From NCBI GenBank assembly GCA_043749775.1, contig JAYVCW010000208.1:47121-111120 (forward strand): DNA of 64,000 bases, written 5' to 3'. The stretch's first letter is position 1; every line of letters starts with the position of its first letter. The notes under the pieces were generated by a model. The model did no database searches, was not told the DNA's origin, and saw only the letters and a list, made by a program, of their open reading frames with translations. The translations under genes and the position numbers were made by a program. Source of the stretch: Acidobacteriaceae bacterium (GTDB taxonomy: Bacteria; Acidobacteriota; Terriglobia; Terriglobales; Acidobacteriaceae). This document shows positions 1 to 64,000 of the stretch, one piece after another.

Positions 1-333
1 TGCTCCCTGGTGAAGATGAATCTCGTCGAGAAGTTCGAGAAAGTTGCGCAGGCGTGCAGCCGCGAGGTATTCATACCACCGAATTCCGGTTGCTGTGGCT
101 TTGCAGGCGATCGAGGATTCATGTTCCCTGAGTTGACCGAGTCGGCGACACGTCACGAAGCCGCTGAAGCCAAGGCTGTCAAAGGCGACGGATATTATTC
201 AACCGCCCGAACCTGCGAGGTGGCCATGACTCGCAGCACGGGTCAAATATATCGTTCGTATCTTCACCTGCTGGAAGAAACCACACGAGGACAACCAAGG
301 TCCGGCTTGATCAAGCACGACGTTGCCTCTTGA
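1..333 (+). CDS. C-terminal fragment (5' end outside window) of an Fe-S/FAD oxidoreductase with a CCG cysteine-rich domain (GlcF / D-lactate dehydrogenase-like)
   Basis: Frame 1 is open from base 1 to the stop at 331-333. It contains CCGFAGDRGF, the CCG-type cysteine motif of GlcF/HdrD-like Fe-S subunits. Confidence 0.5.
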   Translation, partial: CSLVKMNLVEKFEKVAQACSREVFIPPNSGCCGFAGDRGFMFPELTESATRHEAAEAKAVKGDGYYSTARTCEVAMTRSTGQIYRSYLHLLEETTRGQPRSGLIKHDVAS

Positions 334-510
334 AATTCCTGTCGGATTCGGGCTGGTTATACTTTCGAGTTTAGCTCTCTTTCTGCGGGGTGTTACAAGG
401 CTTCAACCTTCAGAAGAGGAATCACGGAAAGACTCGATCCTTGGACGTCCCCACGAATTCGATGAAAAGTCGAGGCCTTTTAAGTTCCTGCTGAAAGACG
501 TCCTCCGTTC

Positions 511-1725
511 TCAGGTTGCCAAAGAAGCATCTAGTTTTCTGGGCCAGTTCACTCCTACCCACAAGATGGCCGATGCAAGTGTCGTACCTAGTCCAATCAT
601 CAAGACCGAATCCCAGTCTTTCGAACGCTGAATGGCGGCGCCTATTGCGATGGGTGAAACAAACGCCCCGAAATTGGATGCACAGTTCATGAGTCCCGAA
701 AAGGTCCCGGCTGACTTGCCACCCAGGTCGGCAGCAGCAGTCCAGACGGCCGCTAAAAGTAGGTCGCCTACCCCTGCGGCAGTGGCAAACAGCCAGGGTG
801 CAGCTTTGTCAGAACTGATAATACCGAGGTAATAAAGAAGAGCGGCAAGAAGCATCGAGAAACATCCCACTATTCCGCGCCCGAGCGCCGGGCTTGTCTT
901 TCTTCCCAGCGCGTCGCAAATCACTCCGCCCGCCCAACTCGAACCGATCCCGAAGAGAAACGGGAGCGAGGCGTACCTCCCAGCCTCACTCAGGGTGAAT
1001 CCTCGACGCTCGATCAAGTAGGTTGGGAACCATGTGGCATAGAACTGCCACATAACCGTGTAGCCGAAGGCGACCAGGAGCAAGGCCACCATCTGAAATG
1101 ACCAAAGGTGTACTCCCGTCTGGGTGAATCGTCTGGAATTCGGGTTGGTCGGTAACTGGGGAGGAACTACACGAAACCATATAAGAGATGCCATCACGCC
1201 TGCGGCGGCAAAGACAATAAATGTGGATCGCCAGCCGTAACGCAGCAGAAGGAATGCTGCCGCGGCTGGGGCAAACGCGCCTCCAAGTCGTCCTCCACCA
1301 AGAAAGACACCAAATGCAGTCGCCCTTGCGTTGTCCGGAATCCAACGCGCAAAAGCGGAGGTAATAGCCGGCGCCAGAGCCGCCTCCAAACCGCCAAAGG
1401 CGAATCGAATTAGTACGATAATTCGATAGCTAACAGCGGCCCCTGTTAAAGCCGTAAAGCCAGACCATGCAAGGATCGCGAATCCGACGATTCTCCGAGG
1501 ACTCCAACGATCCGCAGCTGCTCCCCAGGGTAGTTGCATTAGCGCGTAAGACAGAGAGAAGCTGCTGAATATCACACCGAGTTGGATTGGCGTAAGATTG
1601 AACTCTCTACGAATGCTGGGGCCCGCTACTGATATGCATATCCGATCGACATAGCTCACCATATTCAGCAGAGTCGCGGCCAATATGACCCTATACGGCG
1701 ACCAGGCTCGTTGTCTTGAAATCAA
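511..1725 (-). CDS. MFS transporter (anion:cation symporter-like, sugar-acid type)
   Basis: 404-aa ORF that is hydrophobic throughout with about 12 predicted helices. It has MFS-type loop motifs (DRWSPRR, GRLGG) and is the last gene of a co-linear sugar-acid cluster. Confidence 0.8.
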   Translation of the reverse strand: MISRQRAWSPYRVILAATLLNMVSYVDRICISVAGPSIRREFNLTPIQLGVIFSSFSLSYALMQLPWGAAADRWSPRRIVGFAILAWSGFTALTGAAVSYRIIVLIRFAFGGLEAALAPAITSAFARWIPDNARATAFGVFLGGGRLGGAFAPAAAAFLLLRYGWRSTFIVFAAAGVMASLIWFRVVPPQLPTNPNSRRFTQTGVHLWSFQMVALLLVAFGYTVMWQFYATWFPTYLIERRGFTLSEAGRYASLPFLFGIGSSWAGGVICDALGRKTSPALGRGIVGCFSMLLAALLYYLGIISSDKAAPWLFATAAGVGDLLLAAVWTAAADLGGKSAGTFSGLMNCASNFGAFVSPIAIGAAIQRSKDWDSVLMIGLGTTLASAILWVGVNWPRKLDASLAT

Positions 1726-1851
1726 TGCTTAACATCCTAAGCGAGAGTTTTCGGGTGCCATTGATATTGACTGATGATTGACACAGATAATCCACCGAGG
1801 TCACGCGGAGTTGAAATACGCAACGTGGCCCTCAGACTTCTTGCAACAGCG

Positions 1852-1875
1852 GTCTAGAATTTGCTTTTCTAGAAC
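1852..1875. promoter_or_regulatory. Inverted repeat TCTAGAA-N7-TTCTAGA, candidate operator upstream of the MFS gene
   Basis: Perfect 7-bp arms at 1853-1859 and 1867-1873, about 130 bp upstream of the MFS start. An IclR regulator is encoded in the same cluster. Confidence 0.2.
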
Positions 1876-2336
1876 TGAACTCTCAAGACCTAACGGACTA
1901 ATTCGCTATCAATTTTCAGAGTCTGGGGATTCTTGGTGCCCGGTTTCGATTGTGCTAATCGGCAACGACTTGCCCTCCCGCAGCCCTGAGACCGCGCGAA
2001 TCGACCGACTGAATAATTTAGGTCGACTCCATCGCCAGCGCCCAAATCCGAGCGCTCTTACCCAATTCCACCCATCGCCACTCGCCAGCGTCGCCCGACG
2101 CCGTTCAATAATTAGCAAGCGCGATTTGTACTGTCACGTCCCCTGCCATCAGCGATAGAACGTCTGCACATGATCCCCACTTTTTGCAAGCGTGGGATGT
2201 GGTTCTTCGGTTCGAAAGGCTTACTTCGATCTGCCAGTGCCTACGATCTTTTCTGGTTGGTATCTCCTGATCGGTAGGACCCGGTTTTTCTCCAAGTGAA
2301 TTCTCTCTCATTACTCCTGGTACAAAAGACCTTCGG

Positions 2337-3524
2337 TCACGTCACCCAGCCGCTTTTGTTATCGCGTGCTGGATATTTCTCCGATGCAGCGGCGATAGCG
2401 GCTGCCGTGTCCAGGACGGAAAGACGCAGTTGAAATCTTCGAGTCTCACCGGGCTGCAGGAGAGGAAGCTGTTGCCGGCGAAACCAGTCTCGACCTCCCA
2501 CCAGGCAGTTCCCGGGCTCGATTCCAAGGACATACTCTCCTTTGCCACAGAGTTTCCACTCGAGCAGGCATGGAAGCTGCGCTGGAGAGTACGTCAATTC
2601 CACTCCAAAGCTAGGTTCGGCCTCATCTGATATAAGAAGCGCGGAAGTGCGCTCGGGCAGCTGGCTCTCAAACGAATGAAAAAAGACCTGTTCAGCAAAG
2701 TCCTGCGTCGGGGGCTCGAGGTAATTCCACTTGGAGAGACCTCGCTTGGCTATCTCGTCCCGTGGAACAACAGTATCAGTCGTTAAATACAACCGGCTTC
2801 GTGAATTAACAAGTGGAAACCCGAAGTTCCAGTGATAGAGATGCATATGGATTTCCGGGCGGAATCCTTCATTCGTGACTACGTCATCCAGCTCTACCCA
2901 GTTAGCCCCCATCTCGGTTCTCCAGGTTCGGCGCAGGCTTAGATTGGGACCAAATGGGTAAGCTTCTTTAACTACACCGGAAACTCCCATCTGGTATGTA
3001 GATGCATTCCAGTTGCTAAAAGTGCTTACTTGAGTAGCGGGGCTATAGGAAATTTCGCCGTGAAGACCATAGGTTTCCCAGCCTTCTTCCGACGCGGGAC
3101 CTACGTTTCGGATCCCACAGGTGACAAGCATGCCCCCCCCAAAACCGCGCAACCAGCCTGATCCCTTTCGCTCGTAATAGGATGGCGCCACGATCCCTGC
3201 GCTGGATTTCCAGCAAAGAGACTTGCCGCAGAATGATGCTTCGGTAAGATCGAGTGCGCGGTCGGCAAGGACAGTGAAGCTAAAACCGGAGCCAGTTTCT
3301 AAATGAATCGCTTCAACTCCCTTTGCCTTCCCCTCGACCAGATGGGACCGGTTAATCCCGACAACTTGATCCATCGAACCCACATATTCGAGCAGGGCTA
3401 CCCGAGAGAGTTTAAAAGGATTAATCATGAGTTCTTTCGCATTTGAATGCACTATCCTCCGCGACGTTGTCTTTAGTTGTTGCGTCAAACCAAGTCCCGT
3501 CAAGTATTCGAAATACCGAATCAC
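2337..3524 (-). CDS. Aldose 1-epimerase-like (DUF4432-type) protein
   Basis: 395-aa ORF containing GLHGEISYSPA and other mutarotase-fold-like segments. Its start abuts the stop of the upstream lactonase gene (3524/3525). Confidence 0.6.
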   Translation of the reverse strand: MIRYFEYLTGLGLTQQLKTTSRRIVHSNAKELMINPFKLSRVALLEYVGSMDQVVGINRSHLVEGKAKGVEAIHLETGSGFSFTVLADRALDLTEASFCGKSLCWKSSAGIVAPSYYERKGSGWLRGFGGGMLVTCGIRNVGPASEEGWETYGLHGEISYSPATQVSTFSNWNASTYQMGVSGVVKEAYPFGPNLSLRRTWRTEMGANWVELDDVVTNEGFRPEIHMHLYHWNFGFPLVNSRSRLYLTTDTVVPRDEIAKRGLSKWNYLEPPTQDFAEQVFFHSFESQLPERTSALLISDEAEPSFGVELTYSPAQLPCLLEWKLCGKGEYVLGIEPGNCLVGGRDWFRRQQLPLLQPGETRRFQLRLSVLDTAAAIAAASEKYPARDNKSGWVT

Positions 3525-4481
3525 TCAGGCAGAGACATCGGAGTCGCCCGAGATTTGAGTTCCTATCCTTGTTGCTAGCGAGATTCTTGCTCGGGCTTGA
3601 ATAAGGCCCTTCACATCCGCACGCATCCTATACAACGCACCTCCGAAATTGCCACTCACGTGGTCATAGCCAGTTGGCATGGCCGGCGTGGGCTGAGACA
3701 GTCCGGCAGAAGTGATGTACAGATCACCGAGATCTTGGCCGCCAAACGCCACACACGATGTTTGCTTTGCGGGAATCACGATCTTGCGCTCGACGGCACC
3801 GTCCGGGTCATATCGAACCACGCAGCTTCCATACCATTGAGCTGACCACAGGAATCCTTCGGAATCTACCGCAAGACCGTCCGGTATGCCTTCGTCACTT
3901 GGCACCTGGACAAGCGCTCTGCGGTCGTGGGCCTCTCCAGAATCCGGATCGTAGTTGTACACATAAATCCTGCGAGCCATCGAATCGGTGACATATAACA
4001 ATTCGTTGTTCGGAGAAAACCCCAATCCATTCGAAAGATGGAACCCCTCGTCGATGATCTTGATTCGGCCATTCGTCTCGACGCAGATCAACTTACCTAG
4101 TGGATAATTGTCGCCTGGATCATAGAATACAGATCCTCCCAGCAGACGGCCATGAACATCAGCCACGCAGTCGTTCATACGGCAAGGCTCACCATCTACT
4201 TGGTCCGCGACTAGAGTAGCTTGCTGGCCCTCATTCCACAGCCAGATTCCGACGCTGTTGGTGACCACGAAGCCTCCGGATGCGTTGAGCCGAAATCCTT
4301 TTATTTCCAGCCGATTATTTACAACCCGGGACTTGCCAGAGCGTGAATCGTACAGGTAGAAACGATTGCTCAACCCGTCTGTCCAGTAGAGACTGACCGT
4401 GCTTTCATCCCATACTGGACACTCACCGCATTGGTCGTTATAGTCTGCCACGACTTCGCACATGGGTTGCATCCTATGCAA
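3525..4481 (-). CDS. SMP-30/gluconolactonase/LRE family lactonase
   Basis: 318 aa. N-terminal GECPVWDE and repeated beta-propeller blades (YWTD, LYVTDS, PDGLAVDSEG, LYITSA) are typical of the family. Confidence 0.8.
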   Translation of the reverse strand: MHRMQPMCEVVADYNDQCGECPVWDESTVSLYWTDGLSNRFYLYDSRSGKSRVVNNRLEIKGFRLNASGGFVVTNSVGIWLWNEGQQATLVADQVDGEPCRMNDCVADVHGRLLGGSVFYDPGDNYPLGKLICVETNGRIKIIDEGFHLSNGLGFSPNNELLYVTDSMARRIYVYNYDPDSGEAHDRRALVQVPSDEGIPDGLAVDSEGFLWSAQWYGSCVVRYDPDGAVERKIVIPAKQTSCVAFGGQDLGDLYITSAGLSQPTPAMPTGYDHVSGNFGGALYRMRADVKGLIQARARISLATRIGTQISGDSDVSA

Positions 4482-4555
4482 ACTGTCAATATCTCAGAAC
4501 GTGTCAGTAATGCGACGCCATCAGTTGATGCCTGCGAACGCTTGCACCTCGCGTC

Positions 4556-6166
4556 TTACTTTCCAGCGGCTACTTCCTTCATCGCGTTCAATAGCTGCGG
4601 TGTATAGGTCTCAACAGCAGCGAATGCATTCTGAATCTGTTCGAATGGCGTCGAGCCAGCGTTATTGCTAAACGGCTTCGTGCCCGCCGTCCAGTCTTTT
4701 TGAATATCCAAGACTCGATTTATTACTGGAGAATTCAGACTACGCAAGGCCTCATTCATTCCGGGAAACGACCAGCTATTTTCATACCCTGTCTTGCGCT
4801 GCCACGCTTCCGCGGTAGCCGCAAATGCGCCTAAAGATCCCCGAACGTGTTGGTGGGACGCCGTTGCCGCCAGAAACTCCCTATATGTGACTTGCATGTT
4901 CAGCTGCAGGACAAGGTCGTCAACAAAACGATGGGGATCGCCGAACAATAATCCTCTCAGTTGTCCGGTGGAAAGTTCTCTGCTCGAAAGGTTCTCAAGT
5001 TCCCGCGCCTGTGTCCTCATCTCGCCTAAATCATCCCCGGCAAGTGCTTTCCACGATCGCACAATCGCTGGCCCCTGCCCCACGATTAGCTGATTCGCGA
5101 ATTTTACGTAATCCGCATCATTCAGACTCTTCCCCGCTGCACCTTGCGCAAAGGCAAAAGTGTTCGGTAGTTGCACGCAGTGGGTCTGAGCATTACCCAT
5201 AACGCCGCGAGACAACGGCTTTGCACCTCCTTGGTAGGCGTGGTTACCGCCAAAGTTGGTGAACGGGAATGATGGTTCATTTTCGATCGCACCGTAGTTA
5301 AAGGCAATTGACCTCTTCGACCATGCTGGTGCATCAAGTATCTCGCGTCGCGCTCCGGCTAATCCCCATGGTTCCAACTTCGACTTGTTAACAAGGGTGA
5401 TCGCTTCGAAATACTCGTCCCGAGTTGACCAGCCAAACGTACCTGTGGCATACCAACGGCCATATGCCGGCCACCCCACGTGTACCCAATAGATCAGTTC
5501 AATTCCGGGACGCAACCGATCGAACAATTCACGATACATCCTAAGCAAGTCCACGAATTCCTGGTTTGTTGAGCCCGGATAGCTACCGGGATCGCTGTCG
5601 ATAATGGCAAAGGCATCGGCTTTGGCCAGATACCGAAGTGCGCTCTCACGTCTCTTCATCATGTTGGATACGGCCGCCGTATCAGCTGGGTTTACAAATA
5701 TTTCGGAGTGGTAATAGTGACGCTGCTCGAATGTGGCTTGCTTGGCGACATCGTCTTTCGCGATCACATTGGCACTCAGCACAATGAAGGCCCTCATGTG
5801 AAAGTCGCCATGAAGTATATTGATGACCTTCGCAAGTTTGCGCAGCGAAGTTACATCACTCGAAGTCAGCGGGTCAGGCATTGTATCGATCAGCGGCCAG
5901 ATCATGATCGTGTTGTAACCTAATTTATGGAGGCCATCGGCATATCCTCGCCAGTCGTCGAGCGACCAGGTTCTCGCGGCATAGGGGTGACTGTAAGGCC
6001 AATGCTGATGTACATACATGCCCACGACCGGAGGCTCAGACGATTGTTGCGCCCAGCCATACAAGCCGCTACCCATGACAAGGATAATGAACGCGAGTCC
6101 TCTTAGAATTGATTGGTTTGATTTCTTATTTTGCCTTAGGTGTTTCATCGGTCCTCTCTGCTTCAA
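4556..6166 (-). CDS. Secreted protein of unknown function (possible TIM-barrel-like carbohydrate-active enzyme)
   Basis: 536-aa ORF with an N-terminal basic and hydrophobic signal-like segment (LRGLAFIILVMGSGLYGWAQQ). I recognised no family motif. It is embedded in the sugar-acid cluster. Confidence 0.6.
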   Translation of the reverse strand: MKQRGPMKHLRQNKKSNQSILRGLAFIILVMGSGLYGWAQQSSEPPVVGMYVHQHWPYSHPYAARTWSLDDWRGYADGLHKLGYNTIMIWPLIDTMPDPLTSSDVTSLRKLAKVINILHGDFHMRAFIVLSANVIAKDDVAKQATFEQRHYYHSEIFVNPADTAAVSNMMKRRESALRYLAKADAFAIIDSDPGSYPGSTNQEFVDLLRMYRELFDRLRPGIELIYWVHVGWPAYGRWYATGTFGWSTRDEYFEAITLVNKSKLEPWGLAGARREILDAPAWSKRSIAFNYGAIENEPSFPFTNFGGNHAYQGGAKPLSRGVMGNAQTHCVQLPNTFAFAQGAAGKSLNDADYVKFANQLIVGQGPAIVRSWKALAGDDLGEMRTQARELENLSSRELSTGQLRGLLFGDPHRFVDDLVLQLNMQVTYREFLAATASHQHVRGSLGAFAATAEAWQRKTGYENSWSFPGMNEALRSLNSPVINRVLDIQKDWTAGTKPFSNNAGSTPFEQIQNAFAAVETYTPQLLNAMKEVAAGK

Positions 6167-6261
6167 AAGGAAGAAATCCTACCCTCGATGCGACTTCCGC
6201 AAAAGACTGAATCAAGACAACCGCACTGCCGCGCAACGAGGGCGACGAAATATACGTGGCG

Positions 6262-7017
6262 CTAATGCATAATCCAACCGCCATCTACATTTAAGGTCTG
6301 GCCGGTCATTGCAGATGAATAATCAGAAGCAAGAAACAGAGCCACGTTGGCGATGTCTTCAGGCACAACCCGTCTTTTTAAACTCTGCAAAGGCAACACC
6401 TCCGCAGCCAATTCTTCGGGTGTCCCGAAGTTAGCTTCGCTGGCGGTTGCCACCGCACCCGGGGTTATGCAATTCACCCGAATACCATACTCGCCCAGTT
6501 CGCGGGCTAGGGAACGGGTAAGACCGATAATCCCCCCTTTAGCGGCAACGTAATGGGAAAGCTTGGCCATGCCAAGAAAGAAAGTGACCGAGCTAATCTG
6601 AATTATGCAACCGCTGCGTTGGCTCACAAGTAGCGGAACCACGGCGTGCGTACAATTGAACGTACCGTTCAGGTTCACGTCCAATGTTCGATCCCATTCC
6701 TCATGAGTCATCTCTACGAAGCGCTTACGGGGATAGGCTCCAGCATTGTTCACAAGGATATCGACCGTTTTGAAGCGGGCGACAGCAGATCCTATTGCTT
6801 CGCGCACTTGGTCCCGATCTGTTGTGTCAAAAACATATTTTTCAACCGGATGTCCCTGCTCAAGAAGCGCCTCTGCGGTGAAGGCGAGGCGCTCCCCATC
6901 GATGTCCCCCATGACCACACTGGCACCGTGCCGACAGAATTCTCGAGAAATGAACTCCCCAATGCCCTGGGCAGCCCCAGTCACTATCGCCACTTTACCT
7001 TGAAGTAGTTTTTCCAT
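6262..7017 (-). CDS. Short-chain dehydrogenase/reductase (SDR, FabG-like)
   Basis: 251 aa with the TGAAQGIG cofactor motif, NNAG, and the catalytic S...YxxxK (SHYVAAK). Confidence 0.9.
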   Translation of the reverse strand: MEKLLQGKVAIVTGAAQGIGEFISREFCRHGASVVMGDIDGERLAFTAEALLEQGHPVEKYVFDTTDRDQVREAIGSAVARFKTVDILVNNAGAYPRKRFVEMTHEEWDRTLDVNLNGTFNCTHAVVPLLVSQRSGCIIQISSVTFFLGMAKLSHYVAAKGGIIGLTRSLARELGEYGIRVNCITPGAVATASEANFGTPEELAAEVLPLQSLKRRVVPEDIANVALFLASDYSSAMTGQTLNVDGGWIMH

Positions 7018-7067
7018 CTCAATGCCTCGCTATGCTCCGGTTGCATTTCATGCCGTTGACGTCGTCT

Positions 7068-8267
7068 CTAGAAGATCGGCAGCGATGGAACCCAGCCCGG
7101 CCGGTTCGGGTCGTAAAATTCGTTCACATGCCCGATCTCTTTGTACAGCCTGTGATATTTCTCGACCTTATCCCAATCGACATCTATTCCAAGGCCGGGC
7201 CCGGTCGGGACCCTAAAAAAGCCATCCTCATACTGGAAGGGTGACGTAATGATGTCGTCGACTTGGTCGTGATAGTGGCTGTCGATGGCGTATCCGATCG
7301 ATGGAGTACTGGAGGCCAAGTGCAGCATCGCAGCCGTCGAAATACCCAATTCCCGGTCACTATGCATCCCGACGCCGATTTGAAAAGCGTCACAGACCGC
7401 GACCATTCGTTGGTTCTCGCGAAAACCACCCCAGAAATGAACGTCAGACAAGACCACATCCACACTGCGAAGGCGAATACCTGGGGCCAACTGTTCAAAG
7501 CTGACAAGGCACATATTTGTAGCAAATGGAATTTGAACCGCCTTCCTCGCTAAACTCATCCCTTCTAGGTTCCACGTAGGATCTTCCAAATATTCGAGCT
7601 CAATGCCCTCACGAAGCAATTGTGTCCCCGTGCGAATTGTCGTCTCCACCGACCACGCCGCATTTGGATCCCAGCGCAGCAAGCTTTTTGGGAAGCGCTT
7701 ACGCAAGAGACGAACTGTTTGGAGTTCTTTATCGGGGGCAAGAACACCCCCTTTCAGCTTGATAACCCGGAAGCCGTGCCTTTCGACTAGTTCGTTGGCA
7801 CGTTCTGCCATTGACTCGGGAGAGTTTTCCCCACCCTTTTGCGTTTGCGAGTCTTTGTAGCGATAGAACAAATATGCTGATACTTCAACCTTATCCCGCA
7901 CCTTTCCACCGAGCAGGGAGTGGACGGGACGATTGAAAGCTTTTCCTGCCGCATCAAGGCAGGCCATTTCTATTCCCGCTCGCACTACCGCAGGTACCGA
8001 GGTTTCGTAGCCGATTCGGAATATGCCCAGCTTGTGCTGTAGGACGCCAGTTTCGAGTGGATCAATGCCAAGGATGAATGGTTTGGCTACCTCAATCGCA
8101 TACTCGACCGCATTTCCCCCATAAGTCTCACCAATGCCGGTTATTCCTTCGTCTGTTGTCAGCTTGATGATTCCGCGGGTAGTACCAGTTTCCACTCCCA
8201 TACTCCAACGCAAGGGAGCCTCCATCGGAACCGTGACCGGAATCACTTCTATGCCAGTAATCTTCAT
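7068..8267 (-). CDS. Enolase-superfamily dehydratase, glucarate-dehydratase-like
   Basis: 399 aa with KLKGGV, RWDPNAAW, YLEDP, ATNM, DVHFWGG and HSDRELGIS, which resemble GudD/GudX-type sequences. Confidence 0.8.
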   Translation of the reverse strand: MKITGIEVIPVTVPMEAPLRWSMGVETGTTRGIIKLTTDEGITGIGETYGGNAVEYAIEVAKPFILGIDPLETGVLQHKLGIFRIGYETSVPAVVRAGIEMACLDAAGKAFNRPVHSLLGGKVRDKVEVSAYLFYRYKDSQTQKGGENSPESMAERANELVERHGFRVIKLKGGVLAPDKELQTVRLLRKRFPKSLLRWDPNAAWSVETTIRTGTQLLREGIELEYLEDPTWNLEGMSLARKAVQIPFATNMCLVSFEQLAPGIRLRSVDVVLSDVHFWGGFRENQRMVAVCDAFQIGVGMHSDRELGISTAAMLHLASSTPSIGYAIDSHYHDQVDDIITSPFQYEDGFFRVPTGPGLGIDVDWDKVEKYHRLYKEIGHVNEFYDPNRPGWVPSLPIF

Positions 8268-8435
8268 AGTCCCTTGCGACCGTCTAAAGTTTACCTAGAC
8301 TTCTGATCTAAACTTCTTGAGAGACACGACAGAGTAGCCGTTTTCCCCACCTTGTTGCGACGTATCAGCTGCTCCTTGACTAGTGTTCCGTCCGCGCTCC
8401 AGCAATATTGACGACATGCTACTTCGAACTCTCTT

Positions 8436-9452
8436 TCAAGCCACCGCGCCGAGCGCTGCAATGCAAACTAACTGAAACAGAAGTCCGGCAGTTAGCAAGC
8501 GCAATGCGCTCTGGGGTGCGTGTTTCCATTCACCTGTGATCCATCCCCAGAAAACGCCCGTGGTGATCGCCATTGACATGTAAACAGGCCACCCAATCAC
8601 AGGACCCAGATTCCCCAATAACTCCGCGCCTGCACCGTACAGTACGGTTCCTCCTATCCAGGCAACGCCCATAATCGGAGGCCCGATCCAATGTGATATT
8701 GGTCCTCTGGACAGGTCGGACCACAATCCATTGCGGGTAAACGTCACAATTGTCACCAGAACGTTGGGGATATAACCAAATGAAACGGTAAATGCCCAGA
8801 GCGCATTGGTTGCATTCAAAGGGCCGGCGCCTGCCAAAACTGAGAGGCGGTTGAATTCACCACCGTACGCTAACGCGATATTGAATAGAGAAGAAAGAAT
8901 CGCCGCAAAGATGCTCGCGACAAGGCCGCGAATAAAGTCTCGGTGACTCGATGCGGGTTGGACAATGTTACCCTCCAGTTGCCGCGGCGCACCTCGTTTG
9001 CTGCCGGCGTATATGCACAGAAGGACCCCGAGGATTATGCCGAGATCAGCGAGAATGAGGAGCACACCCTGGTTCGTGAACAAGCGCCCTGGAGACGAAA
9101 TCAGCACGGGGCCGAGCGAACCCACTGCAATGGAGGAGCCGTAAATAATGGCGGTGGCAAGCGACAGGCCAACCAGTTTCACTGATAACCCGACCAGGAC
9201 AACGGCAATTCCCCAGCCCAAGCCGCACGCAGCGCAGATGATTGCTGTGCGCGAAGAAACTCGAGAATAAATGTTGAACAAATGAGGTATGGTCGCCATG
9301 GCTACGAGCCATGGCATGATCAAATAGGCGCAAACGGAGTACAAGGCCCAGCTCTTCTCAAATTTCCACGAGCGTAGTAGCTTAAGTGGCGCAAAGACAG
9401 ATCCCCCCAAAAGTCCCGCCACCAATGTGACGCCCAGTCCTTCTGCATTCAT
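8436..9452 (-). CDS. RhaT-family sugar:H+ symporter (L-rhamnose transporter-like)
   Basis: 338 aa with about 10 TM helices. APLKLLRSWKFEKSW and GWITGEWKH parallel the E. coli RhaT segments APFKKVKKWSWETMW and LVLKEWNN. There is an ATGA start/stop overlap with the upstream gene. Confidence 0.7.
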   Translation of the reverse strand: MNAEGLGVTLVAGLLGGSVFAPLKLLRSWKFEKSWALYSVCAYLIMPWLVAMATIPHLFNIYSRVSSRTAIICAACGLGWGIAVVLVGLSVKLVGLSLATAIIYGSSIAVGSLGPVLISSPGRLFTNQGVLLILADLGIILGVLLCIYAGSKRGAPRQLEGNIVQPASSHRDFIRGLVASIFAAILSSLFNIALAYGGEFNRLSVLAGAGPLNATNALWAFTVSFGYIPNVLVTIVTFTRNGLWSDLSRGPISHWIGPPIMGVAWIGGTVLYGAGAELLGNLGPVIGWPVYMSMAITTGVFWGWITGEWKHAPQSALRLLTAGLLFQLVCIAALGAVA

Positions 9453-10978
9453 TGGTCACTCCCCCCCGCCAATGAAGGGAACCCCAAGGAATGAAACGCT
9501 CGCTGTACGACATCATCGGGATCGAAGGGAAACATCGGACGTGGAACCCGTTTGAAATCGAGACTACGGAGATTTACGGTGCAGATTCCGGGAGTCTCGA
9601 TTTCATAAATTCCCGCAGCAATGGGTTCATAGCAGGCACGAAACTGGGTTGGACTCTTCGCGACAATGATTTTCGCCTGGCGTACGTCATATCCAAACGC
9701 TTTGAAGATGGCCGGATCGTGGGAAAAGGCGGGTCGTTCGTGAACCAAAACGTGAATCGGACCGATCTCAAAAATTGCCGAAAGCCCGATTTGCGCCTCC
9801 TGACCCCGCGCTATGGGACCTTCATAGCGGAAGTATCCATCGGATAACTTGCCAACGCGGCCGGTGTATGTCCTTGGGAAGTAATGTGCGGAGTCGATCG
9901 AGCCTCCTAAACTCACGGTCAACAGGCTACCGATACCAGCGTCATGCATTTGGCGAACAGCTTTTGCATCAAGGAGCGTGAGCAAGACCAGTTCCTCCAC
10001 CTCTTCATCAATAAAGGCTTGAAGGAGGTGGTTGCTATCTCCTGGCGCCCCACCGGGAGGCGCATCACCTGTGTCGGCAAAGACGAAAGGGCGTGCTTGC
10101 CTCTGTTTCACATCGTGGATCGCGGCCTTTGCGCTCCACAGGTTCAAGTCCAGTTCATGACGCGTCTGCCACATCGATTCGCCGAGTTCGCCAAGTATAG
10201 GTTGCGCGTCGTGTTCCGTACCGTAGCAGACCACATTGACCGCCGCACCTGCCTCCTTGACGTCTAACCATGGTTGCATCCAGAAGCATGAAACGGAAGG
10301 TGTCAGTTCATTGCCTTCAAACTGTTGGGCTCGCTTCATGATAGGGCCGAGCGGGGATATCGATGTATTCTGCTTCACTGACGGCGCAATCATTGGAATC
10401 TTGCGCAGAAAATTCTTGGGTTTCTCTCCGGAAGCAATAGTCCGCAACAAGAGACGAGCCGCCCGTGCGCCGGTTTCATGGTGATCTATGTGAGGGGCAG
10501 TCCGGTATCCGACTAATGCGTCGCACAAGGAAACGCGTCGCCTGGTCAGGTTTGCATGAAGATCGTGAGTCACAAAAATCGGACATCCAGCGCCAACGGC
10601 GTCCCGAATATCGGTCAAAAGAGCGCTATCACCATCGTCATCAATTTCGGTGGACATCGCTCCGTGCAACGCTAGCAATACTGCGTCCGCTGTGGAGGTT
10701 GATCGGATGGGAAGCAAAAGATCGTCGCGTAATGTTTCATACGTCCCGCGAGTGAGTCTGCCGCCAGATGTCGCCATTGCAGCTACGGTAGGAATTAGCT
10801 CATGGCCAGAGGTCCGCAGAGCGGACCACATTCCGGAGATCTCAGTTGATGAGTCGGCCAGATGCCTGAAAATGTCGCCCCCCTTCAGATAATATAAGGC
10901 ACGAAAATTCTCAATCTGCCCTGGAACACAAGAAAACGTGTTCGTTTCCTGAATGATGGCTCCAACGACAATGCGCAT
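9449..10978 (-). CDS. M81 family metallopeptidase (MlrC-like)
   Basis: 509 aa. The N-terminus MRIVVGAIIQETNTFS is the characteristic start of the MlrC N-domain. Confidence 0.75.
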   Translation of the reverse strand: MRIVVGAIIQETNTFSCVPGQIENFRALYYLKGGDIFRHLADSSTEISGMWSALRTSGHELIPTVAAMATSGGRLTRGTYETLRDDLLLPIRSTSTADAVLLALHGAMSTEIDDDGDSALLTDIRDAVGAGCPIFVTHDLHANLTRRRVSLCDALVGYRTAPHIDHHETGARAARLLLRTIASGEKPKNFLRKIPMIAPSVKQNTSISPLGPIMKRAQQFEGNELTPSVSCFWMQPWLDVKEAGAAVNVVCYGTEHDAQPILGELGESMWQTRHELDLNLWSAKAAIHDVKQRQARPFVFADTGDAPPGGAPGDSNHLLQAFIDEEVEELVLLTLLDAKAVRQMHDAGIGSLLTVSLGGSIDSAHYFPRTYTGRVGKLSDGYFRYEGPIARGQEAQIGLSAIFEIGPIHVLVHERPAFSHDPAIFKAFGYDVRQAKIIVAKSPTQFRACYEPIAAGIYEIETPGICTVNLRSLDFKRVPRPMFPFDPDDVVQRAFHSLGFPSLAGGSDQ

Positions 10979-11093
10979 GGCTACGACTGTTCTATGTTTC
11001 TATAGTGAAACACATCGTATATCGTTTCCGATTCTACATTGACTGCGGATTCTGTTCAAGCAAAAACTAGCAGCCTGAGCAATCGGTCCTTCC

Positions 11094-11921
11094 CTAAGAA
11101 GATCGAAAGAAGTGGAGTTTTAAGGTAAGCGAAGTGGCAGTTTTTCTAATTGCCGTTTCAATTTCGGCTCTTCTCGTGATTACTCGTCCGGTCGGGCCCG
11201 AAATACTTATCGCTCCTAGAGGTTCGGACTCATATCCAAGAATAGGAGCCCCTATACAAGATGCGCCAGCTTCATTCTCTTCATTGTCGAGGCTGTACCC
11301 CTGGACCTTCACGAGTTCAAGTTCCTGCATTAACTGTTCGATATCCGTGATCGTATTGGGCGTGTAGACCGGAAGCCCTTTCTGCAATACCGCTTCCAAC
11401 TCGGCGGAACTCAGATGAGCCGCGACTGCCTTGCCTAGTGCGGTGGAGTGATATTGAACTTGTTCACCAACACTCGCGACCATGCGTACGGAATGGGGGC
11501 TTTCTACAATGTTCGCGTACACTACTTTGCCCCCACGCCTCAGGGCGAGACAAGCTGTCTCTCCGAATGTGTCCACCAGCTCCATGAGCAGCGGCTGGCA
11601 GATGTCTGTTATGCCGCCGGAGGACAAAAATCGAACCGCAAGATCCATGCAGCGCGTTCCCAGCCGGTAACGTCCATTCTCCTTGCCTTTCCTGACATAT
11701 TGAATAGTTTCAAGAGTGAACAGAATGCGGTAGACGGTGGTCTTTTGGATCTTCGTCATATGAATAATGTCTGCGAGGGACAACTCTGCGACGCCATTTT
11801 GGAAACAATCCAGAATTTCGAAACACTTTTCCACCGCTGGAACGCGATACATCTTGCCGATAACAAGTCTTGACGGAGTTGATCTTCCCGTAGTGGCGGT
11901 TGTGTCGGACTTTTTGCTCAT
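11094..11921 (-). CDS. IclR family transcriptional regulator
   Basis: 275 aa with an N-terminal wHTH (AVEKCFEILDCF...LSLADIIHMTKIQKTTVYRIL) and a C-terminal IclR effector domain. Confidence 0.85.
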   Translation of the reverse strand: MSKKSDTTATTGRSTPSRLVIGKMYRVPAVEKCFEILDCFQNGVAELSLADIIHMTKIQKTTVYRILFTLETIQYVRKGKENGRYRLGTRCMDLAVRFLSSGGITDICQPLLMELVDTFGETACLALRRGGKVVYANIVESPHSVRMVASVGEQVQYHSTALGKAVAAHLSSAELEAVLQKGLPVYTPNTITDIEQLMQELELVKVQGYSLDNEENEAGASCIGAPILGYESEPLGAISISGPTGRVITRRAEIETAIRKTATSLTLKLHFFRSS

Positions 11922-11938
11922 TTGAACCTATTTCGGCA

Positions 11939-13249
11939 TCAGTGCAGATCGCCAAGTACACGGTCGATGGTACCGAGCGTTTCAGCGACATCGTCGTCAG
12001 TGTGCGCAGTGGAAACGTAAAATCGGCCGTCAGGAACCGAGTAAATTCCCTGTTCGAGCAACCGCGATAGAAACTTCCGAAGTTTGCCCTGGTCGTCTTC
12101 TAAGGTATCGCGATAATCGTAAAGCTCTGTTTTGTCAGTAAAATGGATCGCGAACGCACTGCCGAATCCGCACACCGTCAGTGGCACATCATGCTCTTTT
12201 GCTGATTTCCGAATGCCATCCATTAAACTCAATCCCAATTGATTCGCTGCGGCGAGAGGCGCTCCCGCGTCCTGCGACAATTCATCCAGTGTTGTGCGAG
12301 CAGCCGCCATGGCGAGGGGGTTCCCATTGAATGTACCCCCGAATGAAACACCCCCATTGACGAGAAGGTCCATGATTTCTTTCTGGCCGGCTACTGCGCT
12401 CAAACCAACGCCACCCGCGATTGCTTTTCCTAGTGTTGCCAAATCAGGCTTCACACCGTAGTACTCCTGCGCTCCACCCAGACACTGACGAAACCCAGTG
12501 ATTACTTCGTCGAAGATCAGCAAGGTCCCATTCTTCTTTGTAATCTCACGCACTTTCTGAAGATAGTTGCTCTTGGGAAGGATACAGCCGCTATTACAGA
12601 GAACCGGTTCCATGATAACAGCGGCGATTTTGCCTGGTAAACGGATGAAGAATTTCTCGAAAGCTTCTACATCGTTCCAAACAGCGACGGCGACGTTGTC
12701 AGAACTATTTGGTGTTTGCCCTCGGGATGGGAGAACCGCATTCGGGAATTCAGCAGGACCGATTTCGCCAAGGGATGGATGGTAACTGATCAAAATCGAG
12801 TCAACCCAACCGTGATAGTGCCCTTCGAACTTAAGAATTATATTGCGTTCTGTGCTTGCTCGCGCGAGCCGACACGCCAACTGCACCGCTTCGGTGCCGG
12901 TTGAGGCAAATGCGACCCGTTCAGCGCATGGTACAAGCTTCTGAATCCGTTCGGCGACTTCGAATTCGTTTTTGTGCTGAGCACCGAGCGTGTGAGAGCC
13001 GGCCGCGGCCTTGGAGACTGCACTGCACAAACGAGGATTGCTGTGGCCTAAAATAAGCGGGCCCCACGCCAACGCATAGTCTATGTAACGATTTCCATCC
13101 ACATCCCACATCTTCGAGCCCTGACCCTCGCTAATATAGAGAGGCACGTCAACCTTCGCCCGAAATGGGCTGCTTACGCCTCCTACGAGTGATTTTCGCG
13201 CTCGCTCCAGTAGTTCTACCGACTTTTGCCAAGATTGCACACGCGCCAT
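11939..13249 (-). CDS. Class-III PLP aminotransferase, glutamate-1-semialdehyde aminomutase (HemL)-like paralog
   Basis: 436 aa. GGVSSPFRA...DVDGNRYIDY..WGPLILGH and LIFDEVITGFR are close to HemL signatures. The position in a catabolic cluster argues against a true hemL. Confidence 0.8.
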   Translation of the reverse strand: MARVQSWQKSVELLERARKSLVGGVSSPFRAKVDVPLYISEGQGSKMWDVDGNRYIDYALAWGPLILGHSNPRLCSAVSKAAAGSHTLGAQHKNEFEVAERIQKLVPCAERVAFASTGTEAVQLACRLARASTERNIILKFEGHYHGWVDSILISYHPSLGEIGPAEFPNAVLPSRGQTPNSSDNVAVAVWNDVEAFEKFFIRLPGKIAAVIMEPVLCNSGCILPKSNYLQKVREITKKNGTLLIFDEVITGFRQCLGGAQEYYGVKPDLATLGKAIAGGVGLSAVAGQKEIMDLLVNGGVSFGGTFNGNPLAMAAARTTLDELSQDAGAPLAAANQLGLSLMDGIRKSAKEHDVPLTVCGFGSAFAIHFTDKTELYDYRDTLEDDQGKLRKFLSRLLEQGIYSVPDGRFYVSTAHTDDDVAETLGTIDRVLGDLH

Positions 13250-13446
13250 ACCGTTCCTTTACTGAAACGTCTTACTAATAATTCCATAGTCGCAAGATTT
13301 TGTGAGATTGTCAACGCGGTCGGCCCCCTAGGCGGCACTTGAGACCTTTGCATCTCGGCAATGGCTTCCTGGCTGCCACCGCAAAGGAGAGCACCTTCTG
13401 ACGGGTGACGATGGCTGATGAGATAACCATGTCGGCTCCTCGCGGG

Positions 13447-13500
13447 CGAGTAGACTTGGAAGCGCTCAAAGCGACCTAGGCTCGGAGGAAAGGAGCCGAG
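13447..13500 (+). repeat. Copy A of an imperfect ~50-bp direct repeat (leader immediately 5' of the IS110 transposase fragment)
   Basis: CGAGTAGACTTGG...GGCTCGGAGGAAAGGAGCCGAG. It matches 14502-14552 with an identical 13-mer plus a 24-mer carrying 3 mismatches. Confidence 0.6.
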
Positions 13501-13502
13501 CG

Positions 13503-13872
13503 ATGATGATTATAGGATGTGATTTGCATACACGCTACCAGCAGATCGCGATGCTGGACGCGGAGACTGGCGAGGAAATGGAGCGGCGTCTGGAACACGA
13601 GAGTGGAGAGGCGCCGGGTTTTTGCTCTGCGCTCACGGGGCCGGTGCGAGTGGGTATCGAAGCCACTGGGTACACGCACTGGTTCGCGGATCTGCTGACG
13701 GAACTGGGGCACGAGTTATGGATGGGGGCATGCGGCGAAGATTCGGGCGTCGGTGGTGCGCGAGCAGAAGACGGATGCGCGGGATGGCGCGCACTTGTTG
13801 GATCTGTTGCGCGAGGATCGCTTTCCGCAGATCTGGCAGCCGTCGCCAGCGGAGCGGGATTTGCGTCTACTC
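13503..13872 (+). mobile_element. IS110-family transposase, N-terminal fragment only, frameshifted (pseudogene)
   Basis: IGCDLHTRYQQIAMLD, VGIEATGYTHWF and KTDARDGAHLLDLL are the DEDD-domain motifs of IS110 transposases. The frame switches inside the G5 run at 13724-13728, and similarity ends after RDLRLL (about aa 122). No C-terminal domain is present. Confidence 0.75.
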
Positions 13873-14501
13873 GAAAAATACCAATCAACGAACCATCAGG
13901 TACCCGATGTTGCGAGTTCGAGCAGCGACTGGCAGATTCGTTCTCGAATCAAGTTCGACAGCTCCCCCTATGCGGCAACCGGGCCTAACAGCAATACTTT
14001 CGTTCTTGGCGTGCTTAAGGGGCGGGTGGGACTGGTAACCTACCCTTTCAGGCGGTGCACTAAATGAACATATGGCGCGCAGATTCTTGGAGATGGACAC
14101 ATTACTCGATCATTTACGTGTGCTCGTTCGTAGTGTGTTGGGGTTCACTGGCGTTGCTGATCGGGAACGGAGCTAAGTATGTCAGCATGCTTTCGTGGAA
14201 TCTATTTGGCCTAGAGGAGTTCTATCGTTAACACCTTGGAGCTGCAAGCCATGCCGCGAGTGGCTCAGCATCTCTAATGGCTTCTGGAACCATTGCGGTT
14301 ATCTTCACGCTTAACGCGCCTGGCTTTTTCGTTCGCCAAAGCTGCGGATCCTTGGAGTGGTCATGGCAGCGGCCTTACTCGTGGCCACGATACTTTGGAT
14401 TCCGAATCCTTGGGAACATATGTAAATTTCAACTACAGCATCGCCGCGACTTCGCAGCGCCTGAATGGGCTGATTAGATAGCCATTTCGGCTCCAGACTG
14501 C

Positions 14502-14552
14502 CGAGTAGACTTGGGTTGCTCAGAAACCAAGGCTCGAAGGAATGGATCCGAG
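14502..14552 (+). repeat. Copy B of the imperfect ~50-bp direct repeat
   Basis: CGAGTAGACTTGGGTTGCTCAGAAACCAAGGCTCGAAGGAATGGATCCGAG. It can fold as an imperfect hairpin (CGAG..CTTGG / CCAAG..CTCG). Confidence 0.6.
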
Positions 14553-14689
14553 GAGGGTGCCCGGCCTTTGGATCGCCCAAATGTGAGTGCCCCGGTCCCT
14601 TCGCGGTTTGCGAAGGGCGGGAACCGATAAAAGCCTGCGTCAGGAGGTTCGATCACGCCGCGGGCGGTGCTAGCGAAATCTGCCCGGCC

Positions 14690-14804
14690 TTCATTCACTC
14701 GCACCGGACCGGATTCATCCAGAAAGTAGAAACGGTTAGCTGCTCCAGCGCCATTGCTCGGGCGACATCACCAAGCCACGCTTCACCGTAGTGCGGTGCA
14801 TGTA
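14690..14804 (-). pseudogene. Remnant of the C-terminus of an IS200-like / REP-associated tyrosine transposase (RayT-type)
   Basis: The minus-strand translation gives YMHRTTVKRGLVMSPEQWRWSS, a stop, then in another frame RFYFLDESGPVRVNE. This matches the conserved Y-[IM]-H-R-N-P-V-K-R-G-L-V...W-x-W-S-S tail of this family. No intact N-terminal part is present. Confidence 0.45.
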
Positions 14805-15165
14805 TCCGGGGAGAGCCCCAAGACCAATGACGCGACAGATTCGAAACAAAACTGTCCCTCAATTTGTCCCTCATTGGCTCCCGTATACCCCCGAATACCC
14901 CCGACAATCGGGAGTCGGGGTCCTGTTATGTCCTTGAAAAAACATGAGCCCGATAACGCAGCCCACTTTTGAAGACCGGGGCGATCACCGGACCGCATGC
15001 GCTTCCGTGTGTTCCGCATACAGCAAATCTAGTAGCACTTCAGAGTAGCAGCCCACCAACCTTTAACGCTGAACACACTTCGAAGGCTCGTTTTCCGGCG
15101 GATTGGCCGGACGCAATCATTGCCGCGCATTTCGGCGTTCAAATGTTAGTTGAGGAGAGCATGGA

Positions 15166-16057
15166 TTGCTTCCTTCATTCGTCGTAGTCGGGCCCCCACG
15201 TACTGGAACGAGTTGGTTGCATCAGGTCCTCAAGAGCCGGACGATTCTGCCCGAGACCAAAGAGACGCGTTTCTTTGATGTTCACTTCCATCGGGGAGTG
15301 AACTGGTATCGGCGGAACTATGCGAGCTCTGGAATCGCCGGCCCAATGGGCGAGGTTGCGCCCACATATTTTGCGTCTGGGGCGGCATGCCATCGCATTC
15401 GGAGCTTGATTCCGACGGCCAAGATTGTGTGCGTTTTTCGCGAACCTATCGAGCGCATCATCTCCCTGTACAAGTTGAAGCGAGCCTACGGAATGATCCC
15501 ATGGAGTTTCGAGGAAGCGATCCGACGCGATTCGGAATTGATGGAATCAAGCCGGTACGCCACGTACTTAAAAATTTGGCAGCATGAGTTCGGTAAAGAT
15601 CGCGTCTACACTGCCTTCTTCGACGACCCTGCGCAGCGATCCGCAGGGTTTTGTTGACGGACTCGCAGACTTCATCAGCATTCCGCGGTTCTCGCTTTCG
15701 GCGCCGGAACTCACCGCGCTCCACACCTCCTCGATCATGACGCATCCGCGCAGCTACCGCGGCACGCGCCATGCGAATCAACTGGCGGGCTGGTTAAAGG
15801 CGCGGCAGTTAGGGCGGATTGTCAACGTTGTCAGGACTTGTCCCTTGGGCAAGCTATTTTTAGGCGGCGGTCAGGCGATTGCGTCGCCTTCGGCCGAATC
15901 ACTGAAAACGGTCTACGAGCTCTTCCGGAACGAGATCGAAGAACTCGAGATCACATCGGGACGGAATCTATCCGCGTGGAAGGGTGCATCGCGCGCCGAG
16001 GTGGCTTACCCGCTGTTAGTCGAGCCGCAGAGACCCATGCAAGCACAGGAAACCTGA
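15166..16057 (+). pseudogene. Sulfotransferase-family gene interrupted by a single-base frameshift
   Basis: The N-terminus has the PAPS-binding loop VVGPPRTGTSWL. ORFs 15166-15657 and 15584-16057 join into one sensible sequence (..AFFDD|LRSDPQGFVDGLADFISIP..) if one C is removed from the CCC run at 15627-15629. Confidence 0.7.
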
Positions 16058-16093
16058 TCCCGCCAGACTTTCTTTGAAACTCTGCGCCCTGTC

Positions 16094-16399
16094 TCAAGCG
16101 GATTTTTTCTCCTCCCTTACAGAGTGGGGCGCATTCGCCTCCTGATCCGTGGCATGACGGAGTTCTTCTTTGCGTTCGTTCAGCGCCTTAATCAGACGAT
16201 CGAGGTACTTTCCGAGCACTTGGGGGTCCGACTCGTGCGCTATTAACTCGAAAATCTTTTCCCAATTCGAGTTCTGGTCTTGCTTACCCGTCATGCACTC
16301 GATCAGGCAATTGGATTGCCAAATTTCAATCGGAATTTTCTCAGCCACTCGATGCAAGTCATTCAGAAACCATAGAAAACTCTTCGGCTCCGCAAGCAA
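16094..16399 (-). CDS. Hypothetical small protein
   Basis: 101-aa ORF with no recognisable motif. It is the only long ORF in this interval. Confidence 0.35.
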   Translation of the reverse strand: MLAEPKSFLWFLNDLHRVAEKIPIEIWQSNCLIECMTGKQDQNSNWEKIFELIAHESDPQVLGKYLDRLIKALNERKEELRHATDQEANAPHSVREEKKSA

Positions 16400-16540
16400 C
16401 CAGGGTGAGCAGTAGGCAAATATTTCACGGCGCTATTTCTCGGCGGTCTTTCCTGAAATTTCGCCATCGGTTATTCACGATTTCAACCTCAAGTGGTCGC
16501 TGTATTTGTTTAGGAAACCAGATTAGATAGGCTACTGCCC

Positions 16541-16750
16541 GTGTCCGCATTAACCGAGGTCGAGGTGAGGCGTCTGCGCGCCGAAATTCGCGCGCTTTGC
16601 TGCGCTCCAATCAGTCCGGAGCGCGAAGAGCGACTCAAGAGTCTTGCCCAGCAGCTTGGGGTTGCAATCAGAAAACACCTCCAGATGTCAAAGCTCGCGT
16701 TGCGGACAAAGTTGTCTGCTATTCCTCCGCGCAATCCTGACAACCCGTAG
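16541..16750 (+). CDS. Hypothetical small helical protein (GTG start)
   Basis: 69-aa ORF with a charged helical character. There is no supporting motif. Confidence 0.25.
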   Translation: MSALTEVEVRRLRAEIRALCCAPISPEREERLKSLAQQLGVAIRKHLQMSKLALRTKLSAIPPRNPDNP

Positions 16751-16808
16751 TTTGGCGAGTGCTGATTCACTGGGCTGCGCCCGGAGCACCGAAAGGAAAG
16801 GAGTCACA

Positions 16809-17030
16809 ATGGCGACCAGCAGCAAAAAGAAGTCCGGCGGGCGTAAGTACGGCAAAGCCGCCAGCAAAAGCGTTGAGGGCGCCGTGCGGCGCGAAAGGAA
16901 AGGCACGCTCCGCTCGGGCAAGGGCGGTAAGGGCGGAAAAGTAACAAGTCGCAAGCAGGCAATCGCGATTGGACTTTCTGAGGCACGCAAAAAGGGCGCC
17001 AAAGTCCCGGCGAAGAAAAAGAGCGCTTAG
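16809..17030 (+). CDS. Small lysine-rich basic protein (DUF6496-like)
   Basis: ATG at 16809 is preceded by GGAAAGGAG. The 73-aa product ends with SRKQAIAIGLSEARKKGAKVP, a segment I recognise from small conserved bacterial basic proteins. Confidence 0.6.
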   Translation: MATSSKKKSGGRKYGKAASKSVEGAVRRERKGTLRSGKGGKGGKVTSRKQAIAIGLSEARKKGAKVPAKKKSA

Positions 17031-17126
17031 CTCCAACGGTCTCGCTAAACCGCCCCAGCGCCGCCAACCGTTCCTGCTACAAAATGCATCGTAGTTGCGG
17101 TCTTACTACTAGGGAGTGGCCTGCCT

Positions 17127-17951
17127 ATGGCGAAGCCGCAACAAACGCCGAACGCCGACATAGCGCCCACTTCCTCCACGCTTCCCCCGCTCCCTGCAGA
17201 GCAGGAGGCGTTGTTTCGTGAAGTGCTGACCCAGCTCGAACAGAGCGGCCTGAACTACGCCGTGGCCGGCGCATTCGCGCTCCGGCAGCATACCGGAATC
17301 TGCCGCTTCACCAAGGACATGGACATATTTCTGAGTCCAGCGGACGCATCGGCGGCGTTGACGCAGCTGCAAGCCGCCGGTTTTGAATGCGAGGTCCCCG
17401 ACCCGGTCTGGCTCGCGAAGGCCCACCGCGATGGATACTTCGTCGATCTGATTACGGGCATGAGCAACGCAGTAATCCAGGTGGACGCTTCGTGGATTGA
17501 GCGGGCTTATCCTGCCACGATTCTCGGGATTTCGACGCGGGTGTTGGCGCCGGAAGAACTGCTGGCGTCAAAGCTCTTCGTCACGCGGCGCGAGCGCTTC
17601 GACGGCGCCGACATCGCTCACATCATTTTTGCGTTGCGCGGTAAACTGCGCTGGGACCGGGTACTCGAACTGGCGGGCGAGCACTGGGAAGTGGTGCTGT
17701 GGAGCCTGCTGCTGTTTCGTTATGTGTATCCCGCGCAAAGCAGCTATGTTCCCCAAACATTGTGGCAGGAGTTGCTTTCGCGGCTGGGAGCGGAACTGCG
17801 GTCGCCGAATCCGAGCGCAAAATTTCGTGGCAGTCTGATCGACCCGGTGATGTTCGCGATCGACGTCGATGAGTGGGGACTGGACGACGTGCTCAAGGAG
17901 ACGCAGGCGAGCGGCGAAAAAATTGACCCTCCAAGCAATCTCCGCCCCTGA
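17127..17951 (+). CDS. Nucleotidyltransferase-fold protein (minimal pol-beta-like NTase)
   Basis: 274 aa. VAGAFALRQHTGICRFTKDMDIFL fits the G[SA]-x(9-12)-DxD NTase signature. It is the first gene of a tightly spaced three-gene unit. Confidence 0.55.
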   Translation: MAKPQQTPNADIAPTSSTLPPLPAEQEALFREVLTQLEQSGLNYAVAGAFALRQHTGICRFTKDMDIFLSPADASAALTQLQAAGFECEVPDPVWLAKAHRDGYFVDLITGMSNAVIQVDASWIERAYPATILGISTRVLAPEELLASKLFVTRRERFDGADIAHIIFALRGKLRWDRVLELAGEHWEVVLWSLLLFRYVYPAQSSYVPQTLWQELLSRLGAELRSPNPSAKFRGSLIDPVMFAIDVDEWGLDDVLKETQASGEKIDPPSNLRP

Positions 17952-17983
17952 CGCCCGCTGCTGTTTGAAGACAGAGGACATGG

Positions 17984-18694
17984 ATGATGAGGATTGCCGC
18001 CACCGCCGACCTTCATTTTTCGGCCGCCAATCAGGCGGCCCTGCGCAATCAACTGAGCAAGGCGCGCGATGAGGCGGATGTGCTGGTTATAGCCGGAGAC
18101 CTGACCAACTTCGGTCAACCCGCTGAAATGGAGCCATTGCTGAATGTCCTGGTGCGGTTGCGGGTTCCGGTAATCGCGGTCTTGGGCAACCACGACTACG
18201 AGTGCGGGAAGGAGCAGGAACTCATCCGCATGATGAATACGGAAGGCGTCAAAGTGCTTGATGGCAGCGGCTACGAGCGCGATGGGGTGGGCTTCGCCGG
18301 GACGAAAGGATTCGTAGGAGGCTTCGGGCGCGAAATTCTGACCGCCTTCGGCGAGCCCGAGATTAAGAATTTCGTCCGGGCTTCCATCGACGAAAGCCTT
18401 AAACTGGAGCGGGGGTTGTCCCAGTTGCGAACCAAGAGGCGCGTCGTGGTGTTGCACTATTCACCGATCGTTGGCACGGTTATCGGCGAGTCTCCGGAAG
18501 TTTTCCCGTTTCTGGGGACATCGCGACTAGCGGAAGTGATCGATCGCCATGGCGCTGACCTGGTGGTGCACGGCCACGCCCATCGCGGAAGTCTCGACGG
18601 CCAAACTACTGGCGGCGTTCGGGTGCGGAATGTCGCGATTGCCCTGCTTCAAGCACAGGAACCATCCTGCGCTTTCCGCGTGTTTGACGTATAG
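17984..18694 (+). CDS. Calcineurin-like metallophosphoesterase
   Basis: 236 aa with the ordered motifs DLH, GDL, GNHD, H and GHAH. Confidence 0.85.
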   Translation: MMRIAATADLHFSAANQAALRNQLSKARDEADVLVIAGDLTNFGQPAEMEPLLNVLVRLRVPVIAVLGNHDYECGKEQELIRMMNTEGVKVLDGSGYERDGVGFAGTKGFVGGFGREILTAFGEPEIKNFVRASIDESLKLERGLSQLRTKRRVVVLHYSPIVGTVIGESPEVFPFLGTSRLAEVIDRHGADLVVHGHAHRGSLDGQTTGGVRVRNVAIALLQAQEPSCAFRVFDV

Positions 18695-18710
18695 GATCTC
18701 GTGATTCCTC

Positions 18711-20375
18711 ATGTCAGAAAATGACTCAAGCCGACGTCGTTTGAGAGCGATCCGCCGGCGCTGGCTTGCCGCCGTGGCATTCGTATTCCTGGTGCTCATC
18801 GCGGCTTTGGCGTTTGTAGTGGCTCGACGCGGGCCCATCCTGCGGCAGCGTGTGATCGACACCTTGGCAGCCACTTTCCACAGCCGGGTCGATCTCGATT
18901 CTTTTGACGTCTCCTTCTTCAAGGGACTACAAGTTTCCGGGCGCGGCTTGCAGATCTTCGGGCAGACCGATGCCAACAATCACGAGCCCGGAATGCAGCC
19001 CATCGTGAGCGTCGCCGAGTTCCAATTCCGCGTTGGTGTCCTGCAGCTTTTCCGCGATCCCATGCACGTGGACACGGTCTACCTGAAGAGAATGGTGCTG
19101 AATCTGCCGCCTCGAGAGCAGCGCAGCCAGATGAATCGGTTCGCGCCGGGACCCGGCCGGGCAAGAATCGTGGTGGACAGCGTGGTCTGCGACAGGGCGG
19201 AACTGGTTATCAATACTCTTCGCGCGGGCAAGCTTCCGCTGGAATTTGATATCGCAAGTTTAAAAATGACCAGCATCGGACCTGAGGGTCCCCTGCATTT
19301 CGATGCGGAGTTGACGAATCCTAAGCCAGTCGGGGATGTCCACTCCACCGGGTCGTTTGGTCCCTGGCAACCGGACAGCCCGCGGGATACGCCCGTGAGC
19401 GGTGATTATTCGTTCAACCATGCCGACCTGGGAACGATCCGAGGTATTGCGGGGATTCTTTCCTCCACGGGAAACTATGCCGGGGTGTTGGACCGGATCG
19501 TCGTGGATGGCTCGACAGATACTCCGGACTTTCGAATTGCAACCGGAGGACGCGCTATTCCTCTGCACACTGATTTTCACGCGATCGTGGACGGCACCAG
19601 TGGCGACACGTACCTGCAGCCGGTCAAGGCAAAGATTGCCGATTCCTGGCTGACGGCCGAAGGGTCAATCGTCAGGACGCGAACCCCTGCCGGACACCAT
19701 GTAAGACTTGAAGTCAATATTGCGAAGGCACAAATCGCAGACTTGCTGAAGCTCGCCGTGGCGACCAATCCTCCCGTGATGAAGGGCTGGGTGCAAATGA
19801 AAACTCGGTTCGACTTGCCGCCCGGGGAGTTGGACGTTCCCAATCGTTTGAAGCTAGGCGGGACATTTCGAGTATCAAGCGTGTTTTTTTCTAACCCGCA
19901 GGTGCAGCAAAAAGTGGATGCACTCAGCATGCGCGGCCAGGGAAAACCAAAACTCGCCAAGGACAACATTCCGGACAACGTGCGCTCTGACTTGGGCGGC
20001 AAATTCAACCTTGGTGCAGGCGTCCTCACATTTCCTCGGCTTCAGTTCCTGGTGCCAGGAGTCCGCGTGAGCTTAGCCGGCACGTACAGCCTGGACGGAA
20101 ACGAGTTTGACTTCCACGGCAACGCCCGCATGAATGCCAAGCTCTCGCACATGGTGACGGGATGGAAATCGATCCTGCTTAAGCCGGCTGATCCGTTCTT
20201 CAGCAAGAACGGCGCCGGCACGGAGATTCCCGTTAAGGTAACCGGCACAAAATCCGAGCCGCACTTCGGCTCCGATTTTGGCCACAAGGATAAGGATAAA
20301 GAAAAGGAAAAGGAAAGAACCAAGAACGAGGAACTCAGCGAGAACACCACCGTAAAACGGGCCGAAAGAAAATAG
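18711..20375 (+). CDS. Membrane-anchored AsmA/TamB-like protein
   Basis: 554 aa with an N-terminal Arg-rich segment plus one TM helix, followed by a long beta-rich region resembling AsmA-family proteins. The tail is low-complexity (KDKDKEKEKE). Confidence 0.5.
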   Translation: MSENDSSRRRLRAIRRRWLAAVAFVFLVLIAALAFVVARRGPILRQRVIDTLAATFHSRVDLDSFDVSFFKGLQVSGRGLQIFGQTDANNHEPGMQPIVSVAEFQFRVGVLQLFRDPMHVDTVYLKRMVLNLPPREQRSQMNRFAPGPGRARIVVDSVVCDRAELVINTLRAGKLPLEFDIASLKMTSIGPEGPLHFDAELTNPKPVGDVHSTGSFGPWQPDSPRDTPVSGDYSFNHADLGTIRGIAGILSSTGNYAGVLDRIVVDGSTDTPDFRIATGGRAIPLHTDFHAIVDGTSGDTYLQPVKAKIADSWLTAEGSIVRTRTPAGHHVRLEVNIAKAQIADLLKLAVATNPPVMKGWVQMKTRFDLPPGELDVPNRLKLGGTFRVSSVFFSNPQVQQKVDALSMRGQGKPKLAKDNIPDNVRSDLGGKFNLGAGVLTFPRLQFLVPGVRVSLAGTYSLDGNEFDFHGNARMNAKLSHMVTGWKSILLKPADPFFSKNGAGTEIPVKVTGTKSEPHFGSDFGHKDKDKEKEKERTKNEELSENTTVKRAERK

Positions 20376-20401
20376 CGACCAAGCAATATCCCGGCGAAGC
20401 C

Positions 20402-21475
20402 TTACCAGATTCCTTTATCGCTCCCAGTGATTTTCATTCCAACAGCGGCTGCAGTCGCCAGCCAGGGCAGCAAACTAAGTCGGGCGGTGCTCCGGACCTG
20501 TCCGCGCAACATGAGGTTCGCCCACTCCGATGCGTAGAGCCGGACGGAATGCGGAAGAATCGGCACGCGCAGAAAACCCTTTGCGAACGTGATTTGATCT
20601 CCGCCAAACCGGGCGGCGGAGCGGACCGACTGAGGCAGATCAATTCCCTTCCCAGAAAAACCTGCGCGGTAGTCCGAGACAATCGTGAGAAATGTGGCGA
20701 CGCCTTCCCAAATGCCGCTGGACCGGGCGGATCGCTGCAGATCGTCGTAGTCAATTTCTTCAGTTTCCAGAAGATGGACCGTGTCCACGATATCGCAAAG
20801 GCGAATGTAGAAGTGGCGATACATGCGCTGCAACGTGCAAATCATTAGCCGATCCACGGCGGACGGCAACGGAAACGTCGCGGGTCCGATCGAAACACGG
20901 CGGGCTCGCAAGGGCAATGTCCGCGCAAAGCTGTCCAGTTCCCCCGTTTGTCCCAGGCGTCCCATGTGTATCTCGACCAATTCGGGCAACCCAGGAACGA
21001 TGAAGTTCCATTTATTGGCAAGGCGGTCGCCCCAGCTGCGAGCATCCATTCGGGCGTGCAAGCTAGTCATGACGCGAATCACATGCGCGGGATCGGCGCT
21101 GGTGTAGAGATCGAGGTCACTTCCGAGGTCGGGCCAGTGATCGAGCGATTTCATCACGACAACCGGACATCCCGACCGTTCGAGCGCCGGGCTGATGGCC
21201 GCGAGAAACGACATGGCCCGGACAATGCGCGCTTGTTCGCGATCGATGGCTTCGGACGCCCACTCTTGGCGTTCCTGATCGTCTGCACCAGCGATAACTT
21301 GCTTGAATGCTTCCATCGAACGCATGACAACGTGATGGGAATTCGCCAACGCAACCATCGCGTTGAATTTCTCACGCGTGAGAGTCAACAGTTGAACATC
21401 TGCCTGCGGTGCATCTGCGAGCAGAAGCCCGGAAAGGGCTTTCAAGTTTGCCGCATCAGAGTTGGGCGTTTTCAT
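20402..21475 (-). CDS. Uncharacterised nucleotidyltransferase (NTP_transf_5-like)
   Basis: 357 aa. VVVMKSLDHWPDLGSDLDLY resembles the G-x-DxD core of this family. It lies 36 bp downstream of the TPR gene on the same strand. Confidence 0.55.
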   Translation of the reverse strand: MKTPNSDAANLKALSGLLLADAPQADVQLLTLTREKFNAMVALANSHHVVMRSMEAFKQVIAGADDQERQEWASEAIDREQARIVRAMSFLAAISPALERSGCPVVVMKSLDHWPDLGSDLDLYTSADPAHVIRVMTSLHARMDARSWGDRLANKWNFIVPGLPELVEIHMGRLGQTGELDSFARTLPLRARRVSIGPATFPLPSAVDRLMICTLQRMYRHFYIRLCDIVDTVHLLETEEIDYDDLQRSARSSGIWEGVATFLTIVSDYRAGFSGKGIDLPQSVRSAARFGGDQITFAKGFLRVPILPHSVRLYASEWANLMLRGQVRSTARLSLLPWLATAAAVGMKITGSDKGIW

Positions 21476-21511
21476 GGGCTTTCGTGTCGCCGGGGTGCCG
21501 GTTCGTTGCGA

Positions 21512-22699
21512 CTATTGGTTCGGGGTCTGTGCGCCTTCCGATGGAACGGGCGCTGGAGCCGGCGGACCTTGTGCATCCGATGCTGCAGGTGAAGACTGAA
21601 CGGGATCCGCCACTGGCGTGTTATCACGGTGCTTCAGCTTGACCGGACCGCCCTGGCGCCTGCGCGCTTCCACTTCCGCCGCCATCTGGGCTGCAATTTT
21701 CTCATTGTTTTGGTCGGAGACCTGCGCGAGCTTCATGCCTTCTGCGTATCGGCCAGAGGCCAGTCCAACCACGGCGCCGGCGTCGCGCGCTTCGGCGGCT
21801 CTCTCATAGAAAAATTTAGCAGTTTCAGAATCGCCGCTCTGCTCGGCAATATAACCCAGGTTGTTGAGCGAGAACGCGCTACCGGGATCGAGCGAATAAG
21901 CCGCGCGAAAATCTCGATTGGCCTCTTCCCAATCGTTTCGGTTCAGAGCCTCTACGCCGCGGAAATTCAGTCTGGCCGCGCGATCATGAGCCGTCTCGCG
22001 CGCCAGGCGTTCGCGCAACCTGCGGGCGCTGTCGGCGGCCACTTCGCTGACCGGCTTGCCCACGCTTGCTCGATTGTCCGTTACAACAACGGGGCGGGAG
22101 GAGTGTATTGCTGCAGCAGCGCTGTAATATTTCACTGCTGCTTCCCATTCGGCCTCTGCTTCTTTCGCGACGCCAAGGTTGTTCAGCGTGAATGGATTTT
22201 GGGGATCTTGCGCGAGCGCGCTCTGCAGCATGCCATCGGCCTCGGAGTTGCGGCCCTTCGACAAAAGCTGTACGGCGTGAAGATTTGCGCGACTCACGGC
22301 TATGGAGCGGTCGTCAATGCCGGAAACTCCATCGCGAAAAGACGATCCCTTGAGTTTCTGCGAGCTCGATTGGTCGATCACGGCATCAGTCGGCTGATGA
22401 GCAGCCAGATCATAGAACTTTACTGCGCGATCCACGTCGCCATTCAGTTCAGCCATATAACCCAGATTGTTCAAGGTGAAGGGGTCCGACGGGTCGTAGA
22501 GGTATGCTTTGTAAAACAGGCTGCTGGCCTTTTCGTAACGATGCTTTCGGACCGCTTCGACACCTTCCCGGTTCAGTCGCTGCACGGGCGTGGCTTTGCC
22601 GGTCCCAGGCAGAGGAATCCTGAGGTTGCCCGCTTGTGCCAGCGAGGTGAATCCAGCGCAAAGCAACAAGAATCCGGAGACGTGCCGTTTTAGAGTCAT
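21512..22699 (-). CDS. Secreted TPR-repeat protein
   Basis: 395 aa with a signal peptide (LLLCAGFTSLAQA) and repeated AxxxYxxAxxxDPxxxxxxNNLG units. Confidence 0.8.
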   Translation of the reverse strand: MTLKRHVSGFLLLCAGFTSLAQAGNLRIPLPGTGKATPVQRLNREGVEAVRKHRYEKASSLFYKAYLYDPSDPFTLNNLGYMAELNGDVDRAVKFYDLAAHQPTDAVIDQSSSQKLKGSSFRDGVSGIDDRSIAVSRANLHAVQLLSKGRNSEADGMLQSALAQDPQNPFTLNNLGVAKEAEAEWEAAVKYYSAAAAIHSSRPVVVTDNRASVGKPVSEVAADSARRLRERLARETAHDRAARLNFRGVEALNRNDWEEANRDFRAAYSLDPGSAFSLNNLGYIAEQSGDSETAKFFYERAAEARDAGAVVGLASGRYAEGMKLAQVSDQNNEKIAAQMAAEVEARRRQGGPVKLKHRDNTPVADPVQSSPAASDAQGPPAPAPVPSEGAQTPNQ

Positions 22700-22840
22700 T
22701 CTGGTCGACTCCCCCTTTTTGGCTCGCTTTTTGGATGCGAACCGCCCGAACCTGTTGCCTGGGGAAGCCTTAAAGTTGGCCTAAGCCGGGCTACCTTAGG
22801 GGTATCCCCGGCATCCAATCTCAGCAATCAAAAAAGGCAG

Positions 22841-23770
22841 GTGGGGGATATGAATCGATTCTTGATTCTTTTGCTGATGAGCGGTGTGGCAGGCGCGCAG
22901 ACGGTGCCTTCCTCACTTTCTTCACTTTCCGCCGATTCTGCGGCGGCGCCTTGGACTTCGAAGGCCCCACGCGCCAACGAGCCGGGCCGACCTTCGTCGG
23001 AATTGCAGACAAGTCAGTTGGCCGGGCCGCTGCCCGAACTGCTGCCCCAACCCACCGGCAAGGCGACGCTGATCGGCGGAACGATCTCCAAAGTCGATAG
23101 GGTCCACGACGTCCTGACGCTGGCGCTATTTGGTGGGGGCAAGACGCGCATTTTCTTTGATGCCCGCACTCACATTTCTCGTGACGGCGACGCGGTCACC
23201 GCGAACGCCCTCCAGGAAGGCCAGCGAGTGTACCTGGATACGAAGTCTGCTGGGAACATCACCTTTGCTGGAAACATTCGCGTAGTCAACCAGACGCCTA
23301 TTGGCGAAACCACCGGCCAGGTCGTCGAGTATGACGCCCGCACCGGCGAACTGGTGATTAACGACTCGATGTCATCTGGAACCGTGAAGCTGCGTCTGAC
23401 GTCAGGCACGCCGATTTCGCGCGGCCAGAATCCTGCGTCGAGCAGCGACCTGCTTGCAGGGGCGCTGGTCTCTGCGAGTTTTGTTTCCGATGGTAGTGAT
23501 CGCGGCATGGCCCGGCAGGTTTCGATTCTGGCCGCACCCGGAAATACATTTCACTTCGCAGGTCGCGTGGCCAGCCTGGATCTTCACTTGGGCCTTCTGG
23601 TGGTGGTCGATCCCCGTGACCAAAAGAGCTATTCCATCGAGTTTGATCCCAGGGTGATTCCCGTAACAGACAGTCTGCGCGAAGGCGCAACCGTGGACGC
23701 AACCACTGCATTTGACGGTCGCCGTTACGTGGCCCGCGAAATTCAAGTAGATCCGACTTCGAAGCCGTAA
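22841..23770 (+). CDS. Secreted protein with internally repeated beta-rich modules, unknown function
   Basis: 309 aa with a signal peptide (LILLLMSGVAGAQ) and three similar modules of roughly 70 aa. Confidence 0.6.
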   Translation: MGDMNRFLILLLMSGVAGAQTVPSSLSSLSADSAAAPWTSKAPRANEPGRPSSELQTSQLAGPLPELLPQPTGKATLIGGTISKVDRVHDVLTLALFGGGKTRIFFDARTHISRDGDAVTANALQEGQRVYLDTKSAGNITFAGNIRVVNQTPIGETTGQVVEYDARTGELVINDSMSSGTVKLRLTSGTPISRGQNPASSSDLLAGALVSASFVSDGSDRGMARQVSILAAPGNTFHFAGRVASLDLHLGLLVVVDPRDQKSYSIEFDPRVIPVTDSLREGATVDATTAFDGRRYVAREIQVDPTSKP

Positions 23771-24067
23771 GCCCCAACCCGAAACCGTAAAACAAAACAA
23801 AAGAATGATCGACTGTGTCTTACTGGCTGGATTCGTCTATCCCTGCTTGCGCGGTCCCCTAACGCGTGCCGCAGAACTATAACTGCCGACTAACGCACTA
23901 GCGGCGAACAGGCCTCAACGTCAAACGCCCAGAGAGAGCCAACGGCGTAGAAAAACTGCGAGCCGAAATCTCTAGTGCTAACGAGCCGGCTCCTGTCCAG
24001 AGCGGCCTTTGTTCTTTCACTGGCTACGCGCTGCTGTGGCTTGGGTCTATTCCACGCGGCCCCAAAC

Positions 24068-25600
24068 CTAGGGGAGCTGGTTGAGATAGCACTGGCCGTT
24101 GGTTGGTTGAACCGGCAGATTTGTCGGCGGCACAGTCCAGGGCGGATTGGCAAAATCGAAAAACTCCGTCATGTCCATTTGTGCGAAGTCCCGAGCAGTA
24201 AGGTTGGAAAGGCCGAATCTGGTTTCCACGAGTTTGAGCCATGCGGTGTGATCCGCGGGCGTGTGCGAAACGTAGTTCTTTTTCGCGAACGGCGAAATCA
24301 CAGTAATCGGAACCCGGTATCCGGTGCGGGTGAAGTCGCAATTCGCGCCCGACGACGGTGGGGTACAAAAGTCCCCTGGCAGCAAGTCTATAGGCGGGAT
24401 GCCGTCCGGACTAAGCGCTGCCAGCGGCGCTACGTGATCCGCAAAGCCGCCGCCTTCGTCATACGTGAGAATGAAAGCGGAGTCTTTCCAGGCCGAGCTC
24501 TGCATCAACGCGTCAATGATTGTAGAAACGTATTGAGCGCCCACTTGCACGCTGCCGCTGGGCTGATTGTCGTCAAGCCCGGGATGCTCGTCGCGACCGC
24601 TGTTGAAACCTGGATCAATGAACGCCACCGCCGGCAGAGTTCCGTTTGTGAGGTCCGTGAAATATTGGGAGATCGGAACCATGTTCTGCGGATATTTGGC
24701 CGCAGTGTCAAACGAAGTCAAAGCGCTATCGTTTACCGGAGGATTCGCGTACTGAAGGTCCGTGACATAGACCCTCCAGGAAACGCCCGCGGCCTGCAGT
24801 TCGTCAAAAATGGTCGGAACGCTCAATGTGCCCGAGATCAAAGGATAGGCGTGGCCCGCCGATGTACCCGCCAGCATGTACAGGCGGTTGGGTGTGGTTC
24901 GCGACATCACCGGCGAAAACCAGCGGTCGGACGTGGCAAAATTCGTTGCCAAAGAATAGTAATATGGCAAGTCCGTTCCGTCGTAATAAGACATCGCCCG
25001 CAGCCCGTTTACGTCGGAAAACGCCGGCGTTGACATCCTAGCGTCGTGCGCAGCTGCGAAAACGAATCCGTCCAGTGTGTGCGTGGCGGAAAGCGGAGTG
25101 GTAACGTTCCAATCAACATGACTTTCGTTCCATGAAGGACTAGGGTTTTCTTCGCACATGGAAACCATGTGAAAGGAACTGATTGGGTTCGAACCATCAA
25201 CAACGCAATCCGATGGCGGAGGCTGGGTTGGGTCACAACCTGGATTCGAAAGGGCAGGCCCCTGCAAGGGGGCAATTCCCGAAGCCGGATTGAACTGCGG
25301 GAGGCCATCGAACGATTGGTCTGGGATGTTGTTGGCGGCCCAGTACTGACGCATGGCGCCGAAGTAGTGGTCGAAGCCACGGTTCTCCTGGGCCATAAAA
25401 ATAATGTGATTGATCTTTTTAAGGCCCGTAGTGCCACCACCGCCACCGCCGCCGCCTCCGCCGGAGTTGGTTACCAGTCCACGGCAACCACCCAGGAAGC
25501 TCAACAGAATGACCAAGGTCGATACTGCGAGGAATGATGGCGCCTTGGACGCCGCTTTGTCTGTTTTCTCTCTGGCCATTTGTGTCCTTGGGGTTGTCAT
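24068..25600 (-). CDS. Phosphoesterase-family (phospholipase C / AcpA acid phosphatase-like) lipoprotein
   Basis: 510 aa. INHIIFMAQENRGFDHYFG is the family's N-terminal signature. A lipobox-like LGGC is followed by a run of ten Gly. Confidence 0.8.
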   Translation of the reverse strand: MTTPRTQMAREKTDKAASKAPSFLAVSTLVILLSFLGGCRGLVTNSGGGGGGGGGGTTGLKKINHIIFMAQENRGFDHYFGAMRQYWAANNIPDQSFDGLPQFNPASGIAPLQGPALSNPGCDPTQPPPSDCVVDGSNPISSFHMVSMCEENPSPSWNESHVDWNVTTPLSATHTLDGFVFAAAHDARMSTPAFSDVNGLRAMSYYDGTDLPYYYSLATNFATSDRWFSPVMSRTTPNRLYMLAGTSAGHAYPLISGTLSVPTIFDELQAAGVSWRVYVTDLQYANPPVNDSALTSFDTAAKYPQNMVPISQYFTDLTNGTLPAVAFIDPGFNSGRDEHPGLDDNQPSGSVQVGAQYVSTIIDALMQSSAWKDSAFILTYDEGGGFADHVAPLAALSPDGIPPIDLLPGDFCTPPSSGANCDFTRTGYRVPITVISPFAKKNYVSHTPADHTAWLKLVETRFGLSNLTARDFAQMDMTEFFDFANPPWTVPPTNLPVQPTNGQCYLNQLP

Positions 25601-25660
25601 AAAAATGCCACTGTCAGATGGTCGATACAGGGCCCGGGTTGGCCAAATGGGGAGAAAACT

Positions 25661-26119
25661 CTAGCGGCTGCCCGGAGGGCGGCTGGGGCTGGCCATCGTC
25701 AATGCGGCGACGGTCCCCACCGCGACGCCGGCTCCAACAATGGCGCCGATCTTTATCACCAGCGACCGCGAGCGTCTTTGCTTTCCAGGGGCGATGGCCG
25801 CACCGGCAGCAGTGGACACCGCGACGCCCGTCGTCGATGGTTTCTCAGCGGCCGCAGTGCCGAGGGGCTTCCGCGCCGGAGGCGTATTTGTTTGCGGGGG
25901 TGGTTGTGCCGGCGCCGCCGGGGGCTGAGCGGGTGCGGTTGCTGCAGGGGACGACTCCACGGGAGCGTCCTGCGCCGAAGCGGCGCTGGGGTTATCGGGA
26001 AGCGGAGTTGTCTGGCTGGCGTCTTGCGCCTGAACTATCCCTAAACCAAGCGCCGCGATCACCAGGTAAGTAACGAAAAGCGTTCGCGTTCGCAAGCCTG
26101 CCGTCATTCTCATGCTCAT
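25661..26119 (-). CDS. Pro/Ala-rich exported protein with a C-terminal hydrophobic anchor
   Basis: 152 aa with an N-terminal signal-like helix, a PA-rich low-complexity centre and the segment IKIGAIVGAGVAVGTVAAL. GAGGA lies 6 nt upstream of the ATG. Confidence 0.45.
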   Translation of the reverse strand: MSMRMTAGLRTRTLFVTYLVIAALGLGIVQAQDASQTTPLPDNPSAASAQDAPVESSPAATAPAQPPAAPAQPPPQTNTPPARKPLGTAAAEKPSTTGVAVSTAAGAAIAPGKQRRSRSLVIKIGAIVGAGVAVGTVAALTMASPSRPPGSR

Positions 26120-26207
26120 GTTGTCCTCGTTCGGCCTACACTGATGGCATTAGACAGCCGTGGAGTTGTTCGCATAACTCGCGCGGAGGCGACCCCCAGC
26201 GGCCTCG

Positions 26208-28286
26208 TCACGACTTCTGCAAGAGGCGCGTAACCTCAGCCTCGGGATCATGCACAACAGACTTCAGTAGGTTCTTGGCATATCGACACAAGGTGGCGAA
26301 ATTGGTTTCGTACCAGCAGCAATCGCCCATGTTCGGCGAAAGCCCGCAAAAGTAACGGAATTTTTCCACTGATTCGCTCGACACCAGCATTCCCGCCGCT
26401 ACCCGGTGGTTTCCATCCAGTATTGTGAAGGGGCCGGTTTCGTCGCGCCCGATCAGAAGAATTGCACCGAGGTCGGCGCTATCCGTGATAAGCCCGCGAA
26501 GGCTTCGTATCTTGGCTCGGAAGCCCTCCTGAGCGGCGTCCTCCGAAGGCCCGGTAGCGATATGCTGCACAACCTCGCTCAAGGCAAAGTCCCCGCCTGC
26601 CAGTTTGCGCCAGTGCGCACGGGGGAACACATAAACTCGATCCAGATCCGATTTGCGGATCTCTACCTCAAACCATTGTGTGTCCTTGGGAAGCTCTCTC
26701 CATAGCGCGCCGTGTCGGATGAAGAACAGCGCACGCCGCAATTTGTTTTGGTGCGCATCTTCCAGGTCGGGGTCACTCACGAAGCGGTCAAGTGATTGAT
26801 AATTCTTGAAATCGGGCGAGCGAAAATCGGTCTTAAGGAATTCCGAAATTACTTCATGTTCTGCAACTTGTCTTATTCTTCGAATCCCCTCAAATGAGGC
26901 GCTAGTGCCTGTGAACTCGGTGCCTACCAGGGCACGAACGACAATGGGGGCCGCGACTACCGCCAGCAAAAACAAGACCATGACCAACTGCACCCAGATC
27001 ACTTGCGCAAGCGATGCGTGGAATCGGTAGAGAGCGGGCACGAGAACGGCGCCGAAAGCCAGTTGCACCCATGCGGTGCTGACGATCTTGTGCGACATTT
27101 CATAAAGAATGATGACCACGCTGAGCGAATAAATAGTCGTCATCCCCGCATAGAGGGCAAGCAAGCTGGGAAGGTTGTAATCGGTCGCAGTACCGAACTG
27201 TGCGCCGAACAATCCTGCCCAAATTCCCGACGGCGCCAGGCGCAGACCAATCGTCACCGCCAGCCCGATTGCCGACACTAGCAACAGTGAGGTGCCCAGC
27301 GCGCCCTGGTCGCGGCGATTCTGGCTGCGGGTTTCGGCAACAATCGGAAACATGCTGCTGACTACAGAGAAAGAAAGAAAGTAAACCACCCGGCCGATCA
27401 GCGCAACGGCGGCGTAAAGCCCCGCTCGCGGGCCGGCAAAAAAGTGTTTCACTACCAGGATGTCAGCGTTGTTGATGATTACCACTCCGGCGAAGAACAC
27501 CAGCGCCTGCAGACCTTCGCGGAAAGCGACCCCGACCGGCGGCCTGGAACCGCTCGCGGCGGCCCGTTGCGGAGCAGCGAAGATATAAGCCATCACCACC
27601 GAGGCAGCATTGGCTGCGATGACTCCGGCGGCTCCATACCCAAGATAAATCAGCGCTACCGAACCTCCGAGTTTTACCGAGCCTTCCAACACTACGTTGA
27701 TGGTGACGCGGCGAAACAGGCACGAGCCCTGGAGGTAGCCGCGCCGACTCCCAAGCGGCACGTAAAAAACAGCCGCAACTGCGAGCAGGCTCACGAGCCG
27801 AGTACTGGGTAAATTCAGATATACGGAGATCGGGGATTGGAGCGCAAACAGAACTACTCCTGCGAGAATGCCGCACGCCCAAGCGCTCCTGTGAAACCGG
27901 CGGTAAGACTCGATCTTCGCTTGCGGTGAAGCACCCTGCGCCACAATTTTTGCCGAAACCAGTTGAAAGGAGAGCGTCACTGCCGAAACCAAAATCAGCA
28001 GGGTACACACTGCCGCAACAGCTCCGAAGCCCGAAGGTCCCAGAAAGCGCGCTACCGCGATGGTGTAGAAGAGGTTGATTAGGGTGACGGATCCTGTACC
28101 CGCGAGCAGCACAAAACTACCGGACAGGACGCGGGATACGAATGCCTTCGATTCAATATTTCGCTGGGTGTTCAATTCTCGCTTGATTTCACGTTCGGAT
28201 TCCAGCCAGTCCAAAGAAAGGCTTCCTTCAGAGTGTCTTTCCTGGTGCAAAACGCCTGACGACTGGTTATCAATGGGAGTTGACAC
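26208..28286 (-). CDS. MOP/Wzx-like polysaccharide flippase fused to a C-terminal soluble domain with a ParB/Srx-like DGxHR motif
   Basis: 692 aa. Residues ~50-480 form about 12-14 TM helices typical of polysaccharide biosynthesis (Wzx) proteins. Residues ~490-692 are hydrophilic and contain ILLIGRDETGPFTILDGNHRVAAG. Confidence 0.7.
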   Translation of the reverse strand: MSTPIDNQSSGVLHQERHSEGSLSLDWLESEREIKRELNTQRNIESKAFVSRVLSGSFVLLAGTGSVTLINLFYTIAVARFLGPSGFGAVAAVCTLLILVSAVTLSFQLVSAKIVAQGASPQAKIESYRRFHRSAWACGILAGVVLFALQSPISVYLNLPSTRLVSLLAVAAVFYVPLGSRRGYLQGSCLFRRVTINVVLEGSVKLGGSVALIYLGYGAAGVIAANAASVVMAYIFAAPQRAAASGSRPPVGVAFREGLQALVFFAGVVIINNADILVVKHFFAGPRAGLYAAVALIGRVVYFLSFSVVSSMFPIVAETRSQNRRDQGALGTSLLLVSAIGLAVTIGLRLAPSGIWAGLFGAQFGTATDYNLPSLLALYAGMTTIYSLSVVIILYEMSHKIVSTAWVQLAFGAVLVPALYRFHASLAQVIWVQLVMVLFLLAVVAAPIVVRALVGTEFTGTSASFEGIRRIRQVAEHEVISEFLKTDFRSPDFKNYQSLDRFVSDPDLEDAHQNKLRRALFFIRHGALWRELPKDTQWFEVEIRKSDLDRVYVFPRAHWRKLAGGDFALSEVVQHIATGPSEDAAQEGFRAKIRSLRGLITDSADLGAILLIGRDETGPFTILDGNHRVAAGMLVSSESVEKFRYFCGLSPNMGDCCWYETNFATLCRYAKNLLKSVVHDPEAEVTRLLQKS

Positions 28287-28649
28287 CGTGCTCCTTCGCG
28301 GAAACTACGAGCGACGCTTATGCCTTCCCTCAGATGCACAATACCTTCGCAAGGCTGCACTGTCGAGACCTTCTATTAAATCAGATGGCCGACCACTTCT
28401 AGGCTGAAAAGCAGGCCCGGAGGCCGTCTGGGCGGTAGCACCAGGTGCAAGATAGTTTGGACTTGGTAGAGCGTTATTCCGCTCGGAAGCCTTAGACCGG
28501 TGCAATAAAAAACGCCGGAACATCAGTATTTCACCCGATCCGCAATCGAACATCTTTCTGAAATCATGAATCATCTCAGTTGACCGAGATGACTGGAACG
28601 AGCGCTCTTGCGGGGGCCGCATCGCCAACCGAGTCAAAGGAGAGAGAAC

Positions 28650-29606
28650 GTGGAACTTGGAGCGATCGTAGTAGTCCCGGAAAGTCCTTGCACTTTTCAA
28701 AGTGTGAGCCGAGAGGCGTCCTGTCCGTTGCCGCTGTGGCCAGTGGCTGGCAAGAATTTGATTCAGGACTGGAGCGATAAGGTTCGCCGCATTGGTGCCA
28801 GCATTGTTGCGGTGACGCCGGGCGGGGATGGCTCAACTGCAAGCCGCAAGTTTCAGGCAGCCTGGAACCTTGCAAAGCAGGGAGTCGAACAGCTCTTGGT
28901 GATTTCCGTAAAGTCTTATGCGGAGATTGATCTGGTTGACTTTGTGAAGTTCCACCGGGACGCCCAAAATCCCGCCTCTGAGGCGTGCGACCACGAAGGC
29001 TCGCTCGGCGTCGAACTTCTGAGCTCTAAGACCCTAAATCCTAGCAACATTTTCTCGGGGTCGAACTCCCCGAACGGCAACAACGCAGTGCGATATAGTT
29101 TTAACGGTTATGCCAAGCGCCTTCATTCGGTAAAACTCTATCGGGATCTTGTTTCTGATGCCCTCCGCGGTCGCTGCGCACTTACCCCTAGCGGGTTGCA
29201 GACAGGCGACCGCGTCTGGATTGGGCAAAATACGCGGATCGCCCCGTCGGTACGCTTCCTCGGCCCATGTTTCGTCGGAGATGGAACTGTTCTTCGGGAT
29301 TTTGTGTCTATCGGGCCGTATGCCACGGTGGAGAACCGTTGTCGCGTTGAGAGCGGGACGACGATTTCCGGCTCCAGCGTCATGCCGAACACTTTCTTGT
29401 CTGCCGGCCTGAATATCCGCCGCTCGATCGTGGACGGTTCCCGCTTGGAACATCTCGACTCTGGAATCATTGTTGATCTTAGCTCTTCCGCACTGGGAGG
29501 ACGCATACCAGCCAAGGCGCAGGTAGTCGAAGACTACCAGGCGAGCCCGCTTTCGTTCCGGGGCGCCGCGGGGTCGGGCGGCGCTGCCCGGCTTGTCGAT
29601 GCGTAG
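28650..29606 (+). CDS. NDP-sugar pyrophosphorylase-like protein with a degenerate N-terminal motif and a C-terminal left-handed beta-helix
   Basis: GTG at 28650 has AAGGAG 8 nt upstream. CPLPLWPVAGKNLIQDW parallels PKPLLPVAGKPLI of sugar nucleotidyltransferases, but the GxGTRL loop is replaced by VPESPCTFQSVS. Hexapeptide repeats occupy the C-terminus. Confidence 0.5.
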   Translation: MELGAIVVVPESPCTFQSVSREASCPLPLWPVAGKNLIQDWSDKVRRIGASIVAVTPGGDGSTASRKFQAAWNLAKQGVEQLLVISVKSYAEIDLVDFVKFHRDAQNPASEACDHEGSLGVELLSSKTLNPSNIFSGSNSPNGNNAVRYSFNGYAKRLHSVKLYRDLVSDALRGRCALTPSGLQTGDRVWIGQNTRIAPSVRFLGPCFVGDGTVLRDFVSIGPYATVENRCRVESGTTISGSSVMPNTFLSAGLNIRRSIVDGSRLEHLDSGIIVDLSSSALGGRIPAKAQVVEDYQASPLSFRGAAGSGGAARLVDA

Positions 29607-29617
29607 AACGGGAAATC

Positions 29618-29998
29618 ATGGAAACCAAAATCCCAGTTAAGCAACTTTCCCAAGGCAGTGCTGCCATCGCGGATAGCTTTCTTCGCGAAGTGCGCGATAC
29701 GGTTCGGGCGATGCTGCGGCCCGCGATGATCTTGGAGTTGCCCGCCGGTGCGAGGCTTGACAGCTTTGCAATTGATTTTTTAATTCGCGCAGCCTCCGAA
29801 GCTGCGACGTACGACGCTGAAATCGCAATCGTAGCCACCTCTCCGGAACACCGTCTTCTTCTCGATGTGACGCGATTCAGCAACGTGTTGCCCGTATTCA
29901 GATCGTTAGAGGAAGCGCTCGCCCATCTCGAAAACCACTTAAAGCCCGTCGTAGCCGCCCGAACGCCCCAGTCCATATCTCCTGTTTCGATCGCATAA
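29618..29998 (+). CDS. STAS-domain protein (anti-sigma-factor-antagonist-like)
   Basis: 126 aa. ILELPAGARLDSFAIDFLIRAA resembles the SpoIIAA/RsbV segment around the phosphorylatable Ser. Confidence 0.55.
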   Translation: METKIPVKQLSQGSAAIADSFLREVRDTVRAMLRPAMILELPAGARLDSFAIDFLIRAASEAATYDAEIAIVATSPEHRLLLDVTRFSNVLPVFRSLEEALAHLENHLKPVVAARTPQSISPVSIA

Positions 29999-30111
29999 AA
30001 GCATCGACAACAAGCTCCTCTTCTACAGGATTCAGTGTAGGTCCTCCGGATACAACGATTCCTTGCCGCGCTCATCCAAGAGGGGGAATTGTTAAAGAAA
30101 AGGGCCCCGCC

Positions 30112-30849
30112 ATGAGATCGTCGAGTCACCCAGAGAGCTTTGCACTAATTGTCCCCACGTTAAACGAAGCCGAAAACATTTCGCTTTTGCTGTCTTCAGC
30201 GCAAGCGGCGCTTGAGTCTACAAACAATCCGTACACCATTATCGTCGTCGATGATGGCAGCGCGGACCGCACGCGAGAGATTGTGCGCGAACACTCGCGC
30301 AATGATTCGCGCATTCAGTTGGTCACTCGCGACGGCGAGAGCGGCCTTGCGGGGGCCATTCTTTGCGGATGGGAACATTCAGACGCGGAACTGCTTGGCG
30401 TAATCGATGCAGACCTGCAACACCCGCCCGATCTGCTTCCATTGATGCTAAGCGAGTTCGGCAATGACGTAGATATCGTGATTGCCAGCCGCTACGCGAA
30501 AGAGAATGGAGTTCGAGGATGGAACCCGGTCCGCGCCACCATATCGCGGCTCAGCACCATCGCCACGCGGCCGTTGTTGCGCGGGCGACCCGGCGTCACC
30601 GATCCGATGTCCGGCTTCTTCATAGTGCGGCGCCAGTGCATTCAGGGGCTTACTTTCCAAAGCAAGGGCTTCAAGCTCCTTTTGGAAATTCTGGTTCGCG
30701 GGCACATTCGCGGCGCCCGGGAAGTTCCCTATAGCTTCGGACTGCGCCATGCCGGCAAGAGTAAAGCCAGCGCTGGCGTTGCCGTGCAGTATCTCTTTTT
30801 GTTGGGCCGCCTGTCGTGGGACACCCGAGTTCGGTCAGGCCAACGATGA
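30112..30849 (+). CDS. GT2 glycosyltransferase, polyprenyl-phosphate sugar synthase type (Dpm1/GtrB/CsbB-like)
   Basis: 245 aa with LIVPTLNEAENI, VVDDGSADRT, IDADLQHPP and SGFF, the canonical order for Dpm1-like GT2 enzymes. Confidence 0.85.
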   Translation: MRSSSHPESFALIVPTLNEAENISLLLSSAQAALESTNNPYTIIVVDDGSADRTREIVREHSRNDSRIQLVTRDGESGLAGAILCGWEHSDAELLGVIDADLQHPPDLLPLMLSEFGNDVDIVIASRYAKENGVRGWNPVRATISRLSTIATRPLLRGRPGVTDPMSGFFIVRRQCIQGLTFQSKGFKLLLEILVRGHIRGAREVPYSFGLRHAGKSKASAGVAVQYLFLLGRLSWDTRVRSGQR

Positions 30850-32105
30850 AGATCGCGCTGGTTACGGCTTTCCCGCCAAGCCGCAAAGCTCTTGCCGAAT
30901 ACGGGTTTCACCTCGCGGAGCAACTGCAACAAAACCCCGGAATCGAGCTCACCGTCCTCGGAGACATCCTGGACGAAGCGGAGCCCGAATTGCCTGGATT
31001 CAAAGTTGTTCGTTGCTGGGGTTTCGATCGCTTATCTAACGTGGCCGCCATCACGCGCTGCGTGCGTTCGGTGAAGCCCGATCTGGTGTGGTTTAATCTC
31101 GGCTTCGCGAGCTTCGGATCCAAGCCTGTAGCAGCGATGTTGAGCCTGGCTACGCCGATGGTGACGAGATTTTCCGGCGTGCGCACCCACATCACCCTTC
31201 ACCAGTTGTTTGAGACCGTGGATTTGGTCGATGCGGGCGTCACCAGTCCCAGGCTGTATCGGACCGCCGGCTGGCTGGCCACGCACATGCTGCTGGGAGC
31301 GAGTTCGGTATCAGTGCTGTTGCCAGCCTACCGGCGCATGCTGCAAGACAATTACAAGCGTGGACGCGTGAGCGCACGCTCCCACGGCATTTTCGCTGCT
31401 CGACCTGATCCGCCGGACTTCAGCAAGCGGGGAAATCCCGGGCATCGCGTTTTGGCGTTTGGCAAATGGGGCACGTACAAGAAGCTGGAAGTATTAATCG
31501 AGGCCTTCGAGCAGGTCAGTGCCGAGATTCCGGAGGCCGAGTTGATTATTGGCGGAGGCGACCATCCTAAAACACCGGGATACGTCGCCGCGACTGCGGC
31601 GCGGTGCGCCAACAAGAAAATTCATTTCCTCGGCTACGTCGCCGAAGATGCGATTCCCGAGCTGTTCAAATCAGCGAGCGTGGCCGTGATGGCATACACA
31701 TCGTCCGCTGGATCGAGCGGAGTAGCTCATTTGGCGGCACAGTACGGAGTTCCAATCATTGCCTCAGACATTGCAGACTTTCGCGAACTGGCCGATCACG
31801 AACATATGGCGATGGAGTTTTTCCCGTCCGGAGATGCCAACGCCCTTGCCGGCAAACTTCGCGACCTTCTGCAGTCGCCAGAGAACCTGACCGCAATGGC
31901 GGAACAGAATTTCGCAGCGGCCATTCATCTGACCATGCCTGAAGTTGTGCGAGAGTACCTTCGTGGCTTCGAAAAAGTACGACGGCTGAATGTTTTGCGG
32001 GACTTGTCAAAGGTCCGACAATCACCGGCGTGGCTGCCGGGCCGTCAAGCACTGGCTAGCAAATTGGGGAATGACGTCCAGTCATGGGACAATTCAGGCG
32101 ACTAG
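30846..32105 (+). CDS. GT4 (GT-B fold) glycosyltransferase
   Basis: The ATG at 30846 overlaps the GT2 stop (ATGA). The N-terminus is MKIALVTAFPP and the C-terminal half has the E-x7-E-like region (SSAGSSGVAHLAAQYGVPIIASD). Confidence 0.8.
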   Translation: MKIALVTAFPPSRKALAEYGFHLAEQLQQNPGIELTVLGDILDEAEPELPGFKVVRCWGFDRLSNVAAITRCVRSVKPDLVWFNLGFASFGSKPVAAMLSLATPMVTRFSGVRTHITLHQLFETVDLVDAGVTSPRLYRTAGWLATHMLLGASSVSVLLPAYRRMLQDNYKRGRVSARSHGIFAARPDPPDFSKRGNPGHRVLAFGKWGTYKKLEVLIEAFEQVSAEIPEAELIIGGGDHPKTPGYVAATAARCANKKIHFLGYVAEDAIPELFKSASVAVMAYTSSAGSSGVAHLAAQYGVPIIASDIADFRELADHEHMAMEFFPSGDANALAGKLRDLLQSPENLTAMAEQNFAAAIHLTMPEVVREYLRGFEKVRRLNVLRDLSKVRQSPAWLPGRQALASKLGNDVQSWDNSGD

Positions 32106-32245
32106 GCGGTGGCTTTAGATAGAACTACAAAGTAACCGCTCCGGGAAGCCTTCCCATTTCAATTCCATCCACCCCGCGCGCGCTTACGCAGCGACTTCTT
32201 CGCCGTTCTTCAGTCTTCCCGGCGAATGTACGAACAGGAATCTAC

Positions 32246-35200
32246 TTAATACAGAGTGAAGCGGAGAGTGGGCACGATCGAGGTACGAGAATGCCCCGGG
32301 AAGTCAAAGAAGCTCTGCTGCCCTAGTCCGAATGAGATGCGGATCGGATACTCGACGGTCGCGGTTTCTGATCCATCCACTCGCTGCATGGTATGGGAAC
32401 GCACGTAGGTGACCAGGAATCCGCTGGTCACGTTGTCGTAGGCGTGAAACGCTCGTCCCGACGACCAGGCGCCTTGCGCGCTGAAGGACCAGCTCCGGTT
32501 AATGATCCCTTCGAAGGTGAATCGGGGGCGTAGCGTTTGCGCAATGGCGAATTGGGAACCCTCGACGCGCCATGCGCGCAAATAGTCCGCTACCCCAGAA
32601 GCGATCCACCGTGATCCGAATCTTCGCTCAATCCCAATGTAGGAAGTGGTGCCGTAATACTCAACGATCGACGGTGCAAATTGGAGATCGCGTGCGCTGT
32701 ATCCGGCCAGCAGCGTGGTCCTTGACCAGGGCTGCCCTACGCGAAAATCAAGGCCTGCGGATAAATCCCGTGAGTGGAGGTTCTGATACTGAAATGGCCC
32801 CGCTTCCCTAATCACGTTGCCGGAAAAAGAGATCCAATTCGCGATCGGGCTGCTCTCAACGTACAGGAACTGGCGAAACAAATTCTGATTCAGACCCACG
32901 GGCGCCCGGGTGTCGCGGCGAATGGTGTACTGCAGGCCAGGCATGACGCTAAACCTGACGCCGGCAAAACTTAGCACACGGCTGATCGAACCGTTGAACA
33001 TAGTATCGAAAGTGTTGCGGTTTTGGACCAGCAGTTGGCTCGGGAACGAGAAGCTGCCTTGCGAGTTTCGTACACCGACAAATCCGTTGATCGCCCGAAA
33101 GGATCCCATGTTGTAGTGAAATTGCGAGTCGGCGAAGGTTTCAATGGAGCGGCGAGGCGGCGGCAGCAAGAGCGGCAGGTTTTGAAGTCCCCGCAACCGC
33201 GCATCCATCTGATAGATATTTTCGTCTTCGAAAATCGGAGCCACGTGAGAGTCCGAACCAAGCCCCAGGCGTTCGGTGATTTGTCGGCCCTCGCTCGCTG
33301 AGAGGTCCATTTCGGCGCTGCGGGTTAGTGGATCCTGCGGATCGAGCGAATTGGCCTGCGCAAACAAGGAAAGGGCCTGGCGGCTTTCGCCCCGCTGCCG
33401 GTTCACGCTGGCTAAAGCTACGAGGTATTCGTAGTTTTCCTTGGCGTCTTCTTTTCCTCGAACCGTATCCAGTTGGATTTCCGCGCTGCGGGTATCGCCG
33501 ACTGCGAGGGCTGTGTTGGCCATTCCAACCGCGACTGACACATCGTCGGCACCCGCAGCCTGGGCTCGACCGTAGAATCGTTGCGCCAGTTCGTATTGAT
33601 GAGCTGCCAGCAGAATTGAGGCGGCGCTCAGGTAATCTTCCGCAGTTGCAGAATCGTCGTTTGCCGCTTGCGCTTCAGCAAATCCGAGGCCTACTTGTTG
33701 CTGGGCCTCGTCGGTTCTTCCCTGCCCCGCGAACAACATGCCGAGGGCAAGCCTGACGTGCAGGCGATCCTCTTCGGGGCCCTCAAGCGCACGGGAGTAG
33801 CGCAGCAGGGCTTGATCGCGCTTCCCCATGGCCTGCAGAGCGTCGGCGGTCACCAGTAAGATCTTGAAGTCCTTGCCTCCCGCCCGCTCCGCCGCTTCAA
33901 TGGCTTTCATGGCTTCATCGGGGCGCTGCAACTTCGCATAAGAGCGCGCCAGTTCGGCATGAATCATCGGATCGTTAACCACTTTCAACGCTCGGTTCAA
34001 CGTGTCCACCGACTGCTGGTAATTGCGCAAACGAAATTGCACTTCCGATAGCGCAAGATACGGCGCGACGTCATTGGGCTCGAACTTTAAGGCCGCCTCG
34101 TATTCATCGCGCGCGTGCGGCCACATAGCCCGCTGACGATATGCCTCGGCCTTGGCTAAGTGCAGGCTGCCGGAATCCGGTAGAGTCTTAGCGGCCAGGG
34201 TAGCTTCCTTCAACGCGGAACTCGACCGCCGCAGCTGCAACAGGGCATAAGCAAGTCCTAAATGGGCTTCGCCGTAGTTGGGATTCAAGGCCAAGGCCTT
34301 GCGGAAGTCCGATTCAGCCTTGCTGGCCTGCCGCAAATCGTTGTAAACGTATCCGCGGTTCATGTATCCGGTGGCCATTTCCGGATCAATCTCAAGGGCG
34401 CGGGTGAAATCCTGCACCGCTTGCCGGTTGTCGTGGTTGTGCACATCGAGATAGCCGGCAATCAGCGGTAGATCGCGGTCTTTTGGCAACGAATCGCGGT
34501 AGCGTTTCACGATCGCATCGGCGTCGTCGAAGCGGTTCAGGTAGAGGAGATCGTAAGCCAGATAGTCAACGCCTTCGCGGTCGCCGGGCAGTTTTTCGAT
34601 CACGCGATAACCGAGCTCGGCGGAAGCTCTGTAGTCCCCTGTCATGGTCAAGTAACGTTCTTGCTCGCGCATCACTTGCGGATTCGTCCGCATGTCCTCA
34701 GAAGCCCGATCCAGCCAGCGCTTGGCGAGTGGCAGTTCGTGGCCTTCAAGGGCAGCATTCATCGCGCCCGAAATAATGAGCGGATGCGAAGGGGCGAGAG
34801 CGAACGCCTTCTCGTAATTCGTCTGCGCTTGGGGAAATTCGCGGTTGGAACTCGATAGGTCGCCCAAAGCGAGGTAGGGCACAAAGTTTCCGGGATCTTT
34901 GCGCGCCAGTCGCAGGAAGTATGCCTTCGCGCCCTTGTCGTCGCCCATCTCACGCAGCAGGAAACCGAGCGAGCCCAAAGCAGCGGGATTGTCGGGCTGG
35001 GCGTCGAGAACTTTCTTGTACGCCTGCAGCGAGGCGTCCCGGCGATCCATCTTCCAAAGCAGATTCGCGTAGTTCAGAAGAATCACGGTGTTGCCCGGCT
35101 GTAGCCGGATGGCCTCGGTCAGGTCTTTATCTGCGCTTGTCAGGTCGAAATCGGCCACTTCGGTAGCCGCGCGAAGACGCAGAAATTCGGGACGGTTCGC

Positions 35201-36448
35201 TCCCTCGATGTTGAGGGCGCTGATTTCTGCGCGGGCTTGTTTGGCCACGCGCGCGGCATTGGCAGTGTCGCCGCTGTTGCGATACAAGTCATACAAGCTC
35301 ACGCGCAAAGAAGTCGGATACAGCACGCCTTCCGGGACGCTTGGCGGCAAGCTTGAGATCGCAGTTTCGTACTCGTGGATTGAATCCGCCTCGCGATGCT
35401 GCGTTGCGTACATTTGCCCGCGGACCGCATGCAGCCGGTAATGATGGCTGTCGATCTTTTCCGCCTGTGCCAGAAGGCCGGTAGCGCGTTCGAAGTCTCC
35501 GGCGCCGACCAGGGCTTGGGCGGCATTGAGCTGAAACTCAATCTGTTTTGGGGCGCGCTGCGCAGCTTTCACGTAAGCGGCAGCTGCGTTGCGACCGTCG
35601 CCGGCGAGCTGGTACGAGTATGCGAGTTCAGCAAGCGAACTGGCGTCGGCGTTGGTCAAGCTTTTGAGAATCTTGATCGCCGCTTCATAGTCGCCGTTGT
35701 CGCGGTAATAAGAGGCTACCGCACGCAGGACTTCAGGATTGTTCGGCGCGGACTGGCGCGCGCGCTCCAGCATTTCTTTTGCCTGATCAGGATGCCCAGA
35801 GCGCTGAAATCCACGGGCGATCAGAAGCTCGGTGCGGGCTGAGCGCTTCACCGCCTCGGCGCGCTGCAGATACGGGATGGCCTGGCTGGGATCGCTCTCA
35901 AGCAACAGTTCGCCTGCCAGCTGCAAGTCGGTCTCACTACGAGGATTGGCTGCCAGAATCTGGTCCAGAATCTTCCGAGCTTCCTCGCTCTTTCCCATCC
36001 TGGCATAGGTCTGGGCCAGCCCTGAGAGTCCGGCGATGGACGAGGGCCTCTCTGAGAGCCCGTGGCGGTAGGCGGAAGCAGCAAGCTCATATTGGCCGGC
36101 AAGACGCGCCGAATAGCCGAGCAGGAACCATAGGTCCGGATTCTGCGGCGCGGATTCGGCCGCATGCTGGGCATAGCCGACGGCTGCGCGGTAATCGCTG
36201 CGGTCGAGCGCCATTTGGGCAGCACGCGCTTGGCGCGCCACCTCTATACCGGAACCCCAACCCAACCCGTTTTCAGGCGCCGTCTGGCTTGAAGGGGGCG
36301 AATCGTCCTTTTTCTTGCCTTTTTGCTTTGTCGCAGGAGCTTTGCCGTCGTCCCCGTGGACATCAAAAGTTTGCGCAGCGACAGTCCCGCAAATACTTAC
36401 CATTGCGAGCAGTAATGCGCCGGCGTGAATGCGTATGTTCCGAGTCAA
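32246..36448 (-). CDS. Giant outer-membrane export candidate: signal peptide, ~1000 aa of TPR repeats, and a C-terminal beta-barrel (BcsC/PelB/PgaA-like architecture)
   Basis: 1400 aa with signal LLLAMVSICGTVAAQ and more than 20 TPR-like repeats. The last ~380 aa show alternating hydrophobic beta-strand patterning and end in RFTLY (aromatic OMP terminus). Confidence 0.75.
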   Translation of the reverse strand: MTRNIRIHAGALLLAMVSICGTVAAQTFDVHGDDGKAPATKQKGKKKDDSPPSSQTAPENGLGWGSGIEVARQARAAQMALDRSDYRAAVGYAQHAAESAPQNPDLWFLLGYSARLAGQYELAASAYRHGLSERPSSIAGLSGLAQTYARMGKSEEARKILDQILAANPRSETDLQLAGELLLESDPSQAIPYLQRAEAVKRSARTELLIARGFQRSGHPDQAKEMLERARQSAPNNPEVLRAVASYYRDNGDYEAAIKILKSLTNADASSLAELAYSYQLAGDGRNAAAAYVKAAQRAPKQIEFQLNAAQALVGAGDFERATGLLAQAEKIDSHHYRLHAVRGQMYATQHREADSIHEYETAISSLPPSVPEGVLYPTSLRVSLYDLYRNSGDTANAARVAKQARAEISALNIEGANRPEFLRLRAATEVADFDLTSADKDLTEAIRLQPGNTVILLNYANLLWKMDRRDASLQAYKKVLDAQPDNPAALGSLGFLLREMGDDKGAKAYFLRLARKDPGNFVPYLALGDLSSSNREFPQAQTNYEKAFALAPSHPLIISGAMNAALEGHELPLAKRWLDRASEDMRTNPQVMREQERYLTMTGDYRASAELGYRVIEKLPGDREGVDYLAYDLLYLNRFDDADAIVKRYRDSLPKDRDLPLIAGYLDVHNHDNRQAVQDFTRALEIDPEMATGYMNRGYVYNDLRQASKAESDFRKALALNPNYGEAHLGLAYALLQLRRSSSALKEATLAAKTLPDSGSLHLAKAEAYRQRAMWPHARDEYEAALKFEPNDVAPYLALSEVQFRLRNYQQSVDTLNRALKVVNDPMIHAELARSYAKLQRPDEAMKAIEAAERAGGKDFKILLVTADALQAMGKRDQALLRYSRALEGPEEDRLHVRLALGMLFAGQGRTDEAQQQVGLGFAEAQAANDDSATAEDYLSAASILLAAHQYELAQRFYGRAQAAGADDVSVAVGMANTALAVGDTRSAEIQLDTVRGKEDAKENYEYLVALASVNRQRGESRQALSLFAQANSLDPQDPLTRSAEMDLSASEGRQITERLGLGSDSHVAPIFEDENIYQMDARLRGLQNLPLLLPPPRRSIETFADSQFHYNMGSFRAINGFVGVRNSQGSFSFPSQLLVQNRNTFDTMFNGSISRVLSFAGVRFSVMPGLQYTIRRDTRAPVGLNQNLFRQFLYVESSPIANWISFSGNVIREAGPFQYQNLHSRDLSAGLDFRVGQPWSRTTLLAGYSARDLQFAPSIVEYYGTTSYIGIERRFGSRWIASGVADYLRAWRVEGSQFAIAQTLRPRFTFEGIINRSWSFSAQGAWSSGRAFHAYDNVTSGFLVTYVRSHTMQRVDGSETATVEYPIRISFGLGQQSFFDFPGHSRTSIVPTLRFTLY

Positions 36449-36647
36449 GTCAGCTCCAACGTAAGCGAACCGCCAAAAGTCAGGTGTGGCTTGGCGTCAA
36501 TCTCAGATGCGGAAAATTCTGTAGGTGGTTGGATGACATTTCGATCCGATTTCCAACACTTTAGCCCCGAAACCGCCCTTCTGCAAGCAACCGTCCTGTA
36601 GATCCTCGAATCGAAGACCTGACTCCTCAGAGTCTGGAGCAACTGCC

Positions 36648-38417
36648 TTGACTTCTGATGCCGGTTTTTTGCGGCGGCCAATTCCGCTCACGATGATCAT
36701 TCTGCTGGCCCTGGCGGTCCACGGCCCTTTGCTGCTGATGCAGCTGCCGGCAACGACTTCGTATGATGCCAACTTCCACATCTTCTTTGGATCACACTAT
36801 GCACACCATTGGTTCAATCCATGGAATGAAAAGTGGTTTGCAGGATTCTCGCAGGCGACTTATCCGCCGCTGACGCACCAGGCGATTGCTTTGCTTTCGT
36901 ATCTAGTTGGGCTTACCGAAGCCTTCATGCTCGTCCAGCTCGCCGCGGTGATTCTGCTGGCGGTCGGGGCCTACCGGTTCGCGCGTTTATGGGTAAACGA
37001 ACGCGCTGCCAGTTACGCCGGAGTTCTTGCGATTTTTACCGGAACGATTTCGTTTCTGGTTTACTCCGCGGGCCAGTTGCCCACCACGACTTCGGCGGCG
37101 CTGTTCTTCCTCACCCTTCCGTACCTCTATATGTGGTCTTTGCGAGGCGGGGCGCGGACGCTGCTCAAAGGCGTTGCGTTAGCGTTGGCCGCAGCCTCGG
37201 CCCACCACGTGACCCTGATCTTTGGCTCCGTGCTGTTTGCGGCTCCGGTTATTGCGCTGGCATGGCATGACGCTCGCGAACAGGGACGCAGAGTTTCCCC
37301 GGTCATCCAACGGGCCGTAATCTTCGCTCTGCTGGCAGCTCTCGGCGTGGGCATTGTGCTTTTGCCTTACTGGGTCGCGATCATTCGTCATCCCATCGAG
37401 CAGATGCCGATCCCCCACGCCAGCCGGTCGAATTTTCTGATGAACTGGGTCTACGGCTTGAATTATTTTGTCGTTCCCTATGGCGCGCTCATTCTGGCAC
37501 TGCCTTTCATTGTGATCAAGGGCGCTTCAACTCCCCGACTGCGAATTCTTCTGATCGCGTTCTGGGCAACGTTCCTGATTGCGCTCGGGGGTACGACTCC
37601 TGTTCCTAAATGGATCTTTGGGCGCGCGTTTGAGATCCTCACTTACGAACGCTTTACCTTGTGGGCGACGATTCTCGCCCTTCCTCTGGTGGGTTTGCTG
37701 GTTGAGCGCATTATTGACCGCTGGCATTCCACTGGAGCGATTGCAGTCAGCTGTGCTGCGCTCGCGACCATGGGCTTTGCCTTCGTCTGGCTGGTGCTCA
37801 GCCCGTTTCACGTCTCCAGCGCGCTGAACGTGGACCCAGTCGTTTCCTTCTTAAACCGCGACCAGCACGACCAGTACCGCTATTTGACTCTGGGCTTCGG
37901 CAACGCGCTGCCCAAGGTGTCCACCTATGCCAATGCAAGCAGCGTGGACGGGGAATACAATTCCGCCCGCCTACTTCCGGAAATGACGCGCTACGGCGCC
38001 GCCCAGTTGACGAATGCGAAATTCTTCGGCTCCGCCGGAATGGACTCGCTCAGCGCCATGCTCCGGCATGCGAATCACTATGGACTGAAGTATGTGTTTG
38101 TCCACGATCCGTTCTACGAGCCGGTGCTGGTTTTTGCTGGCTGGCGGCAAGTGGAAACATTCGATTCCGGTGAGATCACCGTTTGGTCGAAAGACGACGC
38201 TCCTCCGGCGAGACAAATTCCGTCCGATTCGGTGCCGCCGCCTTGGCAGGGTTTGCTGTGGGGGATTCTACCGATCGGCAGTGCGATTCTTGCGATCGTG
38301 CTTCTAGTCTTGTTACCTGAACGGGGCACCCAAATACCGGAAGTGCGCCTGGTGCCGCAAGCCACGCCCGAAGCCGTTTACTCCAGTCAGATTCAGTCCA
38401 GCGGAGTCCGCCCATGA
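36648..38417 (+). CDS. Polytopic membrane protein, GT-C-like (PTPS-related / YfhO / ArnT-like architecture) with a periplasmic C-terminal domain
   Basis: 589 aa with about 11 TM helices followed by a soluble ~150-aa region and a final TM. The N-terminal loop is YDANFHIFFGSHYAHHWFNPWNEKWFAGFS..YPPL. The start is uncertain (TTG at 36648 or ATG at 36693). Confidence 0.55.
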   Translation: MTSDAGFLRRPIPLTMIILLALAVHGPLLLMQLPATTSYDANFHIFFGSHYAHHWFNPWNEKWFAGFSQATYPPLTHQAIALLSYLVGLTEAFMLVQLAAVILLAVGAYRFARLWVNERAASYAGVLAIFTGTISFLVYSAGQLPTTTSAALFFLTLPYLYMWSLRGGARTLLKGVALALAAASAHHVTLIFGSVLFAAPVIALAWHDAREQGRRVSPVIQRAVIFALLAALGVGIVLLPYWVAIIRHPIEQMPIPHASRSNFLMNWVYGLNYFVVPYGALILALPFIVIKGASTPRLRILLIAFWATFLIALGGTTPVPKWIFGRAFEILTYERFTLWATILALPLVGLLVERIIDRWHSTGAIAVSCAALATMGFAFVWLVLSPFHVSSALNVDPVVSFLNRDQHDQYRYLTLGFGNALPKVSTYANASSVDGEYNSARLLPEMTRYGAAQLTNAKFFGSAGMDSLSAMLRHANHYGLKYVFVHDPFYEPVLVFAGWRQVETFDSGEITVWSKDDAPPARQIPSDSVPPPWQGLLWGILPIGSAILAIVLLVLLPERGTQIPEVRLVPQATPEAVYSSQIQSSGVRP

Positions 38418-39520
38418 ACCGCACTTTGCCTATCGTAATCGCAGGAGTCACGGCGATCCTGGTAGCCATCGCCTGGATCCAAGCCGGAGGAGTGAAACGT
38501 CACGAGATTGCCTCCGCCGCAACGCCAGAAGAGGCCGTGCAGGCCCTGATGGCCGATATTCAAAACCACAACTGGGACGCCGCGTATGCGCGGCTCGACC
38601 CAAGCAATGACGTCGAGAAGGCGGCGTTTATTCGCGACGTCGCCGGCAGCGACGGCAGCCTTCGCACCTACGCGGCACTGCAAAGCTTTGACGTCCACGC
38701 TTTGCACGCCGACGCGGACCATGCTGATATGCGAGTCCGGGTGAAGTGGTCCACCGCTGTGGGTTCGCTTGATGACGTACGAGATTTGCCCGTCCGACGC
38801 GACGCGTCCGTATGGCGAGTGGTGTGGCCCAAGCCAAAATTCGCCGCCGTGCCGCCGCAAGTGATTCCTGTCAACTACCTGCGTTGGGACATTATTGGAC
38901 GCGATAACGCTGAAGCTTGGGGAGCCCAGGGAGTCGACGGCCCTAACGTCCGCATTACCTCCATGAATGCCGTTGAGCGGCCCGACCGCGTGGTCATCAT
39001 GGGCGAGATTGAGAACGAAGACACAGTTCCAGCTTACGTGAACGTGAGCGCCACGCTTCTAAAGCCCGATGGATCGACGCTGGACGAAGAGAGCAGCTTC
39101 GACCTCATCTCGCACGCTTTGCTTCCGAAACAGGTGTCTCCGTATCGGATTGATTTCCCCGGCGTCCGGATGGCGCAAATCAAGAGCGTACGCATGAATC
39201 CGCGCGCTCTGCTGGTGCCAGCTAGCGCGGACCCCGTCATTGCGGTGGCGGACCAGTCCGTGACCCAGGATGGCCTTGGCCGCCACGTGCTGAAGGGCGA
39301 CCTCATTAATGAGAGCGGGCAGACGGTTAACATCGCGCAAGTGCTTTCCACTTTTTACGACTTGAGCGGCAAAGTGATTTGGGTCTCCGGCGGCTACATT
39401 GATCAAGCCCTGTTGCCGCAGGTGTCCACACCGTTTGCAGTGGATGTGCCCGATGACGTGATCTCGCACATGAAGAACTATCACGTGGTCGTCAACCATT
39501 ACGTGCGGATGGGTCAATGA
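38414..39520 (+). CDS. Membrane-anchored exported protein with an NTF2-like N-domain and two repeated beta-sandwich modules
   Basis: 368 aa, with an ATGA overlap with the upstream gene. Two modules share the pattern G(E/D)(I/L)xNE...V...ALLP(K/Q)QVS.P; the second contains STFYDLSGKVI (FxLYD-like). Confidence 0.6.
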   Translation: MNRTLPIVIAGVTAILVAIAWIQAGGVKRHEIASAATPEEAVQALMADIQNHNWDAAYARLDPSNDVEKAAFIRDVAGSDGSLRTYAALQSFDVHALHADADHADMRVRVKWSTAVGSLDDVRDLPVRRDASVWRVVWPKPKFAAVPPQVIPVNYLRWDIIGRDNAEAWGAQGVDGPNVRITSMNAVERPDRVVIMGEIENEDTVPAYVNVSATLLKPDGSTLDEESSFDLISHALLPKQVSPYRIDFPGVRMAQIKSVRMNPRALLVPASADPVIAVADQSVTQDGLGRHVLKGDLINESGQTVNIAQVLSTFYDLSGKVIWVSGGYIDQALLPQVSTPFAVDVPDDVISHMKNYHVVVNHYVRMGQ

Positions 39521-40407
39521 AAATGGGAACCCCTGCGCGAAGCTTGAACCTGCGGTTGGCCTGCATGCTTTTCCTGGCCTGGGCTTGCGCCGCCTCAGCG
39601 GTGGCGGTCACCATTCATGCGCCGACGACTATAAAGGCGGGAAACGGGTTCAGCGTTGCGACTGACGGGTCGGGTTCGGCAACGCTGTATCTACTCGGGC
39701 CGGGCACTGCATTGAAGCAAGCCATCCAGCTCGGTGGGAACGCGAACATTCCTGGCGAGAAAGTGACCATTGCGGGGCAGTATCGCGTAATCGTCTGTTC
39801 GGGAGACGACTGCTCTCAGAGCGCGCTCGATGTGCAAGCGGGGGAGCCGGCGAGGTTGAGTTTCTTCCTGCATCCCTCGCGCGTACCGGTATCGAGGCCC
39901 GACGCCATCGATGGGACGGCATTCGTTTTCGACCGTTATTACAACCCGGTCTTCGTGCAATCCAAAGTAGATTTCCAAATCACGCCCGCCTCCGGCGCTG
40001 GATCTTCCAAGGTGGTTTCCAGCGACCATGGCGTTGCCTGGATACGGTTGGGATCGGGGCGCGCTGGCGGGCCGGTGCGAATCACCGCGAGCATCGCCGG
40101 GGTCAGCGAACCGCGCGTGATTCAACAGGTGGCGGCTGATGCGTGCAGCCTGCGGATCAAAGCGGTCCGCGATGCTAAAGGCCTCACCGTGGAAACGGAC
40201 CCGGTGCGCGATTGCAGCGGCAATCCCCTGCCGGACGGCACGATTGTCTCATTCACCACCAAGGGTTCCGCCGGTATGACTACCGTAGACACACCCATCA
40301 AGAAAGGAATCGCGCGGACGCAGCTGACGGTCAAAGGCAATGCGCGCGTTTCAGTGGCCTGCGGTGTAGTGCTCGGTAATGAGCTTTCCGTCGCGGGGAA
40401 CATGTGA
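39517..40407 (+). CDS. Secreted Ig-like/beta-sandwich protein
   Basis: 296 aa, with an ATGA overlap with the upstream gene, a signal peptide (MLFLAWACAASAVA) and repeated beta-rich modules. Confidence 0.6.
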   Translation: MKMGTPARSLNLRLACMLFLAWACAASAVAVTIHAPTTIKAGNGFSVATDGSGSATLYLLGPGTALKQAIQLGGNANIPGEKVTIAGQYRVIVCSGDDCSQSALDVQAGEPARLSFFLHPSRVPVSRPDAIDGTAFVFDRYYNPVFVQSKVDFQITPASGAGSSKVVSSDHGVAWIRLGSGRAGGPVRITASIAGVSEPRVIQQVAADACSLRIKAVRDAKGLTVETDPVRDCSGNPLPDGTIVSFTTKGSAGMTTVDTPIKKGIARTQLTVKGNARVSVACGVVLGNELSVAGNM

Positions 40408-40919
40408 TGATTCGACGCCAAACCCTCGTGCTGTTGGCGCTCACCGCCGTGTTGACGGCTGCGGCGAGCGGCCAGTCTTTGCCGCAAGTGAGCCTGAAAG
40501 CGGATGCGCTGAGCCCGCGCTCTATTGAACCGTTGACGGAAACCAACATCGCGCGTGATTACGCGATCGCCTGGAAAGACTTGTCCCAGGCACTGGAGCA
40601 AAACCGTACAGACCTTCTGAACGAGCAGTTCACCGGTTTCGCACACGACCGGCTGAAAGAACGGGTCGCCGACCAGCAGCGCATTGGCCTGCGCACGCAG
40701 ATTGTGGACCACGGGCACAAGCTGAAGGCGATTTTCTATTCGCTCGACGGTGGCGCAATGCAACTGTTGGACGAGGCGCAGATACAAATCCAGATCTTTG
40801 ACGGCAGCCGGCTCATCGATACCCAAGACGCGTCTCAGAAGTACATCGTTTTAATGACTCCCGGTGCGGATCGCTGGTATGTCCGCTCCATGGAATCGGC
40901 CCCCACTTCGAAACCGTAG
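40404..40919 (+). CDS. Secreted NTF2/Tim44-like small protein
   Basis: 171 aa with a signal peptide (LVLLALTAVLTAAASGQ). The start (GTG 40404 or ATG 40407) overlaps or abuts the upstream stop. Confidence 0.55.
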   Translation: MMIRRQTLVLLALTAVLTAAASGQSLPQVSLKADALSPRSIEPLTETNIARDYAIAWKDLSQALEQNRTDLLNEQFTGFAHDRLKERVADQQRIGLRTQIVDHGHKLKAIFYSLDGGAMQLLDEAQIQIQIFDGSRLIDTQDASQKYIVLMTPGADRWYVRSMESAPTSKP

Positions 40920-40981
40920 CCCCTTGGCCCAAACAACCCTTAGCACGGAGATCCCATCGTACGGGGTCTCAGAGCCCGGGC

Positions 40982-41980
40982 ATGAAACTTCTTCGTTACG
41001 GATTGATAGTCCTGATGGTGGCTTTAGGCCAGTTCCCCACTGCCTGTAGCCATGCGAACGTGCGTCCGGCGGTGGCCAGCGGCTTGCCGGGACCGGGTGA
41101 TGGCCCAAAGATTCTTGCGGATTACCAGCCCTGGTTCGGGGACCCCAACCACATTGACGCCGGGTACAACAGCCAGGACCCTGCGGTATTGCGCAAACAG
41201 ATTGCGAACGCGCGCAGGATGGGAATCTACGCATTCGCCGTGGACTGGTACGGGCCGCGCCAGCCCTTTCTCGATCGCAGCTACGCGATTCTGCAGAAAA
41301 TCGCCAGCGAGGAGCATTTCCACGTCACCCTGATGTACGACGAAACTCAGGAAGACAACGGTCACGCCACGGAGGATGCGCTGGAGGCACTGGATCTCGC
41401 TTACAAAAAGTACATCGGTCCTGACAGCCCCGGTCGCGACGCTTATGTGACCCTGCAAGGGCGCCCTGTAATCTTCATATTTCCCAAGCGAGGGAACACC
41501 GACTGGAACCAGGTTCGGCAAGTGGTCAATGGGTGGCCAAACCCGCCAATCCTTCTTTATCAAGATGAGCCCCCGGCCCAGTACGACAAAGCTTTCGATG
41601 GAGAATATGCCTGGGTCTTTCCCGGTAGCGCCGGCTGGAAACCAGATGGGCAAGCCTGGGGCGAAGACTATTTGAATAAGTTTTACAACCGGATGCGAAC
41701 GAAACACCCTGGGAAAATTGTAGTGGGCGGAGTGTGGCCGGGGTTTGACGACTCCAAAGCTTCATGGAGTCTGCACCGCCGCATTGATTCGCGATGCGGC
41801 CGGACATTTGAAGACACCCTGCGGGTTTTTCATGAAAACGAAGATCCCAGCCACCCGATGCCGTTCCTGCTGATCGCCACTTGGAATGACTACGAAGAAG
41901 GAACCGCGATTGAACCAGGCATCCCCCGTTGCGATGCCCAGTCCTCGGCAAGGTTACCCAGGCGTGAGGCGGAACGCTAG
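40982..41980 (+). CDS. Exported glycoside hydrolase candidate, GH71/GH99-like TIM barrel
   Basis: 332 aa with a signal peptide. YQPWFG...FAVDWYG and the C-terminal ATWNDYEEGTAIEP resemble conserved segments of GH71/GH99-like endo-alpha-glycanases. Confidence 0.5.
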   Translation: MKLLRYGLIVLMVALGQFPTACSHANVRPAVASGLPGPGDGPKILADYQPWFGDPNHIDAGYNSQDPAVLRKQIANARRMGIYAFAVDWYGPRQPFLDRSYAILQKIASEEHFHVTLMYDETQEDNGHATEDALEALDLAYKKYIGPDSPGRDAYVTLQGRPVIFIFPKRGNTDWNQVRQVVNGWPNPPILLYQDEPPAQYDKAFDGEYAWVFPGSAGWKPDGQAWGEDYLNKFYNRMRTKHPGKIVVGGVWPGFDDSKASWSLHRRIDSRCGRTFEDTLRVFHENEDPSHPMPFLLIATWNDYEEGTAIEPGIPRCDAQSSARLPRREAER

Positions 41981-42062
41981 TCCCGCGAGCATACCGCTCC
42001 CTCTCGATGCACAGGCATTGAGGCGGAATTCATGCCGAGGCGGCAGATAGCAACTGTGGAGG

Positions 42063-43163
42063 GTGAAGGTGAAATCCGGCTTCGATCAGCAGAGTACTCT
42101 TCACGAGAATGACGTGTTGCGCGTATTGCCACACGTGGTTGAGGTGGCGGGAAATTCTCATCGCCAAAATTCCTTTTGCGAGACCCGCCCGCTAACCGGC
42201 CTGCTGCAGCGGCTTCGGGAAAACAAGTTCGCGCTTCGTGCCATGGTCGCTGCCTTCCGGGGACTGCAGAAGATGGGCCTGTCAGTGATCCCGAACCACT
42301 TTTACTGGCCAATTCCAGATCTGCGTGAAATGGAGGTCCGGGATTGGCAGACACCGGCTTCCCCGGCTGGTTTGGACCTGAATCTCGGGAAGCAAGTGGA
42401 TCTGGCTCGAGAGATACTTGCTCTCCACCAGGAAGAGTGGTCCTTCCCCGACCAACCTGCCGGCCCGGTTGAATATCACTACAACAATGGCTTCTTCGAG
42501 ACCGTCGACGCTGAGGTGGCTTACAGCCTGGTGCGCCACTCGAAGCCGTCGCGAATTATCGAAGTCGGCGGAGGATACAGCACTCGGGTGCTGGCCGCTG
42601 CGCTACGGGCGAACCGCGACCAGGGAAACAAAGGCGGGAAGCTGTTCACTATCGAGCCTTTTCCCAACCCCACCTTGGAGGGGATCACAACCCTGATACC
42701 GCAACGCGTTCAGGATGTCGATCTGGATTTCTTTCTCTCGCTTGGGCCCGGAGACATTCTTTTTCTGGATTCAAGCCACGTGGTTAGCGTCGGAAGCGAT
42801 GTCGTCCGAGAGTATCTGGAGATCCTTCCCCGCCTCCGGCCTGGTGTGCTGGTGCATGTGCATGACATCTTTCTCCCTTCGGATTATCCCCGCGACGCGG
42901 TACTTTCGAAGCTTTGCTTCTGGTCTGAGCAATACCTGTTGCAGGCTTTTCTCGCCTTCAATCCTCACTTTGAAATTGTGTGGGGAAGCAGCGCTATGCA
43001 GCAGTTCCATCCGGATGTGCTGGAGGAAACGTTTCCGCGCTGGAAGAACAGCTACTGCCGGATCGCCAAAGCCACACGGCAATTCCTGCCGACTTTAGAC
43101 GGCAACCGCGTGTGGCCGTCGAGCTTTTGGATGCGACGAGTGGCCGCGCCTCGAGTCAATTAA
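42063..43163 (+). CDS. Class I SAM-dependent methyltransferase
   Basis: IIEVGGGYSTRVLAAAL is motif I and LFLDSSHV is the post-II region. An N-terminal HFYWPIPDL segment is common in glycan-associated methyltransferases. The start is uncertain. Confidence 0.65.
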   Translation: MKVKSGFDQQSTLHENDVLRVLPHVVEVAGNSHRQNSFCETRPLTGLLQRLRENKFALRAMVAAFRGLQKMGLSVIPNHFYWPIPDLREMEVRDWQTPASPAGLDLNLGKQVDLAREILALHQEEWSFPDQPAGPVEYHYNNGFFETVDAEVAYSLVRHSKPSRIIEVGGGYSTRVLAAALRANRDQGNKGGKLFTIEPFPNPTLEGITTLIPQRVQDVDLDFFLSLGPGDILFLDSSHVVSVGSDVVREYLEILPRLRPGVLVHVHDIFLPSDYPRDAVLSKLCFWSEQYLLQAFLAFNPHFEIVWGSSAMQQFHPDVLEETFPRWKNSYCRIAKATRQFLPTLDGNRVWPSSFWMRRVAAPRVN

Positions 43164-43335
43164 GCCCTCATTTCTACTTCCCGACTCACCGAAGGGTGGG
43201 TTGCTTCATGCACTTCTGATTAAAGAATTGGCGATCCTGTATTGCCCCCACCCCGGCCCTAACTTTAAAATTTGGACACACTAAGGATTTCACTGTAGAT
43301 CCTCGTGTTCAATCTAGTAGGGCCGAGGCCGTGTA

Positions 43336-44394
43336 ATGGGAAAATTCGCTCTTGTCTGCTGTATCCTTTTCTGCTTCTCCAGTTTAGATGCGGCCTTTGC
43401 GGGCGTCACCGTAACGGCTCCAGCCAACGGTTCGACCGTTGCCTCCTCCGTGCAGTACGTGGCCACCGCTTCATCCCCTGCTTGCGCTAAAGGCGTAGAT
43501 TCCATCGGTATTTACTCCGGTCCGGGTCAACTGGCATACGTCACCAAGGGAAGCTCGCTGAACACCATTCTGAACTTTAGCCCCGGGACGTACAACACCA
43601 CCGTTCAGCAGTGGGACAACTGCGGCTGGTCTTCCAGCCAACAGGTCACCATTACCGTGGGAAGCGGCGGAGGCGGTACCGGAGGCGGCGGAACCTTCTG
43701 GAACCTGCAGGCAAACACCGCAGGTTGGACCGGCTACGGCCTGCTTCCTCCCGTTTATGCCATCTGCCCCAATTGTTCTCCTGCTGGCCCCAGCGTGAGC
43801 TGGTCTTGGACACCGGGCGTTTCAGTTGCTTCGAGCAGCTCTCAAACGGTGAAAACCACGATCGGCGGCACCCAGGCTTACACCGATGTTTTGTGGAACA
43901 ACCATCTAATCGGCGACTTTTCTTCCCAGGGCCTGCCCGACTACAACCACACCCTGATTCCGACGCTTCATAATTTCACCTATGACGTCTGGTTCTACCT
44001 GAGCAATAACACAGCTCCGCAGGCGCTCGAGTTTGATATCAACCAGTTTGTGAATGGGCAGTCTTATATCTGGGGGCACGAGTGCCGTGTTGCAGGCGGC
44101 CACCAGTGGGACACCTGGAATAATGCAGGGCAGTTTTGGGTTCCGAGCGGAATCGGTTGCTGGCCGATCGTCGGCTGGAATCATCTGGTGATCCAGGCTC
44201 AGCGCACTTCCGACAATCACCTGCTGTTCAAGTCCATTAGCCTCAACGGCACAACCAACGCGCTGAACCGCTACGACTCGCCCACGCCAACCACCTGGTA
44301 CGGAGTCACCATCAACTACCAGATCGACGGCAACACCTGGCAGACACCGTATGCAGTGCATCTGGACAAGTTGAATTTTACCTGGCAGCCGTAG
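43336..44394 (+). CDS. Secreted two-domain protein (Ig-like N-domain, Gly linker, beta-sandwich C-domain)
   Basis: 352 aa with signal CCILFCFSSLDAAFA and a GSGGGGTGGGG linker. It is followed by a strong terminator. Confidence 0.65.
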   Translation: MGKFALVCCILFCFSSLDAAFAGVTVTAPANGSTVASSVQYVATASSPACAKGVDSIGIYSGPGQLAYVTKGSSLNTILNFSPGTYNTTVQQWDNCGWSSSQQVTITVGSGGGGTGGGGTFWNLQANTAGWTGYGLLPPVYAICPNCSPAGPSVSWSWTPGVSVASSSSQTVKTTIGGTQAYTDVLWNNHLIGDFSSQGLPDYNHTLIPTLHNFTYDVWFYLSNNTAPQALEFDINQFVNGQSYIWGHECRVAGGHQWDTWNNAGQFWVPSGIGCWPIVGWNHLVIQAQRTSDNHLLFKSISLNGTTNALNRYDSPTPTTWYGVTINYQIDGNTWQTPYAVHLDKLNFTWQP

Positions 44395-44424
44395 TTCGCG
44401 AGGTTCGGCTGGTGAATTGATGTC

Positions 44425-44456
44425 AAAAAGGCACAGCCTAAAGGCTGTGCCTTTTT
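44425..44456. terminator. Bidirectional intrinsic terminator between convergent genes
   Basis: AAAAA-GGCACAGCC-TAAA-GGCTGTGCC-TTTTT. This is a perfect 9-bp stem flanked by an A-tract and a T-tract. Confidence 0.8.
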
Positions 44457-44507
44457 CTTCTCCCGAACGGTTCAAGGGTGGCCGGATTAACGGGCGTGTT
44501 TCCCGTC

Positions 44508-45218
44508 TCACCAGCAGGGATGGACCGGCGTCACCGTGGCAAAGGTGGCAAAACCCTGCGTCGTCTGGTTCACCCGGCGGTAAACCCCGCTTTGCAGATG
44601 GTAGTGCGTCCATTGCACCATGCCGTTGTTCTTCTGCATGGCAAAGGTTTCCTGATCCAGGCAGTTGCTGTAGTTGATGTCGCACGAGTACCGGAATGAC
44701 AAGGTCAAGGTTGACGCCAGCGGGAGGCTCCCGATGGTCTGGGTATAAGGCCCCCAGATTTCATTCACGACGTAGCCAAGGTTCTGCGTTATGAAACTGG
44801 CGCATGAAGAATGAATGTCGTAGTCGGTATGCGCCGATTGCACCTGGATTGAAGCCAGCTTTCCGGGAATCGCAGGCTTGGTGATGCACCGAGGCATCCA
44901 GGGCAGTCCCTGCCGGAATATCTTGTAGGTAGTTGGATCGTTCCACACTTGTTCAGTTATCGATTGATAAATGTAGCGCTTATCGAAGGTGTCCACATCC
45001 CATGGAAACCCGGCCGGTCCTTTAACCCAGTAGAAATTTCCGGCTGTCGGATAAACGACATTGAAATGACCATTGCTAGTGGCTGCTTGCGGTGCCATCC
45101 AATCGAGCATGTCGTACTGGTTGGATTTGCAAGCCTGTGCACCAGCTTGAGTTAGGAGAGAAACAGACATAGCTACGCTTACGACCAACAGAACATTGAT
45201 CCGCATAACACTTCCCAT
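44508..45218 (-). CDS. Secreted Cys-containing protein of unknown function
   Basis: 236 aa with a signal peptide (VLLVVSVAMSVSLLTQAGAQA). No family was recognised. Confidence 0.6.
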   Translation of the reverse strand: MGSVMRINVLLVVSVAMSVSLLTQAGAQACKSNQYDMLDWMAPQAATSNGHFNVVYPTAGNFYWVKGPAGFPWDVDTFDKRYIYQSITEQVWNDPTTYKIFRQGLPWMPRCITKPAIPGKLASIQVQSAHTDYDIHSSCASFITQNLGYVVNEIWGPYTQTIGSLPLASTLTLSFRYSCDINYSNCLDQETFAMQKNNGMVQWTHYHLQSGVYRRVNQTTQGFATFATVTPVHPCW

Positions 45219-45424
45219 CTGCTCGCGAATTTGTGCCTATATCCCCATATACGGGCTTCACTGTAGAACTACGCTAAGGTGTTTACTGTAGACAAGCAAT
45301 ACCGGAAAACCGTAGATCCTGTGGAAAAGCCCAAATTAGAACAACACTACCCGGAGCGTGGGCAAGGAGTGCGAGCGCAGTCAACCAGCGCTGGTAGCAA
45401 TGGATTCGGGAGCCGACAGCGGGT

Positions 45425-46102
45425 TTAGGATGTAACGGCTACGGCAACTGGGGGTTGGACGTGCTTGAATATCGCCTCGTTAACCTTGCGCGCGGCCTCG
45501 GCTGGTGAAGCAGGTGCGATGACCGTCATGCCCGCGATTTGAGCCAAAGTCAGGAATGCAGCACGGTTGCGGTTGAGAAATTCGAGGGGGTATTCCGGTT
45601 TGCGCTCGCGCGCCTGCGCCGGTTCCGCATCCAGCAGGTAGGCGACCTCAGGTCGGGGAACCAGCCCCAGCAGACAACGGGCGTATGCCCTGCCGGCAAG
45701 CCGATCGAGTTTCAGATTCGCGAGCTCATCGTAAATATAACGATCGAAAATGATTACGTCCCACGCGCCGGCTTGGGCTTTCATCCCCCAGAGGGCGAGC
45801 GATAAGCCGTCCAAAAGATAGAAGCCGAAGCGCACCGGCGTCATGAACCAGGACTGCACATTCTTGTCGCGCCTCCGAACCGGGGCGCCAGGAGCGCCAA
45901 TACCTTTCTCACTTCGAAACATGGTATGGCTGAGAAAACCACGCGCGTGCCCTAGGACTGCAATGTCGTCCCAAAACGCCAGCACTGAGACGTGAAGGCC
46001 CGCGTCGGTGAGCCGATTGTAAAGTTCCCTGATTTGCGTGCTTTTCCCTGCGCCGTCAATTCCAGAGAAACTTACAATGATCGGACGCCGATTTCCTTGC
46101 AT
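45425..46102 (-). CDS. Thymidylate-kinase-like P-loop kinase
   Basis: 225 aa. FSGIDGAGKSTQ is a P-loop in dTMP-kinase style and DRY is a DR(Y/H)-type motif. Confidence 0.65.
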   Translation of the reverse strand: MQGNRRPIIVSFSGIDGAGKSTQIRELYNRLTDAGLHVSVLAFWDDIAVLGHARGFLSHTMFRSEKGIGAPGAPVRRRDKNVQSWFMTPVRFGFYLLDGLSLALWGMKAQAGAWDVIIFDRYIYDELANLKLDRLAGRAYARCLLGLVPRPEVAYLLDAEPAQARERKPEYPLEFLNRNRAAFLTLAQIAGMTVIAPASPAEAARKVNEAIFKHVQPPVAVAVTS

Positions 46103-46143
46103 TGCTTAAGCGACTCCTTGGCTCTCTCCTAGGCCGCGCTGCG

Positions 46144-46180
46144 AAAAAAATGGTCCCAGACCTGGTTTTGACTGGGACCA
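46144..46180 (-). terminator. Intrinsic terminator of the small hydrophilic-protein gene
   Basis: On the minus strand: TGGTCCCAG, a 12-nt loop, CTGGGACCA, then TTTTTTT. Confidence 0.7.
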
Positions 46181-46196
46181 CAAGCAGTCTGCGTCA

Positions 46197-46361
46197 CTAG
46201 GAAGCGCGACGCTGTCCGCCCTGATTCTGTTCATCCTTCTCATCGGTCTCTACGTCATGACCGCCCTGCGTGGGCCGTTTCTGATTGAGGTTGTCGGTTT
46301 GATCGGTCTGCTGTTCGTTCTGCTGTCCCTGCTGGTTTTTCTTGTTCGGATCGTTTGACAT
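46197..46361 (-). CDS. 54-aa highly hydrophilic Q/N/D/E-rich protein (hydrophilin-like); absent from the ORF track because it is under 60 aa
   Basis: The ATG at 46361-46359 is preceded by AGGAGG at 6 nt. The product is MSNDPNKKNQQGQQNEQQTDQTDNLNQKRPTQGGHDVETDEKDEQNQGGQRRAS. A terminator follows directly. Confidence 0.55.
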   Translation of the reverse strand: MSNDPNKKNQQGQQNEQQTDQTDNLNQKRPTQGGHDVETDEKDEQNQGGQRRAS

Positions 46362-46490
46362 GACCTACCTCCTGTTTTTCAAATGGAGCTTGTGAATCCA
46401 TTCCAAGAAATTTAGTTGCCTTTTCAGCGGAGCGGGTTGGCTTGGGGCATCCGGGCGGCACGTTCGCGGCCCATTGACCAAACCGCGTCG

Positions 46491-47144
46491 TCAAAACACT
46501 TGCACAATGCCGTTACGGACCGCGTAAAGCGTGAGGTCAGCGAGCGAATGCAAATCAAGCTTTCGCATGATATTTGTGCGATGCGTTTCCGTCGTCTTCA
46601 CACTCAAATTCAAGACCACAGCCACCTCTTTACTGGTCTTTCCTTCCGCCAACAGCTGGACAACCTCCCGTTCGCGCGGCGTAAGACGATTGCGGGTGCG
46701 GGGCTTGATCAAAGAACCTGGATTGGAGTGTGCTTCCATTGCAGACTCCGAGGCTCTGTGACTGAAGAAGGTGCCTTGTCGTTGTACTGCCTCTACTGCG
46801 GTCACGAGATCGCGACCTGCGTCCGACTTCAACAGAAAGCCGCGCGCGCCGACTGCTAAAACATCGCGAACGATTTGTTCGGAATTGTGGACAGTGAGTA
46901 TCAGCACATTGGACGAAGGGCAACTGGCAGAAATTTGCCGGGCCGCATCCAGTCCATTGAGGTTGGGCATTCCGATATCGAGCAGCACCAGGTCCGGCTT
47001 CAGCGCACGCGTACTCAGAACGGCTTCGCGCCCGTCTCTCGCTTCCCCACAAATCTCCCAGCCTTCGTGGTTCTCAAGCACTGTTCTGATTCCACGCCGG
47101 ACGATCTCGTGGTCATCTGCGATCAGGATTCGGTAAGCGCTCAT
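46491..47144 (-). CDS. NarL/FixJ-type response regulator (REC + LuxR HTH)
   Basis: 217 aa with the DD...D(LLDIGMP)...K receiver residues and a C-terminal LTPREREVVQLLAEGKTSKEVA HTH. Confidence 0.9.
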   Translation of the reverse strand: MSAYRILIADDHEIVRRGIRTVLENHEGWEICGEARDGREAVLSTRALKPDLVLLDIGMPNLNGLDAARQISASCPSSNVLILTVHNSEQIVRDVLAVGARGFLLKSDAGRDLVTAVEAVQRQGTFFSHRASESAMEAHSNPGSLIKPRTRNRLTPREREVVQLLAEGKTSKEVAVVLNLSVKTTETHRTNIMRKLDLHSLADLTLYAVRNGIVQVF

Positions 47145-47174
47145 CGATCACCCTAGGGGCTGTAGGGATACGGC

Positions 47175-47207
47175 GCAACCGGGCCCGGCAATGCGGGGCC
47201 CGGTTGC
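47175..47207 (-). terminator. GC-rich hairpin downstream of the SYLF gene (terminator/attenuator candidate, no U-tract)
   Basis: GCAACCGGGCCC, a 9-nt loop, then GGGCCCGGTTGC (perfect 12-bp stem). It lies 21 bp after the SYLF stop and 31 bp before the response-regulator start. Confidence 0.45.
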
Positions 47208-47227
47208 ACAGAGGTGGTCGCCTTCAC

Positions 47228-47977
47228 CTAGTTGCCCGAGTTGGGCGCCGGGGCCGCCAAGTCGCTTCGTTCGCGCGCTTGTGCCGCATACTTCCTGACC
47301 GTCGACAGGAAGGCTTCGCTTTCGCTGGTCGCTGGAACCTCGCCGGACAGAATTGCCCGGAAGTCCACCAGCTTGCCATACAGTACCGCGGTTTCATCCC
47401 TATCCTGGGTAATCGCGGAACCGCTCAGGTCGATGCCGGCGAACACGCCGCGCGCACGGGAATACGTCAGGATCTCAGCCTTCATCTTCCAGTCGGTGCC
47501 TGCACTGGTATCGCGCCCTACAGGACCCGCGGCGGCGGAGGCGTCCGCGCCCAGCTTGAACTTGCTGGACAACAGATGCTGCATTCCGTTTTCATTGGTA
47601 ACGATCATCACCAGATCCACGGCCTGACCGCCCAGTTGCAATCCCCAGCTGCCGCCAGTAATAGTGATCGGGGCCGGTGCGCTCCAGCCATGCTCGGTGC
47701 GGCAGGTGGCCACGCCTTTTCCGTGAGTGCCACCAAACCCGATGGCGATCTTCACCATCGAGGGAACCACCGCGATACATTTCGCGTTTTGCATGATCTC
47801 GTTGGGAACCGCTTTGTCCGGTGTCCCCATGATTTCGTCGAGAACGCTCGCTGAAGCTTGAATGCGTTTGTCAATGTCCGTTCGGCCCTTGTCATGATCA
47901 TCAGCAGCCAGACTTGCGGCTGCAAACATCAGGATGGTGGCGAATAATGCCACGCTCTTACCTGTCCGTGAATTCAT
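47228..47977 (-). CDS. SYLF (Ysc84/DUF500) lipid-binding-domain protein, exported
   Basis: 249 aa with a signal peptide. GGSWGLQLGG, GADASAAAGPVGRD and YSRARGVFAGIDLSGS match the SYLF domain pattern. Confidence 0.8.
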   Translation of the reverse strand: MNSRTGKSVALFATILMFAAASLAADDHDKGRTDIDKRIQASASVLDEIMGTPDKAVPNEIMQNAKCIAVVPSMVKIAIGFGGTHGKGVATCRTEHGWSAPAPITITGGSWGLQLGGQAVDLVMIVTNENGMQHLLSSKFKLGADASAAAGPVGRDTSAGTDWKMKAEILTYSRARGVFAGIDLSGSAITQDRDETAVLYGKLVDFRAILSGEVPATSESEAFLSTVRKYAAQARERSDLAAPAPNSGN

Positions 47978-48056
47978 CTTCGAACCTCCATGTTGTTCTG
48001 TCTTAGTCTCGGTTTCTTTCCGCGTTCAATCCGCGATCACCCTCTGCGCCGCTGTG

Positions 48057-48767
48057 CTACATGGCAGGCACTGCACTCCGGCTCACATTGGCCGCGCCGA
48101 ATTCGAGCAGGGACTCCCACTTCTCCACGAAAGCGTCGCGATTGCCCTGTTTGGCCGACTGGGTTTGAGGACGCACCTCCTCCGGATTGGTCAGGAATTC
48201 GCGGATGCGCATTTTGGCTTTGTGAAGCTGCGACTTCGAGTTGCCTGTCGAGCAGCCCAGCACCTCGGCGATCTCGCGGTGTTCATAACCTTCCACTTCA
48301 TGAAGGAGGAATACCGTTCTGTAGCCTTCTGGCAATTCCCGGATCGCATCGATCAGAGCGATGCGGTCGATACAGCCCGCCAGATTACGGTCCCGGGTGC
48401 CGTATTCACGCCGAACCGGCGTGGCATCGGCGTTCTTGCTGCAGGGCTCGTCCAGCGAGAGCTGCGGCAGGGTCTTCTTGCGGAAGCGCATCAGAACCGT
48501 GTTTACGGCGATGCGGTGGATCCACGTGGAAAGAGCTGAGTCCCCTCGAAACGTCCCCAGCTTGCGGAATACCTGCAGGAAAGCGTCCTGGGTAAGATCC
48601 TCAGCTTCGGCGACATTATTAGTCATGCGCAGGCACAGCGAATAAACGCGTGCTTTCTGCGACTGAAAGAGGACAGCGAAGGCATCGGCGTCGCCACGCT
48701 GGGCCCGTTCGATGAGGTCGGCGTCAAGACGGGCACCCGAAGGAACGGATTCAGAGATGTTGTTCAC
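48057..48767 (-). CDS. ECF-type sigma-70 family sigma factor with a ~50-aa C-terminal extension
   Basis: Region 2 is DLTQDAFLQVFRKL..WIHRIAVN and region 4 is REIAEVLGCSTGNSKSQLHKAKMRIRE. No anti-sigma-like ORF is adjacent. Confidence 0.9.
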   Translation of the reverse strand: MNNISESVPSGARLDADLIERAQRGDADAFAVLFQSQKARVYSLCLRMTNNVAEAEDLTQDAFLQVFRKLGTFRGDSALSTWIHRIAVNTVLMRFRKKTLPQLSLDEPCSKNADATPVRREYGTRDRNLAGCIDRIALIDAIRELPEGYRTVFLLHEVEGYEHREIAEVLGCSTGNSKSQLHKAKMRIREFLTNPEEVRPQTQSAKQGNRDAFVEKWESLLEFGAANVSRSAVPAM

Positions 48768-49101
48768 GTGAAGCTCCTTTCAAGAAAGCATCAGACTTAT
48801 AAAACGTCCGCGATCGGGTCTGCTAATCTCTACAAACCGCCCCGGCAGGAACCACATTAGATTCCCTCCAGAAAATGTTCTATCCGAGGCAACCTGTATC
48901 GCGTTTTGTACTTTGCTGTATGAAATTCGGGGGTGCCCTAAGGTGTTGTTTGCGGCTAAGGAAGCTGGCGAAGCCTTGCCGGGCGCTGGATACAGGGAAC
49001 CCTGCAGCGATCTACAGTTGGGTCAGGATTGTGTCCCGCCCAGCGAGTGCCTATTCTTCGAATCACGATGACATACACCCGCAATTTATCCCACCACCCA
49101 A

Positions 49102-49158
49102 GCAGGGGCCAGCTTGCTGAACACAAGCTGGCACCTGCTCCTCGCCTTTTCTTTTCGG
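49102..49158 (+). terminator. Strong hairpin plus T-rich tail inside a 606-bp non-coding gap (possible 3' end of an unannotated plus-strand transcript)
   Basis: GCAGGGGCCAGCTT, a 9-nt loop, then AAGCTGGCACCTGC (13 of 14 pairs), followed by TCCTCGCCTTTTCTTTTCGG. The T-tract is offset by 8 nt, so this is not canonical. Confidence 0.35.
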
Positions 49159-49373
49159 TGCGGTGAATGCCGCGTCTGTGGTGGAAAGCTAATATCTGAC
49201 TTAAGCGCGAGAGAACGAACGTTAATCAGGAATGGGCGAGCTCTCGATTTCGGAGTTCGAGTTTTCTTGCGGTGCTCGGCCTGGTGGAGACAGCAGCCGG
49301 AATATCGAAATCTCCCTTTGCACTGACAAACACACATCCGACCCGTCAAACGGGCCGACGTATGGCGGTTGGG

Positions 49374-50072
49374 TTACGCGGCGGGTCCCTCTCCGGACGC
49401 CGCCAACGAAGGAACCTCGACCTGAATAATATTGTTCTTCACCGCGTAAACGACCAAGTCGCGGATCGAATGAAAACCGAGTTTTCGCATGATATTGCTG
49501 CGATGGGTTTCGGCAGTCTTAGTACTCAAATTCAGTAACGACGCAACTTCCTTCGAACTTTTTCCTTCTGCCAGCAACTGTATGACTTCCCTCTCTCGGG
49601 GAGTTAGCTGCGGCAACTGGGGCGGGGTGTGCGCTCCTCCACTTGGACCCCGGCCGAGAAATCCGTTCAGCACCATGTCATTCACCCGGGGAGTGAAGAA
49701 CATCCGGTTTCGCTGAAGCGCTTCTACCGCTGTCACCAAGTCCCGAGCCGCATCGGACTTCAACACGAAGCCGCGGGCACCCGCATTTAAGGCCTCCCGA
49801 ACCACCTGGTCTGAGTCAGTGATCGTCAATACGATTACCTTGCACTGCGGATCCTGCTGGAGCAATTGACGAGTGGCCACAAGCCCATTGAGGTTTGGCA
49901 TGCCGACATCGAGAATCACGACGTCTGGCTTCAACAGCCGAGCCTTCTCAACGGCCACGGCGCCATCGGTGGCCTCTCCACAAATTTCCCAGCCTTCATG
50001 CGCCTGCAACAGTGTGCAAAGTCCACGACGAACCACTTCGTGGTCGTCGGCAACCAAAATTCGAAGCTTCAT
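49374..50072 (-). CDS. NarL/FixJ-type response regulator (REC + LuxR HTH), paralog of 46491-47144
   Basis: 232 aa. ADDHEVVRRGLCTLLQAHEGWEICGEATDG parallels ADDHEIVRRGIRTVLENHEGWEICGEARDG in the other copy. The HTH is LTPREREVIQLLAEGKSSKEVA. Confidence 0.9.
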   Translation of the reverse strand: MKLRILVADDHEVVRRGLCTLLQAHEGWEICGEATDGAVAVEKARLLKPDVVILDVGMPNLNGLVATRQLLQQDPQCKVIVLTITDSDQVVREALNAGARGFVLKSDAARDLVTAVEALQRNRMFFTPRVNDMVLNGFLGRGPSGGAHTPPQLPQLTPREREVIQLLAEGKSSKEVASLLNLSTKTAETHRSNIMRKLGFHSIRDLVVYAVKNNIIQVEVPSLAASGEGPAA

Positions 50073-50102
50073 AGGTCTTTCTCCGTTCTTCCATCTCCAA
50101 CG

Positions 50103-50537
50103 TCAATTTCTATCTTCCCCGGGCGCTGATGCCTCTGGACTTCGGGCTATAAAATCTTTGTGCTGGCTTACGGCCTCCACGGCCGCCAGCAAATCACGCG
50201 GGGCGTTCGACTTCACGACAAAGCCCTTCGCTCCACATTGAAATGCTTCCCGCATCATTTGCGGAGAATCGTGCTGGGTCACAATCAGTATTTCGCACTC
50301 CGGATTACTCTGGCGAATCTGCCGACATGCCTCTAACCCATGCATTCGAGGCATGGTGACGTCCAGAACAACGACGTCTGGACGTAGTTGGCCCGCTATC
50401 TCGACGGCTTCCTGGCCGTCGGTGGCTTCTGCAATCACTTCCCACCCCGGGCGCTCTCCCAGAAGGCTTTTCAGGCCCCGCCTTACAACAGGATGGTCAT
50501 CGGCGATCAAAATCCGAATTGTCGTTACATTCTCCAC
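50103..50537 (-). CDS. Single-domain response regulator (REC only), third paralog lacking the HTH
   Basis: 144 aa. ADDHPVVRRGLKSLLGERPGWEVIAEATDG shows the same paralog family. The ORF ends just after the receiver domain, 30 bp upstream of the next response-regulator gene. Confidence 0.85.
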   Translation of the reverse strand: MENVTTIRILIADDHPVVRRGLKSLLGERPGWEVIAEATDGQEAVEIAGQLRPDVVVLDVTMPRMHGLEACRQIRQSNPECEILIVTQHDSPQMMREAFQCGAKGFVVKSNAPRDLLAAVEAVSQHKDFIARSPEASAPGEDRN

Positions 50538-50880
50538 TCACGGTCGGGGCCGCCCGTATGTCAGGGAGAAGTTTAGTGGTCAGTCAGAGGGGGCGGAATA
50601 CAGGGATTACTGTATTTTCCACAATTACCTCACTCTGTTTCCCTACATGTTTCTGCGGAGAGCATTCCGGGCCACGCCGGCAAATGGCCCTTCCCCATTC
50701 GTTTATGTTTTTTTGCCTCCGCTTTCGCGGGGCTCCCCGGTTGATTCGCCTCTACCGAAACGCAGGACTCGACTTAGGGCATTTACCGGATTCCCGTATT
50801 CGGTTGTTCTCTTTAAACTCGCGCCATAAACGGGCTTGTCGTACCGCACGGCAATTCGGGTCTCCTTGGGAAATCGCTCC

Positions 50881-51321
50881 ATGACAAAAACAACCGCATC
50901 CGTTTTGGCCGCGCTGGCGTTGGTGACAGCGACTAGTGCGGCAACGGCTGCTGAAATCTCGACTAGGTCAGCGTTGAAGGGATGTCTGTTGGCATCCCCG
51001 GTCGGCGCATATCAATTGACCGAAGACGAGACCGGCACGGTTTACGATCTTGTTGGCAATTCGGAAACGCTCGGGCAGTTGGTTGGCTCGGACGTCTTGG
51101 TCACTGGAAGCCATCTCGCTCAGAATGCAGACCGTGTTGGCTCTTCACGCGACGGCCGGCTTGTAAGCCAGGTGGGTGCTAAAGACACTTCCCAGAGTGA
51201 TTCCCCCGCGCAAGATTCGTTTCGAGTGACGGGGGCGATCAAGTTCAACGATCTCTGCGTTCTCTCCACTGCGAAGTCAACCTACCAGCATTCTGAATCG
51301 GAGATAGAAGTCGAGCAATAG
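50881..51321 (+). CDS. Small secreted protein, GCL...YxLTxD...VGxxVxxTG family (paralog of 60657-61130)
   Basis: The ATG at 50881 gives MTKTTASVLAALALVTATSAATA (signal peptide). The core LKGCLLASPVGAYQLTEDETGTVYDLVGNSETLGQLVGSDVLVTG aligns with the other copy. Confidence 0.55.
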   Translation: MTKTTASVLAALALVTATSAATAAEISTRSALKGCLLASPVGAYQLTEDETGTVYDLVGNSETLGQLVGSDVLVTGSHLAQNADRVGSSRDGRLVSQVGAKDTSQSDSPAQDSFRVTGAIKFNDLCVLSTAKSTYQHSESEIEVEQ

Positions 51322-51352
51322 CACCCCGTCCTCCAACGTATTCCGTCCCTCG

Positions 51353-52351
51353 CTACTTTCCACTTTGCGGACTGAACCGGTACCCAGTCTTGAGCTCGCA
51401 TCGGTAGTTCCTGGATTCGTCCTTGTCAATGCCGATATGGCAATCGGCCCATCGCAGGGAGGGATCGGGCCCCAACGGGAAAATAATGGCCTCTCCACCA
51501 ACGTCTGCTTCAATGCTGGGCCCTTCCGCCGACGCCGGCATGGTGAAGTTCAAAGTGCGCCCAAAAATCACAGGATACGTATTGTGTACGGTATCGCTGA
51601 CCATGGGATGAACCACTTCAGCCTCCAGCAGAAACGTGGCGGTGTCAGACCAGTCGCGCACTGACACAATAAAATTGCGCCCTTCGCGCGCAAGTTCCTC
51701 TAATTCGATTTTTGTAAACGGACAAGGCCCGGCGATGCACGAAACTCGGGCATTGCGGAATTGATTTCCCTGCCCCGCGTCGAGTGACATTGACGATATC
51801 GCAGCTTTCCATTTCCTGTCCGGCGAGCAAACCAACGTCTTGGCACACGGCACGTTCCCCTTGTTCTCGACTTGAAAGGTCCGAACCGAACTTCCAACGT
51901 TCGCCTCGGCCGTCGCCTTCACGGTGTAGCGCACACGCGCACTCCCCACTACGATCTCAGGTCCATGGGTGGCGGCGTCGGTGTTCTGGGCGACGGGCGC
52001 CATTCGCGCCACATAGAGCTTGTCGCTGATAGCGTCGTTCAGATCCAGCGGTTGATAGTCCTGATGGCGGAATTGCAGAACGATGGGTTCGCGCCGCCGG
52101 AGCCCCCGAGGCAGAGTGATGGTGAAGAAGCCCGAGGGTCCAGATTTGGCCTTGCCGATTTCAAGGCCCTCAATCGCGGTAACGTCCACATCAGCAACCG
52201 GCGCCTGCTTGCTGGGGTCCGGGGCTTGCCGCAATACTGCGCCCTTCAGGACGATTGGCGAGCGATGGCGGAGGAAATAGACAGTCAGCGAAATTCCTGC
52301 GGCCGCCAGCACTAAGATTACCCAGATCAACGTTTTATTCGCAGGTTTCAT
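51353..52351 (-). CDS. Membrane-anchored protein of unknown function
   Basis: I prefer the internal ATG at 52351 (MKPANKTLIWVILVLAAAGISL is an N-terminal TM helix). The longer track ORF would run across the divergent intergenic region. Confidence 0.55.
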   Translation of the reverse strand: MKPANKTLIWVILVLAAAGISLTVYFLRHRSPIVLKGAVLRQAPDPSKQAPVADVDVTAIEGLEIGKAKSGPSGFFTITLPRGLRRREPIVLQFRHQDYQPLDLNDAISDKLYVARMAPVAQNTDAATHGPEIVVGSARVRYTVKATAEANVGSSVRTFQVENKGNVPCAKTLVCSPDRKWKAAISSMSLDAGQGNQFRNARVSCIAGPCPFTKIELEELAREGRNFIVSVRDWSDTATFLLEAEVVHPMVSDTVHNTYPVIFGRTLNFTMPASAEGPSIEADVGGEAIIFPLGPDPSLRWADCHIGIDKDESRNYRCELKTGYRFSPQSGK

Positions 52352-52506
52352 TCCTACGGGACCATCTTTCCGGTTCTCATGCGTTCCCCAAGTTTGAGCC
52401 TTTAATGCTAGATTTCTATGACGCGCTTTGCGGGCGCCCATTGCCGCAGGGGGACCCAGAGCGACCACGGTCAATTCTGGGCGCGACAGCGTCTAAAGGT
52501 CAAGGG

Positions 52507-53865
52507 ATGCAGAAGAAAGAACAAATCAGCGATCAGATCCAGGCGTTGTCGAGACGTGGCTTGCTGCTGCGGGCTCCGGCAATCGCGCTTCTGGGATTGT
52601 TCCAGTCCCGGCTGTTTTCCCCGCTTGCGCTGGCCGAGCAAAAAGATTCTGTTCCCCAATCCGGCGCTTCTCCGGCGAAGCTCTCGACGGCAGATGATCA
52701 GTTTCTTGACGAACTGGAAAAACGCAACTTCAAGTATTTTTGGGAACAGGCCAGCCCGCAGACAGGGTTGATCAAAGACCGTTGCACTGTTCTCGCCAAT
52801 GACACCAGCACCGTCGCCAGCATAGCAGCCACCGGCTTCGGCTTGACCGCACTGTGCATCGGAGAAAAACGCGGGTTCATCCCCCTGGCTGACGCGCGCG
52901 GCCGGGTGCTGGCTGCCCTCCGATTCATTGGCAAGAAAATGCCCACCCATCGCGGGTTCTTTTACCACTTTGCCGACCTGAACACCGGCGAACGAGTCTG
53001 GGACTCGGAAGTCTCTTCCGTGGACACGACGATTTTGCTGTGTGGAATTCTCTGCTGCCGCCAGCATTTTGAGAAGCATTCCGAAATCAGCCTACTGGCT
53101 TCCGAAATTGTGGATCGAGTGGATTGGAGCTGGCTCTCGGAAGACACGTCGCTGCTGCCGCACGGCTGGACGCCGGAAGGCGGCTTTCTCCCCTATCGCT
53201 GGGATTACTACAGCGAATTGATGATGATGTATTTGTTGGGTATGGGGTCGTTGACCCACCCGCTGCCGGTCGAAGCGTGGAACGCATGGAAGCGGACCAC
53301 GTTTGAATACGACGGATTACGTTACATCGGATCTTTCGCGCCGCTTTTTGTGCACCAATACTCGCAAGCCTGGTTTGATTTTCGCGGCCAGCGCGATAAA
53401 TATGCCGACTACTTCCAGAACTCCATTCTGGCAACCCAGGCCCATCGCCGTTTCTGTCTGGACCTGGCGAAGCAGTTCCCCGATTACAGCGAGAACCTCT
53501 GGGGCATCAGCGCATCAGATTCGGAAAAGGGATACGTAGTGTGGGGAGGGCCCCCCGCGATTGGACCAATCGACGGGACCGTGGTGCCCAGCGCATCAGC
53601 CGGGTCATTGCCTTTTCTGCCCCAACCGGTGATGCAAGTCCTCCGGAACATCAAGGACCGCTACCCGCGGGCTTGGAGCAAGTATGGATTCATCAATGCG
53701 TTCAACCCGCTGAAGCAATGGTACGACCCGGACGTAGATGGAATCGATATTGGAATCACGATGCTGATGGCCGAAAACGCCCGCACCGGCTTCGTCTGGG
53801 AGACGTTCATGAAAAATCCAGAACCCAAGCGGGGTATGGAACTCGCTGGCTTCAAAAAGTATTAA
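52507..53865 (+). CDS. Tat-exported glucoamylase-family / GH144-like endo-beta-1,2-glucanase candidate
   Basis: The ATG at 52507 gives MQKKEQ...LSRRGLLLRAPAIALLG (twin-arginine motif). FKYFWEQASPQTGLIKDR and an (alpha/alpha)6-type body are typical of this family. Confidence 0.75.
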   Translation: MQKKEQISDQIQALSRRGLLLRAPAIALLGLFQSRLFSPLALAEQKDSVPQSGASPAKLSTADDQFLDELEKRNFKYFWEQASPQTGLIKDRCTVLANDTSTVASIAATGFGLTALCIGEKRGFIPLADARGRVLAALRFIGKKMPTHRGFFYHFADLNTGERVWDSEVSSVDTTILLCGILCCRQHFEKHSEISLLASEIVDRVDWSWLSEDTSLLPHGWTPEGGFLPYRWDYYSELMMMYLLGMGSLTHPLPVEAWNAWKRTTFEYDGLRYIGSFAPLFVHQYSQAWFDFRGQRDKYADYFQNSILATQAHRRFCLDLAKQFPDYSENLWGISASDSEKGYVVWGGPPAIGPIDGTVVPSASAGSLPFLPQPVMQVLRNIKDRYPRAWSKYGFINAFNPLKQWYDPDVDGIDIGITMLMAENARTGFVWETFMKNPEPKRGMELAGFKKY

Positions 53866-53886
53866 CCGTTAGCCGCAGCTTGAACC

Positions 53887-56800
53887 TCAGGCCACTCTGC
53901 TCCGAAAGCTTCGCCGCGTTGGCCGAACGTGTGTGGCCGGCTTCTCCTGGAGAAGGAGTTCCGTCGCCTGCACTTGCGGATGTTTGTGAAACCATCGCTG
54001 GACAATATCGTCCTGCAAAAAATTGGCAATTGAGAGCAGACTCATGCCCTGGTGATGAGCCATCCAGGTTCGTACCACTTCGGGGCCACGAAAACGGGCA
54101 CGGCGCCGTGACGCGTGAAAATCGATAGCCTCGTAGAAGCCGTAAACTCCTGCCCATCGCTTACCGAGCATCGTACGCAAGTTTTCCAGCGCCGCCGCGG
54201 GATCCACGTGGAGCGCCAAGAAGGTCGAGTAAGGCGAAATCACCGGGCCGTCGAGATCCACTCTTCCGGCAGCGAGTTGCGGCAAACCAAACGCGTAATA
54301 CTGATAATTCCCATCCCCGTCAGTTCTGAAGTAAGCGGATTCGGAAATGCCCCATGGAATGCCAAAGCTGTCGGCATGGGCGCGTTGTGACCGCACCGCG
54401 GCGATCAACGAGCGTTCCAGGAGCGTGTTTGGGTAGATCCGCATCCAGAGCGCGGGCATGAGATATTCGAACATCGTCCCGCTCCACGATCGCAGTACGG
54501 CACGGCCGTGATCGATCGTGTGACTACGGCCCAGCAGAAACCAGCTCTCCTGCGGAATGTCATCCTTGGCAATTCCGGCAAAGACGGCGATGCGCGATTC
54601 GGTGGCCAGCAAGTCGTAACGGCCGGTGAGCAGTTTCTCGGTTGCGACGTCGAGGCCGACGGAGAGCAGTCCCCGCTTCTGGTCCAGGAGGACTCCAAAG
54701 TCCATTTCGCTGGCGATTCTGCCCGCCTCATCGGCGATTTCCCTGAGATTTTTGATTAAGGAGACCACGTTCGCTCGAGCTTCCGGCAGCAGCGACAGCA
54801 ACGACCGGTGGAGTTCACCCGTTTCAACCGACGGCGCGGTTTTCAGCGCGGCCTGCAAACGGGACGAGAGATTGTCGATAAAGCCGGGAAGCGCCCCGAG
54901 CGGCGAAGCCGACGGGAGACGCTGCAGAAGGACCGCGCGATCATTTTCTAACCGCGCAAATTCCGGGAGCAGCCAGGGTGAGTAGAGCCGAGCAGTCCGG
55001 CGGGCATGGTGTATCCGCTCGCGAGCCTGTTCGCCAAACCAGCGGGCGTCGTCTGCATTCTTCGAGTTCGCGGCGCCTTCGTAAACCGCTTCGAGGGTCG
55101 TATCCGGGACTGTTATGAGAAATTGCAGCCAATTTTGCCGGTTGGAGTCCCGCTTGAACTCGGAGAAACGGCGGCGATCCAAGGCTCCGAGGTCCACCAG
55201 CGCATGAACGTTATCCAGGAAGCCAGCCGCCAATGCTGGTTGCAACAAAGGCCGGTGCAATAGTTCAATGCAACCACTCTGCAAAGTCCAGAGCGAAGCC
55301 ACAAGGTTGCCATTGTCCACCGATGAAACCACGGCAGGCGGCAGCGGAAGCAGCGATCGAGTGTCATACCAGTTGAGCAGATGGCCGCGATGTCTTGGCA
55401 GGCGGCGCACGCTTGCCAGAGTCTGAAGCGTGAGGTCAGCCAGTTCCGGGGTTGTAAGGTAACCAAACGTGCAGGCGACCTGGCGCGCATTGAGAAGGAA
55501 TCCGAGATTGGTGGGCGAGATTCGGCCCGCGATGATGGGCGGATCCTCTTGCACGTTATCGGGGATCAGCCAGTTATGTTCTTCCGTGCTGAACTCGGCG
55601 AAATAACGCCAAATGCGCAGCGCCGAGAAGTGCAGCAACCAGCGGTCTTTTCTTCCCGCCTGCCTGCGGGGTTCACGGGCAGGCCGGTTCAGCCATCGCG
55701 AAAGCGGCTGGCTGCACGCCCAGAGCACAAGGACGGGCGTCGCCGCGAGCAGCGCACTTCGATTCAAAAGGACCAATAGAAGAAACAAGGCGAGTGCGAG
55801 AACCGGAGCGTAGTCCAGGTAGATATCGAGCGCGGTGCGTTGCTGGCCCGAGAGTTCCGCCTGGGCCGCGGTTTCCCATTGCAGAAGCCGCTGCCTGGTG
55901 ACCAGGCGGCGAACTATGGTTCGTACCACAGCGTCCATCGAAAGAAGAGCCTGGTGCGCAAGGAAAGCAAATGTCAGCCAGTTGGCGACTCCCGCGTCCA
56001 CGAATGCGCCAACGGCGTCGAGTGCGCCTGACCGTGTCTTCACCACAGCGGCGCGAACCAAATCAAAAAGCAGCTGGACGAATGTCGGCAAAAACAGGAT
56101 GGCGATGGTTGCCAGCGTCCACGCCCATGGTCGGCCCGGAAGCAAAAACCACCCAAGCACCAGCAACACGAACGTGGCAGGCTCCACCAGACTGCGCCGC
56201 AAGTTGTCGAGAATCTTCCAACGCGAGACCACCGACAACGGGTTGTCCACCCACTTCCCGGACTCGTCCAAGACGCTGCGCCGCAACCATCCAGCAATCT
56301 GCCAGTCGCCTCTGAGCCAGCGGTGCTTGCGCCGGTTGTGGGCGTTGTAATGAGAAGGGCAATCCTCAATGATCTCGATGTCGCTGACCAAACCTGCGCG
56401 GGCGTAGGCACCCTCGACCAGGTCGTGACTCAGCAAAGCATTGCGGGGGAATCGACCATCCAAAACCCGGTGCAGGGTTTCCACTTCATAAATACCTTTA
56501 CCGACGAAAATGCCCTCGTCGTAAAGATCCTGATAAACGTCAGACACGGCGCGGGTATAAATATCGAGGCCGGTTTGACCGGAATAAATGCTCGCAAGCC
56601 TGGAACGCGCGGTACTTTGAACGCTGATTCCGACGCGCGGCTGCAAAATGCCATATCCCGCGACCACCACGCCGCGGTGCGGTTCGATAATCGCCTGGTT
56701 CAGCGGATGCGCAATCGCGCCGACCATGCGATGAGCTGACCCGCGTGGCAGTTCGGTATCGGAATCAAGCGTGATCACGAAACGCACACTCGACAACACA

Positions 56801-58428
56801 GAGAGATCGCCGGCCTTGCGCGGGAAGGCGTCGAACTCGCTTCGCAACAGCTTATTCAAGTCCATCAGCTTGCCGCGCTTGCGCTCCCATCCCATCCACA
56901 ACTTCTCGCGCGGATTATAAGTGCGATGGCGATGCAGGAAAAAAAACGAGCCGGTCTTCTGCTCCGCATACTTCTGGTTCAGGCAGTCGATGAGTTCGGA
57001 ACACAGATCGACCAGCGGATCGTCCTCATTGGGAGCGAAGGGGGAATCGGGGAGATCACTCAGTAGCAGGAAGTGCAAATTGGGATCGCGGTTGCCCAGA
57101 AACCGAACTTCCAAGTCTTCAATTAGCTTGTGGACCTGTCGTTCATTCAACAGCATGGTGGGGACTGCCACCAATGTGACGCAATCCTCCGGAAGCCCGT
57201 CGGAGAGGTCGAGTTTGGGAAGTATCTGTGTCGGGATCAGCGCTGAAACAAAATAGTTCATCATTTGCACAGCACTTTGTGACGCCGGCAATACGGTCGC
57301 CAGCAGCGCGAGTAAAACCATGACCGGAGAACTTTGGGGGTCGGTAATCAGCAACACGACGCCCACCACAATTGCTGAGGTCAGCACGGTAATACCGGGC
57401 AAGTAAAATTCGTCGGGATGCAATCGCAGAAAACTTCGCAAGCGGTGCATGAGCGGAGCACGAAAGCCCACACTGTGTTCAAGCTGCGGAGTCCGCTCAG
57501 CCAGCAGGTACGCCCCAACGTGCGAGTGCCGCAGAGTGAGCCGGGGGTCGTCACTTTCGTGGCTCGCGGCTGCCTTGCGCGCGAGTGACACTGCCTCGCT
57601 GGCCACCATGGTCTCACTGTAGTCCGACCGGTCTGCGATTTGCACGAGCCGGTTACGATAAAGCTCCCGGCTTTCGTAGTCCATTCGGGCATATGCGCCC
57701 GCCGGGTCTTCGCGCAAAATATGGTCGAACGGAATCAGTGGTTCGGTGACGTCTTTCCAGGACGTCAGCCCGACATCGCGCAGACTGCGCACCAGAACGT
57801 CCACGCCGGATGATTCCTCCGGATCCTGTGGCAACTGGCGTCCACGCGCGGCAATTTGCTCGAGCAACACGAGCTTTAAAACAGGCGACAGTGTCCGCAG
57901 TTCGACCAATCGCAACGCCATCACTTCCTGAAACGCAGCAATGTATGCCGTGAAGCCAGCTTCGCCAAACTGAAAGCCACTCGCATCCAGAAAATCTTCA
58001 GCGATGGCCAGGATTCTCGGACTTACACTCCCGTGGCCAACTCTGGCCTGCGGAATCCGCATTTGCGGCTTGAAGGCGGCAATTACGCCGTCGAGGTCCG
58101 CTTCCACCATCCGGGTGTTATCGCGAAGCCAGCGAAAATCGCTTGACAGATCCTTTGGCGGCCGCGATTCCACAGCTGAAAGCAACGGCCCGAGAGCAGA
58201 AGGAAGTCTTCGGCTCCGGTCGCGAAGGGAACGCGATTTCGGCTGACCCGGCAGCCATGCCATGCTGCTCGCCAACCGCACCGCCCGCTCACGCAACGCA
58301 ACCAAATCCTGATCAGGCAAATCCGCCTCGGGTTCCGGCGACAGCACAGATGGCTCAAGAGGCGGAAGGAAGTCCTGGCTCTGGATGCCGGCAGCACTGT
58401 CGAGTTCCTGATGGGCATTCTGTGTCAT
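53887..58428 (-). CDS. Cyclic beta-1,2-glucan synthase (Cgs/NdvB/ChvB)-like protein containing the GT84 domain, TM region and (alpha/alpha)6 domain but apparently no GH94 phosphorylase domain
   Basis: 1513 aa. ITLDSDTELPRG is the DxD motif and HRWLRGDWQIAGWL is the QxxRW-type motif. TM helices follow, then SWSGTMFEYLMPALWM...GIPWGISESAYF...YYAFG...WMAHHQGMSLL. Canonical Cgs proteins are about twice this length. Confidence 0.8.
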   Translation of the reverse strand: MTQNAHQELDSAAGIQSQDFLPPLEPSVLSPEPEADLPDQDLVALRERAVRLASSMAWLPGQPKSRSLRDRSRRLPSALGPLLSAVESRPPKDLSSDFRWLRDNTRMVEADLDGVIAAFKPQMRIPQARVGHGSVSPRILAIAEDFLDASGFQFGEAGFTAYIAAFQEVMALRLVELRTLSPVLKLVLLEQIAARGRQLPQDPEESSGVDVLVRSLRDVGLTSWKDVTEPLIPFDHILREDPAGAYARMDYESRELYRNRLVQIADRSDYSETMVASEAVSLARKAAASHESDDPRLTLRHSHVGAYLLAERTPQLEHSVGFRAPLMHRLRSFLRLHPDEFYLPGITVLTSAIVVGVVLLITDPQSSPVMVLLALLATVLPASQSAVQMMNYFVSALIPTQILPKLDLSDGLPEDCVTLVAVPTMLLNERQVHKLIEDLEVRFLGNRDPNLHFLLLSDLPDSPFAPNEDDPLVDLCSELIDCLNQKYAEQKTGSFFFLHRHRTYNPREKLWMGWERKRGKLMDLNKLLRSEFDAFPRKAGDLSVLSSVRFVITLDSDTELPRGSAHRMVGAIAHPLNQAIIEPHRGVVVAGYGILQPRVGISVQSTARSRLASIYSGQTGLDIYTRAVSDVYQDLYDEGIFVGKGIYEVETLHRVLDGRFPRNALLSHDLVEGAYARAGLVSDIEIIEDCPSHYNAHNRRKHRWLRGDWQIAGWLRRSVLDESGKWVDNPLSVVSRWKILDNLRRSLVEPATFVLLVLGWFLLPGRPWAWTLATIAILFLPTFVQLLFDLVRAAVVKTRSGALDAVGAFVDAGVANWLTFAFLAHQALLSMDAVVRTIVRRLVTRQRLLQWETAAQAELSGQQRTALDIYLDYAPVLALALFLLLVLLNRSALLAATPVLVLWACSQPLSRWLNRPAREPRRQAGRKDRWLLHFSALRIWRYFAEFSTEEHNWLIPDNVQEDPPIIAGRISPTNLGFLLNARQVACTFGYLTTPELADLTLQTLASVRRLPRHRGHLLNWYDTRSLLPLPPAVVSSVDNGNLVASLWTLQSGCIELLHRPLLQPALAAGFLDNVHALVDLGALDRRRFSEFKRDSNRQNWLQFLITVPDTTLEAVYEGAANSKNADDARWFGEQARERIHHARRTARLYSPWLLPEFARLENDRAVLLQRLPSASPLGALPGFIDNLSSRLQAALKTAPSVETGELHRSLLSLLPEARANVVSLIKNLREIADEAGRIASEMDFGVLLDQKRGLLSVGLDVATEKLLTGRYDLLATESRIAVFAGIAKDDIPQESWFLLGRSHTIDHGRAVLRSWSGTMFEYLMPALWMRIYPNTLLERSLIAAVRSQRAHADSFGIPWGISESAYFRTDGDGNYQYYAFGLPQLAAGRVDLDGPVISPYSTFLALHVDPAAALENLRTMLGKRWAGVYGFYEAIDFHASRRRARFRGPEVVRTWMAHHQGMSLLSIANFLQDDIVQRWFHKHPQVQATELLLQEKPATHVRPTRRSFRSRVA

Positions 58429-58453
58429 CTTCTAAGCTTTCGTTCCCTGGCCA

Positions 58454-60274
58454 CTAGCGATAACTGGAGGCCTGCATCTCAAACATTTCGGCGTAGCGGC
58501 CGCCGAGCCGGGTGAGTTCGTCGTGACTGCCTTCTTCCGCGATCTTTCCGTTCTCCAGCACTACGATGCGGTGAACAGTCCGCACGGTTGAAAACCGGTG
58601 CGAGATCAGCAGCGCGGTTTTTCCGGCGGTGAGTTCGGAAAAACGTTTGAAGACTTCGAACTCGCTGCGCGCATCCAGAGCGGCAGTCGGTTCGTCGAGA
58701 ATCAACAGTTGGGCATCCCGCAGATAGGCCCGCGCCAGCGCGATTTTCTGCCACTCCCCGCCGGAAAGGTCCACACCATTGTCGAAGCGCCGTCCGAGCA
58801 TCTGTTCGTAGCCCCCGGCCAATTTTCCTATTGTGAAGTCCGCCATGCTTTTCTGGGCCGCAACCTTTATAAGATCCAGGTTGTCGGCCTCGTTGATCAG
58901 GGCTACTGCGATATTTTCGCGGGCGTTCATCTCGTAGCGCATGAAATCCTGGAAAATGACCGCGATCTCCCGATGCAGATCTTCGATGTTGTATTCGCGC
59001 AGGTCGACGCCATCCAGCAGAACTTGTCCTTCGGTGGGATCGTAGAGTCGGGTAATCAGCTTTACGATCGTCGTTTTCCCCTGACCGTTCTCGCCGATCA
59101 AGGCCACCCGCTCCCCGCGGCGCAATTGGAAATTCAGGCGGTCAAGAATCAGCCGCGAGCTACCCGGATAGTGGAACGACACATCTCGAAATTCAAACCC
59201 GTAAACCATCGGCCGCGGCACGGGAATCGCATTCGGCTTGGAGCGGATGGTGGGCTCCATGGCGAAGAAAGCCAAGAGATCCGTTAGGAACAGCGCCTGA
59301 TCGGCGATTCCAGCGAGCGTCGAAAACATCTGCTGGATATTTCCGCTAGCCTGCTGGATCGCGTTGGTAAGAAAAACCATTGCGCCGATGCTCAGATCCC
59401 CATTCAGCGTGCGCCAGATAACGTAAACGTAGGCGGCGTAAAGGCCTGCCGTCCCGAACATTGATAGCAACGAGCCGGCAACCAGCCGTCGCCGGGACAA
59501 GGCGACATTTTCTTCGTAAATGCTATCGGAGAGGCGCGCGAAGCGCTCCCGCAGAAAATCTCTGAGGCCGAAAAGCTTCAATTCCTTCGCAGCTTCTTTG
59601 CTTCCGCCGAGAACTCGGAGATAATCCAACTGCCGCCGAATGGGCGTCTGGCGGAAATTTTTTGCGTAGCCCAGAAAAGCGAAGTGACTCTCGCCGAAGA
59701 ATGCGGGCACCACGCCGGCAATCAGGAGCAAGAGTAGCCACGGCGAGAACAATAGAATCGAAACCGAAAGAATTACTGTGGTAATGCCTTGTTGGATCAA
59801 GCGTCCAATGGCCTGAATCATTCCCAGGCGATCGGTCGCCTGTACCCGGGCGCGTTCCAGGCGGTCATAGAAGACCGGGTCCTCGTAGGCCAGCAGATCC
59901 AGCCCTGCGGCGTGGTCCATCACGCGAATGCTGACGTGCCTGGTGTACTTATCCGCCAATAGTGAATCGGAATAATCGATGCTTCGCGCGAGGACGCTGG
60001 CGAGAACAGCCAGTCCAAATTCTGCCGTAACCAGCCACCAGAAATGGGGCGGTGGGGTTCCGTGCGTTTTGCCGGCGTACACAATGCCGTCAATGATCAG
60101 CTTACCGATCCATAACAATAGAACTGGGGTGAGCGATGCGGCCAGGCGGGCAGCCAGTCCGAACACCACGACTCCGGGGCCGGAGTCCCACACGATCCTG
60201 AGAACAGCGGGAACGTTGCGGAGCGCCGAGATGCGCTCCCGCCAGCCCATCGAAACATTTTCGTGGCCCGCCAT
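58454..60274 (-). CDS. ABC exporter, fused permease-ATPase (NdvA/ChvA/MsbA-like)
   Basis: 606 aa with a 6-TM N-domain. Walker A is GENGQGKTT, the signature is LSGGEWQ and Walker B is LLILDEPT. It sits immediately upstream of the glucan synthase on the same strand. Confidence 0.9.
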   Translation of the reverse strand: MAGHENVSMGWRERISALRNVPAVLRIVWDSGPGVVVFGLAARLAASLTPVLLLWIGKLIIDGIVYAGKTHGTPPPHFWWLVTAEFGLAVLASVLARSIDYSDSLLADKYTRHVSIRVMDHAAGLDLLAYEDPVFYDRLERARVQATDRLGMIQAIGRLIQQGITTVILSVSILLFSPWLLLLLIAGVVPAFFGESHFAFLGYAKNFRQTPIRRQLDYLRVLGGSKEAAKELKLFGLRDFLRERFARLSDSIYEENVALSRRRLVAGSLLSMFGTAGLYAAYVYVIWRTLNGDLSIGAMVFLTNAIQQASGNIQQMFSTLAGIADQALFLTDLLAFFAMEPTIRSKPNAIPVPRPMVYGFEFRDVSFHYPGSSRLILDRLNFQLRRGERVALIGENGQGKTTIVKLITRLYDPTEGQVLLDGVDLREYNIEDLHREIAVIFQDFMRYEMNARENIAVALINEADNLDLIKVAAQKSMADFTIGKLAGGYEQMLGRRFDNGVDLSGGEWQKIALARAYLRDAQLLILDEPTAALDARSEFEVFKRFSELTAGKTALLISHRFSTVRTVHRIVVLENGKIAEEGSHDELTRLGGRYAEMFEMQASSYR

Positions 60275-60597
60275 CCGCTTGATTCTACCGCCTTCAGGCT
60301 TCAGCTCTTGGAGGAGAAGCGCTTCTAGGGCTCCTGTTCTTGCCTTCGCCAGTTCCCAATTCAGGCCGGATCGTCCCGATTAAAGATGCCGAAAAAGGAT
60401 CTCAGGTTTGTCACGAGACCGGGCTGGCCCAACGTCGCCTTAATTGCGCCCCCGTGTCGCGATTTCGGAAGTTTCGCACACTTCCCACAGGATTCGCACA
60501 CGTTTTGACCCCCCGCATGCAGGAAACACCTGATAGACAGGGCGTTTCGCAGGGGGCGACCGAGCTTAAGCGACTAGTTCTCGATACCTAATAGAAT

Positions 60598-60630
60598 CGC
60601 CGTGCAACCTGAAAAACAGGCGGCACGGCG
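60598..60630 (-). terminator. Hairpin terminator candidate after 60657-61130
   Basis: On the minus strand: CGCCGTGC-cg-CCTG-TTTTT-CAGG-tt-GCACGGCG followed by ATTCTATT. Confidence 0.4.
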
Positions 60631-60656
60631 GGATGAAACAAGGTCAAAATGGGTAT

Positions 60657-61130
60657 TTACGGCTTGGGCGTTGAGTCCGGTCCGGTACCGCAAGTCTTGG
60701 AAACCATCTTCACGTCCGTGACTTGAATGGTGTTTCCGGCAGCGCCGTTCGTCGCAGAAGGCTGGGAAGGCTGAGTCTGCGAAGGCTGGGCTTGGGAAGG
60801 CTCGGAAGCCGATCCAGGAGCTGTGGCTGAATCGCCGGCGCCACTGGTGACCTGACCGGTGAGCGCGACTTCGTGTCCCACGTGGTTCTTCAACAGGCTG
60901 TCACTGCCCGCAACGTTAAAGGTTGTGTTAGTTCCGTCCTGGGTCAGCGTGTAGTTGCCATCGGATCCGCTCAAACAGCCCTGAATCGATCCGGCATTGG
61001 CATTGGCGTTGACGTTGGAACTGGAATTGGAGTCAACGGATGCCGCGGACGGCGCCGTGGCAGTGTCTTGAGCCAAGGCCAACGAGGCGCACATGGCTCC
61101 GAGAGATAAGCAATAAAAGATTTTCTTCAC
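60657..61130 (-). CDS. Small secreted protein, same family as 50881-51321, with PSQ-repeat linker
   Basis: The GTG at 61130 is preceded by GGAGG and gives VKKIFYCLSLGAMCASLALA (signal peptide). The core is IQGCLSGSDGNYTLTQDGTNTTFNVAGSDSLLKNHVGHEVALTG. A tandem PSQxQ repeat lies at about 60750-60800. Confidence 0.55.
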   Translation of the reverse strand: MKKIFYCLSLGAMCASLALAQDTATAPSAASVDSNSSSNVNANANAGSIQGCLSGSDGNYTLTQDGTNTTFNVAGSDSLLKNHVGHEVALTGQVTSGAGDSATAPGSASEPSQAQPSQTQPSQPSATNGAAGNTIQVTDVKMVSKTCGTGPDSTPKP

Positions 61131-61343
61131 AGAATTCCTCCGACATTGATTTCGTCCAGCTAAAAGCCACAGTAACTCCCTGTGCCGCAAAGCAAAATCC
61201 CCTTGAAGCCCTAAGGACGACGGAGGAACGCTGTACAAATACATCGCATAAAACCCGACGCCGGAAACATATAAAACGGGCTGCGAATGTCTAAGGTTCA
61301 AACATCCGTAGCCCGCTGGCATCCCCTTACTTGGAAGAATCAG

Positions 61344-61601
61344 TTAGCCGACTTTTCGGAAACTATCGCGATCGGCTTCCTTCCGCTGATTCTCTCGGTC
61401 GCTATCCTGGGCCTTATCCCATTCCTCGACCTGCTTTTCGGCAGCGTTGCGGGCAACACCGTATCGCTCCTGAATCTTGCCGACGAGCTGCTCTCGTTTC
61501 CCGTCAATCACATCGAGATCGTCGTCGGTAAGTTTTCCCCACTGTTCCTTAGCGGCACCGCGAACCTGTTTCCACTTGCCTTCAAAAGTATCTGAATTCA
61601 T
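61344..61601 (-). CDS. csbD: CsbD-family stress protein
   Basis: The ATG at 61601 follows GGAGGA. FEGKWKQVRGAAKEQWGKLTDDDLDVIDGKREQLVGKIQERYG is the CsbD signature. Confidence 0.85.
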   Translation of the reverse strand: MNSDTFEGKWKQVRGAAKEQWGKLTDDDLDVIDGKREQLVGKIQERYGVARNAAEKQVEEWDKAQDSDRENQRKEADRDSFRKVG

Positions 61602-61769
61602 GCGTTCCTCCTTGTATGGAATTGCGGTTCTACTCATTCACAATACTTCGGTAAAGCCGTCTTGCCGATCCTGTAATAGGGGTAGTTCCTAATCGGGTTT
61701 CCTGCAAGGGTTTGGGCCCACTTGGGGTCTTCGGAACAAAACGCAGGTATGATTTTGGGAGAAACATAT

Positions 61770-61796
61770 CGCGGGGGCACCTGGCGCCCCCCCGCG
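61770..61796 (-). terminator. GC-rich hairpin after the OMP gene
   Basis: On the minus strand: CGCGGGGG, an 11-nt loop, CCCCCGCG, then ATATGTTTCT. It starts 19 bp after the stop. Confidence 0.45.
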
Positions 61797-61814
61797 GTTT
61801 AGAAGGATCATTTG

Positions 61815-62405
61815 CTAGAAACGAATTACTGGGCCGAAACTGGCCTTCAGGTTATTTCTGATGCCATGGTCAAAGTAAATTTCGTCCCCGGCTTCAAGGC
61901 GCAGTCCGATCGGGCCCCAGAAACCTTCGACGCCGGCTCCCGGATAGAATGCAACGCGAGTGTCGCCGTTAGTGACGGCACCTAAAGCGCTGGTGAAGCC
62001 CGCAGGCGCGTTCTGATTCGAGGTGCTGAAATTCACAAACCCAACTTTCCCGGTCACAAACGCGCGGACCGGTCCAGAGGTCTGGAACTTCGGCCCAAAC
62101 AACGCAGTGAGAGGACGTAAATCAGTATTCACGAACTGAACGCTGGCTCCGTTAGAAAACGCACTGGCGAATGTCCGCTTGAAGTCATACGACATCTCGG
62201 CTTCGAGCTGCACATTGTGCGTGACGTTGACCGCCAGGCGCCCGCCGACGCCGACGAAATTGATCGCCGGGCTGGGGGCGTCGAGCCGAAAGAAATCAGC
62301 ATAAGCGCCGACTTCTACGTGGTTAAGGGAGTCCGATTGAGCTATCGCACCAAGGGGCGCGCCCAAAGAAAAAGCTAGAGAAAGCAACCAAATAATCCGT
62401 TTCAT
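61815..62405 (-). CDS. Small outer-membrane beta-barrel protein (OmpW/OmpX-size)
   Basis: 196 aa with signal LLSLAFSLGAPLGAIAQ, an alternating beta-strand pattern and a terminal VIRF. Confidence 0.7.
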   Translation of the reverse strand: MKRIIWLLSLAFSLGAPLGAIAQSDSLNHVEVGAYADFFRLDAPSPAINFVGVGGRLAVNVTHNVQLEAEMSYDFKRTFASAFSNGASVQFVNTDLRPLTALFGPKFQTSGPVRAFVTGKVGFVNFSTSNQNAPAGFTSALGAVTNGDTRVAFYPGAGVEGFWGPIGLRLEAGDEIYFDHGIRNNLKASFGPVIRF

Positions 62406-62591
62406 AACTTCCCCATCTCCTGTCGAATTTCTTCCACCAATCTGGCGGCAGCATTACTGACCAACAAACGATTAGATGCGAGGGTAAAGTGCAGGTTGGC
62501 CCTGGCGATTAGGACTGCGGAAAGAGGATTTGGAATTACTGGAAGGACTGGATTGACATCAGTATGCGGTGTTGTGACACCGGTCAAACGT

Positions 62592-63725
62592 CTAGATGAT
62601 ACCCTGCGTCGCCACTTGCGGCGAAGGATGGGGGATGAGGATTTCTACGACCGTCCCGGGGCTTCCCGGCAGGATCCGCAACTCTCCGCCGAATTCCTTG
62701 ACGCGTTGGCTCATGCCCGAGATCCCTATGCCAATGCTGTTCGGGTGTTGGTCGGAAACACTCTCAGTAACTCCTCGACCATCGTCTCGAATCCTTGCCA
62801 CGACGTGTCCGTCTTCTATGCTCAATGCCACGTCCGCATTTTGCGCCTGCGAGTGCCGGAAGACGTTGCTCAGGGATTCTTGCACGATGCGGAAAATTGT
62901 CGTCTCAAGGTCAGCCGGAAGGCGGGGAAAGTCCGGCGGATCAACCTCGATCGAAGTCTGGATACCGCTCCGTTGGGTAAAACCTTCCAAGTACCAGCGG
63001 ACCGCCGATAGCAGACCAATTTCATCGAGCAGAGGTGGATGCAAGAGATGCGACATGCTTCGCACCTGCTGAATACCTTCCTCAATAATCTTGGCCACGT
63101 CTTCGACTGCCTCTTGCTTGACTTCTTCAGACTTTGATTGCTGGCATCGATGCAAAAGCAGTTTCGCCGCCACCAATTCCTGCCCCAGGCCGTCATGGAG
63201 TTCGCGCGCGATGCGGCGGCGCTCTTCATCCTGCATTGTGATCAACCGGCCCGAAAGCCGGCGCAACTCGTCGTTCAGCTTGCGCAATTGGAGGGCTCTG
63301 CGAAACAGTTCAGCGAATACGCTGACCTTCGCCCTGAGCAATTCTGGGATGACAGGGACGGAAATATAGTCAACCGCACCGCGTTGATATCCTGTCAGCC
63401 GGTCAAGATCGGTGAGACGAACGGCGGAAATGAAAAGAATAGCGGTCTTTTGAAACCTGGGGTGTTGACGAATCATCTCTGCCAGTTCGAAACCGTCGAG
63501 CTCGGGCATGCTCACGTCCATGAGGACGAGGGCTACCTCATTTTTTAAGAGGCATTCCAAAGCCTCTCTTCCCGACGTGGCCTTAATGAGATTCTCCCCG
63601 AGTTCCTCCAGGATGACTTCATAAGTCAGCAGCTTGGCGGGCTGATCGTCCACCATGAGGATGTTGACTTTCTCCTGAGTGCTCATCGTTTTCTTTTTTC
63701 CGTTTGAGCCCGCTGCCATCTTCAT
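62592..63725 (-). CDS. Hybrid protein: N-terminal receiver plus HisKA_3/HATPase histidine kinase (NarX/DegS-type core)
   Basis: 377 aa. REC is ILMVDDQP...LVLMDVSMPELDG, the H-box is IARELHDGLGQEL, and the ATPase domain shows N- and G-box-like segments. Confidence 0.85.
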   Translation of the reverse strand: MKMAAGSNGKKKTMSTQEKVNILMVDDQPAKLLTYEVILEELGENLIKATSGREALECLLKNEVALVLMDVSMPELDGFELAEMIRQHPRFQKTAILFISAVRLTDLDRLTGYQRGAVDYISVPVIPELLRAKVSVFAELFRRALQLRKLNDELRRLSGRLITMQDEERRRIARELHDGLGQELVAAKLLLHRCQQSKSEEVKQEAVEDVAKIIEEGIQQVRSMSHLLHPPLLDEIGLLSAVRWYLEGFTQRSGIQTSIEVDPPDFPRLPADLETTIFRIVQESLSNVFRHSQAQNADVALSIEDGHVVARIRDDGRGVTESVSDQHPNSIGIGISGMSQRVKEFGGELRILPGSPGTVVEILIPHPSPQVATQGII

Positions 63726-63733
63726 CGCTCACC

Positions 63734-64000
63734 TTACCTGTGAAGCCACATGCGAAGCGCGGCCAGAAGCTGCTCGGTATTGACCGGCTTCGCCAGATAT
63801 TCTGACGCACCAGCTTCAAGGCACTTTTCGCGATCTCCCCTCATGGCTTTGGCCGTCAATGCGATGATTGGCAGGCGCCGGAAGGCTGCGTTTTGCCGGA
63901 TTACCTGCATCGTCTGGTATCCGTCCATTTCCGGCATCATGATATCCATGAGCACGATTGCAACATCTGGCGTGGACTCCAGGATAGCGATGGCCTCTCG
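63734..64000 (-). CDS. C-terminal receiver domain of a larger (probably hybrid sensor kinase) protein; the 5' part lies outside the window
   Basis: The frame is open to base 64000. [13 protein letters not shown]...[30 protein letters not shown] is a REC domain. Confidence 0.75.

Follow-up and report, generated by a model that had tools for sequence, protein, structure and literature searches.

The locus occupies positions 26208–45218 of the window, by which we mean the whole stretch of 64,000 nucleotides that was analysed. All 14 open reading frames (ORFs) that an earlier note had listed for it were present at the coordinates and on the strands claimed, and they form the two divergent units that the note had described: 26208–28286 (minus strand) faces 28608–32105 (plus strand) across 321 bp, and 32246–36448 (minus strand) faces 36648–43163 (plus strand) across 199 bp. 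The genes of the locus were scanned with Pfam, as were those ORFs on either side that measure 150 aa or more and were judged likely genes, and the window proteins were used as tblastn queries against 80 related acidobacterial loci from 80 species genomes (Table 1). Nearly all domain calls of the earlier note (flippase, pseudo-pyrophosphorylase, STAS protein, Dpm1-like GT2, TPR/barrel protein, GT-C-like enzyme, three exported proteins, GH71/99-like hydrolase, methyltransferase, and two secreted proteins) were upheld by Pfam, PDB, and model checks, as detailed below.

Table 1 Genes of the locus and its left-hand neighbours, with their presence in related acidobacterial loci by tblastn.
Feature	Position	Strand	Length (aa)	Evidence	Loci
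NTP_transf_5 (PF14907) protein	20402..21475	-	357	Pfam E 5.9e-10	69/80
Secreted TPR protein (TPR395)	21512..22699	-	395	TPR Pfam, signal peptide	64/80
Secreted protein p309	22841..23770	+	309	Signal peptide	64/80
Phosphoesterase (PF04185)	24068..25600	-		Pfam E 2.6e-67	36/80
MOP/Polysacc_synt-type membrane protein	26208..28286	-	692	Weak PF01943	71/80
Hexapeptide-repeat (LbH) protein, variable accessory	28608..29606	+	332		Only L001
STAS-domain protein	29618..29998	+		PF01740 E 3.8e-7, 30.3 bits (threshold 22.6)	1/80
Soluble GT2	30112..30849	+	245	PF00535 E 1.4e-32	5/80
Cytoplasmic GT4	30846..32105	+	429	Pfam Glyco_trans_1_4, Glycos_transf_1	
Outer-membrane TPR-porin (TPR-barrel)	32246..36448	-	1400	Many Pfam TPR families	74/80
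GT-C fold membrane glycosyltransferase	36648..38417	+	589	PF10131	80/80
p368, membrane-anchored periplasmic partner of GT-C	38414..39520	+	368		78/80
p296, exported Ig-like (Big_1-like) protein	39517..40407	+	296	Weak Big_1 match	76/80
p171, exported small domain protein	40404..40919	+	171		73/80
Distant GH99-family hydrolase (GH)	40982..41980	+	332	Pfam, profile	73/80
Methyltransf_24 SAM methyltransferase	42063..43163	+	366	Pfam E 2.9e-13	7/80
Secreted protein p352	43336..44394	+	352	Signal peptide	1/80
Secreted protein p236	44508..45218	-	236	Signal peptide	10/80

The earlier note had allowed that the gene set might prove non-syntenic in relatives; instead, seven genes, encoding the MOP flippase-like protein, TPR-barrel, GT-C, p368, p296, p171, and GH, were syntenic in 71–80 of the 80 species and constitute the core. 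Loci missing a core gene were mostly ones that end early at a contig end. Neither limit of the extent first proposed held. To the left, the conserved neighbourhood reaches to 20402 and takes in NTP_transf_5, whose gene usually lies just 3′ of the GH gene in relatives, TPR395, p309 (no Pfam match), and less regularly a phosphoesterase. The latter has an LGGC signal of lipoprotein type as well as a poly-Gly linker; its gene is often near, and its tie to the system is uncertain. To the right, the methyltransferase, possibly for glycan methylation, is a variable accessory, and p352 and p236, neither with a significant Pfam match, are outside the conserved system. ATGA overlaps indicative of translational coupling join GT2 to GT4 and GT-C to p368 and p296, and fusions were found of GT-C with p368, of GT-C with GT4, and of a p171 domain with a glycanase. 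That the locus forms a genuine and conserved unit of function is supported.

Of all proteins in the cluster, the GT-C enzyme is the best conserved by tblastn in the 80 loci; it has approximately 11–13 TM helices and scores 34.3 bits (threshold 26.4) to PF10131, a family placed in the PMT/GT-C clan (PMC7801869). When its AF2 model (pLDDT 80.9, pTM 0.86) was compared with the PDB by Foldseek, the first 28 matches were all GT-C enzymes; AftD and AftA matched best, STT3, ArnT, AglB, PglB, ALG12, DPY19, EmbA, and ALG3 were also matched, and PimE and EmbB came further down the list with non-significant E-values. The periplasmic-loop Asp to which attention had been drawn earlier is the invariant Asp40, which the first periplasmic loop carries just past TM1; residues ~385–535 make up a periplasmic α/β domain. 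In 53 of 150 family representatives, p368 is fused to the GT-C C-terminus; Bacteroidota and other lineages carry such fusions. Most parts of the cluster recur around this fusion in Bacteroidota: in Lewinella, the GT-C/p368 gene is surrounded by genes for GT4, MOP, STAS, GT2, p296-like, p171-GH, and TPR proteins, among which homology to the proteins described here was detectable for MOP, GT4, and p296, as well as for GT-C/p368 itself.

The MOP protein scored below the threshold of Polysacc_synt (PF01943; E 1e-4, 22 bits against 28.2), and its assignment as a flippase came through homology (E 1.6e-36) to a Bacteroidota protein that carries PF01943. Its MOP-like membrane domain (residues ~50–460, 12–13 TM helices) is followed by a C-terminal domain of 230 aa with invariant ILDGNHR and CCW motifs, for which no Pfam or PDB match was found.

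Between the MOP and TPR-barrel genes, a unit of LbH, STAS, GT2, and GT4 genes was found only here and in one relative (L001). In the LbH protein, left-handed β-helix repeats were the sole feature found, and a nucleotidyltransferase domain was not detected. A STAS gene also adjoins GT2 and MOP genes in Lewinella, and STAS genes were recorded in loci L081 and L153. The GT2, for which no TM helix was predicted, matched the Dol-P-Man synthase of P. furiosus best in the PDB (5mlz, E 7.7e-44, residues 10–238) and carries a DADLQHPPDLLP motif that also occurs in GT2s adjoining distant GT-Cs (L090 and L118); it is likely a polyprenyl-phosphate-mannose synthase of the Dpm1/Ppm1 type. Small GT2s recur around distant GT-Cs, but only 5 of the 80 close relatives have a DPMS-like GT2 no further than 10 kb from the GT-C, and the triad of GT2, flippase, and GT-C that the earlier note had recognised is not the conserved core. 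Three genes of the unit (DPMS-like GT2, STAS, and LbH) vary as inserts from one close relative to another.

The GT4, to which the earlier note had given no role, probably starts at ATG 30846, overlapping the GT2 stop codon. Its best PDB match was a weak one to PimA (E 2.3e-5), and its Lewinella homologue was found at E 2.9e-78. Of 82 distant loci, 60 have a GT4 adjoining the GT-C, and one protein (P0122) is a fusion of the two; judged from these neighbourhoods, the GT4 is the deepest partner that the GT-C has, and an ancient one. Among the 80 close relatives, 25 have a GT4 no further than 10 kb from the GT-C; given this count and that for the GT2, the donor and priming enzymes, if used, must be encoded elsewhere in most relatives.

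The TPR-porin begins with a signal peptide, continues with TPRs over approximately 980 aa, and closes with 361 aa that are predicted to form a β-barrel, encoded at 32249–33331 and ending in ...RFTLY. The barrel model (AF2; pLDDT 80.4, pTM 0.76) has 16 β strands and matched outer-membrane barrels exclusively by Foldseek, best the PgaA barrel (4y25; TM-score 0.51/0.61), with AlgE and BcsC also matched; a TPR domain followed by a 16-strand barrel is the architecture of PgaA, BcsC, and PelB. The TPR-barrel fusion was confirmed in Acidobacteriota only; the 689-aa TPR protein of Lewinella is barrel-like by eye and had no profile or PDB match.

N-terminal anchors or signal peptides mark p368, p296, and p171 as exported. 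In distant loci, p296 homologues come after the fusion gene, and a p171-like domain makes up residues ~70–280, the N-terminal part, of glycanase-like proteins of 530–650 aa. The C-terminal part of the Lewinella p171-GH protein matched clan GH-A enzymes, the best matches including β-mannanases. As a single sequence, the hydrolase of the locus matched GH99 weakly, its scores lying near Pfam thresholds (GH99 32.1 bits, threshold 33; WbsX 26, threshold 25.1; also GH71); by profile, it matched GH99 structure 4acy (E 1.4e-9). Its NDYEEGT aligned with the catalytic NEWHEGT motif, which is thus largely kept; D303 and E306 are invariant, and its solved relatives are endo-α-mannosidases only. It is likely an endo-α-mannanase-type glycanase and possibly an exported lipoprotein. 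Its presence in 73 of the 80 loci, together with the p171-glycanase proteins of distant loci, bears out the view that a dedicated glycanase is integral to the system.

We consider there to be about an even chance that these genes specify a conserved and so far uncharacterised machine for the assembly and export of an envelope glycan, which would be an exopolysaccharide or else be anchored to a lipid. From a nucleotide sugar, the cytoplasmic GT4 would initiate or build up a lipid-linked glycan on the cytoplasmic side of the membrane, and the MOP-family protein would bring a lipid-linked intermediate to the periplasmic face. There, the GT-C with p368 would extend or branch it from lipid-linked donors, such as polyprenyl-phosphate-mannose made by the soluble GT2. 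The p296 protein, p171, as partner domain of the glycanase, and the GH99-like hydrolase may bind, trim, or release the chain, and the TPR domain would scaffold these periplasmic factors while the 16-strand barrel carries the polymer over the outer membrane. In mycobacteria, PIM, LM, and LAM are built in the periplasm by GT4, Ppm1-type GT2, and GT-C enzymes. The proposed order of GT4, flipping, and GT-C with Dol/polyprenyl-P-Man is that of mycobacterial PIM/lipomannan and eukaryotic lipid-linked-oligosaccharide assembly, to which a PgaA/BcsC/PelB-style exporter and a dedicated glycanase are added here. The glycan of this organism is probably mannose-rich; the indications are indirect, comprising the DPMS-like GT2, the weak match of the GT4 to the mannosyltransferase PimA, the endo-α-mannosidase-like hydrolase, PIG-V-type GT-C mannosyltransferase homologues that co-occur in distant loci, and the β-mannanase matches in Lewinella. 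Which sugar a GT2, GT4, or GT-C enzyme is specific for cannot, to our knowledge, be read from its sequence.

Among the scanned window ORFs, Pfam detected neither a processive synthase nor a Wzy, Wza, or Wzc protein nor a priming phosphoglycosyl transferase, and no known lipid-anchor enzyme was found in the window. The earlier statement that a synthase is lacking stands as regards Pfam detection among these ORFs but is unsafe as a conclusion, because Pel is thought to be made by a cytoplasmic GT4 and a MOP-family membrane protein (PelF/PelG), and the pair here may be Pel-like. In such a scheme, which we judge distinctly unlikely, the GT4 would polymerise from nucleotide sugars, the MOP-like protein would export, the TPR-barrel and GH would correspond to PelB and PelA, and the GT-C would be an accessory modifier or anchor-transfer enzyme. 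The parts agree in kind with those of Pel (GT4, MOP-type membrane protein, TPR-porin, periplasmic glycanase), the GT4 is a deep core member (60/82 distant loci), and the conserved C-terminal cytoplasmic domain of the MOP protein could be regulatory. However, the Pfam family of PelG was not matched, the NCBIfam matches of the GT4 included no model for PelF, and PelD-, PelE-, PelC-, and PelA-type proteins are absent. Many distant loci have GT4–GT-C pairs without MOP or TPR genes, and the scheme leaves unexplained why it should be the GT-C, together with its periplasmic partner, that is most conserved and universal.

The lack of a backbone synthase and priming enzyme among the scanned ORFs also agrees with a decorating role, which is unlikely in our estimate, in which the GT2, MOP protein, and GT-C would add single side-chain sugars by three-component periplasmic glycosylation and the backbone, TPR-barrel, and GH would belong to another pathway; the target might then be O-antigen or another EPS whose backbone pathway is encoded elsewhere. 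Classical three-component systems are GtrA/B/C, ArnC/E/F/T, CsbB/GtcA/YfhO, and the GT136 ribofuranose system. A DPMS-like GT2 and a genuine GT-C are present, and und-P-ribose in such a system has been proposed to be moved by a flippase of the MOP superfamily (MATE) (PMC11127046). Yet conservation is poorest for the GT2 (5/80), and the GT-C keeps with the TPR-barrel, GH, p368, p296, and p171, and at depth with a GT4. The conservation of the GT-C, the highest in the cluster, and its fusions with p368 or GT4 in other lineages fit a central enzyme better than a serotype-style decorating one. Mannosylation of exported proteins such as p296 by a PMT/TMTC/STT3-like GT-C, with polyprenyl-P-mannose or a flipped oligosaccharide as donor and the TPR protein recognising or handling the substrates, appears very unlikely. 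It would accord with the DPMS-like GT2, with the several co-encoded exported proteins, with the oligosaccharyltransferases STT3, PglB, and AglB and with DPY19 among the top fold matches, and with the clan of PF10131 (PMC7801869). The best folds, AftD and AftA, are nevertheless those of polysaccharide-building enzymes. A dedicated glycanase and a PgaA-like 16-strand porin, hallmarks of polysaccharide export and not of protein glycosylation, likewise point elsewhere. Chance juxtaposition of unrelated envelope genes, to which the restricted LbH–STAS–GT2–GT4 insertion and the variable right-hand genes might be referred, is scarcely credible and is refuted for the core by the seven-gene synteny, the coupling, three independent fusions, and recurrence in a second phylum; it could apply only to the methyltransferase and two secreted proteins (42063–45218).

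For the assembly and export machine that we favour, no describing paper was found in the literature, and the earlier view that this is not a described pathway holds for the combination, though its individual ideas have precedents. One is the mycobacterial logic outlined above; another is a flippase-type pathway joined to a PgaA-like porin in Myxococcus (bioRxiv 10.1101/2022.02.11.480155). The ideas are therefore not new singly, and what is new is how the system, whose function we infer, combines module types already known. As judged by sequence comparison, a gene cluster of a soil acidobacterium is kept across at least two phyla, and its polymer would probably be built partly outside the cytoplasm and passed through an outer-membrane pore.

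The locus is laid out as two divergent gene groups. In the first, the gene for the flippase-like MOP protein faces four plus-strand genes (LbH, STAS, GT2, GT4) across 321 bp; in the second, the gene for a TPR-porin, the TPR-barrel protein, faces across 199 bp those for the membrane protein GT-C, three exported proteins named by length (p368, p296, p171), a GH99-like hydrolase (GH) and a methyltransferase, after which come two more genes for signal-peptide proteins. Start and stop codons overlap as ATGA at the GT2/GT4 (GT4 start ATG at 30846), GT-C/p368 and p368/p296 junctions, and the p296 and p171 genes likewise overlap; the overlapping genes are operons with translational coupling. The gene map of the earlier note, drawn from the sequence alone, matched our ORF list and translations exactly, and the observation it made of the locus stood once the boundaries had been adjusted: it had set the left edge at 26208, whereas the conserved unit begins near 20402, because the genes of the left flank are also conserved neighbours in relatives.

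Features of the locus and its surroundings, with the number of the 80 related acidobacterial loci that carry each (tblastn)
Feature	Position	Strand	Length (aa)	Description	Loci of 80
Catabolic block	511-13249	-		sugar/sugar-acid catabolism	
Left region	15166-21475			includes the next three features	
Sulfotransferase ORF	15166-15657			short	
NTP_transf_5	17127-17951			PF14907	
NTP_transf_5	20402-21475			PF14907, left neighbour	69
Secreted TPR protein				left neighbour	64
Secreted 309-aa protein			309	left neighbour	64
Phosphoesterase	24068-25600			PF04185, left neighbour	36
MOP	26208-28286	-	692	12-13 hydrophobic helices and a 230-aa soluble tail (translation)	71
MOP C-terminal domain	26208-26900	-	230	soluble	
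LbH		+	332	hexapeptide (LbH) repeats only	
STAS		+	126		
GT2	30112-30849	+	245	without TM helices	5 (within 10 kb of GT-C)
GT4	30846-32105	+	429		25
TPR-barrel	32246-36448	-	1400	signal peptide	74
GT-C	36648-38417	+	589	polytopic membrane protein	80
p368		+	368	exported	78
p296		+	296	exported	76
p171		+	171	exported	73
GH	40982-41980	+	332	exported hydrolase	73
Methyltransferase		+	366		7
Trailing secreted proteins				two genes	1 and 10
Regulator group	46491-50072			just right of the locus	
PF10091 group	52255-60274				

When one genome per GTDB species was scanned for close relatives of GT-C, 349 species-level genomes were found to encode one. We fetched 80 of these loci, all from Acidobacteriota and mostly from MAGs labelled Candidatus Sulfotelmatobacter, Acidobacteriaceae or Terriglobales. 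Each of seven core genes was present in 71-80 of the 80, with order and orientation constant in nearly all loci and the MOP gene moved downstream in a few; most misses were loci cut short by a contig end. The possibility raised in the earlier note, that the genes lie together by chance, is ruled out for the core by this synteny; the genetic linkage is firm, as are the protein identities described below. In most relatives the MOP gene follows the TPR-barrel gene immediately and on the same strand, and the LbH-STAS-GT2-GT4 block is found between these two genes only in the window and in one related locus (L001).

Several features of the surrounding DNA were recorded. Only the second of the two NTP_transf_5 genes travels with the glycan locus; their region also encodes a metallophosphoesterase and a DUF748-like membrane protein. 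The PF04185 phosphoesterase (phospholipase C/acid phosphatase family) carries an LGGC signal like that of a lipoprotein and about 11 consecutive glycines, and that it cleaves a phospholipid-anchored glycan is pure speculation. The regulator group comprises two LuxR-type response regulators, an ECF sigma factor and a Ysc84 protein; LuxR-type regulators, which may control the locus, lie near it in about 49 of the 80 relatives. Farther right, two PF10091 'Glycoamylase' proteins of 536 aa and 1513 aa (domain C-terminal) are encoded beside a 606-aa fused ABC exporter; these genes, which relatives do not keep in synteny with the GT-C locus, may form a glucan-related cluster of their own. The catabolic block (MFS transporter, DUF4432, SMP-30/gluconolactonase, short-chain dehydrogenase, enolase-superfamily dehydratase, RhaT-like permease, M81 peptidase-like protein, IclR regulator and aminotransferase) is unrelated to the glycan locus.

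Hydropathy and an AlphaFold2 model gave GT-C about 11-13 TM helices plus a late one at 532-555. The protein matched the Pfam family PF10131 ('PTPS_related'), of which we know no characterised member, with 34.3 bits against a threshold of 26.4. This family is placed with the GT-C/PMT clan (PMC7801869). Since searches of PDB sequences with the single sequence or a profile matched no solved structure, we used fold prediction; the AlphaFold2 model, computed from 48 sequences of two phyla, had a pLDDT of 80.9 and a pTM of 0.86. The best 28 Foldseek matches to it were all GT-C enzymes (AftD, AftA, STT3, ArnT, AglB, PglB, ALG12, DPY19, EmbA and ALG3), those ranked 1-24 having a TMq of 0.42-0.55 and those ranked 25-28 one of 0.34-0.44, and PimE and EmbB stood further down the list with non-significant E-values. 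All 48 sequences, from Acidobacteriota and Bacteroidota, have Asp40 immediately behind TM1 (helix 14-36), and in 40 more distant sequences it is nearly invariant. Because the N-terminus carries Arg-Arg, we place Asp40 on the periplasmic side; it is the conserved acidic residue of the first extracytoplasmic loop expected of a GT-C enzyme, and a candidate catalytic residue. By its polytopic topology, loop acid and fold and clan membership, the 589-aa protein belongs to the GT-C superfamily.

The best solved relative of GT2 was the Pyrococcus dolichol-phosphate-mannose synthase 5mlz (E 7.7e-44, residues 10-238), and scores were far lower against ArnC (E 5e-16) and the GtrB-like sll0501 (E 7e-11). 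Because of this match, the presence of the motif DADLQHPPDLLP and the lack of a membrane segment, as in Dpm1 and Ppm1, GT2 is very likely a polyprenyl-phosphate hexose synthase; its sugar is probably mannose, a choice taken from the best match alone. For GT4 the best solved relative was PimA (E 2.3e-5), and its NCBIfam matches (EpsE, MSMEG_0565, BshA and others, all far below cut-off) included no PelF model. Independent, individually weak hints point to mannose as the sugar of the system: the DPMS-like GT2, PimA as the nearest relative of GT4, the GH99-like hydrolase, PIG-V-like GT-Cs that co-occur in distant loci, and the beta-mannanase-like matches of a Lewinella glycanase.

Many TPR families in Pfam matched the TPR-barrel protein, and its C-terminal 361-384 aa matched no Pfam family even at E 10, BCSC_C, PgaA barrel, PelB and Alginate_exp included. 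The last 361 residues, ending in ...RFTLY, were modelled as 16 beta strands (pLDDT 80.4, pTM 0.76); Foldseek matched this model to outer-membrane barrels only, the best by TM-score being the PgaA barrel 4y25 (0.51/0.61), with AlgE and BcsC also among the matches. With its signal peptide, TPR array and predicted C-terminal 16-strand outer-membrane barrel, the protein has the PgaA/BcsC/PelB architecture. The GH sequence by itself was borderline for GH99 (32.1 bits against a Pfam threshold of 33), WbsX and GH71; a profile of 16 sequences matched the Bacteroides GH99 endo-alpha-mannosidase 4acy with E 1.4e-9 over 257 positions, aligning 'atwNDYEEGTaiE' to the catalytic 'tsfNEWHEGTqIE'. In the motif N-D-Y-E-E-G-T, compared with N-E-W-H-E-G of GH99, an invariant Asp (D303) stands in place of the first Glu, and the second Glu (E306) is invariant.

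The match of the MOP protein to Polysacc_synt was below threshold, and sequence and profile searches of the PDB gave no match. We assign its membrane domain to the MOP family because the protein is homologous (E 1.6e-36) to a 420-aa Bacteroidota protein carrying PF01943. The soluble C-terminal domain, with invariant ILDGNHR and CCW motifs, is kept in all acidobacterial orthologues and missing from the 420-aa Bacteroidota homologues; it had no Pfam match in 10 orthologues (the best was DndB, E 0.2, in one member) and no PDB match. Its DGNHR motif presumably resembles the DGQHR/ParB-Srx signature, and the domain could be a nucleotide-binding regulator.

Among 1.84 billion cluster representatives, searched exhaustively, only 833 families matched GT-C at E <= 0.001, so the family of this protein is small. 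Fusions of GT-C with a p368 homologue, about 1000 aa long, made up 53 of the 150 best representatives, and one of the 150 (P0122, 1007 aa) joined GT-C (residues 11-560) to a GT4 (residues 593-994) 49% identical to that of the window. This candidate fusion, possibly a gene-calling artefact, is topologically plausible given the cytoplasmic C-terminus of GT-C. The fused GT-C/p368 form is present in Bacteroidota (Lewinella, Saprospiraceae); in Lewinella sp. W8 the genes around it encode homologues of MOP and GT4 (the latter with E 2.9e-78) as well as a GT2 and a STAS protein, with a p296 homologue, a p171-like/glycanase protein and a 689-aa TPR protein encoded downstream. A second phylum thus has proteins for the same roles. 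The p171-like/glycanase protein is p171-like in its N-terminal part, and its C-terminal part matched clan GH-A (GH158, beta-mannanases, GH5_18); the glycanase role is filled there by a family other than the GH99-like one. The Lewinella GT2, which may be Alg5-like (DTQCGxK motif), matched DPMS and GtrB weakly (E ~3e-4). In the 689-aa TPR proteins of the two Lewinella loci (L081, 15996-18065; L082, 16685-18754) the C-terminal ~300 aa show the alternating hydrophobicity typical of an outer-membrane barrel. Compared with the acidobacterial barrel profile they gave an hhalign probability of 0.1, and a PDB profile search found nothing.

A metagenome scan with a 7-sequence alignment extended the comparison to 82 distant loci (80 metagenomic and the two from Lewinella). 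A GT4 homologue adjoins GT-C in 60 of the 82, usually immediately upstream, and small GT2s lie near GT-C in at least 14, two of these GT2s having the same DADLQHPP motif as that of the window. Further GT-C families, namely PMT_2 and PIG-V-like mannosyltransferase homologues, occur in some of these loci. On one metagenomic contig (L097, Ga0315312_1000089, 526-14802; 46% GC, with an archaeal-type DUF1616 gene), PMT_2, PF10131 and PIG-V-like GT-Cs are encoded in one plus-strand run together with a GT2 and a GT4 homologue. The GT4/GT-C pair may therefore reach into Archaea. The deep core is GT4 and GT-C; an intermediate layer in Bacteroidota and Acidobacteriota adds p368, p296, the p171-glycanase, MOP and TPR proteins and often GT2 and STAS; and a third layer, of Acidobacteriota only, consists of the TPR-barrel fusion, the additional domain of MOP, a glycanase of GH99-like type and the genes of the left flank.

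The best-supported reading, by analogy, is a system that would assemble and export an envelope glycan much as mycobacteria make PIM/lipomannan or eukaryotes make lipid-linked oligosaccharides; all its catalytic steps are our inference, as are its sugar, acceptor and direction of flow. GT4 would act on the cytoplasmic face of the membrane, the MOP protein would flip the lipid-linked intermediate, and GT-C with p368 would extend the glycan in the periplasm with lipid-phosphate sugars from the Dpm1-like GT2; the assembly would be coupled to a TPR-porin of the PgaA/BcsC/PelB type and a glycanase of its own. Assembly of mycobacterial PIM/LM/LAM and arabinan likewise combines cytoplasmic GT4 steps (PimA/PimB') with a TM-less Dpm1-type polyprenyl-P-mannose synthase (the GT2 Ppm1) and, as in the proposed order, a flip to the outer face before GT-Cs (PimE, MptA/B/C, AftA-D, EmbA-C) build from polyprenyl-P-sugars; of all fold matches to GT-C, those of AftD and AftA rank best, and PimA is the nearest solved relative of GT4. 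The locus differs in its GT-C family (PF10131), its diderm host, its dedicated TPR-porin and glycanase and its encoded MOP flippase, and no phosphatidylinositol anchor is known. Eukaryotic and archaeal lipid-linked oligosaccharide assembly has the same order of enzyme types (Alg2/Alg11 GT4, Rft1, Dpm1/Alg5, then the GT-Cs Alg3/9/12 and PIG-V), ALG12 and ALG3 are among the fold matches, and distant, possibly archaeal loci have PIG-V-like and PMT_2 GT-Cs alongside GT2, GT4 and PF10131. It differs in that no oligosaccharyltransferase context is evident here and the end point appears to be outer-membrane export.

Other known systems share parts of this set. The TPR-barrel resembles PgaA, BcsC, PelB and AlgK-AlgE in its signal peptide, long TPR array and C-terminal 16-strand barrel, and GH, like PgaB, BcsZ, PelA and AlgL, is a co-encoded, conserved putative glycanase; it is GH99-like, and to our knowledge known TPR-porin systems do not use that family. 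Synthase-dependent exporters differ, however, in that the locus and window are without a BcsA/PgaC/Alg8-type membrane GT2 synthase, the membrane partners being GT-C and MOP; no processive synthase (BcsA, PgaC, Alg8, PelF/G) was found by Pfam or NCBIfam in the locus genes and likely-gene flanking ORFs of at least 150 aa. For Pel itself, there was no PelG Pfam match, no PelF model for GT4 and no PelD/PelE/PelC/PelA-like domain, and we rejected membership of the Pel system. A PgaA-like porin outside synthase-dependent pathways is known from the Wzx/Wzy pathways of Myxococcus (WzpX/S/B), which also pair a flippase-dependent pathway with a PgaA-like outer-membrane barrel but include Wzy, a PCP (Wzc) and an OPX (Wza-like) protein and have 18-strand barrels without a TPR array (bioRxiv 10.1101/2022.02.11.480155). 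No Wzy polymerase, Wzc/Wzz, Wza or priming phosphoglycosyl transferase was found by Pfam (Wzy_C, Wzz, Poly_export, Bac_transf, Glycos_transf_4) in the scanned window ORFs, where the MOP protein was the only member of a Wzx/Wzy set, and by sequence the locus does not appear to belong to that pathway.

Three-component systems, the type with which the earlier note had compared the locus, include GtrA/B/C, ArnC/EF/T, CsbB/GtcA/YfhO and the GT136 pentofuranose system. They combine a polyprenyl-P-sugar synthase, a flippase and a GT-C as the locus does, and for the GT136 system a flippase of the MOP superfamily (MATE) has been proposed (PMC11127046). They decorate a glycan from another pathway and lack an exporter or glycanase of their own, and in the locus the flippase is MOP-type, not GtrA/SMR, while GT2 is the least conserved part (within 10 kb in 5 of the 80 close relatives) and GT4 the constant partner. 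The individual calls of a GT-C, a Dpm1-like GT2 and a TPR/beta-barrel exporter all held, and the interpretation of the earlier note is partly supported; its three-component analogy was reasonable but missed the conserved core. Readings as a decoration-only, Pel-like or protein-glycosylation system are opposed chiefly by GT-C and p368 being the most conserved and widespread parts and remaining linked to the exporter and glycanase. Known kinds of module make up the locus in a conserved, uncharacterised combination, and we found no description of such a system in the literature on PF10131, on GT-C with TPR and on acidobacterial EPS clusters, drawn mostly from outside subscription journals.

Envelope-glycan assembly and export being the preferred reading, it is conceivable, if rather unlikely, that GT-C, with p368 and GT4, is the polymerase of an unrecognised general route for bacterial extracellular polysaccharide, with periplasmic polymerisation from polyprenyl-phosphate monosaccharides and, in diderms, exit by a dedicated TPR-porin. 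Such a route, which we put forward with the same doubt, would work as in mycobacterial mannan and arabinan synthesis, would stand apart from the Wzx/Wzy, ABC-transporter, synthase and extracellular-sucrase pathways, and would be shared by Bacteroidota and hundreds of species of soil Acidobacteriota.

In acidic soils and peat, Acidobacteriota of the Terriglobales/Candidatus Sulfotelmatobacter group rank with the most abundant bacteria, and their surface polymers affect soil aggregation, water retention and carbon storage. GT-C relatives are encoded in 349 species-level genomes of the scan, and in the 80 examined the locus is conserved in full. The fusions of GT-C with p368, GT-C with GT4 and p171 with a glycanase predict binding partners, and cultivated Lewinella offers a possible experimental entry point. 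If GT-C is a polymerase, a periplasmic route driven by polyprenyl-phosphate sugars would be added to the polysaccharide pathways, and TPR-porin exporters would not be restricted to synthase-dependent systems.
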